DNA of 64,000 nt from Moniliella sp. 'wahieum' (Eukaryota), in contig RSEE01000012.1 in assembly GCA_003971905.1 (NCBI GenBank), positions 620,001 to 684,000 of the forward strand, given 5' to 3'. The notes under the pieces were generated by a model. The model was not told the origin of the DNA, did not search any database, and worked only from the letters and a program-made list of their open reading frames with translations. Of this stretch, positions 1-64,000 are shown one piece after another. The stretch's first letter is position 1, and each line of letters opens with the position of its first letter. Position numbers and translations under genes: made by a program.

Positions 1-231
1 GCATTTTCCCTTTTTTCGAGGAGATAGCAGACAAGTTGTAATACACGCGCCCCAGTGGCAAGCCGGGCCAGGAATTCCAGGGGACCCCGAAAGGCGAAAG
101 GGGATGGTTATAGCTCCGGACCAAGGCACATCAAGCGGATCATGAATGGAAGAGAGAAGAAAAGGCAAGGGAAGTACACTAAGCGACCGAACATACTACA
201 AACACTGTATGGGAGATGTCAGTTGCCGAAC

Positions 232-3200
232 CTACGCCTCTGCGTCTGGTTCCGCTTCCGCCTCGCCCGACGTCAGAAGAGGTTCTGTCGCCGCATCAAC
301 AGGCACAGCGTTGCCTGCCACAAGACCAACAAGGACTGGCCAATAGGTCGCCATGAGCGCCTTGAGCGGGACCGAGACCGCCAGCACAGCTGCCCCCCCA
401 AACAGGGCAACGGCCCACCCGATGGGCGGTGCATCCCATTGTGGGTCGTAGGGGAAGGGTGCATCAACAAGTAGCACGCCCCCACCCACACCAGGGGGCC
501 GGACAAGCTGGATACCACGGTCGAGGACGTGAACGGCTGGGAGCCCGCTCTTAGACGGGCCAGTGGCACCCAGCACCCCGATAGCCACCGTTTGGTTCGC
601 AGGTACGGTCGGTGGTGTCCATGCCCCAGTTTGCACCTCGCCTTCCACAGGAAGGATACGGATAGAAAGTTGATTGAGCCGGTGATTCGCACATGTGCCC
701 CATGTCGCTCCGTCGGTCAAATCCACCGGTACCAGTGAAGCACGCTCAAAGGCGCTCGGCCCATCTCCTGGCGGTGCCGGGGGCCAAACTTTCTTCTTTC
801 CCCATTCAACGGGGGCGTCGACCGGAGCACAGTCCTCCGTCGCACCGGGGAGCTTGAGAATGTGTCTGGAGACAAACGATTCTCTTTCCTCCGAGTTGTT
901 GCGAAGCAGGGCAAGCAAATCGGGCGTGAATGCTCGTGAAATGGGGGACACCACAACATAGGGCCTGGGCAATTCAGCAGGTGAGGCAACGGTGGAGTTG
1001 TATGTCAACCCGAGAATGTGGGCAAATCGTGTTGTTGCAACCATCTCATGCATCTCAACCAGACCTGAAGAGAGTAACAAGTCCGCCTGCAAAAATGAAA
1101 GGAATGGTTGGTTTACCACAGCAGATAACAAGAGAAAAGTGAGAACAAAGGACGTACGATAGTAACGGTCAAGTTAGCGGGAAAGATGAGAGTGTCACCA
1201 AGTGTAAGGGTCCCGCGTTGGTGAGAATGTCATGTACTCCTTCGAGGTTGGCAGATCGATCCCACCTCTCAGGGGTGAAGACCTGATGACTCGGGGATGT
1301 AGCCGGGTCATTGGGCTCCAGTGTGACAAGAGTGAGGTTTCCCCCTTCCAAGGTAGGATAGGACTGATTCGCAGCCGAGACGAACGCGAACGGCTGTTGA
1401 ACACTCGATTGCTTCTTGCCTGGTGAGTTGGGCAGCTGAGGGAATCGGGACGTGTAGACCACGTCATGCACAAACGTCGCTTGGATTAAATGATCCAGCT
1501 TCCCGTCACATGGACCAATGCGTTACGGAACAATTCACCCAATGTGGAGGGGGATATGCCTCATCTCGCGGGATCAGCCCCGTGACCCTGTTGCTCTGAA
1601 GGAGAAGGGCCTCGGTCTGATTGGCCGCGGCCAGCCAAGCACCGAATGTGCCGATCGGAACAGGGGACCGGCTGGTACTAATATCCTTCAGTACCTCGGA
1701 CACACTCCCAGGCGGAGTGAGAGCATCCTTCAACAACCAGACCACATCTTGCCTCGCTCCTACCAGCAACGGCTCCATCGTCTGCACCTCTCTCCCGCCA
1801 AATGTGATGGTCGTCGTCAGGGGAGACGTCTCCCCAGCTTGCACACGCACATCCAGCCGCTGCCTTTCTCCCCCAAGACCAGAAGGACGCAGTTCGGTCG
1901 TTACTAGGCGCCGCGTCGTTCCCCGACGAGTCAAGTTGGCTAACCCCCACCCGGTAGGGAGGAGGTGGTACTGCAACTGCTCTTTCTGATCACCAAGGGC
2001 AGCCGAGTCGGGCGCAGCCAAGATGGTCAGTTGAGGAGGAACTTTAGCCTCGGCATGGGGAAAGGGGAGACGAGGGCGAGCAGGCCAATCGTCTTCGGGG
2101 TTATCAGGGTCTTCGTACGTCGGCCAAGCCGGCTGGGCGATGGCCCAACTCAACCCGTTCTGGTGCAGTAAAGTGGCAAACTTGCCCGCTCCACGAGCCA
2201 CAAGAACACGATGCACATTCATCGGAAGGATGGCCTTGGCTGGAGGAGGTAGGTAGGGGGACAAGGGCGCCCCCAGGAGATGCACTACTCCATTCTCCAC
2301 CAAGATCGTCTCTTCGACCACCAGAACAGGACCAAGCTGTGTCCTCCCGGAGGCATGGGAGAGAGTATAAGTACCTCCCAATGTCATAACGATATCTTGC
2401 TCCTTGGCGATCGAAGGCCGGTAGAGGGTGTGTTCACCAGCGACCATGTGCCAAGCAAGGAATTTGGCTCGATCATGAGCGGCGAGTGTCTCGTTAGAGT
2501 TGTATAGCCAAGCAAGCTCATCAGGGGTCACGCGAACGGGATTGTCGGAAGGGGAGGAAGAGTGGGAGGAAGAAGTGGAGGTGAAAGCCTCGTCCGAAGG
2601 GAAAAAGGCAGTCAACGCACGGGAACTCAATGGGACGGGCAAAGGGGATTTTCCCATACCGAGATCAATAAGGTGAGAGAGGGAGGTGAGTTGCGGGTGA
2701 GACTTGATCATCTTGGGCAATGGTGGTGGCGGCTCCAAAACCGCATCCACAGCCACTACCACACCCCTACTGCAGTTGACCGCGTAGACGCCCATGGCGG
2801 TACGGGCGATGGCTGGCGCATCCCCCTTTCGACCATAAGACCAACCGAATGTCGCTTCCTTCCCCGATTGAACAAACACCTTTTGGTTCCCATTGAGCAG
2901 CGGCTCCCCAGCCCCCTCCCCTCCGTCTCCGCCTCCACCGGGACCCTGATTGCGGGGGATGTAGAGAGTGGTCTCGAGCTGCCGCGCACCATTATCGGGA
3001 TTCTTCAAATCTTCAACCAGATCTCGACTAATTATATGGTAACGCAAAAGCCCGTTGAGCTGGGTGTTGATATTGTCTTGGGCGGTAACGTCGGCGCTGA
3101 AAAGCGGCGACAGGGCGGAAAGGAAGTCCTCATCAGCCTCCTGAGCAAAAGCAAGTTGCACGGCGCGTGGCCACGCCGAGTCAACAGGTGCTATGACGGT

Positions 3201-3413
3201 GAGGTTGATACCCTTGTGTTGAAGACTGTTGATGGCGGGGATCAAGCGTGCGCGCTGCAAAAGGCGGACCAAGATGCGGTGGTCGGGCGACGCGTTGAGC
3301 ACATCCAATACGTTCGACGAGCCCACATCGGGCGGGAAGGGATGGACGGGAAGCGCACCGGCCAGCACCGCCATCGCTCCGCCCAGGACGGAGAGAAGCA
3401 GCGCCAGACGCAT
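232..3413 (-). CDS. Multi-FAS1 (fasciclin) domain secreted/membrane protein
   Basis: Signal peptide MRLALLLSVLGGAMAVLAG from ATG 3413. Repeated FAS1 motifs: LTVIAPVDSAW, LLRYHII, GVVVAVDAVL, LTAFFPSDEAF, NGVVHLL, LTILAAPDSA, LQYHLL. Continues across a frameshift near 1560 and a GTACGT..CAG intron (~1087-1157) into ORF 232..1131, which has a C-terminal hydrophobic segment. Confidence 0.8.
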
Positions 3414-4088
3414 GGCGCGCACCAGGGCTAGCGAGATGAAGGCGGTGATGGGGGTGGGTGGGGGTGGTGGCGAGTCTGGGTAGGTGGTGGTCACCCAGCT
3501 CGGGGGGCAGCTGTGGGCAGCCACATGATGCGTGATGCATGATGCCTGGACTGACGGCCTGCCTTAGGACCGCATGACGTAATTGCGCTGGCAGCCGGTC
3601 GGTCTGTGCGCGCTCAGCCGCTCCACGAGCTTCAATAGCGGCGTGGTTGATTAATGTAGGTTTGGCTGTGTGGATGTGTTAGGGTGCTCGCGCAGCAGGC
3701 ACAAACGGCGCAGGCACAACAGAGCAGCACAGCGACGTGATCTGTTGCAACAACACCACATGTTTGGGCGACGTCCAGCCCTCCCTGTCAACACACACGC
3801 TGGATCTAACCCACAGGAGTTCGTGCATGGATATATGCGACCCCTGTGGTCTCTTTTCTCTGTTATCGTGACCCATCGGGGACGCGGGCAGCCCCGATTC
3901 AATCCAACATCATGTATCGTGTACTCCCTCTATAGTGATGATGGCCATTCCAACACCTGAGTACATGGTAACATTGATATGTTGATCATCCTTCGGCACA
4001 CCCTCTCGAGTACTGTGCGATCCCATGGAAAATATGAAAAGAAGTGAGTTTCGCGCACATCTCGCTCAAACGGCTTGACAATAAAGGG

Positions 4089-5886
4089 TTACGCGTGGGC
4101 GGAAGATGAGGGAACAGGGGCAATGGCCTGTCGCTGCAAGCGACGTTTCCTCCTCCTTCGTCGAGGTGCGATGGTATGTTTCTGCTCGCCCCAAACCATG
4201 ACACAAAATCCACAAAGAATCAAAGCGCACCCGATCAAGCCCAAGAAGGTGGGATGGCTACCCAAGGCCACATCTGCCACCTGCACCAGGATGGTGGTGA
4301 GCAGACATGAGACCGATGCAAGTACAGGCCCCCACAGGCCAAGCAAGATCGCTAGTACAAAACACAGGTTAGCTGGCAGTCGCCGGTACAAGAGAAGCAC
4401 GTACAGAAGCAAGCGTTAAACACAATCCCAAAGCCCGCCACACAGGCAAGGCTAACATACACCATGGGGTTTTGAGGGAGCTCGAACGGTTCCCAGTCCA
4501 TAATGTGCGCCAGGAGAACAACAGTCCACAGAAAGACAGCAGTGCAGAACCCAATAAGAGAAGTGACCAGACTGGCATGCAAACCAAAGGGGAGCGTCGG
4601 CGGGTGAGGGTCCCATCGTGCCCCATCCCGCTTGCGGGGGCGGGGAACTGGCAACGTTGTGCCTTCCGAAATGGTGGGCAAGCCTGCGTCTTCGCCATCC
4701 AGGGAGCTAGGTCGGGGTGCACCCAATGCACGCCCGCCGGTACTGCCCTCGGCATCTGTATCGGGAAGGGGCCAAGTCCTGCCGGAGCCAAGAGTGGTCT
4801 GAGTGGGAAAACGCTTGAAGTCGCTGTCACCCTGGATGGTGCTGCCGTCCAAGTCAGTTTCCGCATCGGTTTCCGTCTCAGTCTCGGTCTCGGTCTCGGT
4901 GTCAGTGTAGATCTGGGATTCGCGTAGACCCGCCGTATTATCCAGATCAGACTGGGGTGGTGGGAGAGGCTCGAGAGGTGGAAGCATATTTTCCCCTGGC
5001 AGCGTACCGAGCAACTTGAACAAAACTTCATACAGGCCCATGCTGATCGCTCCGAGCAGGGCAAGAAGGTCGCCTAGCAGGGCATTCGGGTACGGTGTGT
5101 CTTCCGTTTCCGTGCCACCATAGGCTGTCACGGTCACGCCCAGCACCGCGACGGCTGTGGCGATCACTTGAATGCCCGCCACTCGTCGCCCAAAATCCAG
5201 ACACTAAACACCAAGGCGGCTAGTGCATTGGTGTTATAAATAGCACTGATGTCACTCATGCGTGTGTATGGTACAGCCGCGTACCAGCTCATGGCCGCTA
5301 CGCCAACTCCAATGGTCAAGATGAAGCTTGAGCCCAAGCTGCGGAACAGCACTTGCGCGGTGGAAACGGCGGGCGGAGGCACAGCCCACATTTCTTTGAT
5401 TACCCGAGCGGCATCCTCGAGGTTTGCTTCGGCTGCTGTCGGAAGCGGTGGTGATGGGGCCTAGCAAGGACAGGGAGGGCCCGAGCATGCCATCGAATCG
5501 CCTTCCACATCCGCGGGAGGTAATACTTCCGGATGGACTTGCCCGTGCGGAGCTTGAGTCCGAGAAGATGAAGGGGGAGGATGAGAGGCAAACGTGCTGT
5601 GGCCCAGGTACAGGGACACAGAACGGGCTTGCGGTACCCCAATCCAGCTTGCACCCATGCCGCCGACTCGGTCTGGGCAGTGTAGGCAATCAAGCTGAGA
5701 ACGAACGCCCCTACGGCTGGATGGCCGCCCGGCAGCGCATCCAGCGCGGCAACCGCCCGCCGAGCAGGGGTAACGCCGGGCAGACGCTCCCACCAACGTG
5801 GAGCAGGTTCCGTGGGGCGCAATCGGGGTAGCAGGGGTGCGGGCCTCGGGCGCAGGGGGCAAGGACGCACTCGAGGGGCCCAGCAT
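4089..5886 (-). CDS. DMT superfamily (EamA/SLC35F, Thi74-like) transporter, frameshifted
   Basis: Stitched hydrophobic ORFs: AFVLSLIAYTAQTESAAWVQAGLGYRKP, SWYAAVPYTRMSDISAIYNTNALAALVFSVWIL, LLGDLLALLGAISMGLYEVLFK, LGLWGPVLASVSCLLTTILVQVAD. Long acidic cytosolic loop; probable intron ~4350-4408. Confidence 0.75.
4866..4902. repeat. 6-bp coding microsatellite encoding an ET repeat
   Basis: tcggtttccgtctcagtctcggtctcggtctcggtgtc; translates on the minus strand as DTETETETETET. Confidence 0.6.
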
Positions 5887-6169
5887 GGTGTGGAGCAAGG
5901 CCAGGAGGAGGCGGGGCGGGGGCGGCGTAGCAACTACTACGCCGGACGGAGTGGTGGTAGCTGGAGGGACCAGTGACCGGTGATGTTCCACGGGTGACCT
6001 GCGATCGGTGACAGGCTGGAAGCATGACAATCGAAGTCTCTTTGAATTCAACGTTCAAAAATCCTCATCGGTATCGCTTGGGTTCGTGCCTGGGCAGACG
6101 GATCTGTGACTCAGTTCTGAGGCTAAGCGCTGCGACGCTGAGGCTGAGGGCTACTGCGGCCTGCGGTCC

Positions 6170-6510
6170 CAGTGTCACATGCACGCGTCACGCGTCACGC
6201 GCCATGTGGGTGTGTGTCCCCTGTTGTTACGCGTCAGCATCATGCATCATGCATCATGCACCAGGGCCAGGTTTCGAGCCAACGTAGTCAACGTGGCCAA
6301 CGTCATGTCACGCATCATGCGTCACGCGTCACTAGTCACTCACTGGACTACACTGCGCCCGTCCTGGTCGTGCTCTTCCGACGTGTCTCTTGAAGCTTGA
6401 AGCTTGAGTAGCTTGAGCCAGTCACCTACTCACTAACTAGTGTTACTAGTTACTAGTCACTGGTCACTGGCAATCACCGGCCACATACAGCACGGTGACA
6501 TGTGACATGT
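6170..6510. repeat. Cluster of 7-bp-period palindromic micro-arrays
   Basis: (CACGCGT)n 6182-6201, (CATGCAT)n 6238-6260, (TGAAGCT)n 6391-6407, ACTAGT-T-ACTAGT 6445-6457, (GTGACAT)n 6495-6510. Confidence 0.8.
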
Positions 6511-6869
6511 TCCTACTCTGCGACCAACCGTGCCGAGCAAGCCCTGTGTGGCATCCCCTTGAGAGTCGCACCCACGACACCTCTAGCTGCCACCTTCGGA
6601 AGCTCAAGCACACCTCAAGAGCTATTGCATAAGCGCCCGCCGAAGATTGAAGGGCCCGTTTGGACCCGTTTTCCACCTCCGCTGAGCCGGTAGTCTTGGC
6701 TGTACCAATAAAACATCTGAGAGACAAAAGTATGGTATACACGCATTACGAATCGTGGGGACAAAATAGAAGGGTAGTAGCTGGATCATCAATCACAGCT
6801 CATTGAACAGAGGAAGGATAGATATGCCACAAGAGGCAACCGGAATTGCACGACCAAAGGCGGCGGTAA

Positions 6870-8647
6870 TTATGCCACGGGCGACTCCGAATGAGCTTCG
6901 TGCTCCTTGTCTTCCTTTTCCAAGTCCAGCGGCGCGACAGTGGCGATGTGCTTGTCGGCAAAGTCATTGTAGGGGAACGGCAAGGGATGTGCATCGGGCC
7001 GCACTCCCGTTGCAATCTCCACAATCTCGGGGTGGATGGTGGGGTAGGACCAACAAAGTGCCTCCGCGCCTCAAAGATCCAAGTCAACAGACAGAAGAGA
7101 GCGATCACGACTTCGACCACAATGGTCCAATTCATCTCGTTGCCCCCGGTCACCGGCACGGCGGTAGGGAAGAAGAAAAAGATGGTCGTGACCAAGTTGA
7201 AAGAGAGGGCAATCAGGTTGATCACCGGCCCGGCCCGACCAAGGTTCCAGCTCCGCTGTTGACCCGGCGGGACATACGCGTCGAGGATACCCCGGCCACG
7301 AAGAAGGATGATAACGACCGGGATCATGTAGGAGGTTTGGAAGTTGATAACGGACGAGTCCAGAATAGCACCGTAACCGGCCGGCGTGCCAAGGTAGATC
7401 AATCCAAAGACAGTCACCCAAAAACTGGTGAAGGTGATGGCCATGACGGGCGTGTGGAGGGTCTTGCTCTCATACTGCCACCAACGGTGGAAGAACAAGG
7501 CGCGGTCCATCGCTAGGGAATGGACGACACGCGAGGCTGCAGTGAGGATGCCCGTGGCAGCAAAACACATTGACAAGACGGGGAACATGATAAGACAGAT
7601 CGCACCGGCTTGATTGCGCGTAGCTTGGTACAGGATTTCCAGCAGGGGGCCCGCGCTCGACTCGATCACCGCGTCGTAGTTGGTCAAGCAAAAGAGCAAA
7701 ACGATGAGAAAGACAAGACTCAAGCTAGCGCCAAGCATGACAGCCATAACCATGACTGAAGAGAAACGGGGGTTAGTATATGGACGGGGGGGAAGACAGT
7801 GGAGAAATGTAGTAACGTACTTGCAGGAACGTACTTAGCCGGGTTGCTGACCTCCTCGGCAATGTGCAGTACGCCGTCGATGCCTAGTGGGCACAGAAGT
7901 GTTAGCGAATGAAGCGAGAGAGTATGTGGGGATCACAGACATACCAGTGAGGGAGAAGGCTGATTGAAGCAGGCCAAGAATCCAGGCCACGCCATCGGGC
8001 AGCCCAGTTTGGTTGACGAAAGAAGCAAAAACAAAGCGGCCAGTCTGGAATTTGCCCGAGGAGCAGGCAAGGCACACAATCGACATGACCGACACCGGCA
8101 ATCATCCACAGGAGGGAGGCGCGATTGACCATGTCAAGTAGCTTGATGCCAAACACATTGATGGCCCAGGCGCCAATGGTGAGGGCCAAGTAGATCAGGA
8201 AAACATGCCAGTTCTTCACCTCGTAGCTAGGATCGCGGAACGCGATGATGCCTGTAATGAATTGAGCAAAAATGGAGGAAGCCGAAGCTGTGACAGCGAT
8301 CCAGCCAGCACCGTTGATCCAAGCAGTGATGTAGGAGAGAACAACGCGGCGCTTGGTATACTCAATCCCTGGGGGTGCACAGAGCAGGTAAGCCCAACTC
8401 GAGACGCCAGACCAAATCGGGAGTACTGCGGCAATCTCGGCAAGTGAGAGGGCCATGCACAGGATTCCACACCAGCTAGCGACCATGCCCCAGTAACTGT
8501 TGGTCCACCCGACCCCAGTACAGTCGAGAGCGATCCGGATGCGGCGATGGCGCGAATTCAGAATAGACAGACTAACGCCCACGGCCGCCATAGGCCGAAG
8601 GACTTGCGCGGCATGGACGTAGGTGCCTCGCCAGGAACAAGTGGCAT
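6870..8647 (-). CDS. APC-family amino acid/choline/GABA permease (Hnm1/Uga4-like), frameshifted
   Basis: Motifs ALSLAEIAAVLP, SYITAWINGAGW, FVNQTGLPDGVAWILGLLQSAFSLTG, LTAASRVVHSLA, MNWTIVV. Introns ~7886-7943 and ~7757-7820. ATG 8647 (MPLVPGE); stop 6870 after a frameshift. Confidence 0.85.
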
Positions 8648-8653
8648 GGCAGC

Positions 8654-8675
8654 GGGGGGGGGGGGGGGGGGGGGG
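8654..8675 (+). repeat. Poly-G tract (22 nt); poly-C on the permease coding strand just 5' of the ATG
   Basis: Read directly from the sequence; homopolymer length is unreliable in this assembly. Confidence 0.85.
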
Positions 8676-10776
8676 ATGAGGCGGTTGGTTTGAAGTGTAG
8701 AGTTGGTAGCAATGTCAGCGGAAACGACGGTAGATGGTGCTCCTCGTTGCGTAGCTGGTAGCTTTTGGTGGTGGCAACACGAGGAGGGGCGGGGAGGGCA
8801 AGGAGTTAGGGACTCTGAGGAGGATGGGGAGTTAAGTGTGGTTGGGGAGAGAAGGAAAGAATCCCCATCCCTTGGTATCTGTCGGATTTATGGATCAAAA
8901 GATCATCGATCACCGAACAGGGCCCAACTTTGAAACGCGTGGCTGTTCGGAAGAGTGCGGCTCTGGGGGGCAGTGTGAGTATGACGCGGGACGCTGAGCG
9001 CGCTGTGCAACGGGGGAGTGGGAGGCCGAGATCTAACCCTGTCCCACAGATGGGGGTGGCTGACCCTGTGCAGAGGGGGCGGGCAGGCAGCGGGTAGGCC
9101 TGTGTTGCTGGCTTCGGGCTACACTGGCGCCTGGCCAAGAGACTGGAAAATGCCGAGCGAGCGGCGGCTCGATTTGGGCCAGGCGCGCTCTGTTCCCGGC
9201 CAGGTCTGATGAATGGGTCCGGTCACCGGTCAGATATAACTGGCAGTGCGTCAGGCTCAGCGCTTCCGCGCCCCGGTAGAACCTGGATGCGTTTACTAGT
9301 TGTTCCGTTGTTCTGCACCTCGTCGCACAGGGGCAGCCTGGAGCCGCGCGCTCAGGCTGAGCTCTCACAATTCGAGTTCCTGGGGTGACATGATGTGACG
9401 TGTGACATGCAGACGCGCTGACATACACTGGCGTGCTGCGATGCTGCGGATGTGGAGCACTGCGGCTTGGGCGAGTGATTCAGTGCGATGCCCTCCTGTT
9501 CCGGCGTTTGTGCCCGACGTCTCAGAATTAAGCCGCAGCGCTTCTGGCCCTTCTGATAAGCGCCCCAGCTTTCAAATTGCAACCTTCTGAGCATAGGACA
9601 GGGGGAGAGGCTGCTCCGACAGGCTCCGACCGACTGCCCTGGCTAGGCTATCTGCGCTCGGGACAACGTGCTAGTTCGCTACCGACATTTTCCTCTCTAC
9701 ACGGCGCGCCTTGGGGGCAGTGTCGCGCATATCATCCATGCCACTCCCACACACTGTTGACTACGTTTACTCCGTTGCGCGTTATCTGGGCCTCGTATTG
9801 ATGCGTAGCCAACCCCGCGCGGGCGCGCGAACCTTTCAACTTTCACATTTCATGTCCATTAGTTCAACGTTCATTTTCTTCCGCCAATGCGTAGACTGTG
9901 CATAAGGTAATCCACGCGCTTAGCTAAGCCGTTACCTGCCCAGCCCCACTCTCGGGTTTGTATCGTTGCAGCTCATCGAGCTCGCTGGATAGTTATTTTT
10001 TGGCCACCGCTGCCAGCTCCAAACCTTGCCCAACCCTGCGACTGGCGCGTCATTTCGTTGAACGAGATCTCAAGAGCGACAAGTTCTGGACTGGTCCCGG
10101 GTTTGACATCTCCCTGAAGCTTGAAGGGGGCTCTACACCGACATTATTGTGCCATATTATCCGGCTGCGGCCATTGACCCCACTCGTTCGACAAGCCCCC
10201 CTGATTGAGTCTCTCAGGGCGAGGTGTTGAACTTTAGCTGCGCGGATGGTGTTTCATCTCTCGAAAAATCCAGAAAGGTTGGGAGTGATCGGCCACAGAG
10301 GCCCTTAGGCTTGAGCCATGGCATGAGCGACGTGCAGTCCTGCCTATACTTCTACCATCTGTAAGCCAGGTAGAAATCATGGGCCCCACACCTGCTGTAT
10401 TCGTTGGGCCACAGCCCAAAATCCTCATGCGAGTCAGCTGACCTGCCGGTCCCAGTGATCACGCCCGGTCAATGACATGCTATAATGCTCCATTGAAGCG
10501 ATTCGCGGTGGCCGGAAAGTAGTGTCTGACTGTCCATGGCCTAGACCCCTTGGACTCCAGAGCTCTGACCTCTGTGACCTCTACGCGGGGGTCGTGATGT
10601 TTCTCTCTCCGTCGAGGGAGGATATGGACCGGGAGAAATTACTGGAGGAGACCTGTCAGATGTCAGACCTGAGGCTTGCCTGCAATCTGGACAGTCGTTG
10701 GACACCGCTGAAGAGGCATCGTGCTGGCATCACTGTCACTGGGGCCTGTCAACTGCGCCGATACATGGTCAAAACA

Positions 10777-11893
10777 TCAAATCATACTCAGGCGTTGGTA
10801 TGCAGGGCTGGCCGCCTCGTACTCGGTCAGGAAGATGCTGTCTTTTTTGGACGCGAGAAACCTACCATCACAAGTCAGGCCAGGCCCAAAGATTATGTGA
10901 AGAGATGGACGTACTGAAGCAAATCCTCAAGAAACCCTTTGAGCGCCAGCACCGCTTCCTGGTCCATGAAAGTGAGCGATACCAGGCGCGGCATATCGAT
11001 CAGTAGCCTAAGGAGGTGTTCTGCGCCATAGATGCTGCTTGGCTCGACCACATTCCATGGTTCATCCCCCTTTGCGCTGGCAGATAATTTCCTCTTTTTG
11101 ACGGGTGGGTCGTCTTCCTTTGGGACCAGTCCCTTCCCAGTCTTGAGATCCACGCCCTTCTCCATCCGCTCCTCGTACACCTTCTTCCGTTCCTGGGTAA
11201 GCTGGAGTCGTTCAAACTTGTAGAGCAGGCCATGAGACAGGGCAGCATCAAAGTACGTTTTCAAATCGGCCACCACTTCCTCCAGCAAAAGGGGCGGCAA
11301 GTCCTTGGAAGGTGATGCCAAGACATGGGCACGGTACTCCTCCAAAATCTCCATCACAGTAGGGGACCGTGGTAGTGGGACAAGACGGTTTTGTTTCGTC
11401 ACTCGTTCCCAGTCGTCTACGACTGGAGCTTGAGACTCTCTGGAAAGACAAGCCTCATTTCTGGTGTTTTGGCCTGCTCCTCTTCGATTTCGGCGTCCCG
11501 AGACCGCTTGGTGCTCCTGGTAGACTCTTTCTTCTTTGGGGGAGGCTCCTCAGCGCGCTCAGGTGCTTCGAGTAACCGCTTCTCCTCCTCCCTCCACCTC
11601 GTTTCCAGTTCCTTCTTCACCGCAAGATTTTCATCTGTCATTTTCAAAATCCGCGACTCCGAAACCCACTCGTCCCATCTGGTTGGCGTCAGAACTAGAA
11701 GCAGTAGGATGAGGGCGAGGAAGATGAGGCAAGCGACGTACGAGGTTTTCCATCCGACGTAGTGGACGAGGTAGTGGGGCCCAGTGTGTCCAGCAGGTTC
11801 TTCATCGCCCTTCTTGTCGAGTTTGAGGATCTTGGCAGGGTAGAGAAGTGAGCCGTGGTAGCACAGCACCTTTTCGTGCGCGGCAAATTGCAT
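10777..11893 (-). CDS. EAF3: Chromodomain/MRG protein, NuA4/Rpd3S subunit
   Basis: Chromo-barrel MQFAAHEKVLCYHGSLLYPAKI..HYLVHYVGWK..WDEWV. MRG motifs RLVPLPRSPTV, YFDAAL..LLYKFER, IYGAEHLLRLL. After an intron ~10862-10914 the last exon reads FLASKKDSIFLTEYEAASPAYQRLSMI*. Confidence 0.93.
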
Positions 11894-12421
11894 GGTGGTG
11901 GTGAGGATCCGACGCGACTCGCGACTTGGCCACAGCGGAGGGGCCAAATGAGAATGGTAATGATTAGGTAAGCGATGATCGCCGTCCCCTCATTAGCCTG
12001 ATTAATGATTGGCCTCAATAACCTCACTAACGTTCTGACTGCAAGTGGTGGCCTTTGGCGTAGTCTTTGAACGCCCTTTTCCGAGTGTCTGGACGGCATG
12101 CTAATAGAGGAGATTATAATTGAAAAGCGCACATTGGTGCAACCAAGATGTGTCGGGGTCGTCAAAACCTCTAAGTAGACATAAGAGGGAAGCATTGGGA
12201 CGGCAAAATGAATGAAGAGAGTGCCAGGGAGTGTGAGCTCCATGTCCTGCATAACGATCAAGGCGAAAAAGAAACGCAGCCACAGGGAGCGAGTTCAGTT
12301 GGTCTGCTAAAATAAATGGCGTTGAGATGGAAATAGTAAGGATTGCGGAAGATACGGTCGCATGGAGAGAGATGTACCAAAGTATGGAAATGTGCGAAAG
12401 GGATGCGCAAAGGCACACGGA

Positions 12422-13748
12422 TCAAAGCAAGCTGAGTTCAAGGGTCCAGATCCTACGTGCCCATACGCGCACTTTTCGCCCCTTGCCCGCTCGCCAAAGC
12501 GCGATTTCGTCCTTGGTTATGCCTGCGGTGGGGAAGCCTCCGACCCTGGGACCGAAATCGAACCCGTCCGAGCTCCTGGGCCCGTTTCAGCACGGTCATC
12601 CTCCTTCAAAGCAGCAATAAGCGCAGCATCTTCCTCGGTCCCCTCAGCGGGGGGAATGTCGGCCGTCTCACCTTCAGATAAAGGCACAATGACGTCCACG
12701 CCGTCCCACCAGCATTTGCGCGCAGGCTTCCGCCAGAAAGAGAGTAGTTTCTGAGCTGTAGCCAACTGAGATTCTTCGATTCTACTCCCATCGGGGCCGT
12801 GGACGTATGTGCCTTCGTCAGTCCCTTGCCGCGCGTCGATCGCAGCAATGGCTTCGCTTTCCCCGGCATGAATTGTGCCAGTTTTCAGCAGGACAGAGCA
12901 GAGCAAGAGAGACCATATTGCACCGAGTTGGTTCGAGGCCACGGAAGCCCCAGTCATCCGAACGATCAAATCCACTGAAGCGAGTTAGCGTTGTTCTCCC
13001 AAACAGGACACAAGGCGGCGTACCTCATGCAAAGCATGTCGATCAGATGCTGTTCAGCCACATTATTTTCCTTGTTGACATTGCGCTGAAGAGCAGTGAA
13101 AATATGGCGACGCTTCAAAAGCGCCTGTCCTGCCTTCTCCTTAAGTTCAAGCAGTTTGGGTGTTGGGGATCCAGTGACGAAATTGGTCGTCTCGAGAGTG
13201 GGATCAGGTTCGTAGGCAGCAGTCAAAGCTGCAAGCTCTTCCTGTGCCGTAGGGAGACTGAAGTCAATGGGATGAGGTGGGGGAAGTGCGGGATCCTTCT
13301 CCTGCCTGTTACAAGGGATGGGGTAGTACGTCAGTTCTTCGCGGAGAACAATGACAGCTTGTTTGGACAGGAGAGGACTTTGCCCCGGGGCAATGTAGAA
13401 AGGGTTTGGGATAAAGTGAGGAGAAGCCTGTCTCCGGAATCGACCAGGATGCTGCTCGGTGCCGTAAAAGTCGTCCCGGGCGGAGCGGAAGAAGGCGAGA
13501 AGGTAGGAGAGACACGCGGGGTCAAAGTCAGAGTAATACACATCTGTGTACCCCTCGTCTTGATCGTCCTCATACTCAGGGGCGAGGGGCTCAATGCCCT
13601 GCGGAAAGAGACACAGCAGGATATTCTCAGGTAGCTCAATGAGAGTATAGCGGTCGAGGGTGAAGAGGGTGCCGCGCAGGTCGAGGGTCAAGGGACGGTG
13701 CATGGTCTGCGCCTGCTCCCACAGTCCTACCGATATGGATGCCTCCAT
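12422..13748 (-). CDS. WHI2: Whi2-like BTB/POZ protein (phosphatase activator)
   Basis: Motifs LDLRGTLFTLDRYTLIELPENILLCLFPQG, IVLREELTYY, AEQHLIDMLCM, KLLSFWRKPARKCWWDG and C-terminal KVRVWARRIWTLELSLL* (stop 12422). Intron ~12976-13023. Confidence 0.8.
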
Positions 13749-14861
13749 GGTCGTGGAGTGAGTGATGGGGTGGGCGCTGAGCTGTGGTGAACGCTGGCTG
13801 GACTGAGCTGTACCTGGACGGTAGCGAGGAGAGAGGTGGGGTGGAGGTGGAAGGCGAGAAAGACAGGTGGCGACATGCTCACGGGGAGGAGAACCGATGA
13901 GCGCTGAGTGTGAGCGCGTGAGCCCCACCTTGGGCAAGCGCGAGATCCCAGGGCGCTCGTCGCCCCCGGCCACGGCGCAAGCGTCATGCATTGCAGATCA
14001 CTGATCCGCGGTTGTCTCGGGCACTGGGCACCTGGGGTCGCACTTGCGGAGGAGGACACTTCCCCTGTGCTACTGGGGGCACGGCGGCAGCCCGCTCGCC
14101 TCCTCCCCGCGCGTTCGCCCAGGGCAGCGGCGTGCCGCAGTGCAGATCGCACGCAGCTCGGCTGCTGTCGTTTCGCAGCCGACTGTAGCCGTTAGACGAA
14201 AGGGTCCACATGTACAGGCCGTAACGCGTAACGCGTAACCGGTGCTCAGCCGCTCACCAGAATAATTAAGCCTGGCCACCTTCGGCCAACAACCCTTAAC
14301 AGCAACGGGTTGCGGGCCCTTCACCTGGGCCACATCTCCTGCGTCTCAGATTTTACTCTCCTGGCTTTACTTTTCTCACTAGGTACTGTGTAGATATGTG
14401 TTGTGCCTGACGGTGCGCGGCAGGCATGGGCGACAGTGTCAGCGTCTCCGAGCACGTAACCAACAGTGGTAAATTATGTCGCTAAGATTTAACAGGCTGG
14501 GATGCCTGCTTGGACCGGTAAGTTTGAGGAAGTCGGAGACGCCGTAGCAGATGACCTGTGGTGAAGTTGAGATGTTTACACAAACAATAAATGAGCTGGA
14601 CCCTGCTGGACCTCCATGCTCAAAGTTGAAGTTGAAGCTTGAAGCTTGAAGGTTGACCACAGGCCTTTAGCCCAAACACGCATTATCATGACCCTGCTTC
14701 ATGTGATTTGTCCCATTACTTTTAGCATGGACAGGGCGGTGTCGTATTCCTATCCACTCCTAAGGTGTGCAGCTGGCCGGAACATACCTGGAAAAAACGA
14801 GTCCCTTTTGAGATGAGTGCCAGATTGGCAAACCAATTCTTTCGAGACCAGAAATCATTAA

Positions 14862-16248
14862 TCACTCCTCCTGCTCCGTAACATGAACCTGCTCTTCGCT
14901 CACACCCGACGCAATGGCAAGTGCTGCCGGAGCCTGTATGTCGGTTCGGGGCAAAGGGTGACCGAAATCGTCAATGCCCAAGCTGGCTTGGCGGAATTTC
15001 CAAACAATGCACATAACCAATAGGGTACCTTGGAGGGTGCCCGTAAAACAATACGCCAGAACGCTGGTCCAGTTCACCCCAGGACGAAGCAGAAGACTGT
15101 AGATGAAAACAGCCGTGCCGGGGGTCTGGACGAGCATTGTTGGAATCGACAAAGAGCCGACAAGACGGCGGGTCGCCGTATAGTGCAGCTGCGGAAGATA
15201 TTGAGCTGTCGCCAAAACGGTAGCTGTGACCCCAAGGAAGGCCGCCCATCCACTGAGGAGTTTGGCGGGGCTGATCTGAGACCCTGATGGCGGGGATGGC
15301 TCTGGACCAAACGTGTTCCCAGGCAGGGAGAACACGATGATCATGGTTACAGATCCCACAAAAAGCAAGTGAATCAGACAAATCCATGCAAGGGCAGTCG
15401 CCAGCCCCATTCATACGTTTTAGTCTGCCATTTGCTCCGGATCTCCTCCGCCAGAGACCAAACATGCTCGACATGCCTGCCCGTGATGGCTCCGCAATGG
15501 TAACCCGCTTTTGCACAGGAGTGCGGATACCAGAAGCACCAATCGGGTTGAGGGCGCCATCGGCACCTTGGCGCGCGGGGGTAGAGCTGGGCATCGAGAG
15601 GGGAGAGGGGGGACCACCCTGCCGCCCTGAGGCGCCTTCCACATCGGCCAAAAGGAAGGGACGAGGCGGGCAAAGGCGCTGCTGCTTACCTCCTCTTCCT
15701 CGGCGCGTAGTTCGGCATCAGTGAAACGGGCAATGGTCGATTGGGTTGGGGTCTGATCGACCGCCGAGTCAATCGCACTCGCTCCCTCTTCCTCGGAAAA
15801 AGCCCGAGTCCCCCCCCTCATCATCAGAGAGGGCCACAGCGTTTTCGTACCTCTCCTCAAGAGGATAGTAGTACAGATACAGTCCAAAACTGATGTGTGG
15901 GTAAGTCAAGGAACAGAAAAGGGGGGGGGCACGGGAGGGGGCGTACATAATCAAGCCGAAGACCCATTGGAGGCCAACTTGCACGGCGCCCAAAAGACCT
16001 TCAAGGCACAATCCTGTTCCCAGTTGGGAGCAACACCGAACACTCCCCACTGCAGAGACAGGACATTGAAGAAACCCGAGGTGTGAGCTGTGACGCCGAG
16101 GAAAAGGTACCAAGGCGAAAATCCAAGTGAATTCTCCCAGACAAAACGGATGATTGGGGAGCATACGAGAAGGCGAGCCGGCTAGGAGGAATGTACCAGG
16201 AATGAAACCGAACCAATCGTGCTCCACATGGCACTGGTCCGACGACAT
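14862..16248 (-). CDS. PQ-loop repeat membrane protein, frameshifted
   Basis: N-terminal SYAPQ segment and a second loop ATAQYLPQLHYT..VGSLSIPTMLVQTPG; multiple transmembrane segments; intron ~15891-15948. Confidence 0.85.
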
Positions 16249-16648
16249 GCTAACTCGGGCGCGGAGGTAGTGGTTGTTGCCTGCAAGTCTGAAGTCTGCT
16301 TGTGGTGGATCTACGCGATAGTGTGTCTATAGCTGGGTGGGTTCAGGTGGCTTATGTCAGCATCCTATCTGTTTGCATGAACTGTCTAAGAGCTCGTCAG
16401 GATAAATAAATCTGGTATTGTAGAGAGAGCGAACACATCGACGGGACGATCATAGCAAAGCTTATATTAGGACCTTTTGATCACCATGTTTACCTCGTTC
16501 ACCACCAAGAGGCAGAAAACCCCGTATGATGCCAGGGCTAATGGGGGGGGGGATATGCTTTTCATTAGTTGTGTGGAACATCCTACGCCTGCAAGCAAAT
16601 TGAAGGGGGGCCAAGGAATGTTTACCTTCAACATTTTGGGGGGTGGCA

Positions 16649-18184
16649 TCATTCTTCGCTGGAATAGCATGAAGTCTTGGGGCCACGTTGAGAGCACCCC
16701 ACGAGGCACAGGCGCGCACGCCACGGTGATCCAATCAAGGTGGTTGGTAGGAGGACCATTTGGCGGATTTTCCAAACGCGGACAGCCTCTTTTGCCAAGT
16801 CATCGGCCTCCTTCAAGGGACGAGGGATGATTCCGGTGGAGATGTCGTCTGGGAGGGGTGATCCCTGAAAACCTTTAAGCCCACCAGCATGAATCCAGCG
16901 ACCCACATGTTCTTGCGAAAGGGACTCATCCACCACTCCAATCGCCTGTAGAAGCGACGAATCCATGCGAAGAATGAAGTCCCAAGCAACTTCCCTCGCC
17001 GCCTGTTCCTCTGCCGGAGACAAATCAGAGGGAGGACCTCCCATTGATGTAGGATAGAGAGAAACAGTGCTAGCACCCTTGGCCCAAGTGAGCGCATATG
17101 AACGTAACTTGTTCACTGCAATGACCTGGGAGTCGTACTCAGTGATGGAGACATGGTTGTACGGTTGCAACGCAGTCTTGGACCCGCCATCGTCGATAAT
17201 TAGCGTGTTGCTCGCGCCCCAAGGCCCTTGTGCTTCGGCCTCCCGCGCGGCAACGGCACTCGGACTGGCCTCTCCATACAAATCTTCAGGAAGACTAAGA
17301 TCCTCTTGAGACCGTATCTCTGCCATTAAGCGCCTCGGTGAAACGTTGAGTGTATGCCAAATCACCTCTAGGTCCTTCACGACTTCCACATCAGTCCTGC
17401 GGTGTTCGGCTGGCACAAGTGTCTCTCTTCCCCAGACATTTGTGAGGCGTCCACGGAGTGCACTGGTATGTGGAAGGAAGGTGTCCACCAACCTGATTAA
17501 GTTGTGCATCGCCGAGCTCGCCCACACCGCCACCTCAGCCTGGCGGATATCGTTGTCAATTGTTCCGAGGCTGTAATGGAAGAAGGTGTTGCAGTAGGGA
17601 CGTATGCTGGGGGGAGGTAAGTCCTTAGGGGTCTTGAAAAATTCCTTAGGGTTCTTGTATCGCAACGTGGAATTTTCGGCAGTCCTGGGCTTCTCGGGAG
17701 CCTTGCTCCGCCTGAGAAGGGTACCGTTCATGTCCACGACCACCAGTCTAGGCGGCTTGGTTTCTGAGTTATACGGTGTAGGGGGGAGTTCACATTCCTG
17801 TACATAAGATGGACGCGGAAGGGAACGCAGGCCAATGTTCATAGGAGTACGGATACGCGCGGGCTGCAAGACAACGGGCTCGTTGCGGAGGAGCGTTTGG
17901 CGCGAAGAGAGGCGCTCGGCCACGCCAAAGTGAGCGGATTTGACTGCCCCCATTCCAGGGCGCCATAACGTTGGGGAAGCGATTTTCCCTTTCCTGGGTC
18001 TTGGTTGGGCAGCCTCCCACGTCCCGCTCTTGGCCAGTTCCTGAGGATCGGCCAGTTTCCGTGTCTTGCGCTTGCCCTTGTTGGAAGAAGGACCTGGACC
18101 ACCTTGGGTGTGTATTGCAAGCATGCGCACCCCTGCTACTTGGGGAAAGATCCTGGGGCGTGTCCGCAGCAGCAGAGGGAGCAT
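16649..18184 (-). CDS. NIF/FCP1-like HAD-fold protein with probable mitochondrial presequence
   Basis: Motifs LVVVDMNGTLL, RPYCNTFF, VAVWASSAMHN, KDLEVIW, NTLIIDD, QPYNH. Arg-rich, acid-free N-terminus MLPLLLRTRPRIFPQ. 3' end uncertain. Confidence 0.8.
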   Translation of the reverse strand: MLPLLLRTRPRIFPQVAGVRMLAIHTQGGPGPSSNKGKRKTRKLADPQELAKSGTWEAAQPRPRKGKIASPTLWRPGMGAVKSAHFGVAERLSSRQTLLRNEPVVLQPARIRTPMNIGLRSLPRPSYVQECELPPTPYNSETKPPRLVVVDMNGTLLRRSKAPEKPRTAENSTLRYKNPKEFFKTPKDLPPPSIRPYCNTFFHYSLGTIDNDIRQAEVAVWASSAMHNLIRLVDTFLPHTSALRGRLTNVWGRETLVPAEHRRTDVEVVKDLEVIWHTLNVSPRRLMAEIRSQEDLSLPEDLYGEASPSAVAAREAEAQGPWGASNTLIIDDGGSKTALQPYNHVSITEYDSQVIAVNKLRSYALTWAKGASTVSLYPTSMGGPPSDLSPAEEQAAREVAWDFILRMDSSLLQAIGVVDESLSQEHVGRWIHAGGLKGFQGSPLPDDISTGIIPRPLKEADDLAKEAVRVWKIRQMVLLPTTLIGSPWRARLCLVGCSQRGPKTSCYSSEE

Positions 18185-19252
18185 GGGTGATGGACGGATG
18201 GACGGATGGATGGACGGTGGGTTGCTTGGTTGGTTGGCGGGTGAGGGCGCTGAGCCTGAGCAGCGGGGGTTACCCACGGCAACGACAAAAGAAGGAAAAA
18301 TGAGTTCTGAAATCCAGGTAATTAAAGATGCTTTCATTTTTCCTGGCGAAGTGGCGCTGTCGCAGCGGAATTGGGAAGACATCATGCATCATGCACCATC
18401 GACACCATCATCCATGCCGCTTAGTGCTGCAGGGCTTAGCTTAGCGCATACGTTTCAATTGCCGTTTCCAATTAGCTGCATGGAAGATCATCGATCATCG
18501 ATCATCGATCACGGTCACAGATCATCCATCGGTGGCTCGATGCAAAGCGAGAGAGCATCATGTGTCCCATCAGGTGCATCAGTGTTGTTGGCTACGCCAC
18601 ACTTCATCAGCTTCATCATATACGCGGGACAGAACCCCCACTGAGAGGGGGGTTAGAAATCGGAGCTTAGCGCCATTATCATAATCGGATGCAGCGGCCA
18701 ATCTGTCCACATGTTGAGTGAAACGACCAGGACTGATGTGTGCCGAACAGAAGCGCTGTGTGGGCGGGGGCGGCAGGCTTTTTGGCGAGAGGGAACACCA
18801 GGATTTGTATGTATGGGCGAACACAATAACCTTTTGGTATAGTTCATGGAGAAATTGTCAGGAGACACGTGAGATGGAAGAAAGGGAGCAGATAGATTGG
18901 ATACTTCAACGATGGCCAAGTCGTACTTAGGCAAAGACGAAGTCGACGGTAACGAAGTGGTTAAGGCACCTCCCACCGAACCAAAGGAACACAGGTCTAT
19001 CATGGCGTTCAAGAACTTATTCACTCTTCATCTCTTGGCGGATCCGTCAGCAAGGGCGGGTTGAAATGCTATCGAGGGTGACTACAGTAGCGGCGGTAGA
19101 TGCAAGGCCAGAGTTACAATTTTTGTCGAGTATTACAAGCAGAAATTGTGGCCAAAGAGGGACAAGAAAAAAGGGGAAAGGACACTCTGCATTGTTGAAC
19201 ACCGGGAGGCAGGGGGGCTACCATGTGCACCGCCCACATATGCCCGATGACT

Positions 19253-20962
19253 CTAGTTGTTCATGTAAGAACTCGAGTCATCGTGTCGGGCAGCTCAGGG
19301 ATGGCAACCTCGAAACGGGACTGAATCATCCAGCACCTTCTGGTCCTCCTCCGACGAGACAAACATGATGGCCAAGCCCTTCGTGCCAAAACGGCCGGCA
19401 CGTCCAACACGGTGAAGGTACGAGTCCGCATCCCCGGGCGTGTCGTAGGAGATGGAGACGTTGACCCGCTCTACGTCGATACCACGACCGAAGATGTCCG
19501 TGGCAACGAGAATGCGCTTCTCAAAGTTCTTGAACTGCTGGTACCGCTTGATCCGCTCCTCCTGCGGCAGCGAACCATGGATAGAGATGGAGGGGAAGTT
19601 GCATTCCTGCAGCAGCTTGTCCAGCTGGTTCGCCCGCGAGACCGACTTGACAAAGATGATGACTTGGTTGAACTCAAGCGTGTCGAGCAGGTCGTTGAGC
19701 TTACGGTTCTTCTGTCCCTCTTCCAGACGGACATAGTGCTGCTGAAGGCCGTGCAGCGTGAGCTTGGTCTCGTCATCAACGTAAATCTCAAGTGGGTTCT
19801 GCATAAACTTCTTGCAGACAGTGCGAATCTCCTTCGCCAGCGTGGCAGAGAACATCATCACTTGCTTGTGGTGGGGCGTGGCACGGAAAATCTCCTGGAC
19901 ATCGCGGCGCATGTCAATCGTATCGAGCATCTTGTCACACTCGTCCAGCACAAGTGCTTACCCCAGTAGGCTTGAGTGACTTGTCTCGCACAAGCGCGTT
20001 CATCCGCCCAGGAGTACCGACGAGAATGTGGGGGCAACGCGCCTTGTCCTTCAGCAGCGCCTGGTCCTCTTTGATGGGGTACCTCCATAGACAACCGAGG
20101 TGCGCACCTCGGGCATGTACTTCGAGAAACGGAGGTACTCATTTTTGATCTGGAACGCCAACTCACGCGTGTGGCACATAACAATGACGCTCACCTCTCC
20201 ATCCACGGGCTCAATTGTTGCAGCGTCGCCAAAACAAACACAGCAGTTTTACCCACCCGACTTGGCCTGGCACAACACGTCCATACCGAGGATTGACTGG
20301 GGAATACACTCTTGTTGCACTGGATAGGGGAAGGAACAGAGGGTCAGGGCACCGTCACAGTGTAGATTCAATAGGACGTACCTTCCGAAGGGTGCTCGAA
20401 TCCAAGATCGCTAATGGCGCGCAGGAGCTCTGGCTTGAGCAAAAAGTCACGGAACCCAGTCGAGTGGATACCAACATAGGAACCCTGACCGAGGTGAAGA
20501 GAGAATGGTAAGTAATGGTCGGCGAAGCTGGAAGGGGGTAGACAGATTCGCTAGTCGGTGCGGTGCGTTCCTAGGCTTGCCTGGCAAAGGTACAACGGCG
20601 GTTGCAGAGAACCGTGGAGGGACGGGGCCCGACGCGTCAAGGCATCCAACGGCCTGGCCTGGGGGCCGAATGAGCAAAAGGACGCGTCGCACTGGTGCAA
20701 CGGCAGCGCCGAAAACGCGGAATAGTGCACCGATCCCGAGAATACGAAGAAGAGGGTGGGGAAAGGGACTAGGACTAAGATGGTATGCTGACCTTTTTGG
20801 CGCCGTCGGCTTCGGCCGGGGCAGCGTCGGTGGTGGCCTCGCCGTTGGTGGCGGCGGGGGCGGGAGCGACGATCTCCTCTTCGTAGTCGATAAGACTGGG
20901 TAGGCCGGGGATCAGTACGACGTGACGTGAAGACAGACAGCACACTACTCTTCGTTGTCCAT
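19253..20962 (-). CDS. SUB2: DECD-box RNA helicase Sub2/UAP56
   Basis: [86 protein letters not shown]. Introns ~20896-20948, 20485-20792 and ~20324-20381; several single-base frameshifts. Confidence 0.96.
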
Positions 20963-21892
20963 GGCGAGGAGTGGAGTGGGGGGCGCACTGGGTGGTGGTG
21001 GCCAGAAGAAGCTGGCTTCCTCGCCTCGCGTCTGGTGCAGGCAGGGCCGGTGCTTTGGCAGTAAACACGGCAGCAACACCCGGCTGATGTAAGCGCTATG
21101 GCACCCCACCAGTCTTGCTCAGGCCTAGCACCAGACCCAGACTCGCACTGCGCCAGTGCCTCGGGCGTCGTGTGCCGCGGAATCAGGTGGGCGGAACAGA
21201 TGAACGTGGTGCTGATGGGTGGTTGGGTACGTTGCCCTATCTTGTCCCGGCCGCACTGCCATGCCCCCCTTGACAAGAGGTAAAGATGCGCGATGCGGAT
21301 CGACCGCCATCTCATCTTCGTTCCTTGTCCAGAGCGCTCTGGGTTGATCGGCACATTCGTTATGCTCACGCACCATGGTGGGAATGTGGGAAACTTGATA
21401 ATTGCCGTTTCAGTCTCGCACTTCTTGCTTGGGGGTGGGGGTTGCGGTGCCACAGGAATGCCCCTTGACTAGCGACTTGCCTCGTTTTTTGTTGCTGTGC
21501 ACTATCTCATTCCATACAAATGTCATTTTCCAAACACTCTTCCTACTGGGAAGCCTCGGGCCCCTGCACGCGTTAATCTTCATATCATTATAGGAGGGTG
21601 GGTTCTGGTCCTGTGGCATTTGCCCTTGCCTGAACTGCAGAGGGTATCTGCAGCGCTACAGGCACGTCCAGCAGACCGGCACCACAATGGCTTTTGATGA
21701 CTTTGCCCCTTCCTCTTATAGACCCCTAGATGAGTCTCACCAAATCTTGGTTCAAGACAACAAGGTAGGTCAGTTATGATCCATCGCCATAGGTCTCGGT
21801 CCTCGTCCTTCTTTCCAAGTGACGGACGACGAGCACCCATCATTCGCATTGGTCTTGTTCGTGAAGGGGGCACAAGTAAAATGCTTTCATTA

Positions 21893-23398
21893 CTAGGAGC
21901 GCATCAGGGCAACCCACTCGGGAATGCAGCTGAATCCCGCGTTGTGTGAAGACATCTTGGCCGCACAACGGCATTTGCCATTGCCATGAAATCTCTCTTC
22001 TTGGGGGCAGTTGATTAGACTGGAGCCCTGCACGAGCCCAATATCAGAGAACCAATGAATCTCCCTCCGATCCAACATAGCCGCGATACCCAGGGACTTA
22101 ACTACCTCATCGCTCCAACGCGGCCGTAGATCCCCCCTCGTCGATCGAGTGATGCAAAGTACTCGCCAAACCCCTTTGACCGCATAAAGTTGGCATCAAT
22201 GATCTCCGAGTGGGATGAAAAGAAACAATTGTTCCATTCTCCAGGGAGAAGAAGTTCAGTGCGCTCCGAGGGGGCAGGAGACCCCTTTCAATGGTCTCTC
22301 TCCGCGCAGGTCGAGACATGGTTAGGAAAGGAGCTGCGCTCATCTCAGACAAGAGCTCTGGTTGCCCATTGAAAAACTCTTGCACGGCCGGCCAGAGTCC
22401 TTGGATGGTACGATGATCCTCATGTACACTGAACACGAATGAGTATTTCTACACGCCAAAGAATTTTGAGTCAATACATCCATCATGTGCGGTTGAGGGC
22501 ACCAAAACGTACCTTGCCATTGAGAGCCATCATGGCCATGGGGTCATAATCCAGGTCACAAAGAAATTCGAGACCGGGAGTAATCTCCAGACGTAGTCCA
22601 AATCACTCAGAAGGGGGTGTTGTACACCCCATGTGCCATGTACCGGCTGATCGAGCGAAAGAAAAGAGAGAGGTTCCAATGAGACCGTCTGCGGAGGGTT
22701 CAGTCAGAACAAGAAAGGAGAGGGAAAGGAAACGACTTACAGATAAACTGGTCGTATGTTTGTTTCATCTGCTCTTCGTGATTGGCAGGAGTTACCCATT
22801 CACTTTCTGGGATCTTAGCAAATCGTACCTGCTGCGATCGAGTACTCCTCTGACAGTACGCTTGAATTCCTTGGTAAACTCAACGTGATGGACCAAGATA
22901 ATGGGGTAGGCCACCATCGGTTGAACCTGCCCTCGATGCTGCGCAACGTCTTGACCACGTCCTTGTTACCGCCTCCAGAGAGAGGCGACATTGGGTGGCA
23001 TAGGGAGATCCACCAGAAGCATGATCCCACCCTTAACTCGTGGCGCCAAGTTCAAAGCGGGCACATAAAGGGGTGGGTAGATGTTGCCATCGTCGCCCAA
23101 GTGGCCCCACGCCAGGAGATCTGCCTCTTGCTGGGGCTGGACCAGGACGAAGATCAAACAGGGCATCTGCAGGAGAAGGATCGCCGTTTCTGTTGGACGC
23201 ATATGGGCGCCCAATCAGAGGGATAGCCCTGGAAATGGGGACAGCAGATGAGAAGACGGCGCGCAGCACGAGTGCCAGGCCAATCAGAAAGGTACCGAGG
23301 CCCCCGATGAACTGGCAAGGATGCCGTTGAACCCAGCCGTTGAACTGGTGAAGGCGGGAGCGCGAGGGCCGCGACCCGATGATGCCGTACGTGGCCAT
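21893..23398 (-). CDS. Glycosyltransferase family 15 (Kre2/Ktr-like alpha-1,2-mannosyltransferase), divergent
   Basis: N-terminal TM segment, then KTLRSIEGRFNRWW, EFTKEFK, LLSDLDYVWR..LEFLCDLDYDP, FSVHEDHRTIQGLWPAVQEF, SEIIDANFMR..YFASLDRRGG, IHWFSDIG..NCP..KCRC, in the GT15 order as I recall it. Two introns and several frameshifts. Confidence 0.8.
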
Positions 23399-24169
23399 GA
23401 GTGGTAGGCCGAGGGGTTGTTTGTCGACGGCGCTGTGCCCCGCCGCTAAACACCGCTAGGGGGCACACGTGGGATCGGGGAGGGGCAGAACTAACCCAAC
23501 TGAGCGCAACGCAGGCCAGCAGCGTGAGGGCGGAATTGAGTCATTTATGAGTCAGTTAAAATTATATACTGTTTGTTTCAATGCCCTCTCTCACAAGATG
23601 TGGGAAGAACGACGCTGCTTCCTCTCGGGAACTCTTGTTCACCTCCGTGGTCGTGAGCAGGTTCCCTAGCTCTATTAGTCAACCAGGGGTAGCTGATCGC
23701 CGCCAGTGGTATACGGAGTAACAGCTATAGAGGCATTCTATGTATATACTGTACAGACAGGGAAAGCTTTTGGAAGACGATCTATTGATCTCTCTCGGGG
23801 ACAACGACTATGTTGGGGTCGGTAAACCCGTTATATATGTGCCGCTGGTGTTGCTTTAAGTCGAAGACAGCCGGGGGGGGGAAAAACTAGCCCTTAGCGG
23901 CAGAACTGAATTCGCAAAAGTCAATCGATGCGCATATAGGCAATGCATTCTAGTACTACTACTTAGTACATACAACAACACAACATCCAGCTACATATAA
24001 ATGTAGCGGTCAATTTTCCTTTTTGGTCATAAGCAGAGACGAAAATGAACATCGTCTCCCACACTTCCACCACGGTGGGTGTGACTCTGGGGGTGTGGTG
24101 ACGAATTGGATCCTATCCGAAGCCCAAGAGGAGCGTGGGTTCATGCTCGCATGCTTCAGGGAGCTTGGT

Positions 24170-25236
24170 CTAAGGAACCGTATTCACGACCATTTTATGG
24201 TTCGGAGGAAGAGGCAGCCGTCGTGCTTGTTGCTTGGCAGGTCCACGCCAACTACGATGTTGGAAAGAGCCAGCACGCAACAGAATGTGGCGGCCCAGGA
24301 ATGTTGCTGCTGCGCGGCGACTAAAAGAAATGCGTTGTTGTAGATAGCGCCATTGATTTGCACGGTTTCTCCTGATGTACGGTGCTTTGCCACCAGTATT
24401 GCGGCTCCGAGGCCCGATACGTTTCGAGAGGGGCTGTCTCTTTCCACCTCCGTCACGCTTAGCGTGACCAGAACTCCGTTGATGGTAGCCCTTCCGCGGT
24501 TCGTCACCGTCTACGATGAGTGCCGGGAGTGCTTGTACTGCGCAGAGTGTGTTGATATATGACGAAGTACGCTGGGCGTGACCAAAGGCGGTGTCACAGA
24601 GCCCATTGAGAAGGATGGCATGGAGCGTTATATCAGGGAAGGAATGATTGGTAGCAAACTGAATCTGGCGTGCCAAACGCCGGTGGCGCGCCGCATACAT
24701 CATCCCGGTTTCGCGCTTCTGCTGCGGAAAAAGGAGTCGCTTGACAAGATTGGCGTGCGCGGCAAAGGTAATTTCCCGTAAGCCTCGTTTAAAACTTGGC
24801 GATACTGCGATGCCAAAGGGAGAGAATCCGCGACAAACATTTCTTCCACTTGCATTCGCACGAACTCGGAAAGCCCATCGGCTATGATTGGGACCATAGC
24901 GTTATCCAAGGCCTGTACGTCTCGTCGTCAGTCACCCCGAAAGGCCACCAAGGCGTAAGGATGGATGTTGCGAATGCGCATCTCCATGGCGTGCATCCAG
25001 TCCATGAAGGTGAAAGGATCTGGACTTTCCGGGAGCTGCTGTTGACGCGCACTAGTGGAGGAGATATCGATCCGCTTCTGGATGTGGTTCGGGACGAGCT
25101 CGGGAACATCGAAGGGTGTGAAGGCCGGGAAGGGGGAGGGAAAAAATGGAGATGGCTCCTCTTCGTCGGACGGGGATGCGGACATGTAAGTGGCGTCGGA
25201 GGCGTCTTGGAGGGGGAGGGAGCTGGAGCGGGACAT
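24170..25236 (-). mobile_element. Ty1/copia Gag(-protease)-like ORF, degenerate or domesticated; no LTR or pol seen
   Basis: Successive frames give FMDWMHAMEMRIR, DNAMVPIIADGLSEFVRMQV..YRQVLNEAYG, RHRRLARQIQF..FPDITLHAILLNGL, LIVDG and VSGLGAAIL..GETVQINGAIY. These resemble copia Gag helices and the protease region by eye only. Confidence 0.45.
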
Positions 25237-25374
25237 TTTGGGAGAAACTGGATGGGACTAATCCAACGACGGTAAGCGCACGTCGCCAATGTAGGCGGGC
25301 AAACGTAGAGAGGTGATGGGTAGGAGAGGGCGTATAAAAAGGGAAGACAATAAGAAGTTTTACATTCACAATTG

Positions 25375-25388
25375 AGCTTATATATACC
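25375..25388 (-). promoter_or_regulatory. Candidate TATA box for the gag-like ORF
   Basis: Minus strand reads GGTATATATAAGCTC, about 140 nt upstream of ATG 25236. Confidence 0.35.
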
Positions 25389-26163
25389 CAACACCGCGGG
25401 TGCGTTTTGGTGGGACGGTGTGTCTTTGATGGCGAGTGTAAGAGCTGACCAATAAATGGCCAGGCTAAAGAAGGCAGCGCTGGACTCCAGGCACGTTTCA
25501 TTGGGGCTGCGTGAATGGGACATTCGATATGCATGAAGAGGGCCTGTGCACAAGAACCACACCGCCATATTGTATCACGCGGAGAGGATGAAAGCGGCAG
25601 GGATGCGACTGGTGAAAGTGAACGTTTGAAAGGGACTACATCATATCAGCCGCGACACGCACAAGCTATAAATTCCTCAGCCCTGTTGAGTACATTCTCT
25701 TGATGAGGCGCTCCCGACTACCTTCCCCCATTCTTGAGGCGTCCCTTGGCGTTCCTCTAGTGTAAGCTATACAACAGATCGTGATGGTGCTATCACATCT
25801 TGACCCGCTCCCCGACCACTCTTCTCCGCCTTAGAGGCTACAAAACTGTATTAACCTCCCTTAGTAGCCTGCCAGTTTGAGGCCATGCCTTCCTACGTTT
25901 TGGCTGGGTCATCAACGCGATACTTTGCGCTGAGGGAGAGCTCGGGCAAGCATATCTTAGTGCGCACATGCCACTGCAGTTGGGAAAGCACGGCACGTTC
26001 TTCTTGCTTCCAGTGCTAGCACCGCTCAGCTTAACGGTGTACGGCACCTCGCCCCGCCTTGTGTTTGCACAGGTGCCGGATGGATTGAATGAGAAAGAGT
26101 TGAAAAAGGGATGGACAGCGACGGGGACCGAGGATGGGGTGCAACGAATGTACCCTAGGGGAA

Positions 26164-27564
26164 TTAAAGCTTGTAGGTGGGGACCGAAACACTCGCCAGC
26201 GTACCACTCAGGGGCAGATCCCCTTCCTTGAGCATAAACTGGATCGTGGCCGCCGTCAAGAAAATGAGCCCAGCCGCAGTGGCCAGCAGCAGCATGGTAG
26301 GGCTGCTCAGGTCGATTTTTTCGCACGCGTCCCCAGCCCAGTAGGTCTTGCTGTTGGAAGTGTAGGTGGCCTTGCACTGGCACCGGAAACACGTCTTGGC
26401 ACCCCGCGTCTTTTGCACCGCCGTCCCATGGCCTGAGCACGAAGCCGTCGCATCGTACAGGGCTTCCGCCGAGGTAAAGCACTTGCCCTTGTACTTTTTG
26501 GGATCGGCCACCGTGTCATTCGAAGCCAAGGGTGAAGCAGTGTCAAACGAAGGCGCAGCCAAGGACGAGGCCACCTCACCAAACTTGAACGCCCGCTGCT
26601 CGGTTGCGTAGGCGACCCGCTTGCCAAACGGTGCCAAAAGCGACGTGATTGACCCGGGAGAGCGTTTGAGCGAGTTGGAGCGGGTAGATGTGGAAAGGAT
26701 GAGAGCAATACGGGCGTTCTGGCCACGCTGTTCGGCCGCCTGTTGCAAGCGGGTCACAGCAGCTTGAATCATAGCCTGCACCATACGCAGCGCCTGCTTG
26801 TATTCGTCGCTCTCCGCTCCGTACACGCGCTTGACTTCGCTCAAGGCCTGAACGCGGAGGGCTTGGAACTCGGGCAAGTTGTCCACACCAGCAGCCACAT
26901 TGTCGAGGTGCGTACTGACCTGTTTCACCTCCTGCTGCAGCTGGGCCATCGGCTCAGCCGGGTCGCTGGAAAGGTCAGCCCAGTCGAGCGTTGTGGGCGA
27001 CCGGTGCAAACCAGCCCTGGACCGAGGCGGCGACATCGTGTGCGTCGGCGAGCAGGGTGCTTCCCCACAGCCCCATCGCATCTCCCATCGTTGCGGCGCT
27101 TTCAGCAAAGGAGGCGAGCAGAGCGGACCACGAGTCGGAGCTGGGGGCGTTGGACACGGTGTGGGTGGGACGCAGAGGCGTTTGTGCGGGCAAAACATCT
27201 GTCACAGCAGCCAGCCAGCAGGCGCAGGTTAGAACAGGAGAGCGTGGGAAGGGACAGATGGTACGGGCAAGGACAACGTACCTGCGGGCTGGTCCACCCC
27301 ATCGACATAGAGGGCCAAGCGGTTGCTCGTGTCCTCCACCATCGAAGCAGCGCCGTGGGGCATGGCAAAGGCCCAGGCATCGGGGGCGCCCACGGCGGGG
27401 TCGGCGTGGGGCAGGTCAAGGTGGTAGGTCAGTGCCTGGGCTGCCACGCTGGGACGGGTGGGGGCGACGGGCGCGGGCTGGGCCGGGTAGAGGTAGATGT
27501 GGGCGGAGTTGCCCGCCATGACGGCCGAGGCACCGGCAAGGACGACGGCGAGGGCAGCGCGCAT
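26164..27564 (-). CDS. DUF3844 (Vps3844-like) type I membrane protein
   Basis: Signal peptide MRAALAVVLAGASAVMA; intron 27199-27281; C-terminal CFTSAEAL..CSGHG..CFRCQC..WAGDACEKIDLS followed by a TM helix and LPLSGTL. Confidence 0.82.
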
Positions 27565-28076
27565 TCCGACGGCAACGGCAGGCACGGCGCAGAGTAGAGT
27601 GGTGGCCAGGAGAGGCGGGCGGCGGGCGTAGGCACGCCCGACTCGAACGGGGCGTGGCCTGGAACTGGCGGAAGTGGCGGAACTGGCGGCGGTGCTCTCC
27701 GCCGCCGCGCGGAGGCAGCACGGCGCCAGCCAGGCGTAGTTCGAACGGCCGCACACGCGCCTGGTGCCGCGGGTGCCATCACGCTGCCCATCACATGCTG
27801 AGGTAAGACGCGTGACGCGTGACGGGCGTGCGATTGCGGTCGAACCAAGCAGTCACAGCTATAGATATCTACACGGGGCCCTCGAGCAACTGGGCAGGCA
27901 TGATGCATGGCAGGCTGTATTGGATCGGCCGCATGGGAGCGGCGCGGCATGCTTTTGCTGCTGGCCGCCCAGACGCGAGGCGGCCAGAGAGGATGCTCGG
28001 GCGTGGGGGCAGCCCAGACGGGCGCGACGAGGGCTGTGCACATGGCGTCGGTGCACACGACGAGGATGGGTCGCGG

Positions 28077-31000
28077 CTAGAGGATGCCCTGGGAATAGTA
28101 CTGGAACTGATCGTACAGCCGCGTGAATGCCGAGCCAGCCGAGTTGAGGATGAGCCGGTCGACGAACTCGTCGCTCTGCTCGGCGCTGAGCGCGAGCTGG
28201 AAGCGCTGCCGCAGCTGGTTGGCCGCCTCCTCGCCCAGCGCAAAGCACGGCAGCCGCGAGTCGCGCGCCATCAGCTCGACAATCATGATGATCCGCTCCG
28301 CCTCCTTGCGCACGTCCCGGAACGCCTGCCGCATCAGATGCCGGAACTCGTCAAACTTGCTGCTCTCCATCCCGCCCAGCAGGTCAATGTACTCCTGGGG
28401 CATCTTGAATGGCGCCGCCTCGAACCCCACGCCGCCAGGCGAGATGCCAAGCATGAAGCCAAAGTCGATGTCTGCCCGCGTCGCAACCGCTTCAGGTTAG
28501 TCTCGCTGCATTCCACACCCACACAAGAGAGAAAGACGTACGGATCAAGTGGCCCTCGTGGTCAACGAGGATGTTGCCGTTGTGGCGGTCCTTGATCTGC
28601 AGCAGATAGCAGATGATCGAATAGGCGGCCAGAGACCGCATGAACGCATCCTGCGCCCGTTTGAACTTGCCCGACGAGGGCGGGCCATACACCTGAGTGT
28701 AGTGGTCCCAGAGCGAGTAGGTGCGGATCGGCTCGGACCTGAGCCCTGGGACGCATGCGAGTAGGCCTCCTTCTTGATCGAGTGCACCGACACGGCGTCG
28801 GTGATCGTCTCCATGACGCCCGACGACTCGGAGGTGACGAGAATATTAAAGTAGCGCACCCACACCCGAGCCCTCGGTGTCCCAGATGCGACCAAACTCG
28901 CCAATCAGCTGGGTTGCCAGCTGCTCCTGTCGCAGGTCCGCGCCTGTTTTGATGATGACGCTGATCACGTCCCAGTGCGCATGCGCCCCATAAGGTGAGG
29001 CGGCGCGCAAGCGCTCCCGTTTCGCCGCCCACGACTCACGGAAGATGGCGGCGAAGGGTCATCTTGTTGACCGCGCCCGGATCGTGTCCGCGTCTTCTTC
29101 GCTCCCTTGCCCTCGGCAACGGAAACATCTTTCTCTTGGCCTTGTTGGAGCGGACCGGGCCGCGCAATCGCGCCATTCGCTCCTCTTCCAACGAGATCAT
29201 CTCCGCCATGATGCGCACGAATCGCCTCCGCGTCGGCAGGGATGGTTCGGGCCGCACTCGAGCTGCTCACCACCGCGCCTCCTCCGCTGCACTCACCCCG
29301 GCACTCGCCGGCGCAGCGGGCGTCGACAGAGAAGACGCTGCTTGCCCCCAGGATGGGAAAAGCTTGCTCGCCACCCCGCCGTTCCCTGCCCGGTTCGGAC
29401 GAAGCGGGCGCAGGCGCCCCAACGCCGACCAGGAAGCGGCCCCACTGGCGGCAGCGCCCAAGGCGCGGTGATCACCCACCCCCTGCGCGCTCGGTTTTGG
29501 TTGAGCTGAGCCAGCATGATGGCCGCCGTCCGCATTCTCTCCGAATAGTCCGACAAACTGAACTCATGTTCCTCCTTGCCATCGCTCGAGTGGACCTGGG
29601 ACCCGCGTGACCCGCGCCAGACCATCGTGTCGTGCGAGCGGTTGCGCGACGAGCCAGAGGCAAACGTCCCGGGTCCCAACCATCCGGCTCCGAATCCTCC
29701 GACGAATCCGCATCGTCTTGTTCGCCAAAGCGCTCGAGGTGCGAACCATACGCTTGCTCGGTCATGTCCACCCCCTCGGCTTCAGGAGGGTCATCATCAA
29801 ACATTAGCTCGGTCCCAGCATTGTCATCCACTGTCATCTCTGACGCCAGCGTTTCGTCCGCCCAATCCCCATGTGCCTCAGCTTCAGCTGCTCCCTCCGA
29901 CGCACCCAATTCCAACGCGAAGGAGGGGGGAGAGAGAACATCAGATGCGCTTTGTGCTCGGCAACAGGTCGGCCTCGCCGAGAGCCAGTGGCGCCCTGAC
30001 TCAAGGACCGCTTGAGTCCATCGGTGGGAAGTGAGCTCAAAGCAGACTCTGGAGACGTGGGAGGGTCAGCGTGCTGCCGAATGGGTTCCATCATGGGCGA
30101 GGACACATCGAGGCGGGTATGCGAAGCTGCCTTGACCGGTTGGAGAGCGTCCGAGGCCGCACCACAGCATCGGTGGAGAAGGGGGAGCCCACGGGGGCGC
30201 GGAGCCGCCCGGGTGGGCCCGTGCTGCACGAGCGTGGGCTTCCTTGGTCAGCAGTCGGCGCATCGTGTCCCGATTGGCCCGCCGGTCCGGGTCAAAGTCC
30301 AAGTCATTGCGCAGCACTTCAATTTGCAGGACATAGGGGGCCCGGTCCGCCGAGTTGAGCACCACTGCCTCTGATGGATTGATCCGGACGATCCGATGGT
30401 GGCGCTCCTGCTTGCCCGGCGCCGCAGATCCATCCCCCTGCCCATCGTGGTGCCTGTGCCGGCCCATTAGGTCACACGTGGCAGCACACCAAAGCGGGAG
30501 GCATGCTTCAAGGGGTAGCATATGGTTCAGCTCTGTCAACTCGGCCCGCAGTGCCGACACACGTGCCGGTTTGGGCAGCAACAGCAATCGGCCCGAAATG
30601 GATTCGAGCCGGGCCAAAAAGTCGGTTTGGGTGCGGCATAGTTGGAGCGCAAGAGTGCCACCCGTTCCTCGTACCCAATGTCACTGCCCAACGCAAGCGC
30701 TTGTGGTTCACTCGATACTGACGCTGCACTGATTCTTCGCCCACGCAGGCGGAATAGATTTCCGGACGAACTGCTCGGGTCTTGTCGCACGAGGTTTGGC
30801 ACGCTCGATCCCCTTGCCAGTTGGGCGTCGATTGGCTGGGCGCAACCCCCGAGCCATGTGACCCAGATTTAAGCTCGCCGGGGGGGTCCGGCGTGGTGCG
30901 ACGAATAGACCATGGATCGCGCACCTTGAAGGGGCCATAGGCCGCACCTGGGATGGAGCCTGGTGCTTTTGGCAGTTCCATCACTGTCCCCGCCGGAGGC

Positions 31001-32511
31001 TGGATGAGCTGGGTGAAGGCCAGGCTGCGCGTTGTGCTCGCTGCTCGGGCCCAAAGTGTGGGAGGCGTGTTGCCAAATCCTTCGGGTCCCGAGGAGGCAT
31101 AGGTATATCCATAGGGGCCTTGGGTAGGAGCCGCCAAGCGATTGCCGGCTTCATGCACCAACATCGGAACAGGGGTAGCGGATGCTGACCTGGATCGGGG
31201 GTGTTGTTGCTGGTGCGAGTGCTGGTGCTGGTTCGGGCGGTGAGGATGATGCCTGCGCGGATGGCGTTTGGGCTCGCCATTTGGCCTAGGAGTAATAATC
31301 CCCGGGGCGGTACAATTTGGACCTGGGACATGCCCGCAGCCAAAAGGCCAGCGGCGCGGTCTTTAAGCTCAGCGAACTTCTCTGATGTGCTATTGGACCA
31401 CAAGGATGCGCCCCACGATCCCCAAGGCGAGGAAGCGAGGGTTTGGGTCCACCCAGTGACCAGGGCTCCTCCCGGCCAGGGAAAGGGGCCGAATTGGCGC
31501 GTTGGTGCGGCGCATTTTCCTGGGCAGCAACGTCGCCGCTCCATCCGCGGAAGAGGAGGCGGAAGATTCCACGGGAGTGTTCAAAGACGATTCTTCCCTA
31601 TTCACCGAAGGCGGAGCGGTCAAGGGAAGTTGTGGATCTAACTTGATTGCCGACTCGGGTTCCGGCGCCGAAGCTGCACCCGAGCTCAAGGGGGATGGGT
31701 GAGGGGAACTGTAGCTCTTGGGCGGCAGCGGAGGCGGCGCTGGCTCGTCTTCTTCGTCCGAGGCGACACTGGATCCCGAGAAGGACTCGTCGTCACCTTC
31801 GTCGTCGCTCGGTTCCTCGTCGGCCGCCCGGCAAAGAAGGCGGTCAAACTCGTCAGGCGCAGGCTTGCACCTTCAAGGATGGCCATCGGGCCGACGCGGT
31901 CATGATGGCGGGCTGACCGGGCGAGGAGGCGGCCATGGCGCCATGCCGACCAGCGTGGTGAGCGCATGGGCGGGGTGGATGCGGATTTCCTCGGGCTCGG
32001 CCGGGTGGGCGCCCGGTCGACGGCGGCGGAAGGGGGCGGCCCAGGCAGCCCAGGGCGACGCCGGGCCCTGAGCGGCAGGGGAAGGGCAGTGGATGTGGAA
32101 TGGAGCACGGGGGACTGGTGGGGGAGGGTCCTGTGCATCGAAGAGGAGGCGCTGGCAGTGGTTGATCACCCGGCGGCTCACCAGCAGCGCGGGCGAGGTG
32201 GGGTCGTCGGACCAGTCGGCGCGGGCGGCCTGGAAGAACCAGAGGGTGATGAGCGCCGTATGCACCGAGTCGCCGCAGCGCGCGAGTATAAAGTGTTCGA
32301 GCGCGGCCGAGGGCCCGTCGGGGCGGCTGATGAGCAGGTGGCAGAGTTGGGGCCAGTAGACGCGGACCTGGTCCCAGGAAAAGGCGCGTTCGAGGGCGCG
32401 GACGAGGTAGTGGGTGATGCCGACGCTGTCCCAGTAGGTCTTGAGGTAGGTGATGGCGAGGTGGGGGGTGAAGTAGGACGAGTGGAAGAGCCGGAGCAGC
32501 AGCTCGGCCAT
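28077..32511 (-). CDS. PIK1: Phosphatidylinositol 4-kinase III beta
   Basis: N-terminal MAELLLRLFHSSYF..GITHYL..YWPQLCHLL; middle RIVRINPSEAVVLNSADRAPYVL; kinase motifs SLAAYSIICYLLQIKDRHNGNIL and FEAAPFK; ends TRLYDQFQYYSQGIL*. Many frameshifts; intron near 28472-28542. Confidence 0.93.
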
Positions 32512-32994
32512 CCTGGGCGCGGTGGGGGTGGTGGGGTGGGGGTGGGGGGCTCCAGGTGGGGCAGGTGCGCCGCAGGCTGTCGGGCTCAGGTTGGGGCGAG
32601 CCTCACCGGCTGAGCTCAGGCTGAGCGCTGATGGGGTGGGGCGATTGGTGATCCGCGGGCGCACCCCACACTCGCCCTGGGCGGGAGTGTTCCCAACCCT
32701 AGTGTCTTCGCGCGGAATGGGGCCAGGCGGATGCGCCGGATCAGCGAAGCACCGCAGACAGGCCCATGCCCCACGCGGTACATTCCGCCCGTCCTCACGT
32801 GACAGGATGCTCCGTTGGGGGTGCTGCTGCCGGCAGCTTGTCCCGGGGCGAAGCCGCTGGGGCGCCCGCACGCATTCAGGCCGCGTTTTGCGTTCCCACC
32901 ACCCCATCTCCGTCTCCATCCCCACCACCTCCACCGCCGTTGCCCCCGCCGCTGCTGCCCCCGTTCCCTCCCGACTATCTATCCCTACGGGGCA

Positions 32995-33035
32995 CTGCTG
33001 CTGCTGCTGCTGCCGCTGCCTCTGCCGCTGCCGTC
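32995..33035 (+). repeat. (CTG)6 followed by imperfect CCG/CTG triplets in the PIK1-TRA1 divergent intergenic region
   Basis: Read directly: ctgctgctgctgctgctgccgctgcctctgccgctgccg. Confidence 0.75.
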
Positions 33036-33189
33036 GCCTGCCCCTCGCCCTCTCCCCCATTACTTCCGCTCTCCTGCACCTCTCATCCCTTCCCCTCCCG
33101 CCGCCCTCGGCCCCCTTCCGTCCATCGTATCGCCCCCGCCCCTTTCTTCTCCGTCTTCCCACCCCCATCCCCCTCCGCCCTCTCCCCCC

Positions 33190-36100
33190 CTCTGCGTCCG
33201 CGCCGTCGCCAGACGCGTCAACTGACGGCGCAGCCGATGCTGCCTCCGCCCTCCTCCGCCGCCTCGCCGCTTTCCCAGCTGAGGACGCGTCCTCACCCGA
33301 CCCATCTGCCCTGGCTGCCGAACTTTTCCTGACGTCCGCCATGTCTCGGACCTCTTTGCGTCTCCCACCCTCCCCGTTAATACGCTGCATTTCCATTCGA
33401 CCGTGTTCTCGTCGTACTTGCGCATCCTTGCGCGCATACCGCCGGCGTTCAACTCAGAAGATCCCGCTCAGGTATGTGCACTGATACCCCCTCGTTCCTC
33501 CTTCTTGCCGCTCACTAATGCACCTTGCTTCGCGTAGATTGTACGCCATCTTGTTATTGAGACACTTCACCGTCACCGTCCCAAGCTTACGAGGCGCTCG
33601 CGAACACACGGCATTGATGCGCGCGATGATTACCGTGGTTCGTACGGACAATGAAGAGAACGCGCTAGTCGCTGTCAAACTGTGCATCGACTTGATGCGG
33701 ATTTACAAGAACCAAATGCTGCCCGTCGTTGAGCCTTTCCTCGAGCTGCTCAAGGAACTCTACATGGGCATGCGGCAAAACGTTGAGCAGTGGTTCCCGG
33801 TTCCTGACCAGCCCGCACCCGCTCTGCCTGAAGGAAGCCCTCCCTATATTGCCGATGGCGAACCGGGCGCGGAGGACGAAAAGTTTCCCAATGGTCGCAG
33901 GCTTCTCAAGTCAACCATGACGTTTAAGGTCTTGCAGGAGTGCCCTATCGCTATCGTTCTCATCTTCCAGACATTCAAGCAGGCGATTGCTCAGTGGACC
34001 ACCTCGTTTGTCAAGCTTGTCATGGACGGCTGCCTTTCACTCGAGGCTGGCCCACAAACTGTGACCCACGCTCAGGCTAAGGCGCAAAATACCCGCTTTG
34101 TTGGGGTAGCGCCGACCATTCCGAAGACCCGCAGAGTGCTGTACAGCGACTTGATCAGCTCCCAAGTCAAGGCTATGAGCTTCATTGCTTATGTTATGCG
34201 GGGTATGTTCTCGGTCGTACGCCCTTTTGCCAGTTCTCTCCTGCCGTATCGACGCGCCTTCTGCGCGACTGCCCACCGACGGCTACGTCGGCGCGCAAGG
34301 AGCTGCTTGTCGCAGTGCGCCACGTCCTAGGAACCGAAGTCAAGAGCCTCTATGCCAGTCTCGTGGACGACATGCTGGATGAACGAGTTATTTTGGGTGC
34401 GGGTGTTGCGTCGTTCGAGCATCAACGCCCACTCTCTATCTCGATGCTGGCTGATTTGGTGCACCATGCCCGCAGTGAACTAACTCCTGCTCAGCTTCTA
34501 CGAGTGGTGGAGGTGCACTCCACATCTCTCCATGACTCCTCTCTGCAACCTTCGATCCAGACGATGTGCGTGAAACTCCTTCTCAACCTCGTCGACACGA
34601 TCACGTCCAAGCTTACCGCGCCTGGGGAGGCAGGCAAGCTCCTCCAGTCCATGTTTGAGACATTTGTCGACAAGGTAGACAACATTGCTCGTTCACGCGA
34701 GGACTTGGCCATCCACAATCGGCTGCGGACCAAGTTGAAACACGACTCTGATGAGGCTTCCCCATCGTATGCATTGATGGAAAGGCCCACCTCGTCCAAA
34801 GTCAAAGAAACAGTCGAGGTGGCTGAGGCAACCGACTATCACACAGCACCCGATGGGTCGGTGACGGCGTTGGTCATTGAGAGGGCCAAGCCCGTGCAGG
34901 GCGCCATCCTCTTGTCGGATACGTTAAGCAACTTGTCGCTGGACCAACGTTTTCTCCTGCGTAACCTTATGATTGGACTCAAGACGCTGGTGCCGTTTGT
35001 GCGCAACGCCGGGGTTCGCTTAACGGGGGATGTGATGGGCAAATTGTTCGCCGCCGTTGTTGGCTGCTGGCCCTTGGTCGAGACACCGCGTGAAGCAGGC
35101 CATGCCTCGACGGATGGGCCGCAAAGTAAAGAGGAGCGGGAATTGCTTGACCAGTTTCTGTCCTCTGTCCTGGCCGATTCGGACCCCCCGTCTTTCAAGA
35201 AGTATGTGAGACCCACCTGCCACTCTTGGTGGATCGTGCGTCTCAAAGCCCCGGCCTCCTTTCCGTCCCCCAGAGCCTCCTGGGCGGCAAAAACACCGGG
35301 GCTCGTTTCCTTGGTGTACTGCTGCGGTACATTATGCCGCGTCTCTCGACTCTGGCAAGTGACAACCGCGAGGCGGCAGCCCGCTTTCTCAAATTGTCCA
35401 AGATGTCTTTCATCGCGGTCAACATGTCCCCCGAGGAAAACGCTGCTGTCGTGCACCCCCACTTCGGCATCTGATTATGGCTGTGCTCAAATTAGCCTGC
35501 TCAGCACCAGACCACAAGCAGACACCCTATCTCATCTTCCTTCGCGCGCTCTTCCGCGCCATTGGCGGAGGCAAGTTTGACCGTCTATATGACGATGTTG
35601 CCCCACTACTTCAAGTTCTGCTCGAGTCTTTGGGCAATCTGTTGACTGCGGCAGATGCGGACGTTAAAGTCAATGTGGCTAGGGCGAGGGAAAGGCGGGA
35701 GCTCGCAGTTGATCTGAGTCTCACCATTCCCGTTCGTCTGTCGGTGCTGCTTCCCTACCTCGGATCGCTTATGCGGCCTTTGGTTATTGCTCTGCACGCC
35801 TTGCCTGGGCCCAAGACGTCGAGCCCAACGCCTCAGGGCAACGTTGAGTTGGTAAGCCAGGGGTTGCGGACGCTCGAGCTCTGCCTGGACAACCTCACGC
35901 CAGAGTTCCTGGATCCCATTATGGCCCCACATGCCCAGGATATTATGGCGTCCCTTTGGCTCCACCTCCAGCCCTTGCCACACAACCATCAGCACTCGCA
36001 CACCACTCTTCGGATTTTGGGCAAATGGGAGGGCGGAATCGCCGTGTTCTCCATACCGACGCAACCAGTGATGGCGAGATTGCCCAGGGTAAGCTCCAAT

Positions 36101-39100
36101 ACGAAGAAGATTACGCTCGTAAGAAGCGTTTGGGCTTTACCTTCATCACTTCCCCTCTTGTTCCCGCCCCCCCAGGGGCAGAGCCACAGCTGGCCCACAC
36201 TCTTCCGTCAGCAACGCAGCCGGCCCGTTCCCAATTTTTGGATTGGAAACCCCTCATTGATCTTGCCCTGCTCCATGTGCAAGGGGACGATGAGAACAAG
36301 CTCCGTGCAGCGATGCAAATGCTCCAATCGGCTGCGGCCGTCCTGGTTGACCAGGTATGTATTTTGTTCTATTGTCGGCGTCATTCCACTTGTTTTCGCC
36401 ACTAACCTGCCATGTTGACTTCAGCCCCAAGCCGAGCGTGACAAGGAAGAAATCTTCGAGCGCATCCTTCACGGGCTGTTCCAAGCGTCTGACGCCCCGT
36501 ATGTGGGGACGGAAGCAACCGAATGTCTTCTCCGCCTGGCTGAGCACATCTTCCGTCTTGAGGCCGAACGCCCCCGTCGCACAGCCAGTGACAATGCGTC
36601 CACCACGACTTCGGCCCACAACCGCAACACATACCGCAGGCTCTAGCGCCTCCGCTCCCTCGGGCGGATCGACCTCGACCACCACCGCTACTCCTTCGGC
36701 AGGAAACGGCCCGGGCTTGCCTTCTTCTCAGTACCGGCAGCTCCAACCTTTGACAGCTGCCTTACTGGATGGCATGGTTCAGTCGCTCGCCCAAGCTGAT
36801 TCCCCCAAGCAGCGCGCCGCGTTCGCTGATTTGCAGCTGAAGATGATCCTGCAAGCGCGGGACGTGATCGTACACACAGCCCCCACGGCTCCCGAGGTGT
36901 GGCTTATGCTCATGCACGCCCTTGCCACACGGTACTGCACCCAATGCTACGACCCCTTGTGGGCGCGCAAGACGGGTGGTTGGAGTGGGATCGACATGGT
37001 GGTTCGTCGGGCTTCGCTGCCCTTCACTGGATCCGGGAGCATCAGCTCGAGTTTATGCGTGCGCTGATGTACATGCTGAAGGACATGCCGGGCGACCCAC
37101 CTCCTTGGAACGCGGCGACGTGGCCGAAACGCTCATCTTTGTTCTTGATGTGGCCAACCGGCCTAAACCTGGTCTGCCTCCAGTCGAGAAGGCAGCTTCC
37201 CCGGTACAGGCGACTGCCGAAGCCACCGAGGCCGAGCCCAAGCCTCTTCCGGAGCCCAAGGAGTCTTCTCTTTCTGCAGTACCTTCGGGCTCTTCTGCTT
37301 CTTCGGCCCCGGCAGGTCCTGCCCCCTCTTCTGCTTCTACTGCTCCTCCCACGTCGGCTCCTGCTCCAACGTCGGACGAGGCTGCCCCGAAGTCGGAAGA
37401 CACGGCACAAAAGACGGATGAAGCGCCCAATCCCCCTGCTGCAACCGCGGAAACGAAGACGGACGAAGAGGACACACCTATGCCTGACGCTCCCCCTGCA
37501 TCCGATGCACCTGCCCCCTCTTCCACTCCAGCGAAGGCTGAAGCCTCTGCCACCGCGGCCGCGTCCGAAGCCCCAAGTACTGGTGAGAAGTCGGCACCCG
37601 CAACTCGCCCACCGCGGCGGCAACTGCTGCACCGCCGGCTCCTGCCGTGGTCGCTCGCCTTTCCCGCCCTGAGGAACAACAGCGGATCCTGGTTGAGCGT
37701 CAATTTACGTTCATGGTGGGCATTCTTGTCCCGGAATTGTCGTCGGCCAATGAGATGGTCCGGCAGGTTACCCAGCGCGCTTTCCGTCTCCTGCTGAATG
37801 CCGCGGCAAGTCTGTTACGGACATTCTCATTAACGCAAAGGACCGGCTCTTGAGTCCCATCTTTTCGAAGCCTCTTCGCGCTCTGCCGTTTGGCATGCAA
37901 ATTGGCCACATTGACGCGGTGACTTTCTGTCTTCAGCTCGATCCGCCATTGCCCGACTTTAACGAGGAGCTGTATAGAGTCTTGACGGAAGCTCTTGCTT
38001 TGGCTGACGCTGACGATGCGGCCCTTGTTGGCCGCGGAGGATACCGCAACATTGTCGCTGTCACCAATCTTCGTATTGCCAGCATCAAGCTCTTGGCTGC
38101 GGCGCTCGCTTGCTCAGAGTTCATGAACCCGAAACAGCAACAGATGCGCATGAAGATAATTTCGGTTTACTTCAAGAGCCTGTACAGCCAATCGCAGGCA
38201 GTGGTGCAGGTGGCGCATACTGCGCTCAAACAAACGCTCCAGAGCCAGTCCAAGCTTCCTAAGGACGTACTCCAGGCTGGTTTGAGGCCTATCCTGATGA
38301 CGCTTGCAGAGCCCAGCAGATTGACTGTCGCGGGGTTAGATGGTTTGGCCCGCCTGCTTGAACTTCTCACATCCTACTTCAAGGTTGAGATTGGCACCAA
38401 GCTCCTGAGCCACATGACCCAAATTGCAGACCCGGCCACGCTTGAGCGTCTCTCGGCGGGCCGCTCGTTTCGCCCCAGTACCCGGACGACCACTACCTCA
38501 AAGGCGAGAAGCCGCAGGCGGAGCCGATTGAGATCCTTGCTGCTATACGCGCATCTTCCATTTGCTTCCGCCGACAGCGTTCATGTACATGACTAAGCTC
38601 ACAACCGAGGTGGTGAAAATCGAGTCCACATCCGCCGCTCTGGCCCAACGCCGTTCACCAAGCCTTTGGCGCAGTTCTTCGATAAGTTTCCTGCCCAAGC
38701 CGTTGAGTACCTCTTTGGTCAGATTGAGCAACCGGGACACGTCAAGGCATTCCGCCAGTCGCTTCTGCAACCATTTGCTCAGCAGCTGCGAGACAAGGTT
38801 GCCGCGACGAGGGACACGTATCTTATCCCTCTGATCGGCGAGCACGCCAACCCAGCCAAGTCAGCTCCAGCTCTGCAGATTGTCATCTCGCTCGAGGAGG
38901 CGGAGCCCGGGTGGCTGGTCAAGCATGAGGATGTACTTCAAGCATGTCTCCAGTTCTTCCAGAGCCCAGCCTGCAGGGAGCGGCGCCGGCGTGAGGTGAT
39001 GTTGGGTCCTAATTCGGATCGCAATGAGAACCGTCTGTGTGCTTCTTTATTCCGCTCTTACCTCGAGCACAAGCCCGACCTGGACGTCTTCTTTGCCCTG

Positions 39101-42100
39101 GCCGACTTGTACACCTACCGTCTCGGGTTTGACATTACGCCGCTCACACGCTTCTTGTACCGGTTTGGAACCCACCTCTCTGTCGACCTGCAGCGGCAAG
39201 CGATTGCCAAGTTCATTGATCTCTTCCACGATCAATCCGTCCCCGCAGCGTTCAAGACCCAGGTCCTGCGATACTTGATCAACCCCATCCTTGTTGGTTC
39301 ACTTCGTCCAGACCTGGTTAAGTTGCGCACGGTGGATGATATCAAGAAGGGCGATGCGGCGGTCAATATGGAGGTGGCACAACGTGCAACCTTGTTCGAC
39401 GAAGAACTATTGAGTAAAGTGGAGGGGATGCTCAAGGGACTAGGGGAGGGCAACTGCGACCTGTGGCTGCTCTCCGAAGTATACCATCTGGGCTTCTCTT
39501 TGGTGGACGCGCTGCCGCAGAGCTCCGGCCTTCGATGCGCCAGACTCTGTGGGATATGGCTTGGAACGAGGTTACGGCCGAAGACCCGACCCGATGCTGC
39601 GCTCGTGTGCCTTTTTGCTGCTAACCAAGCACATTGCCTTTTGGGTTGGCACAGACAAGGATGTTATCACCAAGTTTACACAACCTTGCTCAAACGTCCT
39701 ACATCGAAGCCCGGTCGGTTATCCGCACTGCCGTCAACACGTTGACCCCAGCGATGCCTGTTCGCTTCGAGACGGACGAGGGTTCAGATACCCTGCCCGC
39801 TTGGGTTAACTGGACCCGGCAGATCTTTGTCGAGGATGCCCGGGATAGCCAACATCTGTTGCTCATGCTCAGCCTTTGGTGGCTAACGCCGACCTGTTCT
39901 ACCCCTTCCGCCGGCTTTCGTGCCATACGTGGTCAACTCGATCACAAAGTTGGGTCTTGGGTCCTCCAACCCCTCGCTTGAGGTGCGGCTACTGTCGGGG
40001 GAGATGGTGGATATGCTCGTGAGATGGAAGGGGCGGCACGATGAGGCGACCAAGCAGCTGAGTCAGCCTGCCGCCCCTGGGCCTGATTTGGGCGAAAAAC
40101 GGGAGATGGACGAGGACGATGGCAGTGGCAGTCGCAAGCGCCGGCGGACGGAGGATGGTATGGAGGATGTCTCTATGGCTGAAACATCAGTCACGAAGGA
40201 TGCCTCCACCGTCACGGCTGATGATGGACACTTGATCCCTGCCCAGCAGCGTGACATTTTGGTCAGCTATCTGGTTACTTTCTTCCCTCGCTCTACTGAG
40301 TCGATCAGCCGGGGTGAATGGACTGGGCGTGCATTCGCGATGCTAAAGCTCATGCTGTCCATGCCATCCAAGGGAAAGTACACCATTAAGCTTGCTGTTT
40401 TCCAAAGAGCCTTGATGTCTTTCGAGGGCCAAGACCAGCTGGTGACCTCGGTCACTAACGCCTTGATGACACTACGGGAGGTGGTGGCATACTTAAGCAA
40501 GGACGAACGGTGGACTCGGGACCACCTTGGCCAAATGCAGCTTCTGATTGACAAGCCCATTGCCGCTACGGCCCGCCATCCTCAGTTGCTTGATCTGCTC
40601 AAGCCCATTTTCAAGATGCTCTTTGTTGTCCTCCCTGGCCGGCCTGCGAGTACGGAAGATGGCGACGCCGACGCCGACTGACCTGACGCTGACATCGACC
40701 CGGATGCCCCTGTCAAAGTCAAAGAAGAGACGCAGACCAAACCTGCGCCTAAACCTGAGGAAGATGCTGCTACTGCTTTTGGCAATTATGTTCACCGTCA
40801 TATTATCGATGGCCTCAAAGCTGAAAACAGTTCGGCGTTGTGCACAGCTTTGGCCATGCTGATGCTGGCGCGAGTCTAACCCTTCCATTGTATGTTCCAC
40901 TCAAATCTGGCTGTGGAAGGGTGTGTGGTACTAACCTTCTCGATTCAGATCGACGCCTACTTCGAAGAGCTTGCCGCGCACTCTCCAAGGTTGCCAAAGA
41001 ACACCTCAACCCATCCGAAGGGACCCCTGCGGACACGGTAAAGCCTTTGATTGGGCTTCTCTCCCTATTGGCCGACCGCCTGGCGCACTTGGGTTCACAT
41101 CGCAAGGTCTTCATTGGAGCTGTTGTCACCTTGTCGGAACGCTCGCCCAATGTAGAGCTGTGCCAGTTTTTGCTTCGACTCGCACGCAAGTGGATCATTG
41201 AGGAACGGGCACAGATGGTGAACGTTAAGGAGGCTGCAGCCATCCTGCTGAAGATGCTCAACCTCGAGCCGCGCCGCAGTGACATGTTTATGCGAGTATT
41301 TGGAAGTCATCCTGGCTATCTACGAAAGCCCCAAATTCCAGCGTTCTGAGCTGACGGTCCGGCTGGAGGATGCATTCCTTACGGGCCTCCGCTTCCCTGC
41401 GGCCGAGATTCGCGAGCGCTTTATCGACATCTTTGACCGTACATTGGTGCGCCCCATCCAGTCTCGCCTCCTCTACCTCCTCGGACAGCAGAGCTGGCAG
41501 CCGTTGGCGAGTCATTACTGGATTTTCCCATTGTTGGATCTCACTCTCCGCTCGGTCAAGACCGATCAAGCAATCGTACAAAACAACGATGCGTTCTCTT
41601 CTTTTGTTGCTTCTGCTCTGGGCCGGACCCTCAACGTCGGAAGCGTACTTCGCCCTCTGCGCCTTTCTCTATGCTGACAAGGACATTGCCCATTCCCTCT
41701 GGGTTTCTGTCTTCGCAGCCGCCTGGGCTAGCGTTCCACGCAAGTTCCAGGAGGACCTGGAGCACAAGTTCATCGGGCTGATCGTGCGGGACTACCATAT
41801 GCAACAGCATACTGCGCGACCGAACGTCATCCAGACGCTGTTGACGGGTGCTTTGGCGTGCGCTCCCCAGCTTGAGTTACCGCCTCATCTACTCCGGTAC
41901 TTGGGTCGCACTTTTGCCGCGTGGCATCCGGTGGGGGAGATGCTACAGAATATGCTGCGCACCCCGTCCCTGGATGGATAGCATTCGGGAATCTATCCAG
42001 GACGCCCTGGCTGCGTTCTACTCGGATCTGGAAGAAGATGATCTTTTCTACGGTCTCTGGCGCCGACGCAGCGTGTACGCGGAGTCAAACGCTGCCATCT

Positions 42101-45100
42101 CATTGGAGCAGAACGGGATGTGGCAGCAAGCGCAGTTGATGTATGAGCAGGCCCAAAACAAGGCCCGCCATGGTGTACTCGAGTTCACGGAAGCGGAGTA
42201 CAACCTCTGGGAGGATCATTGGGTGCTTTGTGCTGAGAAGCTACAGCAATGGGACATTCTCATCGAGTTGGCCAAGTATGAGGGGGACAACGACATGCTC
42301 CTCGAATGTGCCTGGAGATTGAACGACTGGTTTACCGACCAGACGCTACTTGACCAAGCTCTCGATAGCCTCGCGGTCTCGGCCACGCCAAGGCGCAAGG
42401 TATTTGAGGCCTTCCTTACTCTCCTCAAGGCCCAGTCTCATCCCGAGATGGCTCGCGACTTCCAGCGCACTCTGGACGAGGCAACGCAGCTCACTCTGCA
42501 TAAATGGCACTCACTTCCCGAGTATGTGTCGCAAGCTCACGTCCCTCTGCTGCACACTTTCCAGCTCATTGTCGAGATATCTGAGGCCAACACGGTCTTT
42601 GCCAATTGACGGCTACCACATCTCAAAACCTCAACTACCGCTCGACGGAGCTCAAAACGTTACTCCAAACCTGGCGGGAGCGTCTTCCCAACTTGTGGGA
42701 CGATGTCAACATTTGGAGTGATTTGGTTGCCTGGCGTGGGCACGTTTTCCGTGCAGTCAACAAGGCCTATATTCCTCTTCTGTCGCTCGTTCAGCCTCAG
42801 AACGGTGCTGGCTCTTCTACCAACTCGTTTGCCTACCGTGGGTACCACGAGACGGCTTGGATCATCAATCGCTTTGCTCATGTGCTGCGCAAGCATCATT
42901 TGACGGAGCAATGCATCTACCAACTTCAGCGGATCTACCAACTGCCCAACATTGAGATCCACGAGGCCTTTTTGAAGTTGCGTGAACAAGCTAAGTGCTA
43001 TTTCCAGCAAGACAACCCGGCGGAGCTGACAAAGGGCCTGGATGTGATCAACAATACCAACCTCATGTTCTTTGCAGCACCTCAAAAGGCTGAGTTCTTC
43101 ACGCTCAAGGGCATGTTTATGGCTAAATTGAGTATGGCGGACGACGCCAACAACTCCTTCTCGACGGCCATCCAGATGGATCTTAATTTGGCCAAGGCCT
43201 GGACCGAGTGGGGACGTTTCAACGACCGTACGTTCCGGGACAAGCCGGGCGACACGTACTCTGCGGTCAATGCAGTGAGCTGCTACTTACAGGCGGCGGG
43301 CTTGTACAAAAACAGCAAGGTGCGCAAGGTGCTGATCCGCATTCTTTGGCTGCTGGGATGTGACGACCAAGCGTCAACGGTTCATCAAGCCTTTGAAAGC
43401 TACAAGGGTGAGACACCGATCTGGCACTGGATCACTTTCATCCCTCAGCTGTTGCTCGCCCTGTCGCAACGCGAATCCAAGTGGGCACGCAAGCTACTGG
43501 TCCTGATTGCCAAGAACTACCCGCAGGTACGTGTGCTGCTTCTTCATCCAGGCCGGGTGTGATACTGACCAATTTCTCGCAGTCATTGTTCTTCAACTTG
43601 CGCACTGCCAAGGACGATTATCAGCAGGTGCGTAAGGGTCTCATGCTGCAAGCTCGGATGAGTCAAGCCCGAGCCCAGCAAGCTCGCCAGCAACAAGGTG
43701 AAAAGGCTGGAGAGGGAAGCGAAGATAAGGACGATAAGAAGACGGTGGGTGGCCTGCCGGCTGCTTTAGTGAACCGCGTGCCCTGGGATCACGTCGAGGA
43801 GACGCTCAACGTCCTCAAGACGTCATTCCCCTTGCTCGCTCTTACGATGGAGAGCATGGCCGAGCAGATCCAACAGCGCTTCAAGCCCAGCACAGATGAG
43901 GACATGTACCGTCTCATGTCGGCCTTACTCCAGGACGCGATGGGCCAGTACGTCGCGAAGGCGCACAAGAAGGACGAATCGCAGCAGATCCCAGAACGTG
44001 CATGAATAACGTTCAAAGATTCAGCGAGCAGATCAGTCCAGGACCGCTGAAGCGGGCCTTCGAAGACGATTTCATTAAGAGCAAACCCAAGCTCCGTGAT
44101 TACGTCCAGCGCCTCCAACGTTGGCGAGACAAGTACGAGGAACATCTCGATAAGCGTCCGTCCAAGCAGCATCTTGAGCACTGCAGTCATTTCTTGGTTG
44201 AGTTCCAGCATCAGAAATTCGATGAGGTGGAGGTGCCGGGCCAGTACCTCAAATTTGAGGACAGCAATGCCGACTTCGTCAAGATCCAGCGCTTTATTCC
44301 CACGTACGAGTGGATTCGAGTCAGTGGTGTCTGCACGCGCCGCATCACGATCCTCAGTAACAAGGGCACCTTGCATACGTTTGCCGTTCAACTCCCGGCT
44401 ATGCGCCATGGGAAGCGGGAGGATCGGATGTTGCAGTTGCTCCGCTGCCTTAACCGGGTGTTGGAGAAGCGTCGGGAGACCAGGCGCCGCGGCCTGGTCT
44501 TCTCCACACCGGCGACAATCCCATTCTCTGGTCAGCTGCGGTTGATCGAGTCGGAACACGCACTGATCAGTCTGCAAGACATATATGAGAAGCACTGCGC
44601 TGAAGCTGGTTTCCATCGCGATGCCCCGGTCATGTCATGGGCGGAAAAGATGCGCGCCATGGCACCGTCGATCCACAACCCGGTGGAGATGGCATCGGTT
44701 CGGATGGATCTGCTGGTGGAAATCGCGGTCAAAATGGTACCGGAGAACGTGTTGTCCAAGTACCCCTGCGCACCATGGCAACACCATCGGACTTGTGGGT
44801 GATGCGCAAGCAATTTACCTTGTCGATGGCTTCGTCGATCTTCATCACCTACGTTTTGTTCCTTTCCTCGCGGCTGCCGGGTCGGATCAGTTTGTCACGC
44901 TCTTCGGGTTTGGTAGTGACCAACGACCTCCTTCCTTCCCTTGCGGGGAGCAACCCCCAGTTCAGAACCACGGACCAGGTCCCCTTCCGATTGACGCCAA
45001 ACTTGCAGCACTTTATCGGCCCAGTCGGGATCGAAGGCTTGCTCACTGCAGCACTGGTGGCAATCGGTCGCAACATTTCCGAGCCAGACCGGCAGTTCGA

Positions 45101-45395
45101 AGAGTACTTGGGCATCTTTGTTCGTGATGAGGTGTACTCTTGGATGACGTCCATCAACCACTTGCCCCATTGGTCGCCGCTCCTGCAAGAAGCGCCACGG
45201 GAGTTGGTGTACCAGAACGTGCTGGAGATTGTCAAGCGGGGCCGGGTCATGGCGTGCCAGTACGAAACCGATAAAAACGCGCAAGAAGGACCAATGACCA
45301 CCCCTGTCTCTCAAAGTGTCATGGATCTTATCAACACCGCCACCAATCCGATGAAGTTGGCCATGCAAGAACCCATGTGGGCGCCTTGGCTCTGA
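33190..45395 (+). CDS. TRA1: Tra1/TRRAP PIKK pseudokinase, SAGA/NuA4 subunit (start codon not resolved)
   Basis: Motifs VRTDNEENA, FKVLQECPI, QVKAMSFIAY, LRALFRAIGGGKF, ELVSQGLRTLELCLDNLTPEF, FYGLWRRR, WRERLPNLWDD, WITFIPQLL, VPFRLTPNLQ and FATC-like end ATNPMKLAMQEPMWAPWL*. Introns near 33472, 36354, 40900 and 43527; many frameshifts. Confidence 0.95.
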
Positions 45396-46474
45396 CCTTT
45401 CACGGTCCTTCCCTCCTACTCCTATCCTCTATTGATCGTTCCCCCTCCCCCCCGTCCTCCCTTGGCGCTCTGCCTCAAACTTTTCTCTTTCTGTTTCCGA
45501 ATCCTCCTGTCTCTAAGAACCTGTTTGGCATGTCAGTATGTATTGCTGTTACATGGAAAACGTCCGGCGCGAACGCTGGACAGTTGTGGGTCGATTGCCC
45601 GGTGCGATGAGGGCCACCAATTTGACAGCGGCAAAAGTACTTAAGCGGAGTCAGACGGAGTCCTGAAGAAGAGAAAGCGCTACTGCCAAGAGTAACCGCT
45701 TGCAGTGTAATCGAGACGTGAGTCGTAAATTCGTAAGGGTGGCAGAAGAAGGTGGAAGGGCTATAAACAGAATATAGGCAACTTTCCAGAAAGGATAAAG
45801 ACTAATATACCAGCCCGCGTGCTCAGCGCTCACAAAGCACAAAGCATCTAGTACCGTAAGTCCGATCGCCCCTGGCTCTCCATGGAAAGGATCCGCGGCA
45901 TGGATAAGGTGTCCCCTGTTGGCTCTCTCACGCTAATAGTCTAACGGGACTGACGAGTGTTTGGATGAGATGTCTACGACATGCGGGGCTCAGCGTCTGG
46001 GGATAACGGGTAACCGGAGCGCCCCGTAACACCGTACGCCCACCACCACCTCGGTCATCCTCCCAGCTCCCCGTCATGTCACCTGGAAACCGCGGTCACA
46101 TGCACCGGTCACATAGCAAACATGCCTCTCGCCGCTATAGTTCGAATGCAACATCTTCTGTTACTAGTAGACAACCCCTAATTCTTCCCCCCCGTCTCCG
46201 GGCTCCATCTACACTGGTTCTGCGAATGACAGCTGTGGGTGCTCGATTGCGCATGGAGCCAATGATGGGTATAGCTGTTTATGAGATAACTTGACCCCGT
46301 CTACTTAGATGGCCATACCCCACTCCTTGTGGGAAGAATGAACAATCGGAAGGTTCCTTCAGTTGGCCGTACGGACCGACCAGCGGTCTGTTTCTCGGGT
46401 TCTGCAATTCCCTGCTCGACATCACTTTTCATCTCGCGATTGTGCCAAACAAAGATGCTTGCAATGATCTCGGC

Positions 46475-46840
46475 ATCTCTACTATCATATATCACGCATC
46501 ATGAAAACACCTGCACGCATATTGTGGGCCATGTTCCTTCCCGCTTCTCTCACTGCTCGTGCACAAAGGAGACCCCTGTAGAGCCACCCTGTAGAGCCAC
46601 CCTGTAAAGCCACCGTAGGTGGCTCCTGTGTTTTTTTGTTTTGGCCAAGGTGCCTTCAGTCCCGCCTCAGGCCTAGGAGTTCCGTTGCGCTCCTGTTTTC
46701 CTGTTCCTCAGGCTGGCCCCTGTGGTATGGACTGAAGGCTTGACGTTCCTTTGTAGGCATTGTGGTTTAGACGACTACCACCACGACCAGTGCGATTGCA
46801 TCATCCTCGAGGACCATGGACTCCAGGTCTTATCAATCTC
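46475..46840 (-). repeat. Dispersed repeat copy A (inverted relative to copy B)
   Basis: 46665-46687 is the exact reverse complement of 51021-51043; 46788-46817 matches the reverse complement of 50881-50910 at 29/30; 46475-46484 is the reverse complement of 51155-51164. Confidence 0.85.
46574..46612 (+). repeat. 13-bp tandem repeat x3 (CCCTGTAGAGCCA)
   Basis: Two exact units and one with a G>A change, running into the hairpin AGCCACC-gta-GGTGGCT (46608-46624). Confidence 0.9.
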
Positions 46841-47038
46841 GTCTACGAAATATCAAGGCAAGTAGCTGTGCGAAGACTGGCACGTTTTGGGGAGGGTGGT
46901 ACATAACGATAGACACTGGAGCCCGTCATGCGAGGTCAAAACCCCACAAGTAAATTTGACAGGCATCATCCCCATGTCATGGAAGCATGCAGAGCCGAGG
47001 AAAGCCAGAGGAGCATATGGAGACCAAAAAGGGAAGGT

Positions 47039-47611
47039 TTACACGCTCTTGAAGTTCTTGCCCACGCCGCCAGCAGCGCCCTTCATCTGCTGCTTCGAAA
47101 GCTTGGGGGCAGCAGCGGTGCCAGCCTTCTTGGCCTCCTTGCGGGCCTCGGCACGCGCCTTCTTCTCCTCCTTGGACTTGGACTTGGCCGCGTCGCGAGC
47201 GGCGGAGCGAACTTCGGGCTTCTGGTTGCGCTTGGCCTGGATGTCAGCCAGCGACAGGCCGACAACGCCACGCTGGTGCTTCACCGTCTTGCGCGAGCGC
47301 TTCTTGGCCACCTCCTCCGAGATGCCCTTCTTGTGCATGCGACGGAAGTAGACGGTCCAGGCAATCTTACGCGGGTTCTTGCGTTGGAGGAAGAGTTGCT
47401 CGGTCTTGTGCGAGTTGAACCGGTACACCTTACCGTCGCCCGAACGGACAAACAACCGACCCCGGCTGGGGTAGACCTTGCGCAGCGAGAAAGAGTCCGT
47501 CTCCACCTGTCCCATCCGATGGCCTGGTTAGTTCGCGAACCCACCACAGCACCTCCCTCCAGCAGGACCGGGCAGTGGGCCCGGCAGGCCACCCGCAGCA
47601 CGTACCTTCAT
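47039..47611 (-). CDS. RPL24: 60S ribosomal protein eL24
   Basis: Exon 1 ATG AAG, intron 47507-47605 (GTACGT..CAG), exon 2 VETDSFSLRKVYPSRGRLFVRSDGKVYRF..QRKNPRKIAWTVYFRRMHKKG. Confidence 0.97.
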
Positions 47612-48094
47612 CTTGACTTGGATGAGCTGGGTAGCGTCGAGAGGACAGGATCAACGGCAGCCAGCCTGGTCCTCGCACCCAGCGCGCCGCCACGACGGGT
47701 TACGTCAGACACACTGGTTTTATTGCGCCGGTTGTCACCCCACCACACGAGTGTCAGCTCGCAACCCGATTTAATTACTCTGCGCTGTTGTTCTGCTCGG
47801 CAACCCTAGCTGCATCTCGGGTGCGAGGCCGGGCACGCTGCAGATTTCCCATTTCCAATGGCGGGGTTCCTTAGCTAAGCGTGCATGCATGATGGGTGGT
47901 CGATGAGGCGCTGCGCCCGAAGGAAGCAGGAGCTTTCTTGGGGCGGGGCGCATGGTGTGGGGGCACGTGACCGAGATCGGTGCTCAGCTGTGCCTCTGTA
48001 GCAGCTCCTATAGAGGGAAGGAGAGCGCCTGGGAGGGCCGAGAGGCGCAGGCTTTGCTTTGGGCATCCCATCGGCTAGCATGCCCTGATCCAAG

Positions 48095-48115
48095 TACATT
48101 ACATTACATTACATT
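48095..48115 (+). repeat. (TACAT)4 microsatellite
   Basis: Read directly: tacattacattacattacatt. Confidence 0.8.
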
Positions 48116-48257
48116 CGGGAGGGAGCAGTGGTATTCTTGCGCTCGCCGGCTGAGCGCCGGGCTGTGCGACCGAAAGTGACTAGTGAAGTGAAGAGCAACA
48201 GAGCTTGAAGGCAAGCGCGGAGACGGACCAGGAGTCGGGCGTGCTCAATGGATAATC

Positions 48258-50452
48258 CTAGGCGGCATCATCTTCTTGCGCGATTTGGAGTACGCCGCCC
48301 TGATTGATCCTGTGTTTTTGGCTGGCGGCAATCGCCGGAGCGCGGTGGCGGGGATGGGCAAGGCGGGGGAAGACAAGCTGGATAGGGTAGCGGAACGTGC
48401 GCAAGGTCAAGTAGAGCGTACGCAGCACGAAGCGTACCAGGGTGAGGGGAAGCGTGGCGACCGTATTGGCCGCTCCGGATGCTGGCAGGCGCATGTCATT
48501 ACGAGCCGCGACGGTCCAAGCGCCTGTTTCTGGCTCGTCCAATCCCCCAAGCATAACAGCCATCGCACGAGGTAGCCGGGCCAGGACCGCGGCCCAGACG
48601 TGGACAGGGAACGAGACGACGCGCAGGACCAGGAGGTATGCCAATGTCCGTGCTAAATGCCGTTTTCGTCGGCTGGCCGCCTCGACGGGTCCTCCGAGAG
48701 GCCCATGTTGAGCGCAGTTGGCCGCCCGCAGTCCTACACCACCGACCATAACCGCCGGATAGCCAAAGTACGGGTTGGCTGAATCGTAACGAGAAATGGT
48801 GCCGGTAGGGCGGGACTGACGATGGAGCCGTGGGGCACCATGTGGCGGGTGAGCGCGCTCCAGATGGCGCAGCTTGCGTGCGGCCTTGGGGACCGTCTCC
48901 TCCGCCCTTTGCCCTTGCACAGGCGAGCCGGATCGACTGGGCAAGGGTGTAACAAACCTGGATGCGGCAGGCGACACCACCCGGCTGGAGGCGGGCGTGA
49001 CAAAGCGGGACGCGGCAGTCTGCAAAAACAAAATGGCGGGTCAGATGTCAGAGCCACAGAAGCCAAAAAGAAAGGAAGAAACGGCTCACCGTCCCAGTTC
49101 CAGCCATGGACTTGAAGTCGTCATAGGCTGATCCCAAGTCATCCAGCTCCTCTGCCAACGCGGGGTCGGAAGGAGCTTGCTGTTGCCCCTCCAGTTGCCT
49201 CCCCATATCTTTCCCTGGGATCCAGACAGACCATTTTTGCAAGCCCGTATTAGTAGAGGCATGGACCGCAGGGCGATAGAGATCGTGTGCAGGCGGCGGC
49301 GTCTTGGCATCATCGGCGCCTACATTAAGCGGATAACCAGTGGTGGACAAGCCGGGCTCGTACCAAATCTTGCGCACGTCGGCCGTACCCGAGGGAAACC
49401 GCACCCGCTCGGACGCCGAGGGGGGCAGGATCTTTTTTGCAAACGCCCATAAGCCTGCGTGGACCCAACCATACCCAACCACATGTACGGCCGACCAGAG
49501 CGAAACAAAGTGGCGTTTCGATAGACGCTCCAGTTCAGGCAGCAGTTCCATGCCCCCCTTGGCAATTGAGAGCGAGTTGCCCCCCGGATTGGGTCGTAGG
49601 TCAATGACCAATGTGCCTTGTACCACAGGGGTGGCTTGCCCGTGTTCAAGGACGATTGATATGCATGATCGATGGCCAAGCGGGCCATCTCGAGACCTGC
49701 CAGCAGATATGCATTCACGCCATCAATCTCATCCCCTTCCTTGAGAAGGAAGGCCTCGACATCTGCGATCACCTCCTCGTCCGACACCACCTCCTTCCCC
49801 CAACCCCGGCCACCTCAGGGAGCGAAGTCAAGCTCGCATCCAGCTCCACCGGATGGTGCTCGACAAAGGAGGTGGAAGAAGATGAAGACGAGGAAGAAGG
49901 TGGATCTGGTGTGTCGGAGCGAGAAAAGGCAGACAAGGTTCGGATGGAAGCAAGGACAAGAGGGCGGCGATGTGCATCGGCCATATCGTCGTTCATCCAA
50001 AGCAGGGGCGAGGCAGTTGGGGGGGCAGACGCATAGTCCGTGGTAGATAGGTGGGGGTCACCGGCCACAAGGCTAGTAGGGTGGCTGTCAAGGGGCAGGA
50101 TGGTCCAGATGCCACGATCTGCTTTGCCGGGCATGTGGACCAGCAACTTCCACGCCAGCGACCGGGCCATGGCGAGCGCAGCAAGACGGACGTCGCCCTC
50201 AAGCTTGCGCAGGATCCGGAAGAGGTGCGCATCGTCACGCACCATTGACAGCGCATAGGTTCGTCGCCGCTCGGCGCCAGCCGGGCCAAGGGAGGTGCCC
50301 ACGTGCTGCAGCACAAGCGGGAAGACGTGGCGAGCGAGCTGAGTGCGCAGCTGGGCCAGGAGCGACTCGGAGTGCGGGGGCTGGGCGACAGAGATGCGGA
50401 ACCATGCGTCGGGGGTAGCGGCCTTGGCGTAGGACATGGTGGAGGCGGGCAT
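48258..50452 (-). CDS. CRAL-TRIO (Sec14-like) lipid-binding protein, frameshifted
   Basis: DDAHLFRILRK, DAHRRPLVLASIR, QGTLVIDL, ELLPELERLSKRHF..AVHVVGYGWVHAGLWAFAKKILPPSASERVRF; intron ~49020-49089. Confidence 0.75.
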
Positions 50453-50854
50453 GGCACGGCTGGGTGGGGCACGGCCCGAGGCGTGCGGCAGCGTCCGGTG
50501 GGCGGCGATCGACGATGTCGGCCTGCCTGGGTCTCATCCTCGCCCCTGCCCTTGCACAGAAGAACAGGCCGCCTTTTAATTTCACACCGGCCGCCCCTTC
50601 CGTTTCTGCAATGTTCAAGCGGGCCTATACTCCCGTGCCAACACCCACCCAAAACAACGCCACAGATCATCGATCCCCGCCACCCTCCGGCATGTTGGGG
50701 CACCAGGGGGCCTATCTGACATGACGTTCATGCGAAGGGGTCTGAATCGCCTCATGATCCATCGCACATGGCAAGTGGAGATGATGTTGGGACAGAAACC
50801 GACAGCAACACGAAGAAGTATAATGTACTGACGTACGGCTCCGTCCCTACTATA

Positions 50855-51165
50855 GGCGGCTGATGAGACCTGGTGTCCGGATGGTCCTCGAGGGTGATGC
50901 AATCGCACTGATGGTGGTGGCTATGGTCTAAGCCAACCAGCAACGCCTACTGAGGAACATCAATCAGCGAGTCGCCACCAGGGGCTAAGCTGCGGAACAA
51001 GGAAAAACAGGAGAGAAAAACAACGGAACTCCTAGGCCTGAGGAGGAACTGAAGGGACATTGGCCAAAGCACGAGCCACCCGGTGGCTCAACAGCGGCCC
51101 AGCCGCGCATGCGATACAGGAGGGGACAGGTCCAGCATCAGAAGAGAACGAGCGTAGTAGAGATC
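50855..51165 (+). repeat. Dispersed repeat copy B (inverted relative to copy A)
   Basis: Same collinear matching blocks as copy A; contains the hairpin GAGCCAC-ccg-GTGGCTC (51073-51089). Confidence 0.85.
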
Positions 51166-51531
51166 TCAGATCTCATGAGAATGTATCACATCCATCCATG
51201 TATCGCCAGGAGACAGAGAGAAAAGGATGTGGGGCTTAGGCAATAAGGTCGATACCCACAGCAGTGCAAATGGGAATGTGGTATCCAAGTCAGGTCAATG
51301 CACATTGCATCACAGGTACGAAAGAGATCTCTTGTTATGCATAGGAAGTAACTGCACGAAATTTGGGATCGTTATCGCGCCACCAATTACCGTTTCCTCC
51401 AAGCAGGGCTCTAGGCAAAAGGAGGGGCCGGGGAGAGGGGAGAGAAGGGGAGGAGGCATGCGAGATATGACGCAAGGTGAACCAAGGAGATACAAAGGAG
51501 GAATGATTGGGGCACACCAGGTGCTGAAATC

Positions 51532-54402
51532 TTATCTTTCTGATTTTGCTTTGTTGAGACTTAGGGTGAACAGGTCCCGCAGCCCCCGACGACGCGAGCG
51601 AGAATGCTTGATGCTAGCGCAGGATGGAACGACGGGGTCACGGTGGAGATGAGTGTTCGTCGCTCCCACCGGGACCTTACCCATTTGACCCAACTCATAG
51701 TCCTCTCGCGTCTTGGGCGGAACAGGAGGTGGAGGGGAAGAAGGATTTGTCACGCCTTGCTCCGACCAGCCTTGATCCGAAAGGAGCATGCCCATCGTCG
51801 GGACCGAGGTAGGCGTCGAAGTGGGGATCGAAGTGGAAACCGATGTGCTGGTCGAGACCGAGCCTTGTCTTTGTCCCAAGGAAGGCCGCGGCTTTCCCAG
51901 CCCAGAAGGTACATGCAGACTCGGCATGGACCCGGATCGAGCCGAGTGGATCCCCAGGCCGGCAGCCATGCTCGACGGACGATTGGTGGCCAACGGGGCC
52001 GAAAGTTGACTTCCACACTCTCCCGTCGCAAAGCGTCCTCCTCCGAACCAGCCCCACTCTGCCGTTCGCTCGATCCCGTTCGGCCTCCCATTCGGCCTCC
52101 CATTCGGCTTCGGGAACGCGCACGAAGAAGAGAAAGCTTGCCAGTCAAATGGGAGCCACTGGCAGGGGGATAGGCGGCAGGTTGAGGGCTATGGGTCCGT
52201 CCTTCGCGTGCAGAGCCGGCCAAACTACCTGCACGAACGAGGCTGGGAGAAGAACTTGCGCTGCGATTGGCAGTCAAGCTGGATCGGCCCGCGCCAGATG
52301 GCGAGGGGGCGGTACGGACAGTCCGGTAGGCACGTTCGTCACGATTTGAGCGCGAGCTTGGTCCCGAGTCGTGTCCTGCAACGTCGCATACTGCTCGCTG
52401 CTGTATGTCTCTGAACTTGGGTCCGCCCCAGGAGCAGTAGATACAACAGGCCAGGGATCAATTTGATCAAACGAGCGAGTACATTTGGCCCGGACACTCT
52501 TGACATTAACCGACCATGCCGTTGTTCGTCGTACACTCGCCCCAACAAGAAGCAGGCGTGCCCCGTGCCGAACAGAATGTTGTCTTCCCACACGTTGAGC
52601 CGCATTCAGAGCACCTTCAATTGCATGTGACCGCAGAAACTCTTCTCGCTCTTTTCCCCGCTCGGCACTTTCGGGACCGTAGCGCAAATGGGGCAGTTTC
52701 ACCCCGACCAAATGAGCAGAGGGAAGGGGAAGTGGGAGGAACGAGGCGACCCGAAGCGTAACGTTGATCACAAAGCTCATCTCTACTGCGCGAAAGTCTT
52801 GGCATATGGAGCACGGGGACTCGTTCTTGGATCGAGGTAGGGGGAAAGATGTCTCCTCTTCCTCCTCGTCCGAGCCTCGAGGACCGGCACCGTTCTCATC
52901 GTGAACCCTGCCACAACAGCGTGCGCACACTACGTTCATTCGAGTCGCGCCCAACTCAATGTTGGACCGGAGCTTGTTCCGTTGCAAAATGCTGGCGCTG
53001 TCAATCGAGACTGACCATGGATCGATGGTCTGGGGCGTCTCGAGCGCAAGCTGGTCCTCTTTGGTGTGGGAGAGACAATAGGTATCAGGTCAGTCAGGCT
53101 GCGGCACACAGGACGGAACCACAAAAGGGATAGGCGAAAATCAAGACAAACCTGGACCAACTTGAACGGGTCGTCGAATGTGCCAATGACCCTTGCGTTG
53201 CTCAGAACAGATGGTGATGATGACGTCGGCGCGTTCCTGCTTGCTTGTGGCTTCCAGGGACAGATCTTGCTCCCGATGATGCAGTTTTTCGACCAGTTTT
53301 TTGCACTGTTTGGGGGAGAGTGTGTATTCCTGTGCTCGTTGAGCAACGGTCGGCCAACAAGGGCCGTAAAGGGCAGCCATCCTTGCCGGATCCAGGTGTT
53401 CGGCAGCCACATAGAGACCTGCCGCGGTAAGCGGGACCCGCCCTTGAGTGTCAGGAGGAAACGGTGCGGCCACATTGTCCCCCTGGACGCTTCCTACCTC
53501 TTCCGCGCGCCACAAAGGCAGAGGAAGAGCATCATCGTTCACCTGCCCCCCCGCGGTGGTAAGAGGGATTTTGGTACCTTGCAAGCTGGCCATGGCTCGT
53601 GTACCCAGCTGAGGATACAGTCGGACAAGCTTGGTTCGGAGCAAAGAGAGAGAAGGCATCTGCCCCTCATGCTGGAGAGAAGGAGCGACATACATGTCGC
53701 ACTTGACAGAAGTTGGGTCAAGTGTCCCGGACTTGGCCCCAGCGAGATCCGGGCAGAGAAGCAGGCAAGGACCGTTGACTTGCTGGTGAGCGTGGCGATG
53801 CAGTCAATAGAGTAGGCTGAGGCGGAGGCACAAGTGAAACAGCTGACGGAGACCGGTGGCGCACCACCAGGGCCGATTTTTTGGTGCCAGAGGAGGTGGA
53901 ACGGCTAAGAGGAGCATAATCGGTTCCAGCAAGAAGATCCGAGGTGGAAACCCTGGGGAAGGAGGGCGTAGGTGGGGCCAGGGAGTCGGATCGCGATGGA
54001 GGCAGCATACGATCAATGGCGGGGGAACGAGACGAAGGAGCAGGGCCAGTGGGGCTAATGCGGTCCGAATACGACTCGGGCGTATTCTCCTGTGGCGCCT
54101 GACGTACACATGGAGTGGCAGACTGTTCCCTGGGGACTGCGATCCAAGGCCTCCCAAGGCCGCTGCCTGTTGACGGTCGATGCGCGGACCTGTTCGGCTT
54201 CGACCTGGACTTGGCGCCGGCGTTGGATGGCTTCCTGCATTGCGGCAATATGGTCCCCCGTCGTGGCGGGTGGGAGGAGGGTGTGTTGACGGGGGCGCGG
54301 AGGATGCCTGTGGTCGGGACATGTTGTTGCGCGGAGGCCAATGGTTGGGCCAGAAAATGCCACGCCCCACTCAGTGTGGGTCAGGTGCTGGGTGCTGGCC
54401 AT
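51532..54402 (-). CDS. Uncharacterised large Ser/Pro-rich protein with a possible Cys zinc-binding motif, frameshifted
   Basis: Chain of overlapping protein-like minus-strand ORFs (54055-54675, 53718-54341, 53141-53695, 52274-52987, 51750-52277, 51532-51993), including CARCC...CSIC. No family recognised; start uncertain. Confidence 0.5.
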
Positions 54403-55287
54403 AGGGACAGGAGGGAAGCAAAGAAAGTAGGGCGGGAGATGGAGGCCGCCAGCGGAGATCGAGGGAGAGGGAGAGGCGACGCGAAAGGAGATGTGGCGGA
54501 AGAGAAGATAGAGGATGGATATATGAATACGACTAGTGCGAGGATGGAAGTGAGGATGGGAGTAGTGATGGTGGAGCCCAAGAAGACCATCTCGCTCGTC
54601 CCGAAGTAAGGTAGTATCAAGGAGAAGCCCAAAGTGCACCTCGTGTTGCAGGCCGGCTATGCTATCGGAGATCATCGATCATCGATCAGGCGATCTGAAG
54701 TGCAATCTGACTGCCCCCGTGGCTGCGCTTGAGGCCGGCGAGCCTCACCGGGACTTGTGGAGTGCTGGGGAGAGGGGCAGTGGAGGGGGCGCCCATCCCG
54801 GTGACTGCACCCGTGCGGCTTGCGCCACCTTCACTGCTCCCGTGTTGATTCCGTACTCTGTGCCCCCCCACCTGGCCGGGGGAGGCCAGGCGCTCTGCCT
54901 GGGCGAGCACCGCTAAGTGGCAAAGGAAAGGCACAGCGCCAGTGCTCTGCCCCTTGCCGCGCCCGCGCGAGCATCAACACTGCCCGTATGCTGGTCAGCG
55001 GACGCCACTGTGTTTCGCTTGCGCAAGCTTGCGCCCAAGGTTGTTGGGGGCCGGCGGGGCATGGGATTGAGCAGTGGGACTGATGGATACTTCTCCCCTC
55101 TCCATCTAGGCGCTCGCCAGGAGGCTCGAATCAACACCCCAACCACCAGCTTCTAGAGGCTACCATATGTCCTAAAGGGAATCAACAGCCCTTGGTGTGT
55201 CGCTCCACTTGCCCTAGTCACCGCCGTCAGTTCCAACGGGGAAGAAGATGAGCGAAGGAAAACGAATACAATATCGTAACTGCCGTA

Positions 55288-57230
55288 CTACATACACTTC
55301 CCAGTCAATCCAACGCGACAATCGATGGCCCCTCCGTCCCACGGCCTTTTTCCTGACCTTTGAGGACCGGTACAGAGACGAAGAAGGTAGGATGATGTTG
55401 GCAAGGCCCCGTTGTCGGCGCCACCAGTTGGTGCGGGCGAATGATGCTGGCTGGAGAAGAGAGGGGGGGGAGTCAGTTGCCACGAAACAGAACAGCTTTT
55501 CCAAGAAGAGGGAGTGACGTACGGTTGAACAAGAACCACCATTTGCGCACAAACCGTTCTGACAATTCGTACGCCTCTGGGTCCAACAGGTCATCACCAT
55601 GGACAATGTAGGCGGTATCCCACACGTTGTCGTCGAATCCATCGCCCACATATCGTTGCAAAGGTCGAATTGGGTAAAGTGACCGGCCCACAGGCGGCGC
55701 AGCACTTCGTCTCGTACCGACCGCCAAGGGATGCAAGCATCAATAAAAAAGTGATGAGGAACCAACGCAGCCAGCTGATTGGGGTGGAGACCATCGGGTA
55801 CCGCTTGCCACCGGATCTGTCCTTGCGGTCGTTTCGGCGCGGGCCCATATACCAACGTATCGTCGAGCGAATACGGCAAGGAGAAAAGAGGGGCAGTAGA
55901 GGCAGTCGGGGTAGTGGGGAAAGCAGGCATACCCTTGAGGATTCCTAGCGGATTCGAAGGAGTGTCGTGAGTTGAACAGTATTGAGCAAAGTCCTCGGCC
56001 AAGTAGGACATTTGGCGATCATCGTCCACAAACCGACATATCCACCCCAAGAAGTTGCCCCACGCGGTAAAAGACGTGTTCAACAGGGAAAGTAGGAAGC
56101 ATGCGAGCATCCCCCCAGGCACTGTTCCCTCCAAACGTGGGAAGCAATTCGTGGGCAGTTCGAGCTTGATCAACGTCAAGACGGGAACGCTTCGCTACTA
56201 CTTTACGTGCACCCTCTTCTTCCTCTGGGGGCGTCTGGGACACAGTAGTGGGCCCGAGTATGAAGGGTGATAAAGTGCCTGGTCTCGACAGCCATCCCAT
56301 CGAGTCGGCATTGGAATCGATAGGTGGGGCGCCCTTCCACAGAGAAGCTGTAGCGGACGTAGCGGATTGAGTATCGCCCACCGGTCCAAGAGCCTCGTTC
56401 GCCCCCTCATCTCGTATGGTTTTGAGAGGAGAAACGCAGCCTTTAGGGGTAGTGATGGCCTCCTTCTTCTCGCTCCACTGATCGACAGAATCCAGCTCGG
56501 CTGCCAACGCAGTGTAGAAAGCGGCCGCGTCGCGCCGAGTAGCGTTGGATCCAGTATCCCTGTCTTGTGACTCAGATGTAGATCCATCCTGGTGGGGTGG
56601 TAGGCCCCTTTCCGGGGCATCGACAGATGTACATGTTGAAGCGGTAGAAGATGCCGAGGTGGGGGGCGTCACATCTTGCCCCAGTATATCGAGGACCGAC
56701 GTGGGACTGGTACGGTCGTTCAAGCTGGGCAAGGGGGTAAACCAGTCGATCGGCTGGGTCCACTGAGCAAGGTCCAGTGTAGGGTCCAGCGACTGCAGGT
56801 CCACATCGAGCAGAGCGGGAAATCCTGAGCCTGGCTCAAATGACGGCGGCTGCAGCGGCGATTCAGAAGGTGGCGGCTGTCGCACTGATTTTGGTGGCGA
56901 CGGCTGCAGTGGCGGCGGCTGAGGGGTTGGCAGCCGCTCCTCCCCTTGTAGAGGAGGTAAGAGCGCAGCGGAATCGTAGACCTGACTGGGCATTGGGTCG
57001 GTGGAGATGGAAGGCGGCGCAGTGAGCGTAGGCAGATTCAACTTGTCTGGCAGGTCGTGCCTCCCCCGTCCTATTGCTGCCTGCAACGAAGACGGAGCAC
57101 CTTGAGCATCGGGATCAAAACCCCGCTTGCGCAGGCGCAACCGGGTTTGGGCTAGGCGGTTCTGCTCCCTCCTTTTCCTCTGCCGCTCGGCGAGCTCCTG
57201 AGGCGTGAGATTCATACGTGGACGACCCAT
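55288..57230 (-). CDS. bZIP-like basic region plus DUF3425 transcription factor
   Basis: Basic region RQRKRREQNRLAQTRLRLRK; C-terminal LHPNQL..PHHFFIDACIPWRSVRD, DLCNDM, DLLDPEAYELSERFVRKWWFL, RTNWWRRQRG; intron ~55449-55522. Confidence 0.85.
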
Positions 57231-58405
57231 CGTGGGTGGAGGGAAAGTTGAGGCGGTGGCGGAGGGAAGATGGTGTGGCTGGATTAAAGTGGCTTAAAGT
57301 GGCCACTTGGTTTAGTGACATTGGAAAGGCGTCACGAGATGTCTCGTACTAATTCGAGGTGCCTGAGCGCTGAGATAGCTGATAGCGCCTGTCAAGAGCC
57401 AAGTTTAACTGGTACTGAGCCTGAGCAGAAGCCCTCAGCTCGGCCGACCTGGCCGACCGCAGGCCTCAGCGAGCGCTCAGCGCTTGGCTCGCCTCAGGTC
57501 GCAAACTCAGAATACCAGGCGGGGTATAAGTTTCAGCTACAAGTTGAATCCAAAAGTCTTCCGCTTAATGCGGAGCCCCCCAGTCTTTCCCCACGGGGGT
57601 TAGCCGCTCCACTCGATCGCGGATGGACACAGTGTCGCGCACACGAGCTCAGGAGAAGCCCTCTCCTGCACAGACAATCGCCATTCAAGAGGCTCCAATC
57701 GGCGGAATCCCCGTGGTCTCGAATAAAATTCAACTATAGGACTACGAGAGGGGGAGCGAATGAAGTCGTACTAGCAGCGGGAGGCATGTTGGAGAGAGAA
57801 AAAGATGTATTACACCCAGATCCCAGCGAACTGCAATGATTGCGACATCCAGACCTTAGGGCCAGATCATCGATCGCCTGCCCCTCATAGAGCTCCTTGA
57901 TGACCGCAAGGGATGGCGAAACGCGATGGAGGGGATCCAGGCAATTGCTTCCAGTGGGGAGAGGTGCTATGCTGATATGTCGGAGCAAGTGTCGAAGGGG
58001 GACCGCAAGGGAAGAGAGTGAGATGCTGCAAACATGAGGAGAGTGCTTTCGATTCTGTCTGCAGAGACCGAGGCAAACCATGGTGCGCCTCAGCGGTTAG
58101 CCGAGCAACTCACAAGGACCAAAATTCCAGACAACCAAAGCAACACTATACTGGACGCTATCGTGTGGTGTCACAACACCGCTCTCCTCGCTTCCCAACT
58201 CCTTCTTTCTGTGTCGCATCATTGAACCGCCTTATGCCTCCTCTCGAACATCGATGACCGCGGCCATCCCCGATCTCTTGACCCAACTTGGCACTCGCGA
58301 CTTGAAATGCAGGGGAAGGCAATAGCAATAGAAATGGGATGGGGGACAGAGGGAAAGGGCCAGGGGGCAGGAGGGAAGAACAGCAGGTAGGATCGCTGGC
58401 TGCAT

Positions 58406-58916
58406 TTATCGGTACTCCCATGCTTCGGGGTCAAATTCTTCCACCAGCTCCGGATCGTCCTGTTCTCCCAAAGCGTGGTGAGCAAGCAGAAAACGGGTTT
58501 CGCGCGGCAGGAAGAAAGACTAACCTTGTAGGTGGGGCCAAATCCAGCGAAGCCATCGCGCAAGACCAGGATCTGCTGTGGCGGCAGAGACGCCTTCTGG
58601 TCGCGGGCAAAGGCGGTACGGGCTTCGGAGTAGATGCGGGCGGCCTTGGGGCCTCGTACTTGGGAGAGGTGGCAGTGGAAGACTACCTTGGACTTGTCCT
58701 TCAGTTCTTGGACCAGCTCGGACAGGATTTGGTCCGCCTGGGCATCGCCGCCGGTGAGCTGGATGGCAGGCCTGTTGAGAGCGCCGAGGATGTGGCCGCC
58801 AACAAAATCGTCGTCGCGTGCGTCGACAATGGCCAGCTGCTTCTCATGGCAGGGTCCTTGAGCTGGGCAGCAAGGTCGGGGGCATTGATGTAGGTGTATG
58901 CGGGCGTGAAGGACAT
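58406..58916 (-). CDS. Cdc25-like rhodanese-fold phosphatase/arsenate reductase (Ych1/Ibp1/Acr2-like)
   Basis: IVDARDDDFVGGHILGA, HCX5R active-site loop VVFHCHLSQVRGPKAA, VLRDGFAGF; intron 58460-58524; last exon DDPELVEEFDPEAWEYR*. Confidence 0.9.
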
Positions 58917-59596
58917 GGCGGGGCGGTGGGGCCGAAGCCGAGGGGCAAGGCGGGATGCGAGGGTGGCCGGGGCAGGGCAGGCAGCGCGCATGCGAATGCC
59001 GTGGTCTGGCGGAGCGGCGGAGGCCCGAGGTGATGAGGATGTGATGTGATCGAGGCAGGACAGGGGCCAATGCGTGGCAGCCTGCTGGTGCTCCACAAGC
59101 GCTATGATGCGCAGCGCAGTGGCTGCGGTGGTCTCCAGTACCTAGTACCACTGCGCTCGCCACCGCATCTGGCGTCCACATTCCACTGTCGTCGCACAAC
59201 CGGTAACCCACCAGGCCGGCGATGAGCGCTACGCATTCCCAAGTTAGGACGCCCTCCTTAATCCAGTCGCTCCTGCGGCCACGTCCCACCCGCTGCGCCT
59301 CAGCTCCCCGTTCCCAGTTCCGTCCATTCCGCCCTGCCCAGCGCCCAGAGGGTCGGGGCCCACAGAGCACGGGGGCAGTGTCCGGCCGGCGGGGTCCCGC
59401 ATCCCGCCGGGGTTGGATGGCGGTGTGTGCGACGCCGATTGGGGTGATGCGACGCATTGACGCCATGCGTGGTGGCAACCGAGGCGGTGCGCGTGCTCTT
59501 AAGCATCCCCACTTCGACACCCCGCCTCCAGCGGCCACCCTGCCTCCGCCCCTTGCACTCCCCTCTCCCTCTCCTCTCCTCCGTCCCGCACGCGCC

Positions 59597-60291
59597 ATGC
59601 CGCCACCTCGCCCAAGCCCAAACGCGCCCAGGCCGTGTTTGCCGCTCGGCCGCCGCCTGTCCCCGTCACGCTGCCGTCATGTCGCGCTGCCCCGACGCCC
59701 ACTTCTGCGAAGCTGTCTTTGACAACGTGCTCTCTTGTTCCCCCCGCCCACATCGACTTGGCATTCACCTACATTGGCCCCCCGACCCCTCTGCCACGTA
59801 CGGGGTACAGTGCATGCATGGCGACGCCGAGTGCCGCGGCAACATCCATCAACTCTGCGCCGCCCACGCCTTGGGCCCGGCCACAGGCGTTGCGGCCGCG
59901 TCAGATCCAGACACCAACCGTTGCTGCTGGACTTTGTGTTGTGCTCCACATTCGGACAAAGATTCGATTGGCCAAGACACAGCCGCTGAGCGATGCTGGG
60001 CTGAAACCCAGAGTCGCAGCACAGACGCGTCGCTGCCTCCCTGGCAGACCGTCCAATCCTGTGTCGACGACCCAGCCCAAGGACAGGCCTTTCTTCTCTC
60101 CAGTGTCACCCACACATCTCGCCTCCACGTACGCTCCTCTTGTACCGTCCTCATCGACCACATCTCCCCTCTGTGTCCGCGACGGTGGCGTTTGGCGCGA
60201 CTGTCCGCCTGGGGTAGGCGCCGAGCCAGAGGACTTTGCCAAGCAGATCGAGCACGCTTGGAGCAACGAGTTGCCCCTTTTGTCGAGCTGA
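59597..60291 (+). CDS. GILT-like thiol reductase, frameshifted; start uncertain
   Basis: VMSRCPDAHFCE, CMHGDAECRGNIHQLC (GILT CxHGxxEC-type signature), SCTVLID..CVRDGGVWRDC. Confidence 0.8.
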
Positions 60292-62293
60292 CTGCTGCAG
60301 CAGCCCCCTCTACCTACCCTCTGGGCAAGCGGCAAGCTCCAGAGGGCGACTCTTCCCGTCCAATTCCCAATGCGTCTCAATCGCCTGTTGCCCCCGTTGG
60401 CAGCACCATAGCCCCCCGTCCCAGCGTTGGCTCGGGCAATGGGGACAAGAAGTCGGACGGTACCAATCCTGGTATTTTTACCGTCGCCATTGCCGGCCGC
60501 CCTTTTTGCAGTAGTTATCGGGCTGGCTCTGATACGGTTGGTTTACCGCCACCGCAATGGCCAACCCTTTTTCGGGACAAACCCCTCGGCCACGACCTCG
60601 CGTGCAGCTGCCACTCGTGCCACTCCAACCACGGCGGGTGCAACTGCCGGCGCTGCTGCAGGCACCGACGATACCACGCCTCGGTCGGCTATCGTAACTG
60701 TGGATGATCCATTGAAGCCACCTAAGTTGTGGGACGCCAAAGTTGCCGACTTTGATACTCTGGCCACCTTGGGCTATGCATACCCGGCTCTGACAATAAG
60801 GCAACTGGCCACAACGCTTGGGATCGCATCATGCCTGTCGCCGCTGCCCTCTCTCCGCAATTGTACCCCATTTTATTTGCTGATCAGGCCGAGAGCAACG
60901 CTCGTACAACGTCGGCCTCCCCTGCTGATACCAGTGAAGTCCGGGCCGGATCAAGTCGATGCGAAAGGGTGGTGGGGCCACGGCTACAAGTCCGGGGGGG
61001 CAGGACCGGATGAAGGCGATTCATTGGGGAATGAGCCTACGCCTGCGAGCGTCAATGTGACTGTGCTCATTGCAATGCCGAACCCATCGACAGTGGTGCC
61101 GTCCAGCTCGGGAGGGCCCCGTTGCCGGCGGCACGAGTGCAGATGCTACAATCGGAAGCGGGTGTGGCCCCCATGTCGGCTGCGTCCAAGATGGCCCGTC
61201 ATGCCTCTATGCGTTCTACCCGCTCCAATCGCTCCTTCCGTTCGATGCGTTCTTTTGCCTCTGCTCGTTCTGTCGCCTCTGCTCGCCGGTCTGCCTTCTT
61301 TGGTGCCGATTATGACCCCGCCATTGACACAGCAGCAGACAAGGAAGAAAAGAACAAGAACAGAATGCGGGTCGACCTGATGGACGCTGAGCCAACCGGC
61401 CGCTTGAGCGATGCTGGCTCTTCCTCTGAGGACAACAAGGCTGGCGACGATGTGGATGACGATGACGATGATAACGATGACGACGCTGAGGCGGAAGGAA
61501 TTCTTTCTGAGCTCATGTTTGGCACCGCCTCCGTTCCTATCTATACACTCCATTCTGCTTCCAACCCCAACCGGATTCCCTCGCGGTCAGGGTCCAGTGT
61601 GTATACGGGCGGGTTCAGCTACTCTTCTCGCGCACCACCCTCGCGAAATGACTTGTATGCCTTGTTGGCTCGCGCCCAGGATGTCAGAGACAACAAACCA
61701 ATCCCACCGATGAACATACTACTGCATCCACCGAAGCCGTCCCTGGCTCAGCGGGGGCCCAATTGGCACCGCCCCAAGCGGGCGTGCAGCCGACACGTGT
61801 CCCTTCGGTTCTGGGTGCTCCGGGGGCGCCTGCACGATCGGTAGTGGGAAGTGTCCACTCGGTCTCGCACCCACTCGCCAGCTCTCCGCCTCCACTTGCC
61901 GTGTCTCCCCCCCGATGCGTCTGAGCGTTTCTACCCAGTATGCCGTGCCGCTTCAGCCGCCGGCGACCCGGCTCGGTCGTTCCCGCCGTACGAGCTTTGG
62001 GCAACGCATCGCCTGCACCCATGCCTCCGTTGGCCACTCAGGACTTTTCCCTCTCCCCCTTGCCCAATCCGTGGAACTCATCGCCGTCGCCGTCTCCGTC
62101 GCCCATTGGCCCGCATGGTATACCCCCGCGCTCGTTCTCGGGTGCGCCCGCAGCGGACCTTCGGGTGGTAGAGGAAGAGGAGCCGTCCAGCCCGGGGGCA
62201 GGGCCGGTGGCCCCCCCTCCGCTCGCCCGCCCGACTGCTACCCGCTCTGCCCACGCCCGATACGATCTCGCGTGGCTCGGCTCGCTGCAGTGA
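60270..62293 (+). CDS. Uncharacterised single-pass membrane protein, frameshifted; ends uncertain
   Basis: KRQ followed by a Ser/Pro linker, TM segment IFTVAIA-AALFAVVIGLALIRL, then KPPKLWD, VTVLIAMP, an acidic run and ELMFGTASVP. Confidence 0.55.
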
Positions 62294-62981
62294 TTGGTAG
62301 CTCGCCCATGTTGGTTGGTGTTGTGGTCTTTGCGTCGCCTCTTCCGATCCGTCAGGGAATGTGCGTATGGTGCGGCGCTGCCGTCCTGCCGCTTTGGTTA
62401 TTAGGGGATCTCGGTCCTACTTCCCCCCCCCCCGCCCTTCCGCCGCAGAGACAATGTTGATATCTACCGCCCCCGCGTTTAGCCCCCCGCTGCCTGTATG
62501 TTGATCCGCGCATATCCCCTGTCGCATGCATGTGTTGGAACGAGTCTGTTAGGTAGCCAGGCCTGCGCCGAGGGAAGGAAGAGGGCAGCCGGCGATGGTG
62601 TTAAGCGGGTGCTAAGAGAGGCTATCATTCATTCCGAACCAGATTAAGCAGGGTGTTACATACTACGAGGCCTGTCGCATGGTGGCGCCACAACACGTTT
62701 CCATTTCAAAATTGCACATGGCATCACTGGAGCAGAGGGATGCTAGGGTTGGCTTTGCTCTGCTTGCTCGGTGACGCGTGACGCGTGATTACTGATTAAT
62801 GACCTTCTCGCTGGCACGGCTGGCGCGGTGGGACGGGATGGGGCCGGCAGGTTGCAGAAGCACTCGAGTACTCGAGCTCAAGCGGCAAGCACTCAGCGCC
62901 TACCTAGGAAACGCCGGCGGTGCCTTGTTGTGCCACCATCTCCGCCCACCTGTCAGACCCTGGCCACCGCCTCCAGCGTCC

Positions 62982-64000
62982 ATGGCCCCTCTGCCGTTTC
63001 TCCAGCGCAGGCGCGCGCTACGGTCCAGAACCTGCTCAAGTCGTCCGACCGCGTAGCCTACCTGACCTCGCGTCTCCATCCCCCCGCCGTCCAGCCGCAT
63101 TACCAGGCGCTGCGCGCCTTTGACCTCGAACTCCTTTCTCTCCGCAACTTGCCCGACCCCGAGCTCAGCCTCAAGCACATGGCCCAATGGAAGGAAGTCG
63201 TGCACGATATCTTTGCGGCGTCCCGCGGCAGCACCTCTGCCCCCCCACCCCCGCTCACCCCATTGCCGTCGCCCTTGCTGCCACCGTCTTGGACCCCGCT
63301 GTCCGCTCCAATCGCGTGGGCGGACTGCAAGAGTCGCGCTTGCTCACCCTTATCGAAACACGCGAACGGCAGTTGGACCCTATGCCCCCCTCCACCATCG
63401 AGGAAGTGGAAGAGATGGGGATCAACTCGTACGGCCAATTGTACCGGCTCACCCTCGACGCGGCTGGCATCCGCTCCTACCCGGACCAACCAGATCAGGA
63501 GGGTCCGGTGGAACGGCTGGTGAGCCAGCTGGGCAAGGCCGTCGGTATCACCTACGCATTGGCGCACACTCCCCCCTCGGCAATCGGCATGCCGGTCACA
63601 CCGCATAAGATGACGGCCCTGCACCAACCTACTGAAGTTGGGCCGGGCGGGGTTATGCCTGCGCCGGACCGACGCGGTCTCCTCTGCGGGTGCTGTTGCC
63701 TCTTGACGTGGTAACGCGCGGCGGGGTTGAACCCGGACCAAGTGATGCTCTTCTTTAACCCTTCGGTCCAATCCACCCGGCTCACCACAACCCCCGCGCA
63801 ACGCAAGATTTTGCCATCGGTTCCATTCTCGAGGAGATTATCTATGCGCTGGTGTACCGCACCCAGTCTCAGCTGCGCGACGTGCGAGCGACATGGAAAG
63901 CGCTGAAACGGGGGGCAGCCATGCCTGGGTCCACGGTGCATGCGGGTGCTGCTTCGGTCGCAGGCCCCATGGCCGAGCAGGCCAAGGCTGCCCTTGCCCG
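62982..64000 (+). CDS. Squalene/phytoene-synthase-fold protein, NDUFAF6-like (complex I assembly factor), partial
   Basis: VQNLLKSSDRVAYL..YQALRAFDLEL, QWKEVVHDIF, HPIAVAL, LLTLIETRERQL, QLGKAVGI; runs off the window end. Confidence 0.7.

Follow-up and report, generated by a model that had tools for sequence, protein, structure and literature searches.

The window analyzed here, a 64,000-nucleotide stretch of contig RSEE01000012.1 from Moniliella sp. 'wahieum', carries in the non-coding DNA around genes such as Tra1 and RPL24 short repeats in which T-N-A triplets flank a self-complementary four-base spacer, often in arrays with a period of seven bases. An earlier note had described these as TGA, palindromic 4-mer, TGA, and a T-X-A, palindromic 4-mer, T-X-A core with the spacer it named is present at 25 of its 25 coordinates, two of which (6443 and 14222) are in the TAA/TTA version. 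We write the target as ab-TXA-cd, where X is any base and c'd' and a'b' are complements; the +7 form is ab-TXA-cd-d'c'-TXA-cd or its mirror, and a spacer is called left- or right-templated according to the flank it copies. The sites are given below, with strand where assigned.

3533..3544: TGA-TGCA-TGA-TG, +7 scar, right-templated
6186..6199: CG-TCA-CGCG-TCA-CG, scar at a self-complementary 7-mer
6238..6258: TGCA array, two units
6320..6340: mixed chain CG-TCA-CGCG-TCA-CTAG-TCA-CT, one left- and one right-templated event at one TCA
6389..6407: AGCT array, two units, left-templated
6443..6454: TTA-CTAG-TTA-CT, right-templated, TTA version
6496..6507: TGA-CATG-TGA-CA, right-templated
8901..8912: GA-TCA-TCGA-TCA, left-templated
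9221..9232: GG-TCA-CCGG-TCA, left-templated
9862..9873: GT-TCA-ACGT-TCA, left-templated, not in the earlier list
10115..10126: TGA-AGCT-TGA-AG, right-templated, not in the earlier list
11999..12010: TGA-TTAA-TGA-TT, right-templated
14220..14238: CG-TAA-CGCG-TAA-CGCG-TAA, TAA version, two units, left-templated
14633..14651: AGCT array, two units, right-templated
14853..14864: AA-TCA-TTAA-TCA, left-templated
18380..18393: CA-TCA-TGCA-TCA-TG, scar at a self-complementary 7-mer
18486..18511: TCGA array, three units, left-templated
18602..18617, minus strand: +9 form, full 7-bp duplication GATGAAG, 2 inverted bases between the copies
27811..27824: CG-TGA-CGCG-TGA-CG
32620..32631: GC-TGA-GCGC-TGA, left-templated
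45821..45832: GC-TCA-GCGC-TCA, left-templated, Tra1/RPL24 convergent spacer
46483..46494: TA-TCA-TATA-TCA, left-templated, Tra1/RPL24 convergent spacer, not in the earlier list
48175..48186: AG-TGA-CTAG-TGA, left-templated, not in the earlier list
51164..51175: TC-TCA-GATC-TCA, left-templated
54670..54688: TCGA array, two units, left-templated
62772..62802: CGCG array (two units), then in register TGA-TTAC-TGA-TTAA-TGA, outer flanks off rule; apparently a decayed chain
5974..5983: core only, TGA-CCGG-TGA, flanks off rule; decayed scar or chance
13898..13907: core only, TGA-GCGC-TGA, each flank one base off rule
57364..57373: core only, TGA-GCGC-TGA, each flank one base off rule
5322..5331: core only, within a coding-like stretch conserved (78%) in both duplicate copies; probably chance
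6048..6057: core only, TCA-ACGT-TCA, flanks off rule
24553..24562: core only, TGA-TATA-TGA, flanks off rule

Symmetry and placement of the repeats

The spacer count that the note had proposed bears out an excess of palindromic spacers. On both strands of the window, TGA-N4-TGA occurs 38 times with a palindromic spacer, against 2.0 ± 1.3 (maximum 7) in 200 dinucleotide shuffles of 1-kb blocks, whereas non-palindromic spacers stay at the shuffle level (31 vs 31.9). A 600-kb sample (60 evenly spaced 10-kb stretches of contigs C1–C11, chosen without regard to the motif) contains all 16 palindromic spacers, with 419 palindromic vs 387 non-palindromic instances of TGA-N4-TGA and 96 vs 65 of TAA-N4-TAA, and the 17-base CGCG array has 500 exact matches in the whole genome against 0 for its reversed control. 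The note's view that a symmetry rule and not one motif is the constant stands, but its TGA anchor does not: the anchor is T-any-A, with all four X bases used, and a TGA-only rule was rejected because TAA and TTA obey the same rule.

The palindromic spacer is copied from the two flanking bases in 24 of the 32 chains in the window, and over 664 kb the arrangement TXA-cd-d'c'-TXA-cd occurs 633 times at 48,314 TNA sites, whereas 263,143 control sites yield 39. The form depends on a T in first place (633 forms with T vs 19, 52 and 26 with A, C and G). Run lengths peak at 12, 19 and 26, and the two mirror forms lead the 12-mers in frequency (75 and 60). The window holds 45 +7 forms at 2,432 TNA sites against 5 at 22,196 in 59 comparator loci. 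Palindrome-plus-one units show no excess at periods 4–6 and 8–15; they are in excess at period 7 alone, and there with A...T ends only. Even four-base spacers are palindromic in 457 of 875 cases, and odd five-base spacers are near chance (37/362 for TGA, 1/54 for TAA). A hairpin at TNA as the basic unit was rejected, as non-palindromic arms lie just 1.6-fold above chance, versus 42-fold for palindromic ones. Rfam gave 0 matches in the window at gathering score, and in the literature covered, mainly open-access main texts without supplements, we found no account of this 7-base pattern.

Rarer forms help to define the duplication. At non-palindromic sites the +9 form with the full 7-bp duplication is found 36 times at TNA vs 11 at controls, the +8 form 56 vs 21 times and the +11 form at 4 vs 0 sites, while an 8-bp duplication is not enriched (1 vs 2), which points to a ceiling of 7 bp centred on TNA. 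No enrichment at TNA is seen for a 7-bp duplication that lacks inverted bases (34 per centre, as in controls), for the +5 and +6 forms, for a pure 5-bp duplication or for three inverted bases with a 6-bp duplication. In 15 of the 24 mixed-spacer chains the left spacers copy the left flank and the right spacers the right flank, each at a chance of about 1 in 256, and these arrays fit left-then-right events. One-unit scars lie at self-complementary 7-mers in 66 cases vs 229 elsewhere, about four times the 1-in-16 share, an excess that would be expected if matching sticky ends rejoin cleanly. The two flanks show no mirrored base preference (Spearman 0.08, n = 216), so it is the duplication length by itself that points to a symmetric 7-bp target.

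The note had placed the motif in non-coding DNA, mostly upstream of an ATG. The non-coding part holds: 0 of the 45 twelve-base forms lie within the 9,726 Pfam-covered coding bases and 0 within the 11.9-kb Tra1 span, and locus density is 14.7 per 10 kb in the least coding-like bin vs 0.16 in the most coding-like. Confinement to promoters does not, as sites 45823 and 46485 sit between the convergent 3' ends of Tra1 and RPL24. We propose that scars persist only in non-coding DNA because +7 shifts the reading frame. Spacing is modestly clustered (78 gaps of 15–100 bp vs 50 ± 6), and extrapolation from 347 loci in the 600-kb sample gives about 40,000 scars genome-wide.

Turnover between duplicate regions

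The genome contains near-identical duplicate regions, which we compared over 90,186 aligned columns (3.0% substitutions). Indels of seven bases number 34, vs 19, 21, 5 and 13 of five, six, eight and nine bases; 16 of the 34 carry the +7 form, and 14 of these have no core in the short allele. The before/after pairs also include two +9 and one +14, and several clean pairs share no homology beyond one T. Unit copy number differs between duplicates, and a few longer indels hold inverted copies near TNA. Indel direction is unpolarised in these regions, and some short alleles could be slippage deletions.

Among 76 cores compared, 43 are gapped, 17 substituted and 16 identical, so that 16/33 of the ungapped cores are identical vs 0.67 expected under neutrality, and mismatch is 7.9% in the core vs 4.3% in the flank. 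The dense cluster at 6186–6510 is missing from both duplicate copies of that promoter. One-step gain together with this lack of conservation marks the cores as a mutational scar, not a conserved binding site, and a conserved transcription-factor site was rejected on the 16/76 identical cores, the core mismatch and the missing cluster. A slippage-born microsatellite was also rejected, on the 14 of 16 form-bearing indels that arise without a core and on the mixed chains; slippage may extend arrays later. The units here share with hairpin-prone microsatellites such as (CNG)n the make-up of a palindrome plus one base, and their copy number varies between duplicates. Unlike those microsatellites, they arise in one step from unrepeated DNA, at period 7 and with A...T ends only.

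Transposon excision as a candidate origin

The arrays were probably left behind by the excision of a cut-and-paste DNA transposon that duplicates a 7-bp target and is released through flush flank hairpins. The element would insert at ab-TXA-cd and duplicate those 7 bp; at excision, as the geometry suggests, each flank would be sealed as a hairpin flush with the duplication end, as in RAG/Transib. A host nuclease would open each hairpin 2 nt past its tip, a step that is established for Pso2/Artemis, leaving two palindromic 4-nt 3' overhangs, cd-d'c' and b'a'-ab. End joining would mostly retain one overhang and drop the other, giving +7 or its mirror; the +8, +9 and +11 products would come from rarer, lighter trimming. 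Since the scar itself offers new TXA sites, including a self-complementary 7-mer, further hits and slippage could lengthen it in 7-bp steps. In agreement with flank hairpins, the insert is the reverse complement of the adjacent flank and forms an even palindrome, both in the TNA counts and in the before/after pairs, and a remnant of a fixed-length target duplication lies on both sides in the +9 and +11 forms and the two +9 pairs, with no enrichment at 8 bp.

P nucleotides at RAG1/2 coding joints and Transib excision products are likewise flank-copied inverted bases with an even flush palindrome and a 2-nt offset; the flank hairpin, inverted bases and offset are described in the parts of PMC5499845 and PMC3299998 that treat these joints. 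Unlike these systems, the scars here have a 7-bp TNA-centred duplication, one dominant product and a genome-wide repeat class, and such an enzyme is a candidate only; the part of PMC12730594 on CMCT elements, Transib included, gives 2–5-bp duplications. Ac/Ds (hAT) elements likewise leave short palindromic insertions at the empty site, and the same source, in its part on rust fungi, gives hAT7 7-bp duplications. Ac/Ds palindromes, as the footprint data of PMC5873905 describe them, are centred on the complement of the element-adjacent base and hence odd, and in this respect the scars do not match a hAT footprint (Ac/Ds, hAT7), since the new palindrome here is even. Those data also list 28 footprint types in 128 clones; the +7 product is far more uniform, which counts against the transposon reading, as do the lack of enrichment of a pure 7-bp duplication, the shorter duplications of known CMCT elements and the fact that some 40,000 scars are many for so few transposase genes.

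The Tnp2 transposase domain of EnSpm/CACTA (CMCT, PF02992) is present in the genome, and this family is related to Transib/RAG1, EnSpm and Transib sharing one clade with RAG1-like motifs according to section 3.1.6 of PMC12730594. It is the sole match among the four DNA-transposase families searched (PF02992, PF05699, PF10551 and PF18758). EnSpm-type genes lie on C17 (E 1e-12), C62 (50% at the protein level) and C34 (below cut-off); the genes on C17 and C62, whose frames are broken, represent a single duplicated locus, and the C34 region turned up no second copy in DNA searches. Longer relatives of the C17 frame numbered 437 by HMMER, the best at 29% identity, and none by a word-index search, and protein searches with the C17 and C34 frames and the distant relative P0061 gave no element with ends. 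Inverted-repeat termini or a 7-bp duplication were found at none of the three genes, so that any tie between them and the scars is tentative. The scars do not fit EnSpm/CACTA elements with CA..TG termini and a 2–5-bp duplication, as the inferred duplication is 7 bp and no termini were found at the three genes; fungal EnSpm have 3-bp duplications and CAC..GTG ends in the part of PMC12730594 that covers them. That source, in its part on Kyakuja (KDZ) transposons of Agaricomycetes, also gives 7-bp duplications, the same length as here; PF18758 (KDZ) had 0 candidates with an uninformative control that likewise matched nowhere. PF05699 (hAT dimerisation) had 0 matches in the genome, its control also matching nowhere; PF10551 had 0 candidates in a non-exhaustive search whose control matched in 3 of 14 genomes, which speaks against a MULE. 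A scan of 949,340 bases (1.4% of the genome) detected no inverted-repeat element bordered by 7-bp TNA duplications, and a search for shared sequence after T-N-A-N-N did not reveal one with ends either. The repeat families of the sample comprised LTR-like and small non-coding repeats only.

Other origins, and what the scars would mean

Of the options that the note had offered, a mutational process holds up; a promoter factor and a nucleosome or hairpin signal find no support, given the flank-copied spacer, the core turnover and the absent 6186–6510 cluster. Its lead option, selected promoter or chromatin elements bound by a factor reading TGA half-sites plus DNA shape, would suit the strongly non-coding placement and modest clustering, and some units contain known motifs such as ACGCGT. 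Against this, all 16 spacers and all four X are used, the flanks set the spacer, fewer ungapped cores are identical than neutrality predicts and most cores are gapped, both duplicate promoters lack the cluster, and sites occur in a convergent spacer. We consider this very improbable and largely refuted for the class; single arrays could be co-opted. A sequencing or assembly artefact, from long-read basecalling or amplification, would accord with the many genes whose frame breaks resemble long-read indel errors. It is hardly credible, however, when separately assembled duplicate contigs share the 16 identical cores at matching places and differ by substitutions in 17 more, the covered coding bases contain none, and mixed chains are flank-templated.

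Short-range template switching is reportedly documented in other genomes, and here a nascent strand could copy 2–3 opposite-strand bases and return 7 back, with slippage extending the result. In form, the product equals a short inverted copy and a duplication combined, the multi-unit same-spacer chains (60/447) require slippage or repeated hits, and the longer indels with inverted copies near TNA are in line with such copying. Yet it does not explain why T-N-A is strictly needed, why the period is fixed at 7 or why the duplication ends at exactly 7 bp, other periods show no excess, several clean pairs have no homology beyond one T, and the comparator loci carry few forms. We find this variant of the note's mutational process, a poor fit to a fixed 7-bp unit with 2 inverted bases and a needed T-N-A, unlikely. 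It is also improbable that a host or transposase-derived enzyme makes the same staggered break and hairpins at TNA without lasting mobile cargo, either as a domesticated enzyme or by way of a tiny insert that never stays. In its favor are the high density of scars and their recent turnover with no element in 949 kb, along with EnSpm-like genes without recognisable ends and one locus kept in two duplicate regions, but the filled-in 7-bp duplication and flush hairpins need DNA between the copies, as DDE strand-transfer chemistry requires, and the C17/C62 gene is in broken frames.

More speculatively, an EnSpm-clade enzyme resembling RAG/Transib, with a 7-bp TNA target that is so far unrecorded, might have become a standing endogenous mutator in this fungal lineage, acting with little or no lasting cargo. 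It would add roughly one stereotyped insertion for every 150 substitutions to regulatory DNA, and so generate palindromic microsatellites of a new class as well as new motifs for factors to bind. If transposon excision is the right reading, a single reaction of breakage and repair would have left some 40,000 legible traces in this genome, and these would show, as a natural record spanning the genome, how a fungus opens hairpins and joins ends. It would imply a transposase that combines a 7-bp TNA target with RAG-like flush hairpins, a pairing so far unrecorded, and a one-step route by which a transposon gives rise to an entire class of tandem repeats in regulatory DNA. It would also caution that a conspicuous 'grammar' between genes can reflect how mutations arise and not what proteins bind.

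Palindromic-spacer repeats and their genomic setting

Counts in this analysis come from the window together with 60 evenly spaced 10-kb stretches of contigs C1 to C11, a 664-kb sample of the 69.5-Mb, 223-contig assembly in which the window occupies C12:620001-684000. The earlier note had described TGA repeats around self-complementary 4-mers; the core was present at all 25 of the sites it listed, and the excess of palindromic spacers that it proposed is borne out in the window, where 38 TGA-N4-TGA sequences have palindromic spacers vs 2.0 ± 1.3 in 200 shuffles and non-palindromic ones occur at the chance level (31 observed, 31.9 in shuffles). Across 600 kb of sampled stretches palindromic spacers outnumber all others both for TGA (419 vs 387) and for the TAA version (96 vs 65), and all 16 occur. 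The TGA/TCA sites hold; the anchor itself proved wider, extending to TAA/TTA and thus to T-any-A (TNA), with the middle base required to match on both sides of the spacer. Among perfect period-7 arrays, 201 of 399 consist of a 6-bp palindrome and one further base, the palindrome being almost always A...T, and no such excess was seen at other periods. One 17-base array has 500 exact genome-wide matches, and its reversed control has none. The longest perfect array, with an AGCT unit, spans 68 bases (L064:6955-7022, in a sampled stretch).

Perfect run lengths show peaks of 12, 19 and 26 bases. Two sequences lead among the 12-mers, TXA-cd-d'c'-TXA-cd (75) and, as its mirror image, ab-TXA-b'a'-ab-TXA (60), where X is any base, identical on both sides, and primes mark complements. 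This +7 form, named for the size of its insertion, was found 633 times at 48,314 TNA sites; 12 control centres, with 263,143 sites between them, gave 39. The leading T of TNA is needed for the form. In 59 non-redundant comparator loci (421,844 bases, merged by identity from 80 metagenome loci around helicase relatives, unannotated and in some cases transcript-like or gene-dense) the +7 form occurs 5 times at 22,196 TNA sites vs 45 at 2,432 in the window. The non-coding location given earlier stands, as the 9,726 Pfam-covered bases contain none of the 45 window forms and the Tra1 span is likewise free of them; promoter location holds less generally, two window sites lying between convergent gene ends, both in a single intergenic stretch. 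Density falls from 14.7 loci per 10 kb in the least coding-like bin to 0.16 in the most coding-like, a gradient that is partly circular because the coding-likeness score penalises stop codons. Clustering of sites is modest. Density is also lower in stretches of higher GC (Spearman -0.52; L006-L065), which may reflect subgenome or gene density.

The genes of the window are fungal (MRG/EAF3, Tra1, Vps3844, UAP56-type helicase, RPL24). The closest named proteins to EAF3 are basidiomycete (43%), the helicase is 85-86% identical to proteins of Tilletia, Calocera and Jaminaea, and we infer a smut-related placement for the source fungus. Window 5200-9600 matches C8 (1015144-1018411) and C23 (689495-692775) at 78-81%, and identity between the C8 and C23 stretches is about 94-95%, i.e., one copy at about 80% beside two that are 94-95% alike. 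Synteny is kept between C8 and C23 along the stretches sampled, and the assembly looks like that of a hybrid or polyploid. Three window genes are broken across several frames; some of the breaks lack an obvious intron, suggestive of assembly indel errors. Two dispersed non-coding repeats also occur: repeat 1 (about 220 bp, copies 75-89% identical) has a sharp start at CTGATGAG, gave no Rfam match at gathering score, and may represent a small RNA gene or short mobile element; repeat 2 (100-190 bp) often lies less than 1 kb from repeat 1 in either relative orientation.

Window features outside the TNA repeats
10790-11895, EAF3, frame-split
19295-20965, UAP56-type helicase, frame-split
33485-45395, Tra1, frame-split
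45837-46026, dispersed repeat 2 (also in L034, L083, L084, L095)
46637-46835 (-), dispersed repeat 1
50860-51093 (+), dispersed repeat 1 (also in L016, L083, L095, L097)

Flank templating and allele pairs

The inserted bases follow the flanks of the site. Of 447 chains (runs of units), 24 mix spacers, and 15 of these read exactly as copies of the left flank followed by copies of the right, as at window 6320-6340. Among the 423 single-spacer chains, 345 agree with at least one flank (left, right or both) and 78 with neither; 24 of the 32 window chains obey the rule. Flank base preference is flat except that AT-only pairs are few, and no left-right mirror was seen in it.

Other insertion sizes show that the duplicated unit is 7 bp. 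The +9 form, in which two inverted bases separate the copies of a full 7-bp duplication, occurs at 36 non-palindromic TNA sites vs 11 at controls (window example, 18602-18617). The +8 form (56 vs 21) and the +11 form, which takes inverted bases from each side (4 vs 0), are likewise in excess, and an 8-bp duplication is not (1 vs 2). The bare 7-bp duplication is not enriched at TNA, an absence for which any model has to account.

Near-identical duplicate regions supply short and long alleles. Fifteen aligned pairs (90,186 columns, 3.0% substitution) contain 34 indels of 7 bases vs 19, 21, 5 and 13 of 5, 6, 8 and 9 bases. The long allele carries the +7 form in 16 of the 34, with the short allele lacking the core in 14, and removing these 16 leaves 18, similar to neighbouring sizes. 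The form was present in 9 of 22 such indels in the 11 pairs chosen by position alone and in 7 of 12 in the four reached through window or transposase queries, of which L071/L072, found by array match, is biased. Two +9 pairs were also found. The pairs are unpolarised because no outgroup aligns in intergenic DNA. Some 13-18-base indels near TNA hold longer inverted site copies (L050/L092, L085/L086, L087/L088) and may be less frequent products of the same repair.

Clean allele pairs in duplicate regions
L077/L078, TCA-GA to TCA-GA-TC-TCA-GA
L079/L080, AC-TCA to AC-TCA-GT-AC-TCA
L095/L097, GG-TGA to GG-TGA-CC-GG-TGA
L087/L088, double step of +14

The same duplicates bear on whether the repeats are a conserved signal, and they are not. 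Among 76 cores found in one copy or the other, 43 are interrupted by gaps, 17 differ by substitutions and 16 are the same in both; the identical fraction of ungapped cores is 0.485 vs 0.67 expected under neutrality. The six-site cluster at 6186-6510 is missing from both duplicate promoters, whose flanking genes are about 80% identical. We are confident that the repeats are a mutational scar.

Transposon excision as the likely source

The type of scar is less certain, and transposon excision is the source we consider likely. In this model, an element would insert with a 7-bp duplication and leave through hairpins flush with each duplication copy. Opening each hairpin 2 nt past its tip would leave a palindromic 4-nt overhang on each side; retention of one would yield +7 in either mirror form, less trimming +8 and +9, and retention of both +11. 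Each product predicted by the hairpin scheme was found, and the next larger size was not. Hairpins on the flanks are an established feature of hAT, Transib, RAG and MULE (PMC5499845), as is the 2-nt opening offset of Pso2 and Artemis (PMC3299998). Ac/Ds footprints, unlike the scars here, have the complement of the bordering base at their centre (PMC5873905). One-unit scars number 66 at self-complementary sites vs 229 at others, a roughly fourfold excess over the 1-in-16 share that matching overhangs at such sites may explain. Slippage probably also contributes to multi-unit chains with a single spacer (60 of 447).

The element was sought in the genome. No element with inverted ends and a 7-bp duplication was found in 949,340 bases. 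EnSpm-type transposase genes lie on C17, C62 and C34; C17 and C62 carry the same locus in duplicate (93%), with broken frames, and at none of the three genes were inverted ends or a 7-bp duplication seen. The C34 gene is single-copy, with no second copy found, and occupies three frames; no terminal inverted repeat was found at it, and a short GATTCAG-type tandem repeat lies just beyond its 3' end (gene and repeat together, L096:3180-3250 and 3260-6693). Searches of the genome gave no match for MULE, with a working control, or for hAT and KDZ, where controls were uninformative. If the mutation rate is presumed yeast-like, 19 events per 2,646 substitutions correspond, as a rough inference, to a jump roughly once in thousands of generations, a rate at which a low copy number is not fatal to the excision reading. 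Duplications are 2-5 bp in CMCT elements and 7 bp in hAT7 and Kyakuja (PMC12730594).

We found no paper describing the pattern in the literature searched, whose coverage leaves out most subscription journals. Footprints of excision that carry P nucleotides are already known, and the scars work like a RAG/Transib footprint, a likeness of working and not an assignment to a named superfamily. What appears to be new is the pairing of a 7-bp TNA target with flush hairpins, along with the scale and the uniformity of the product.
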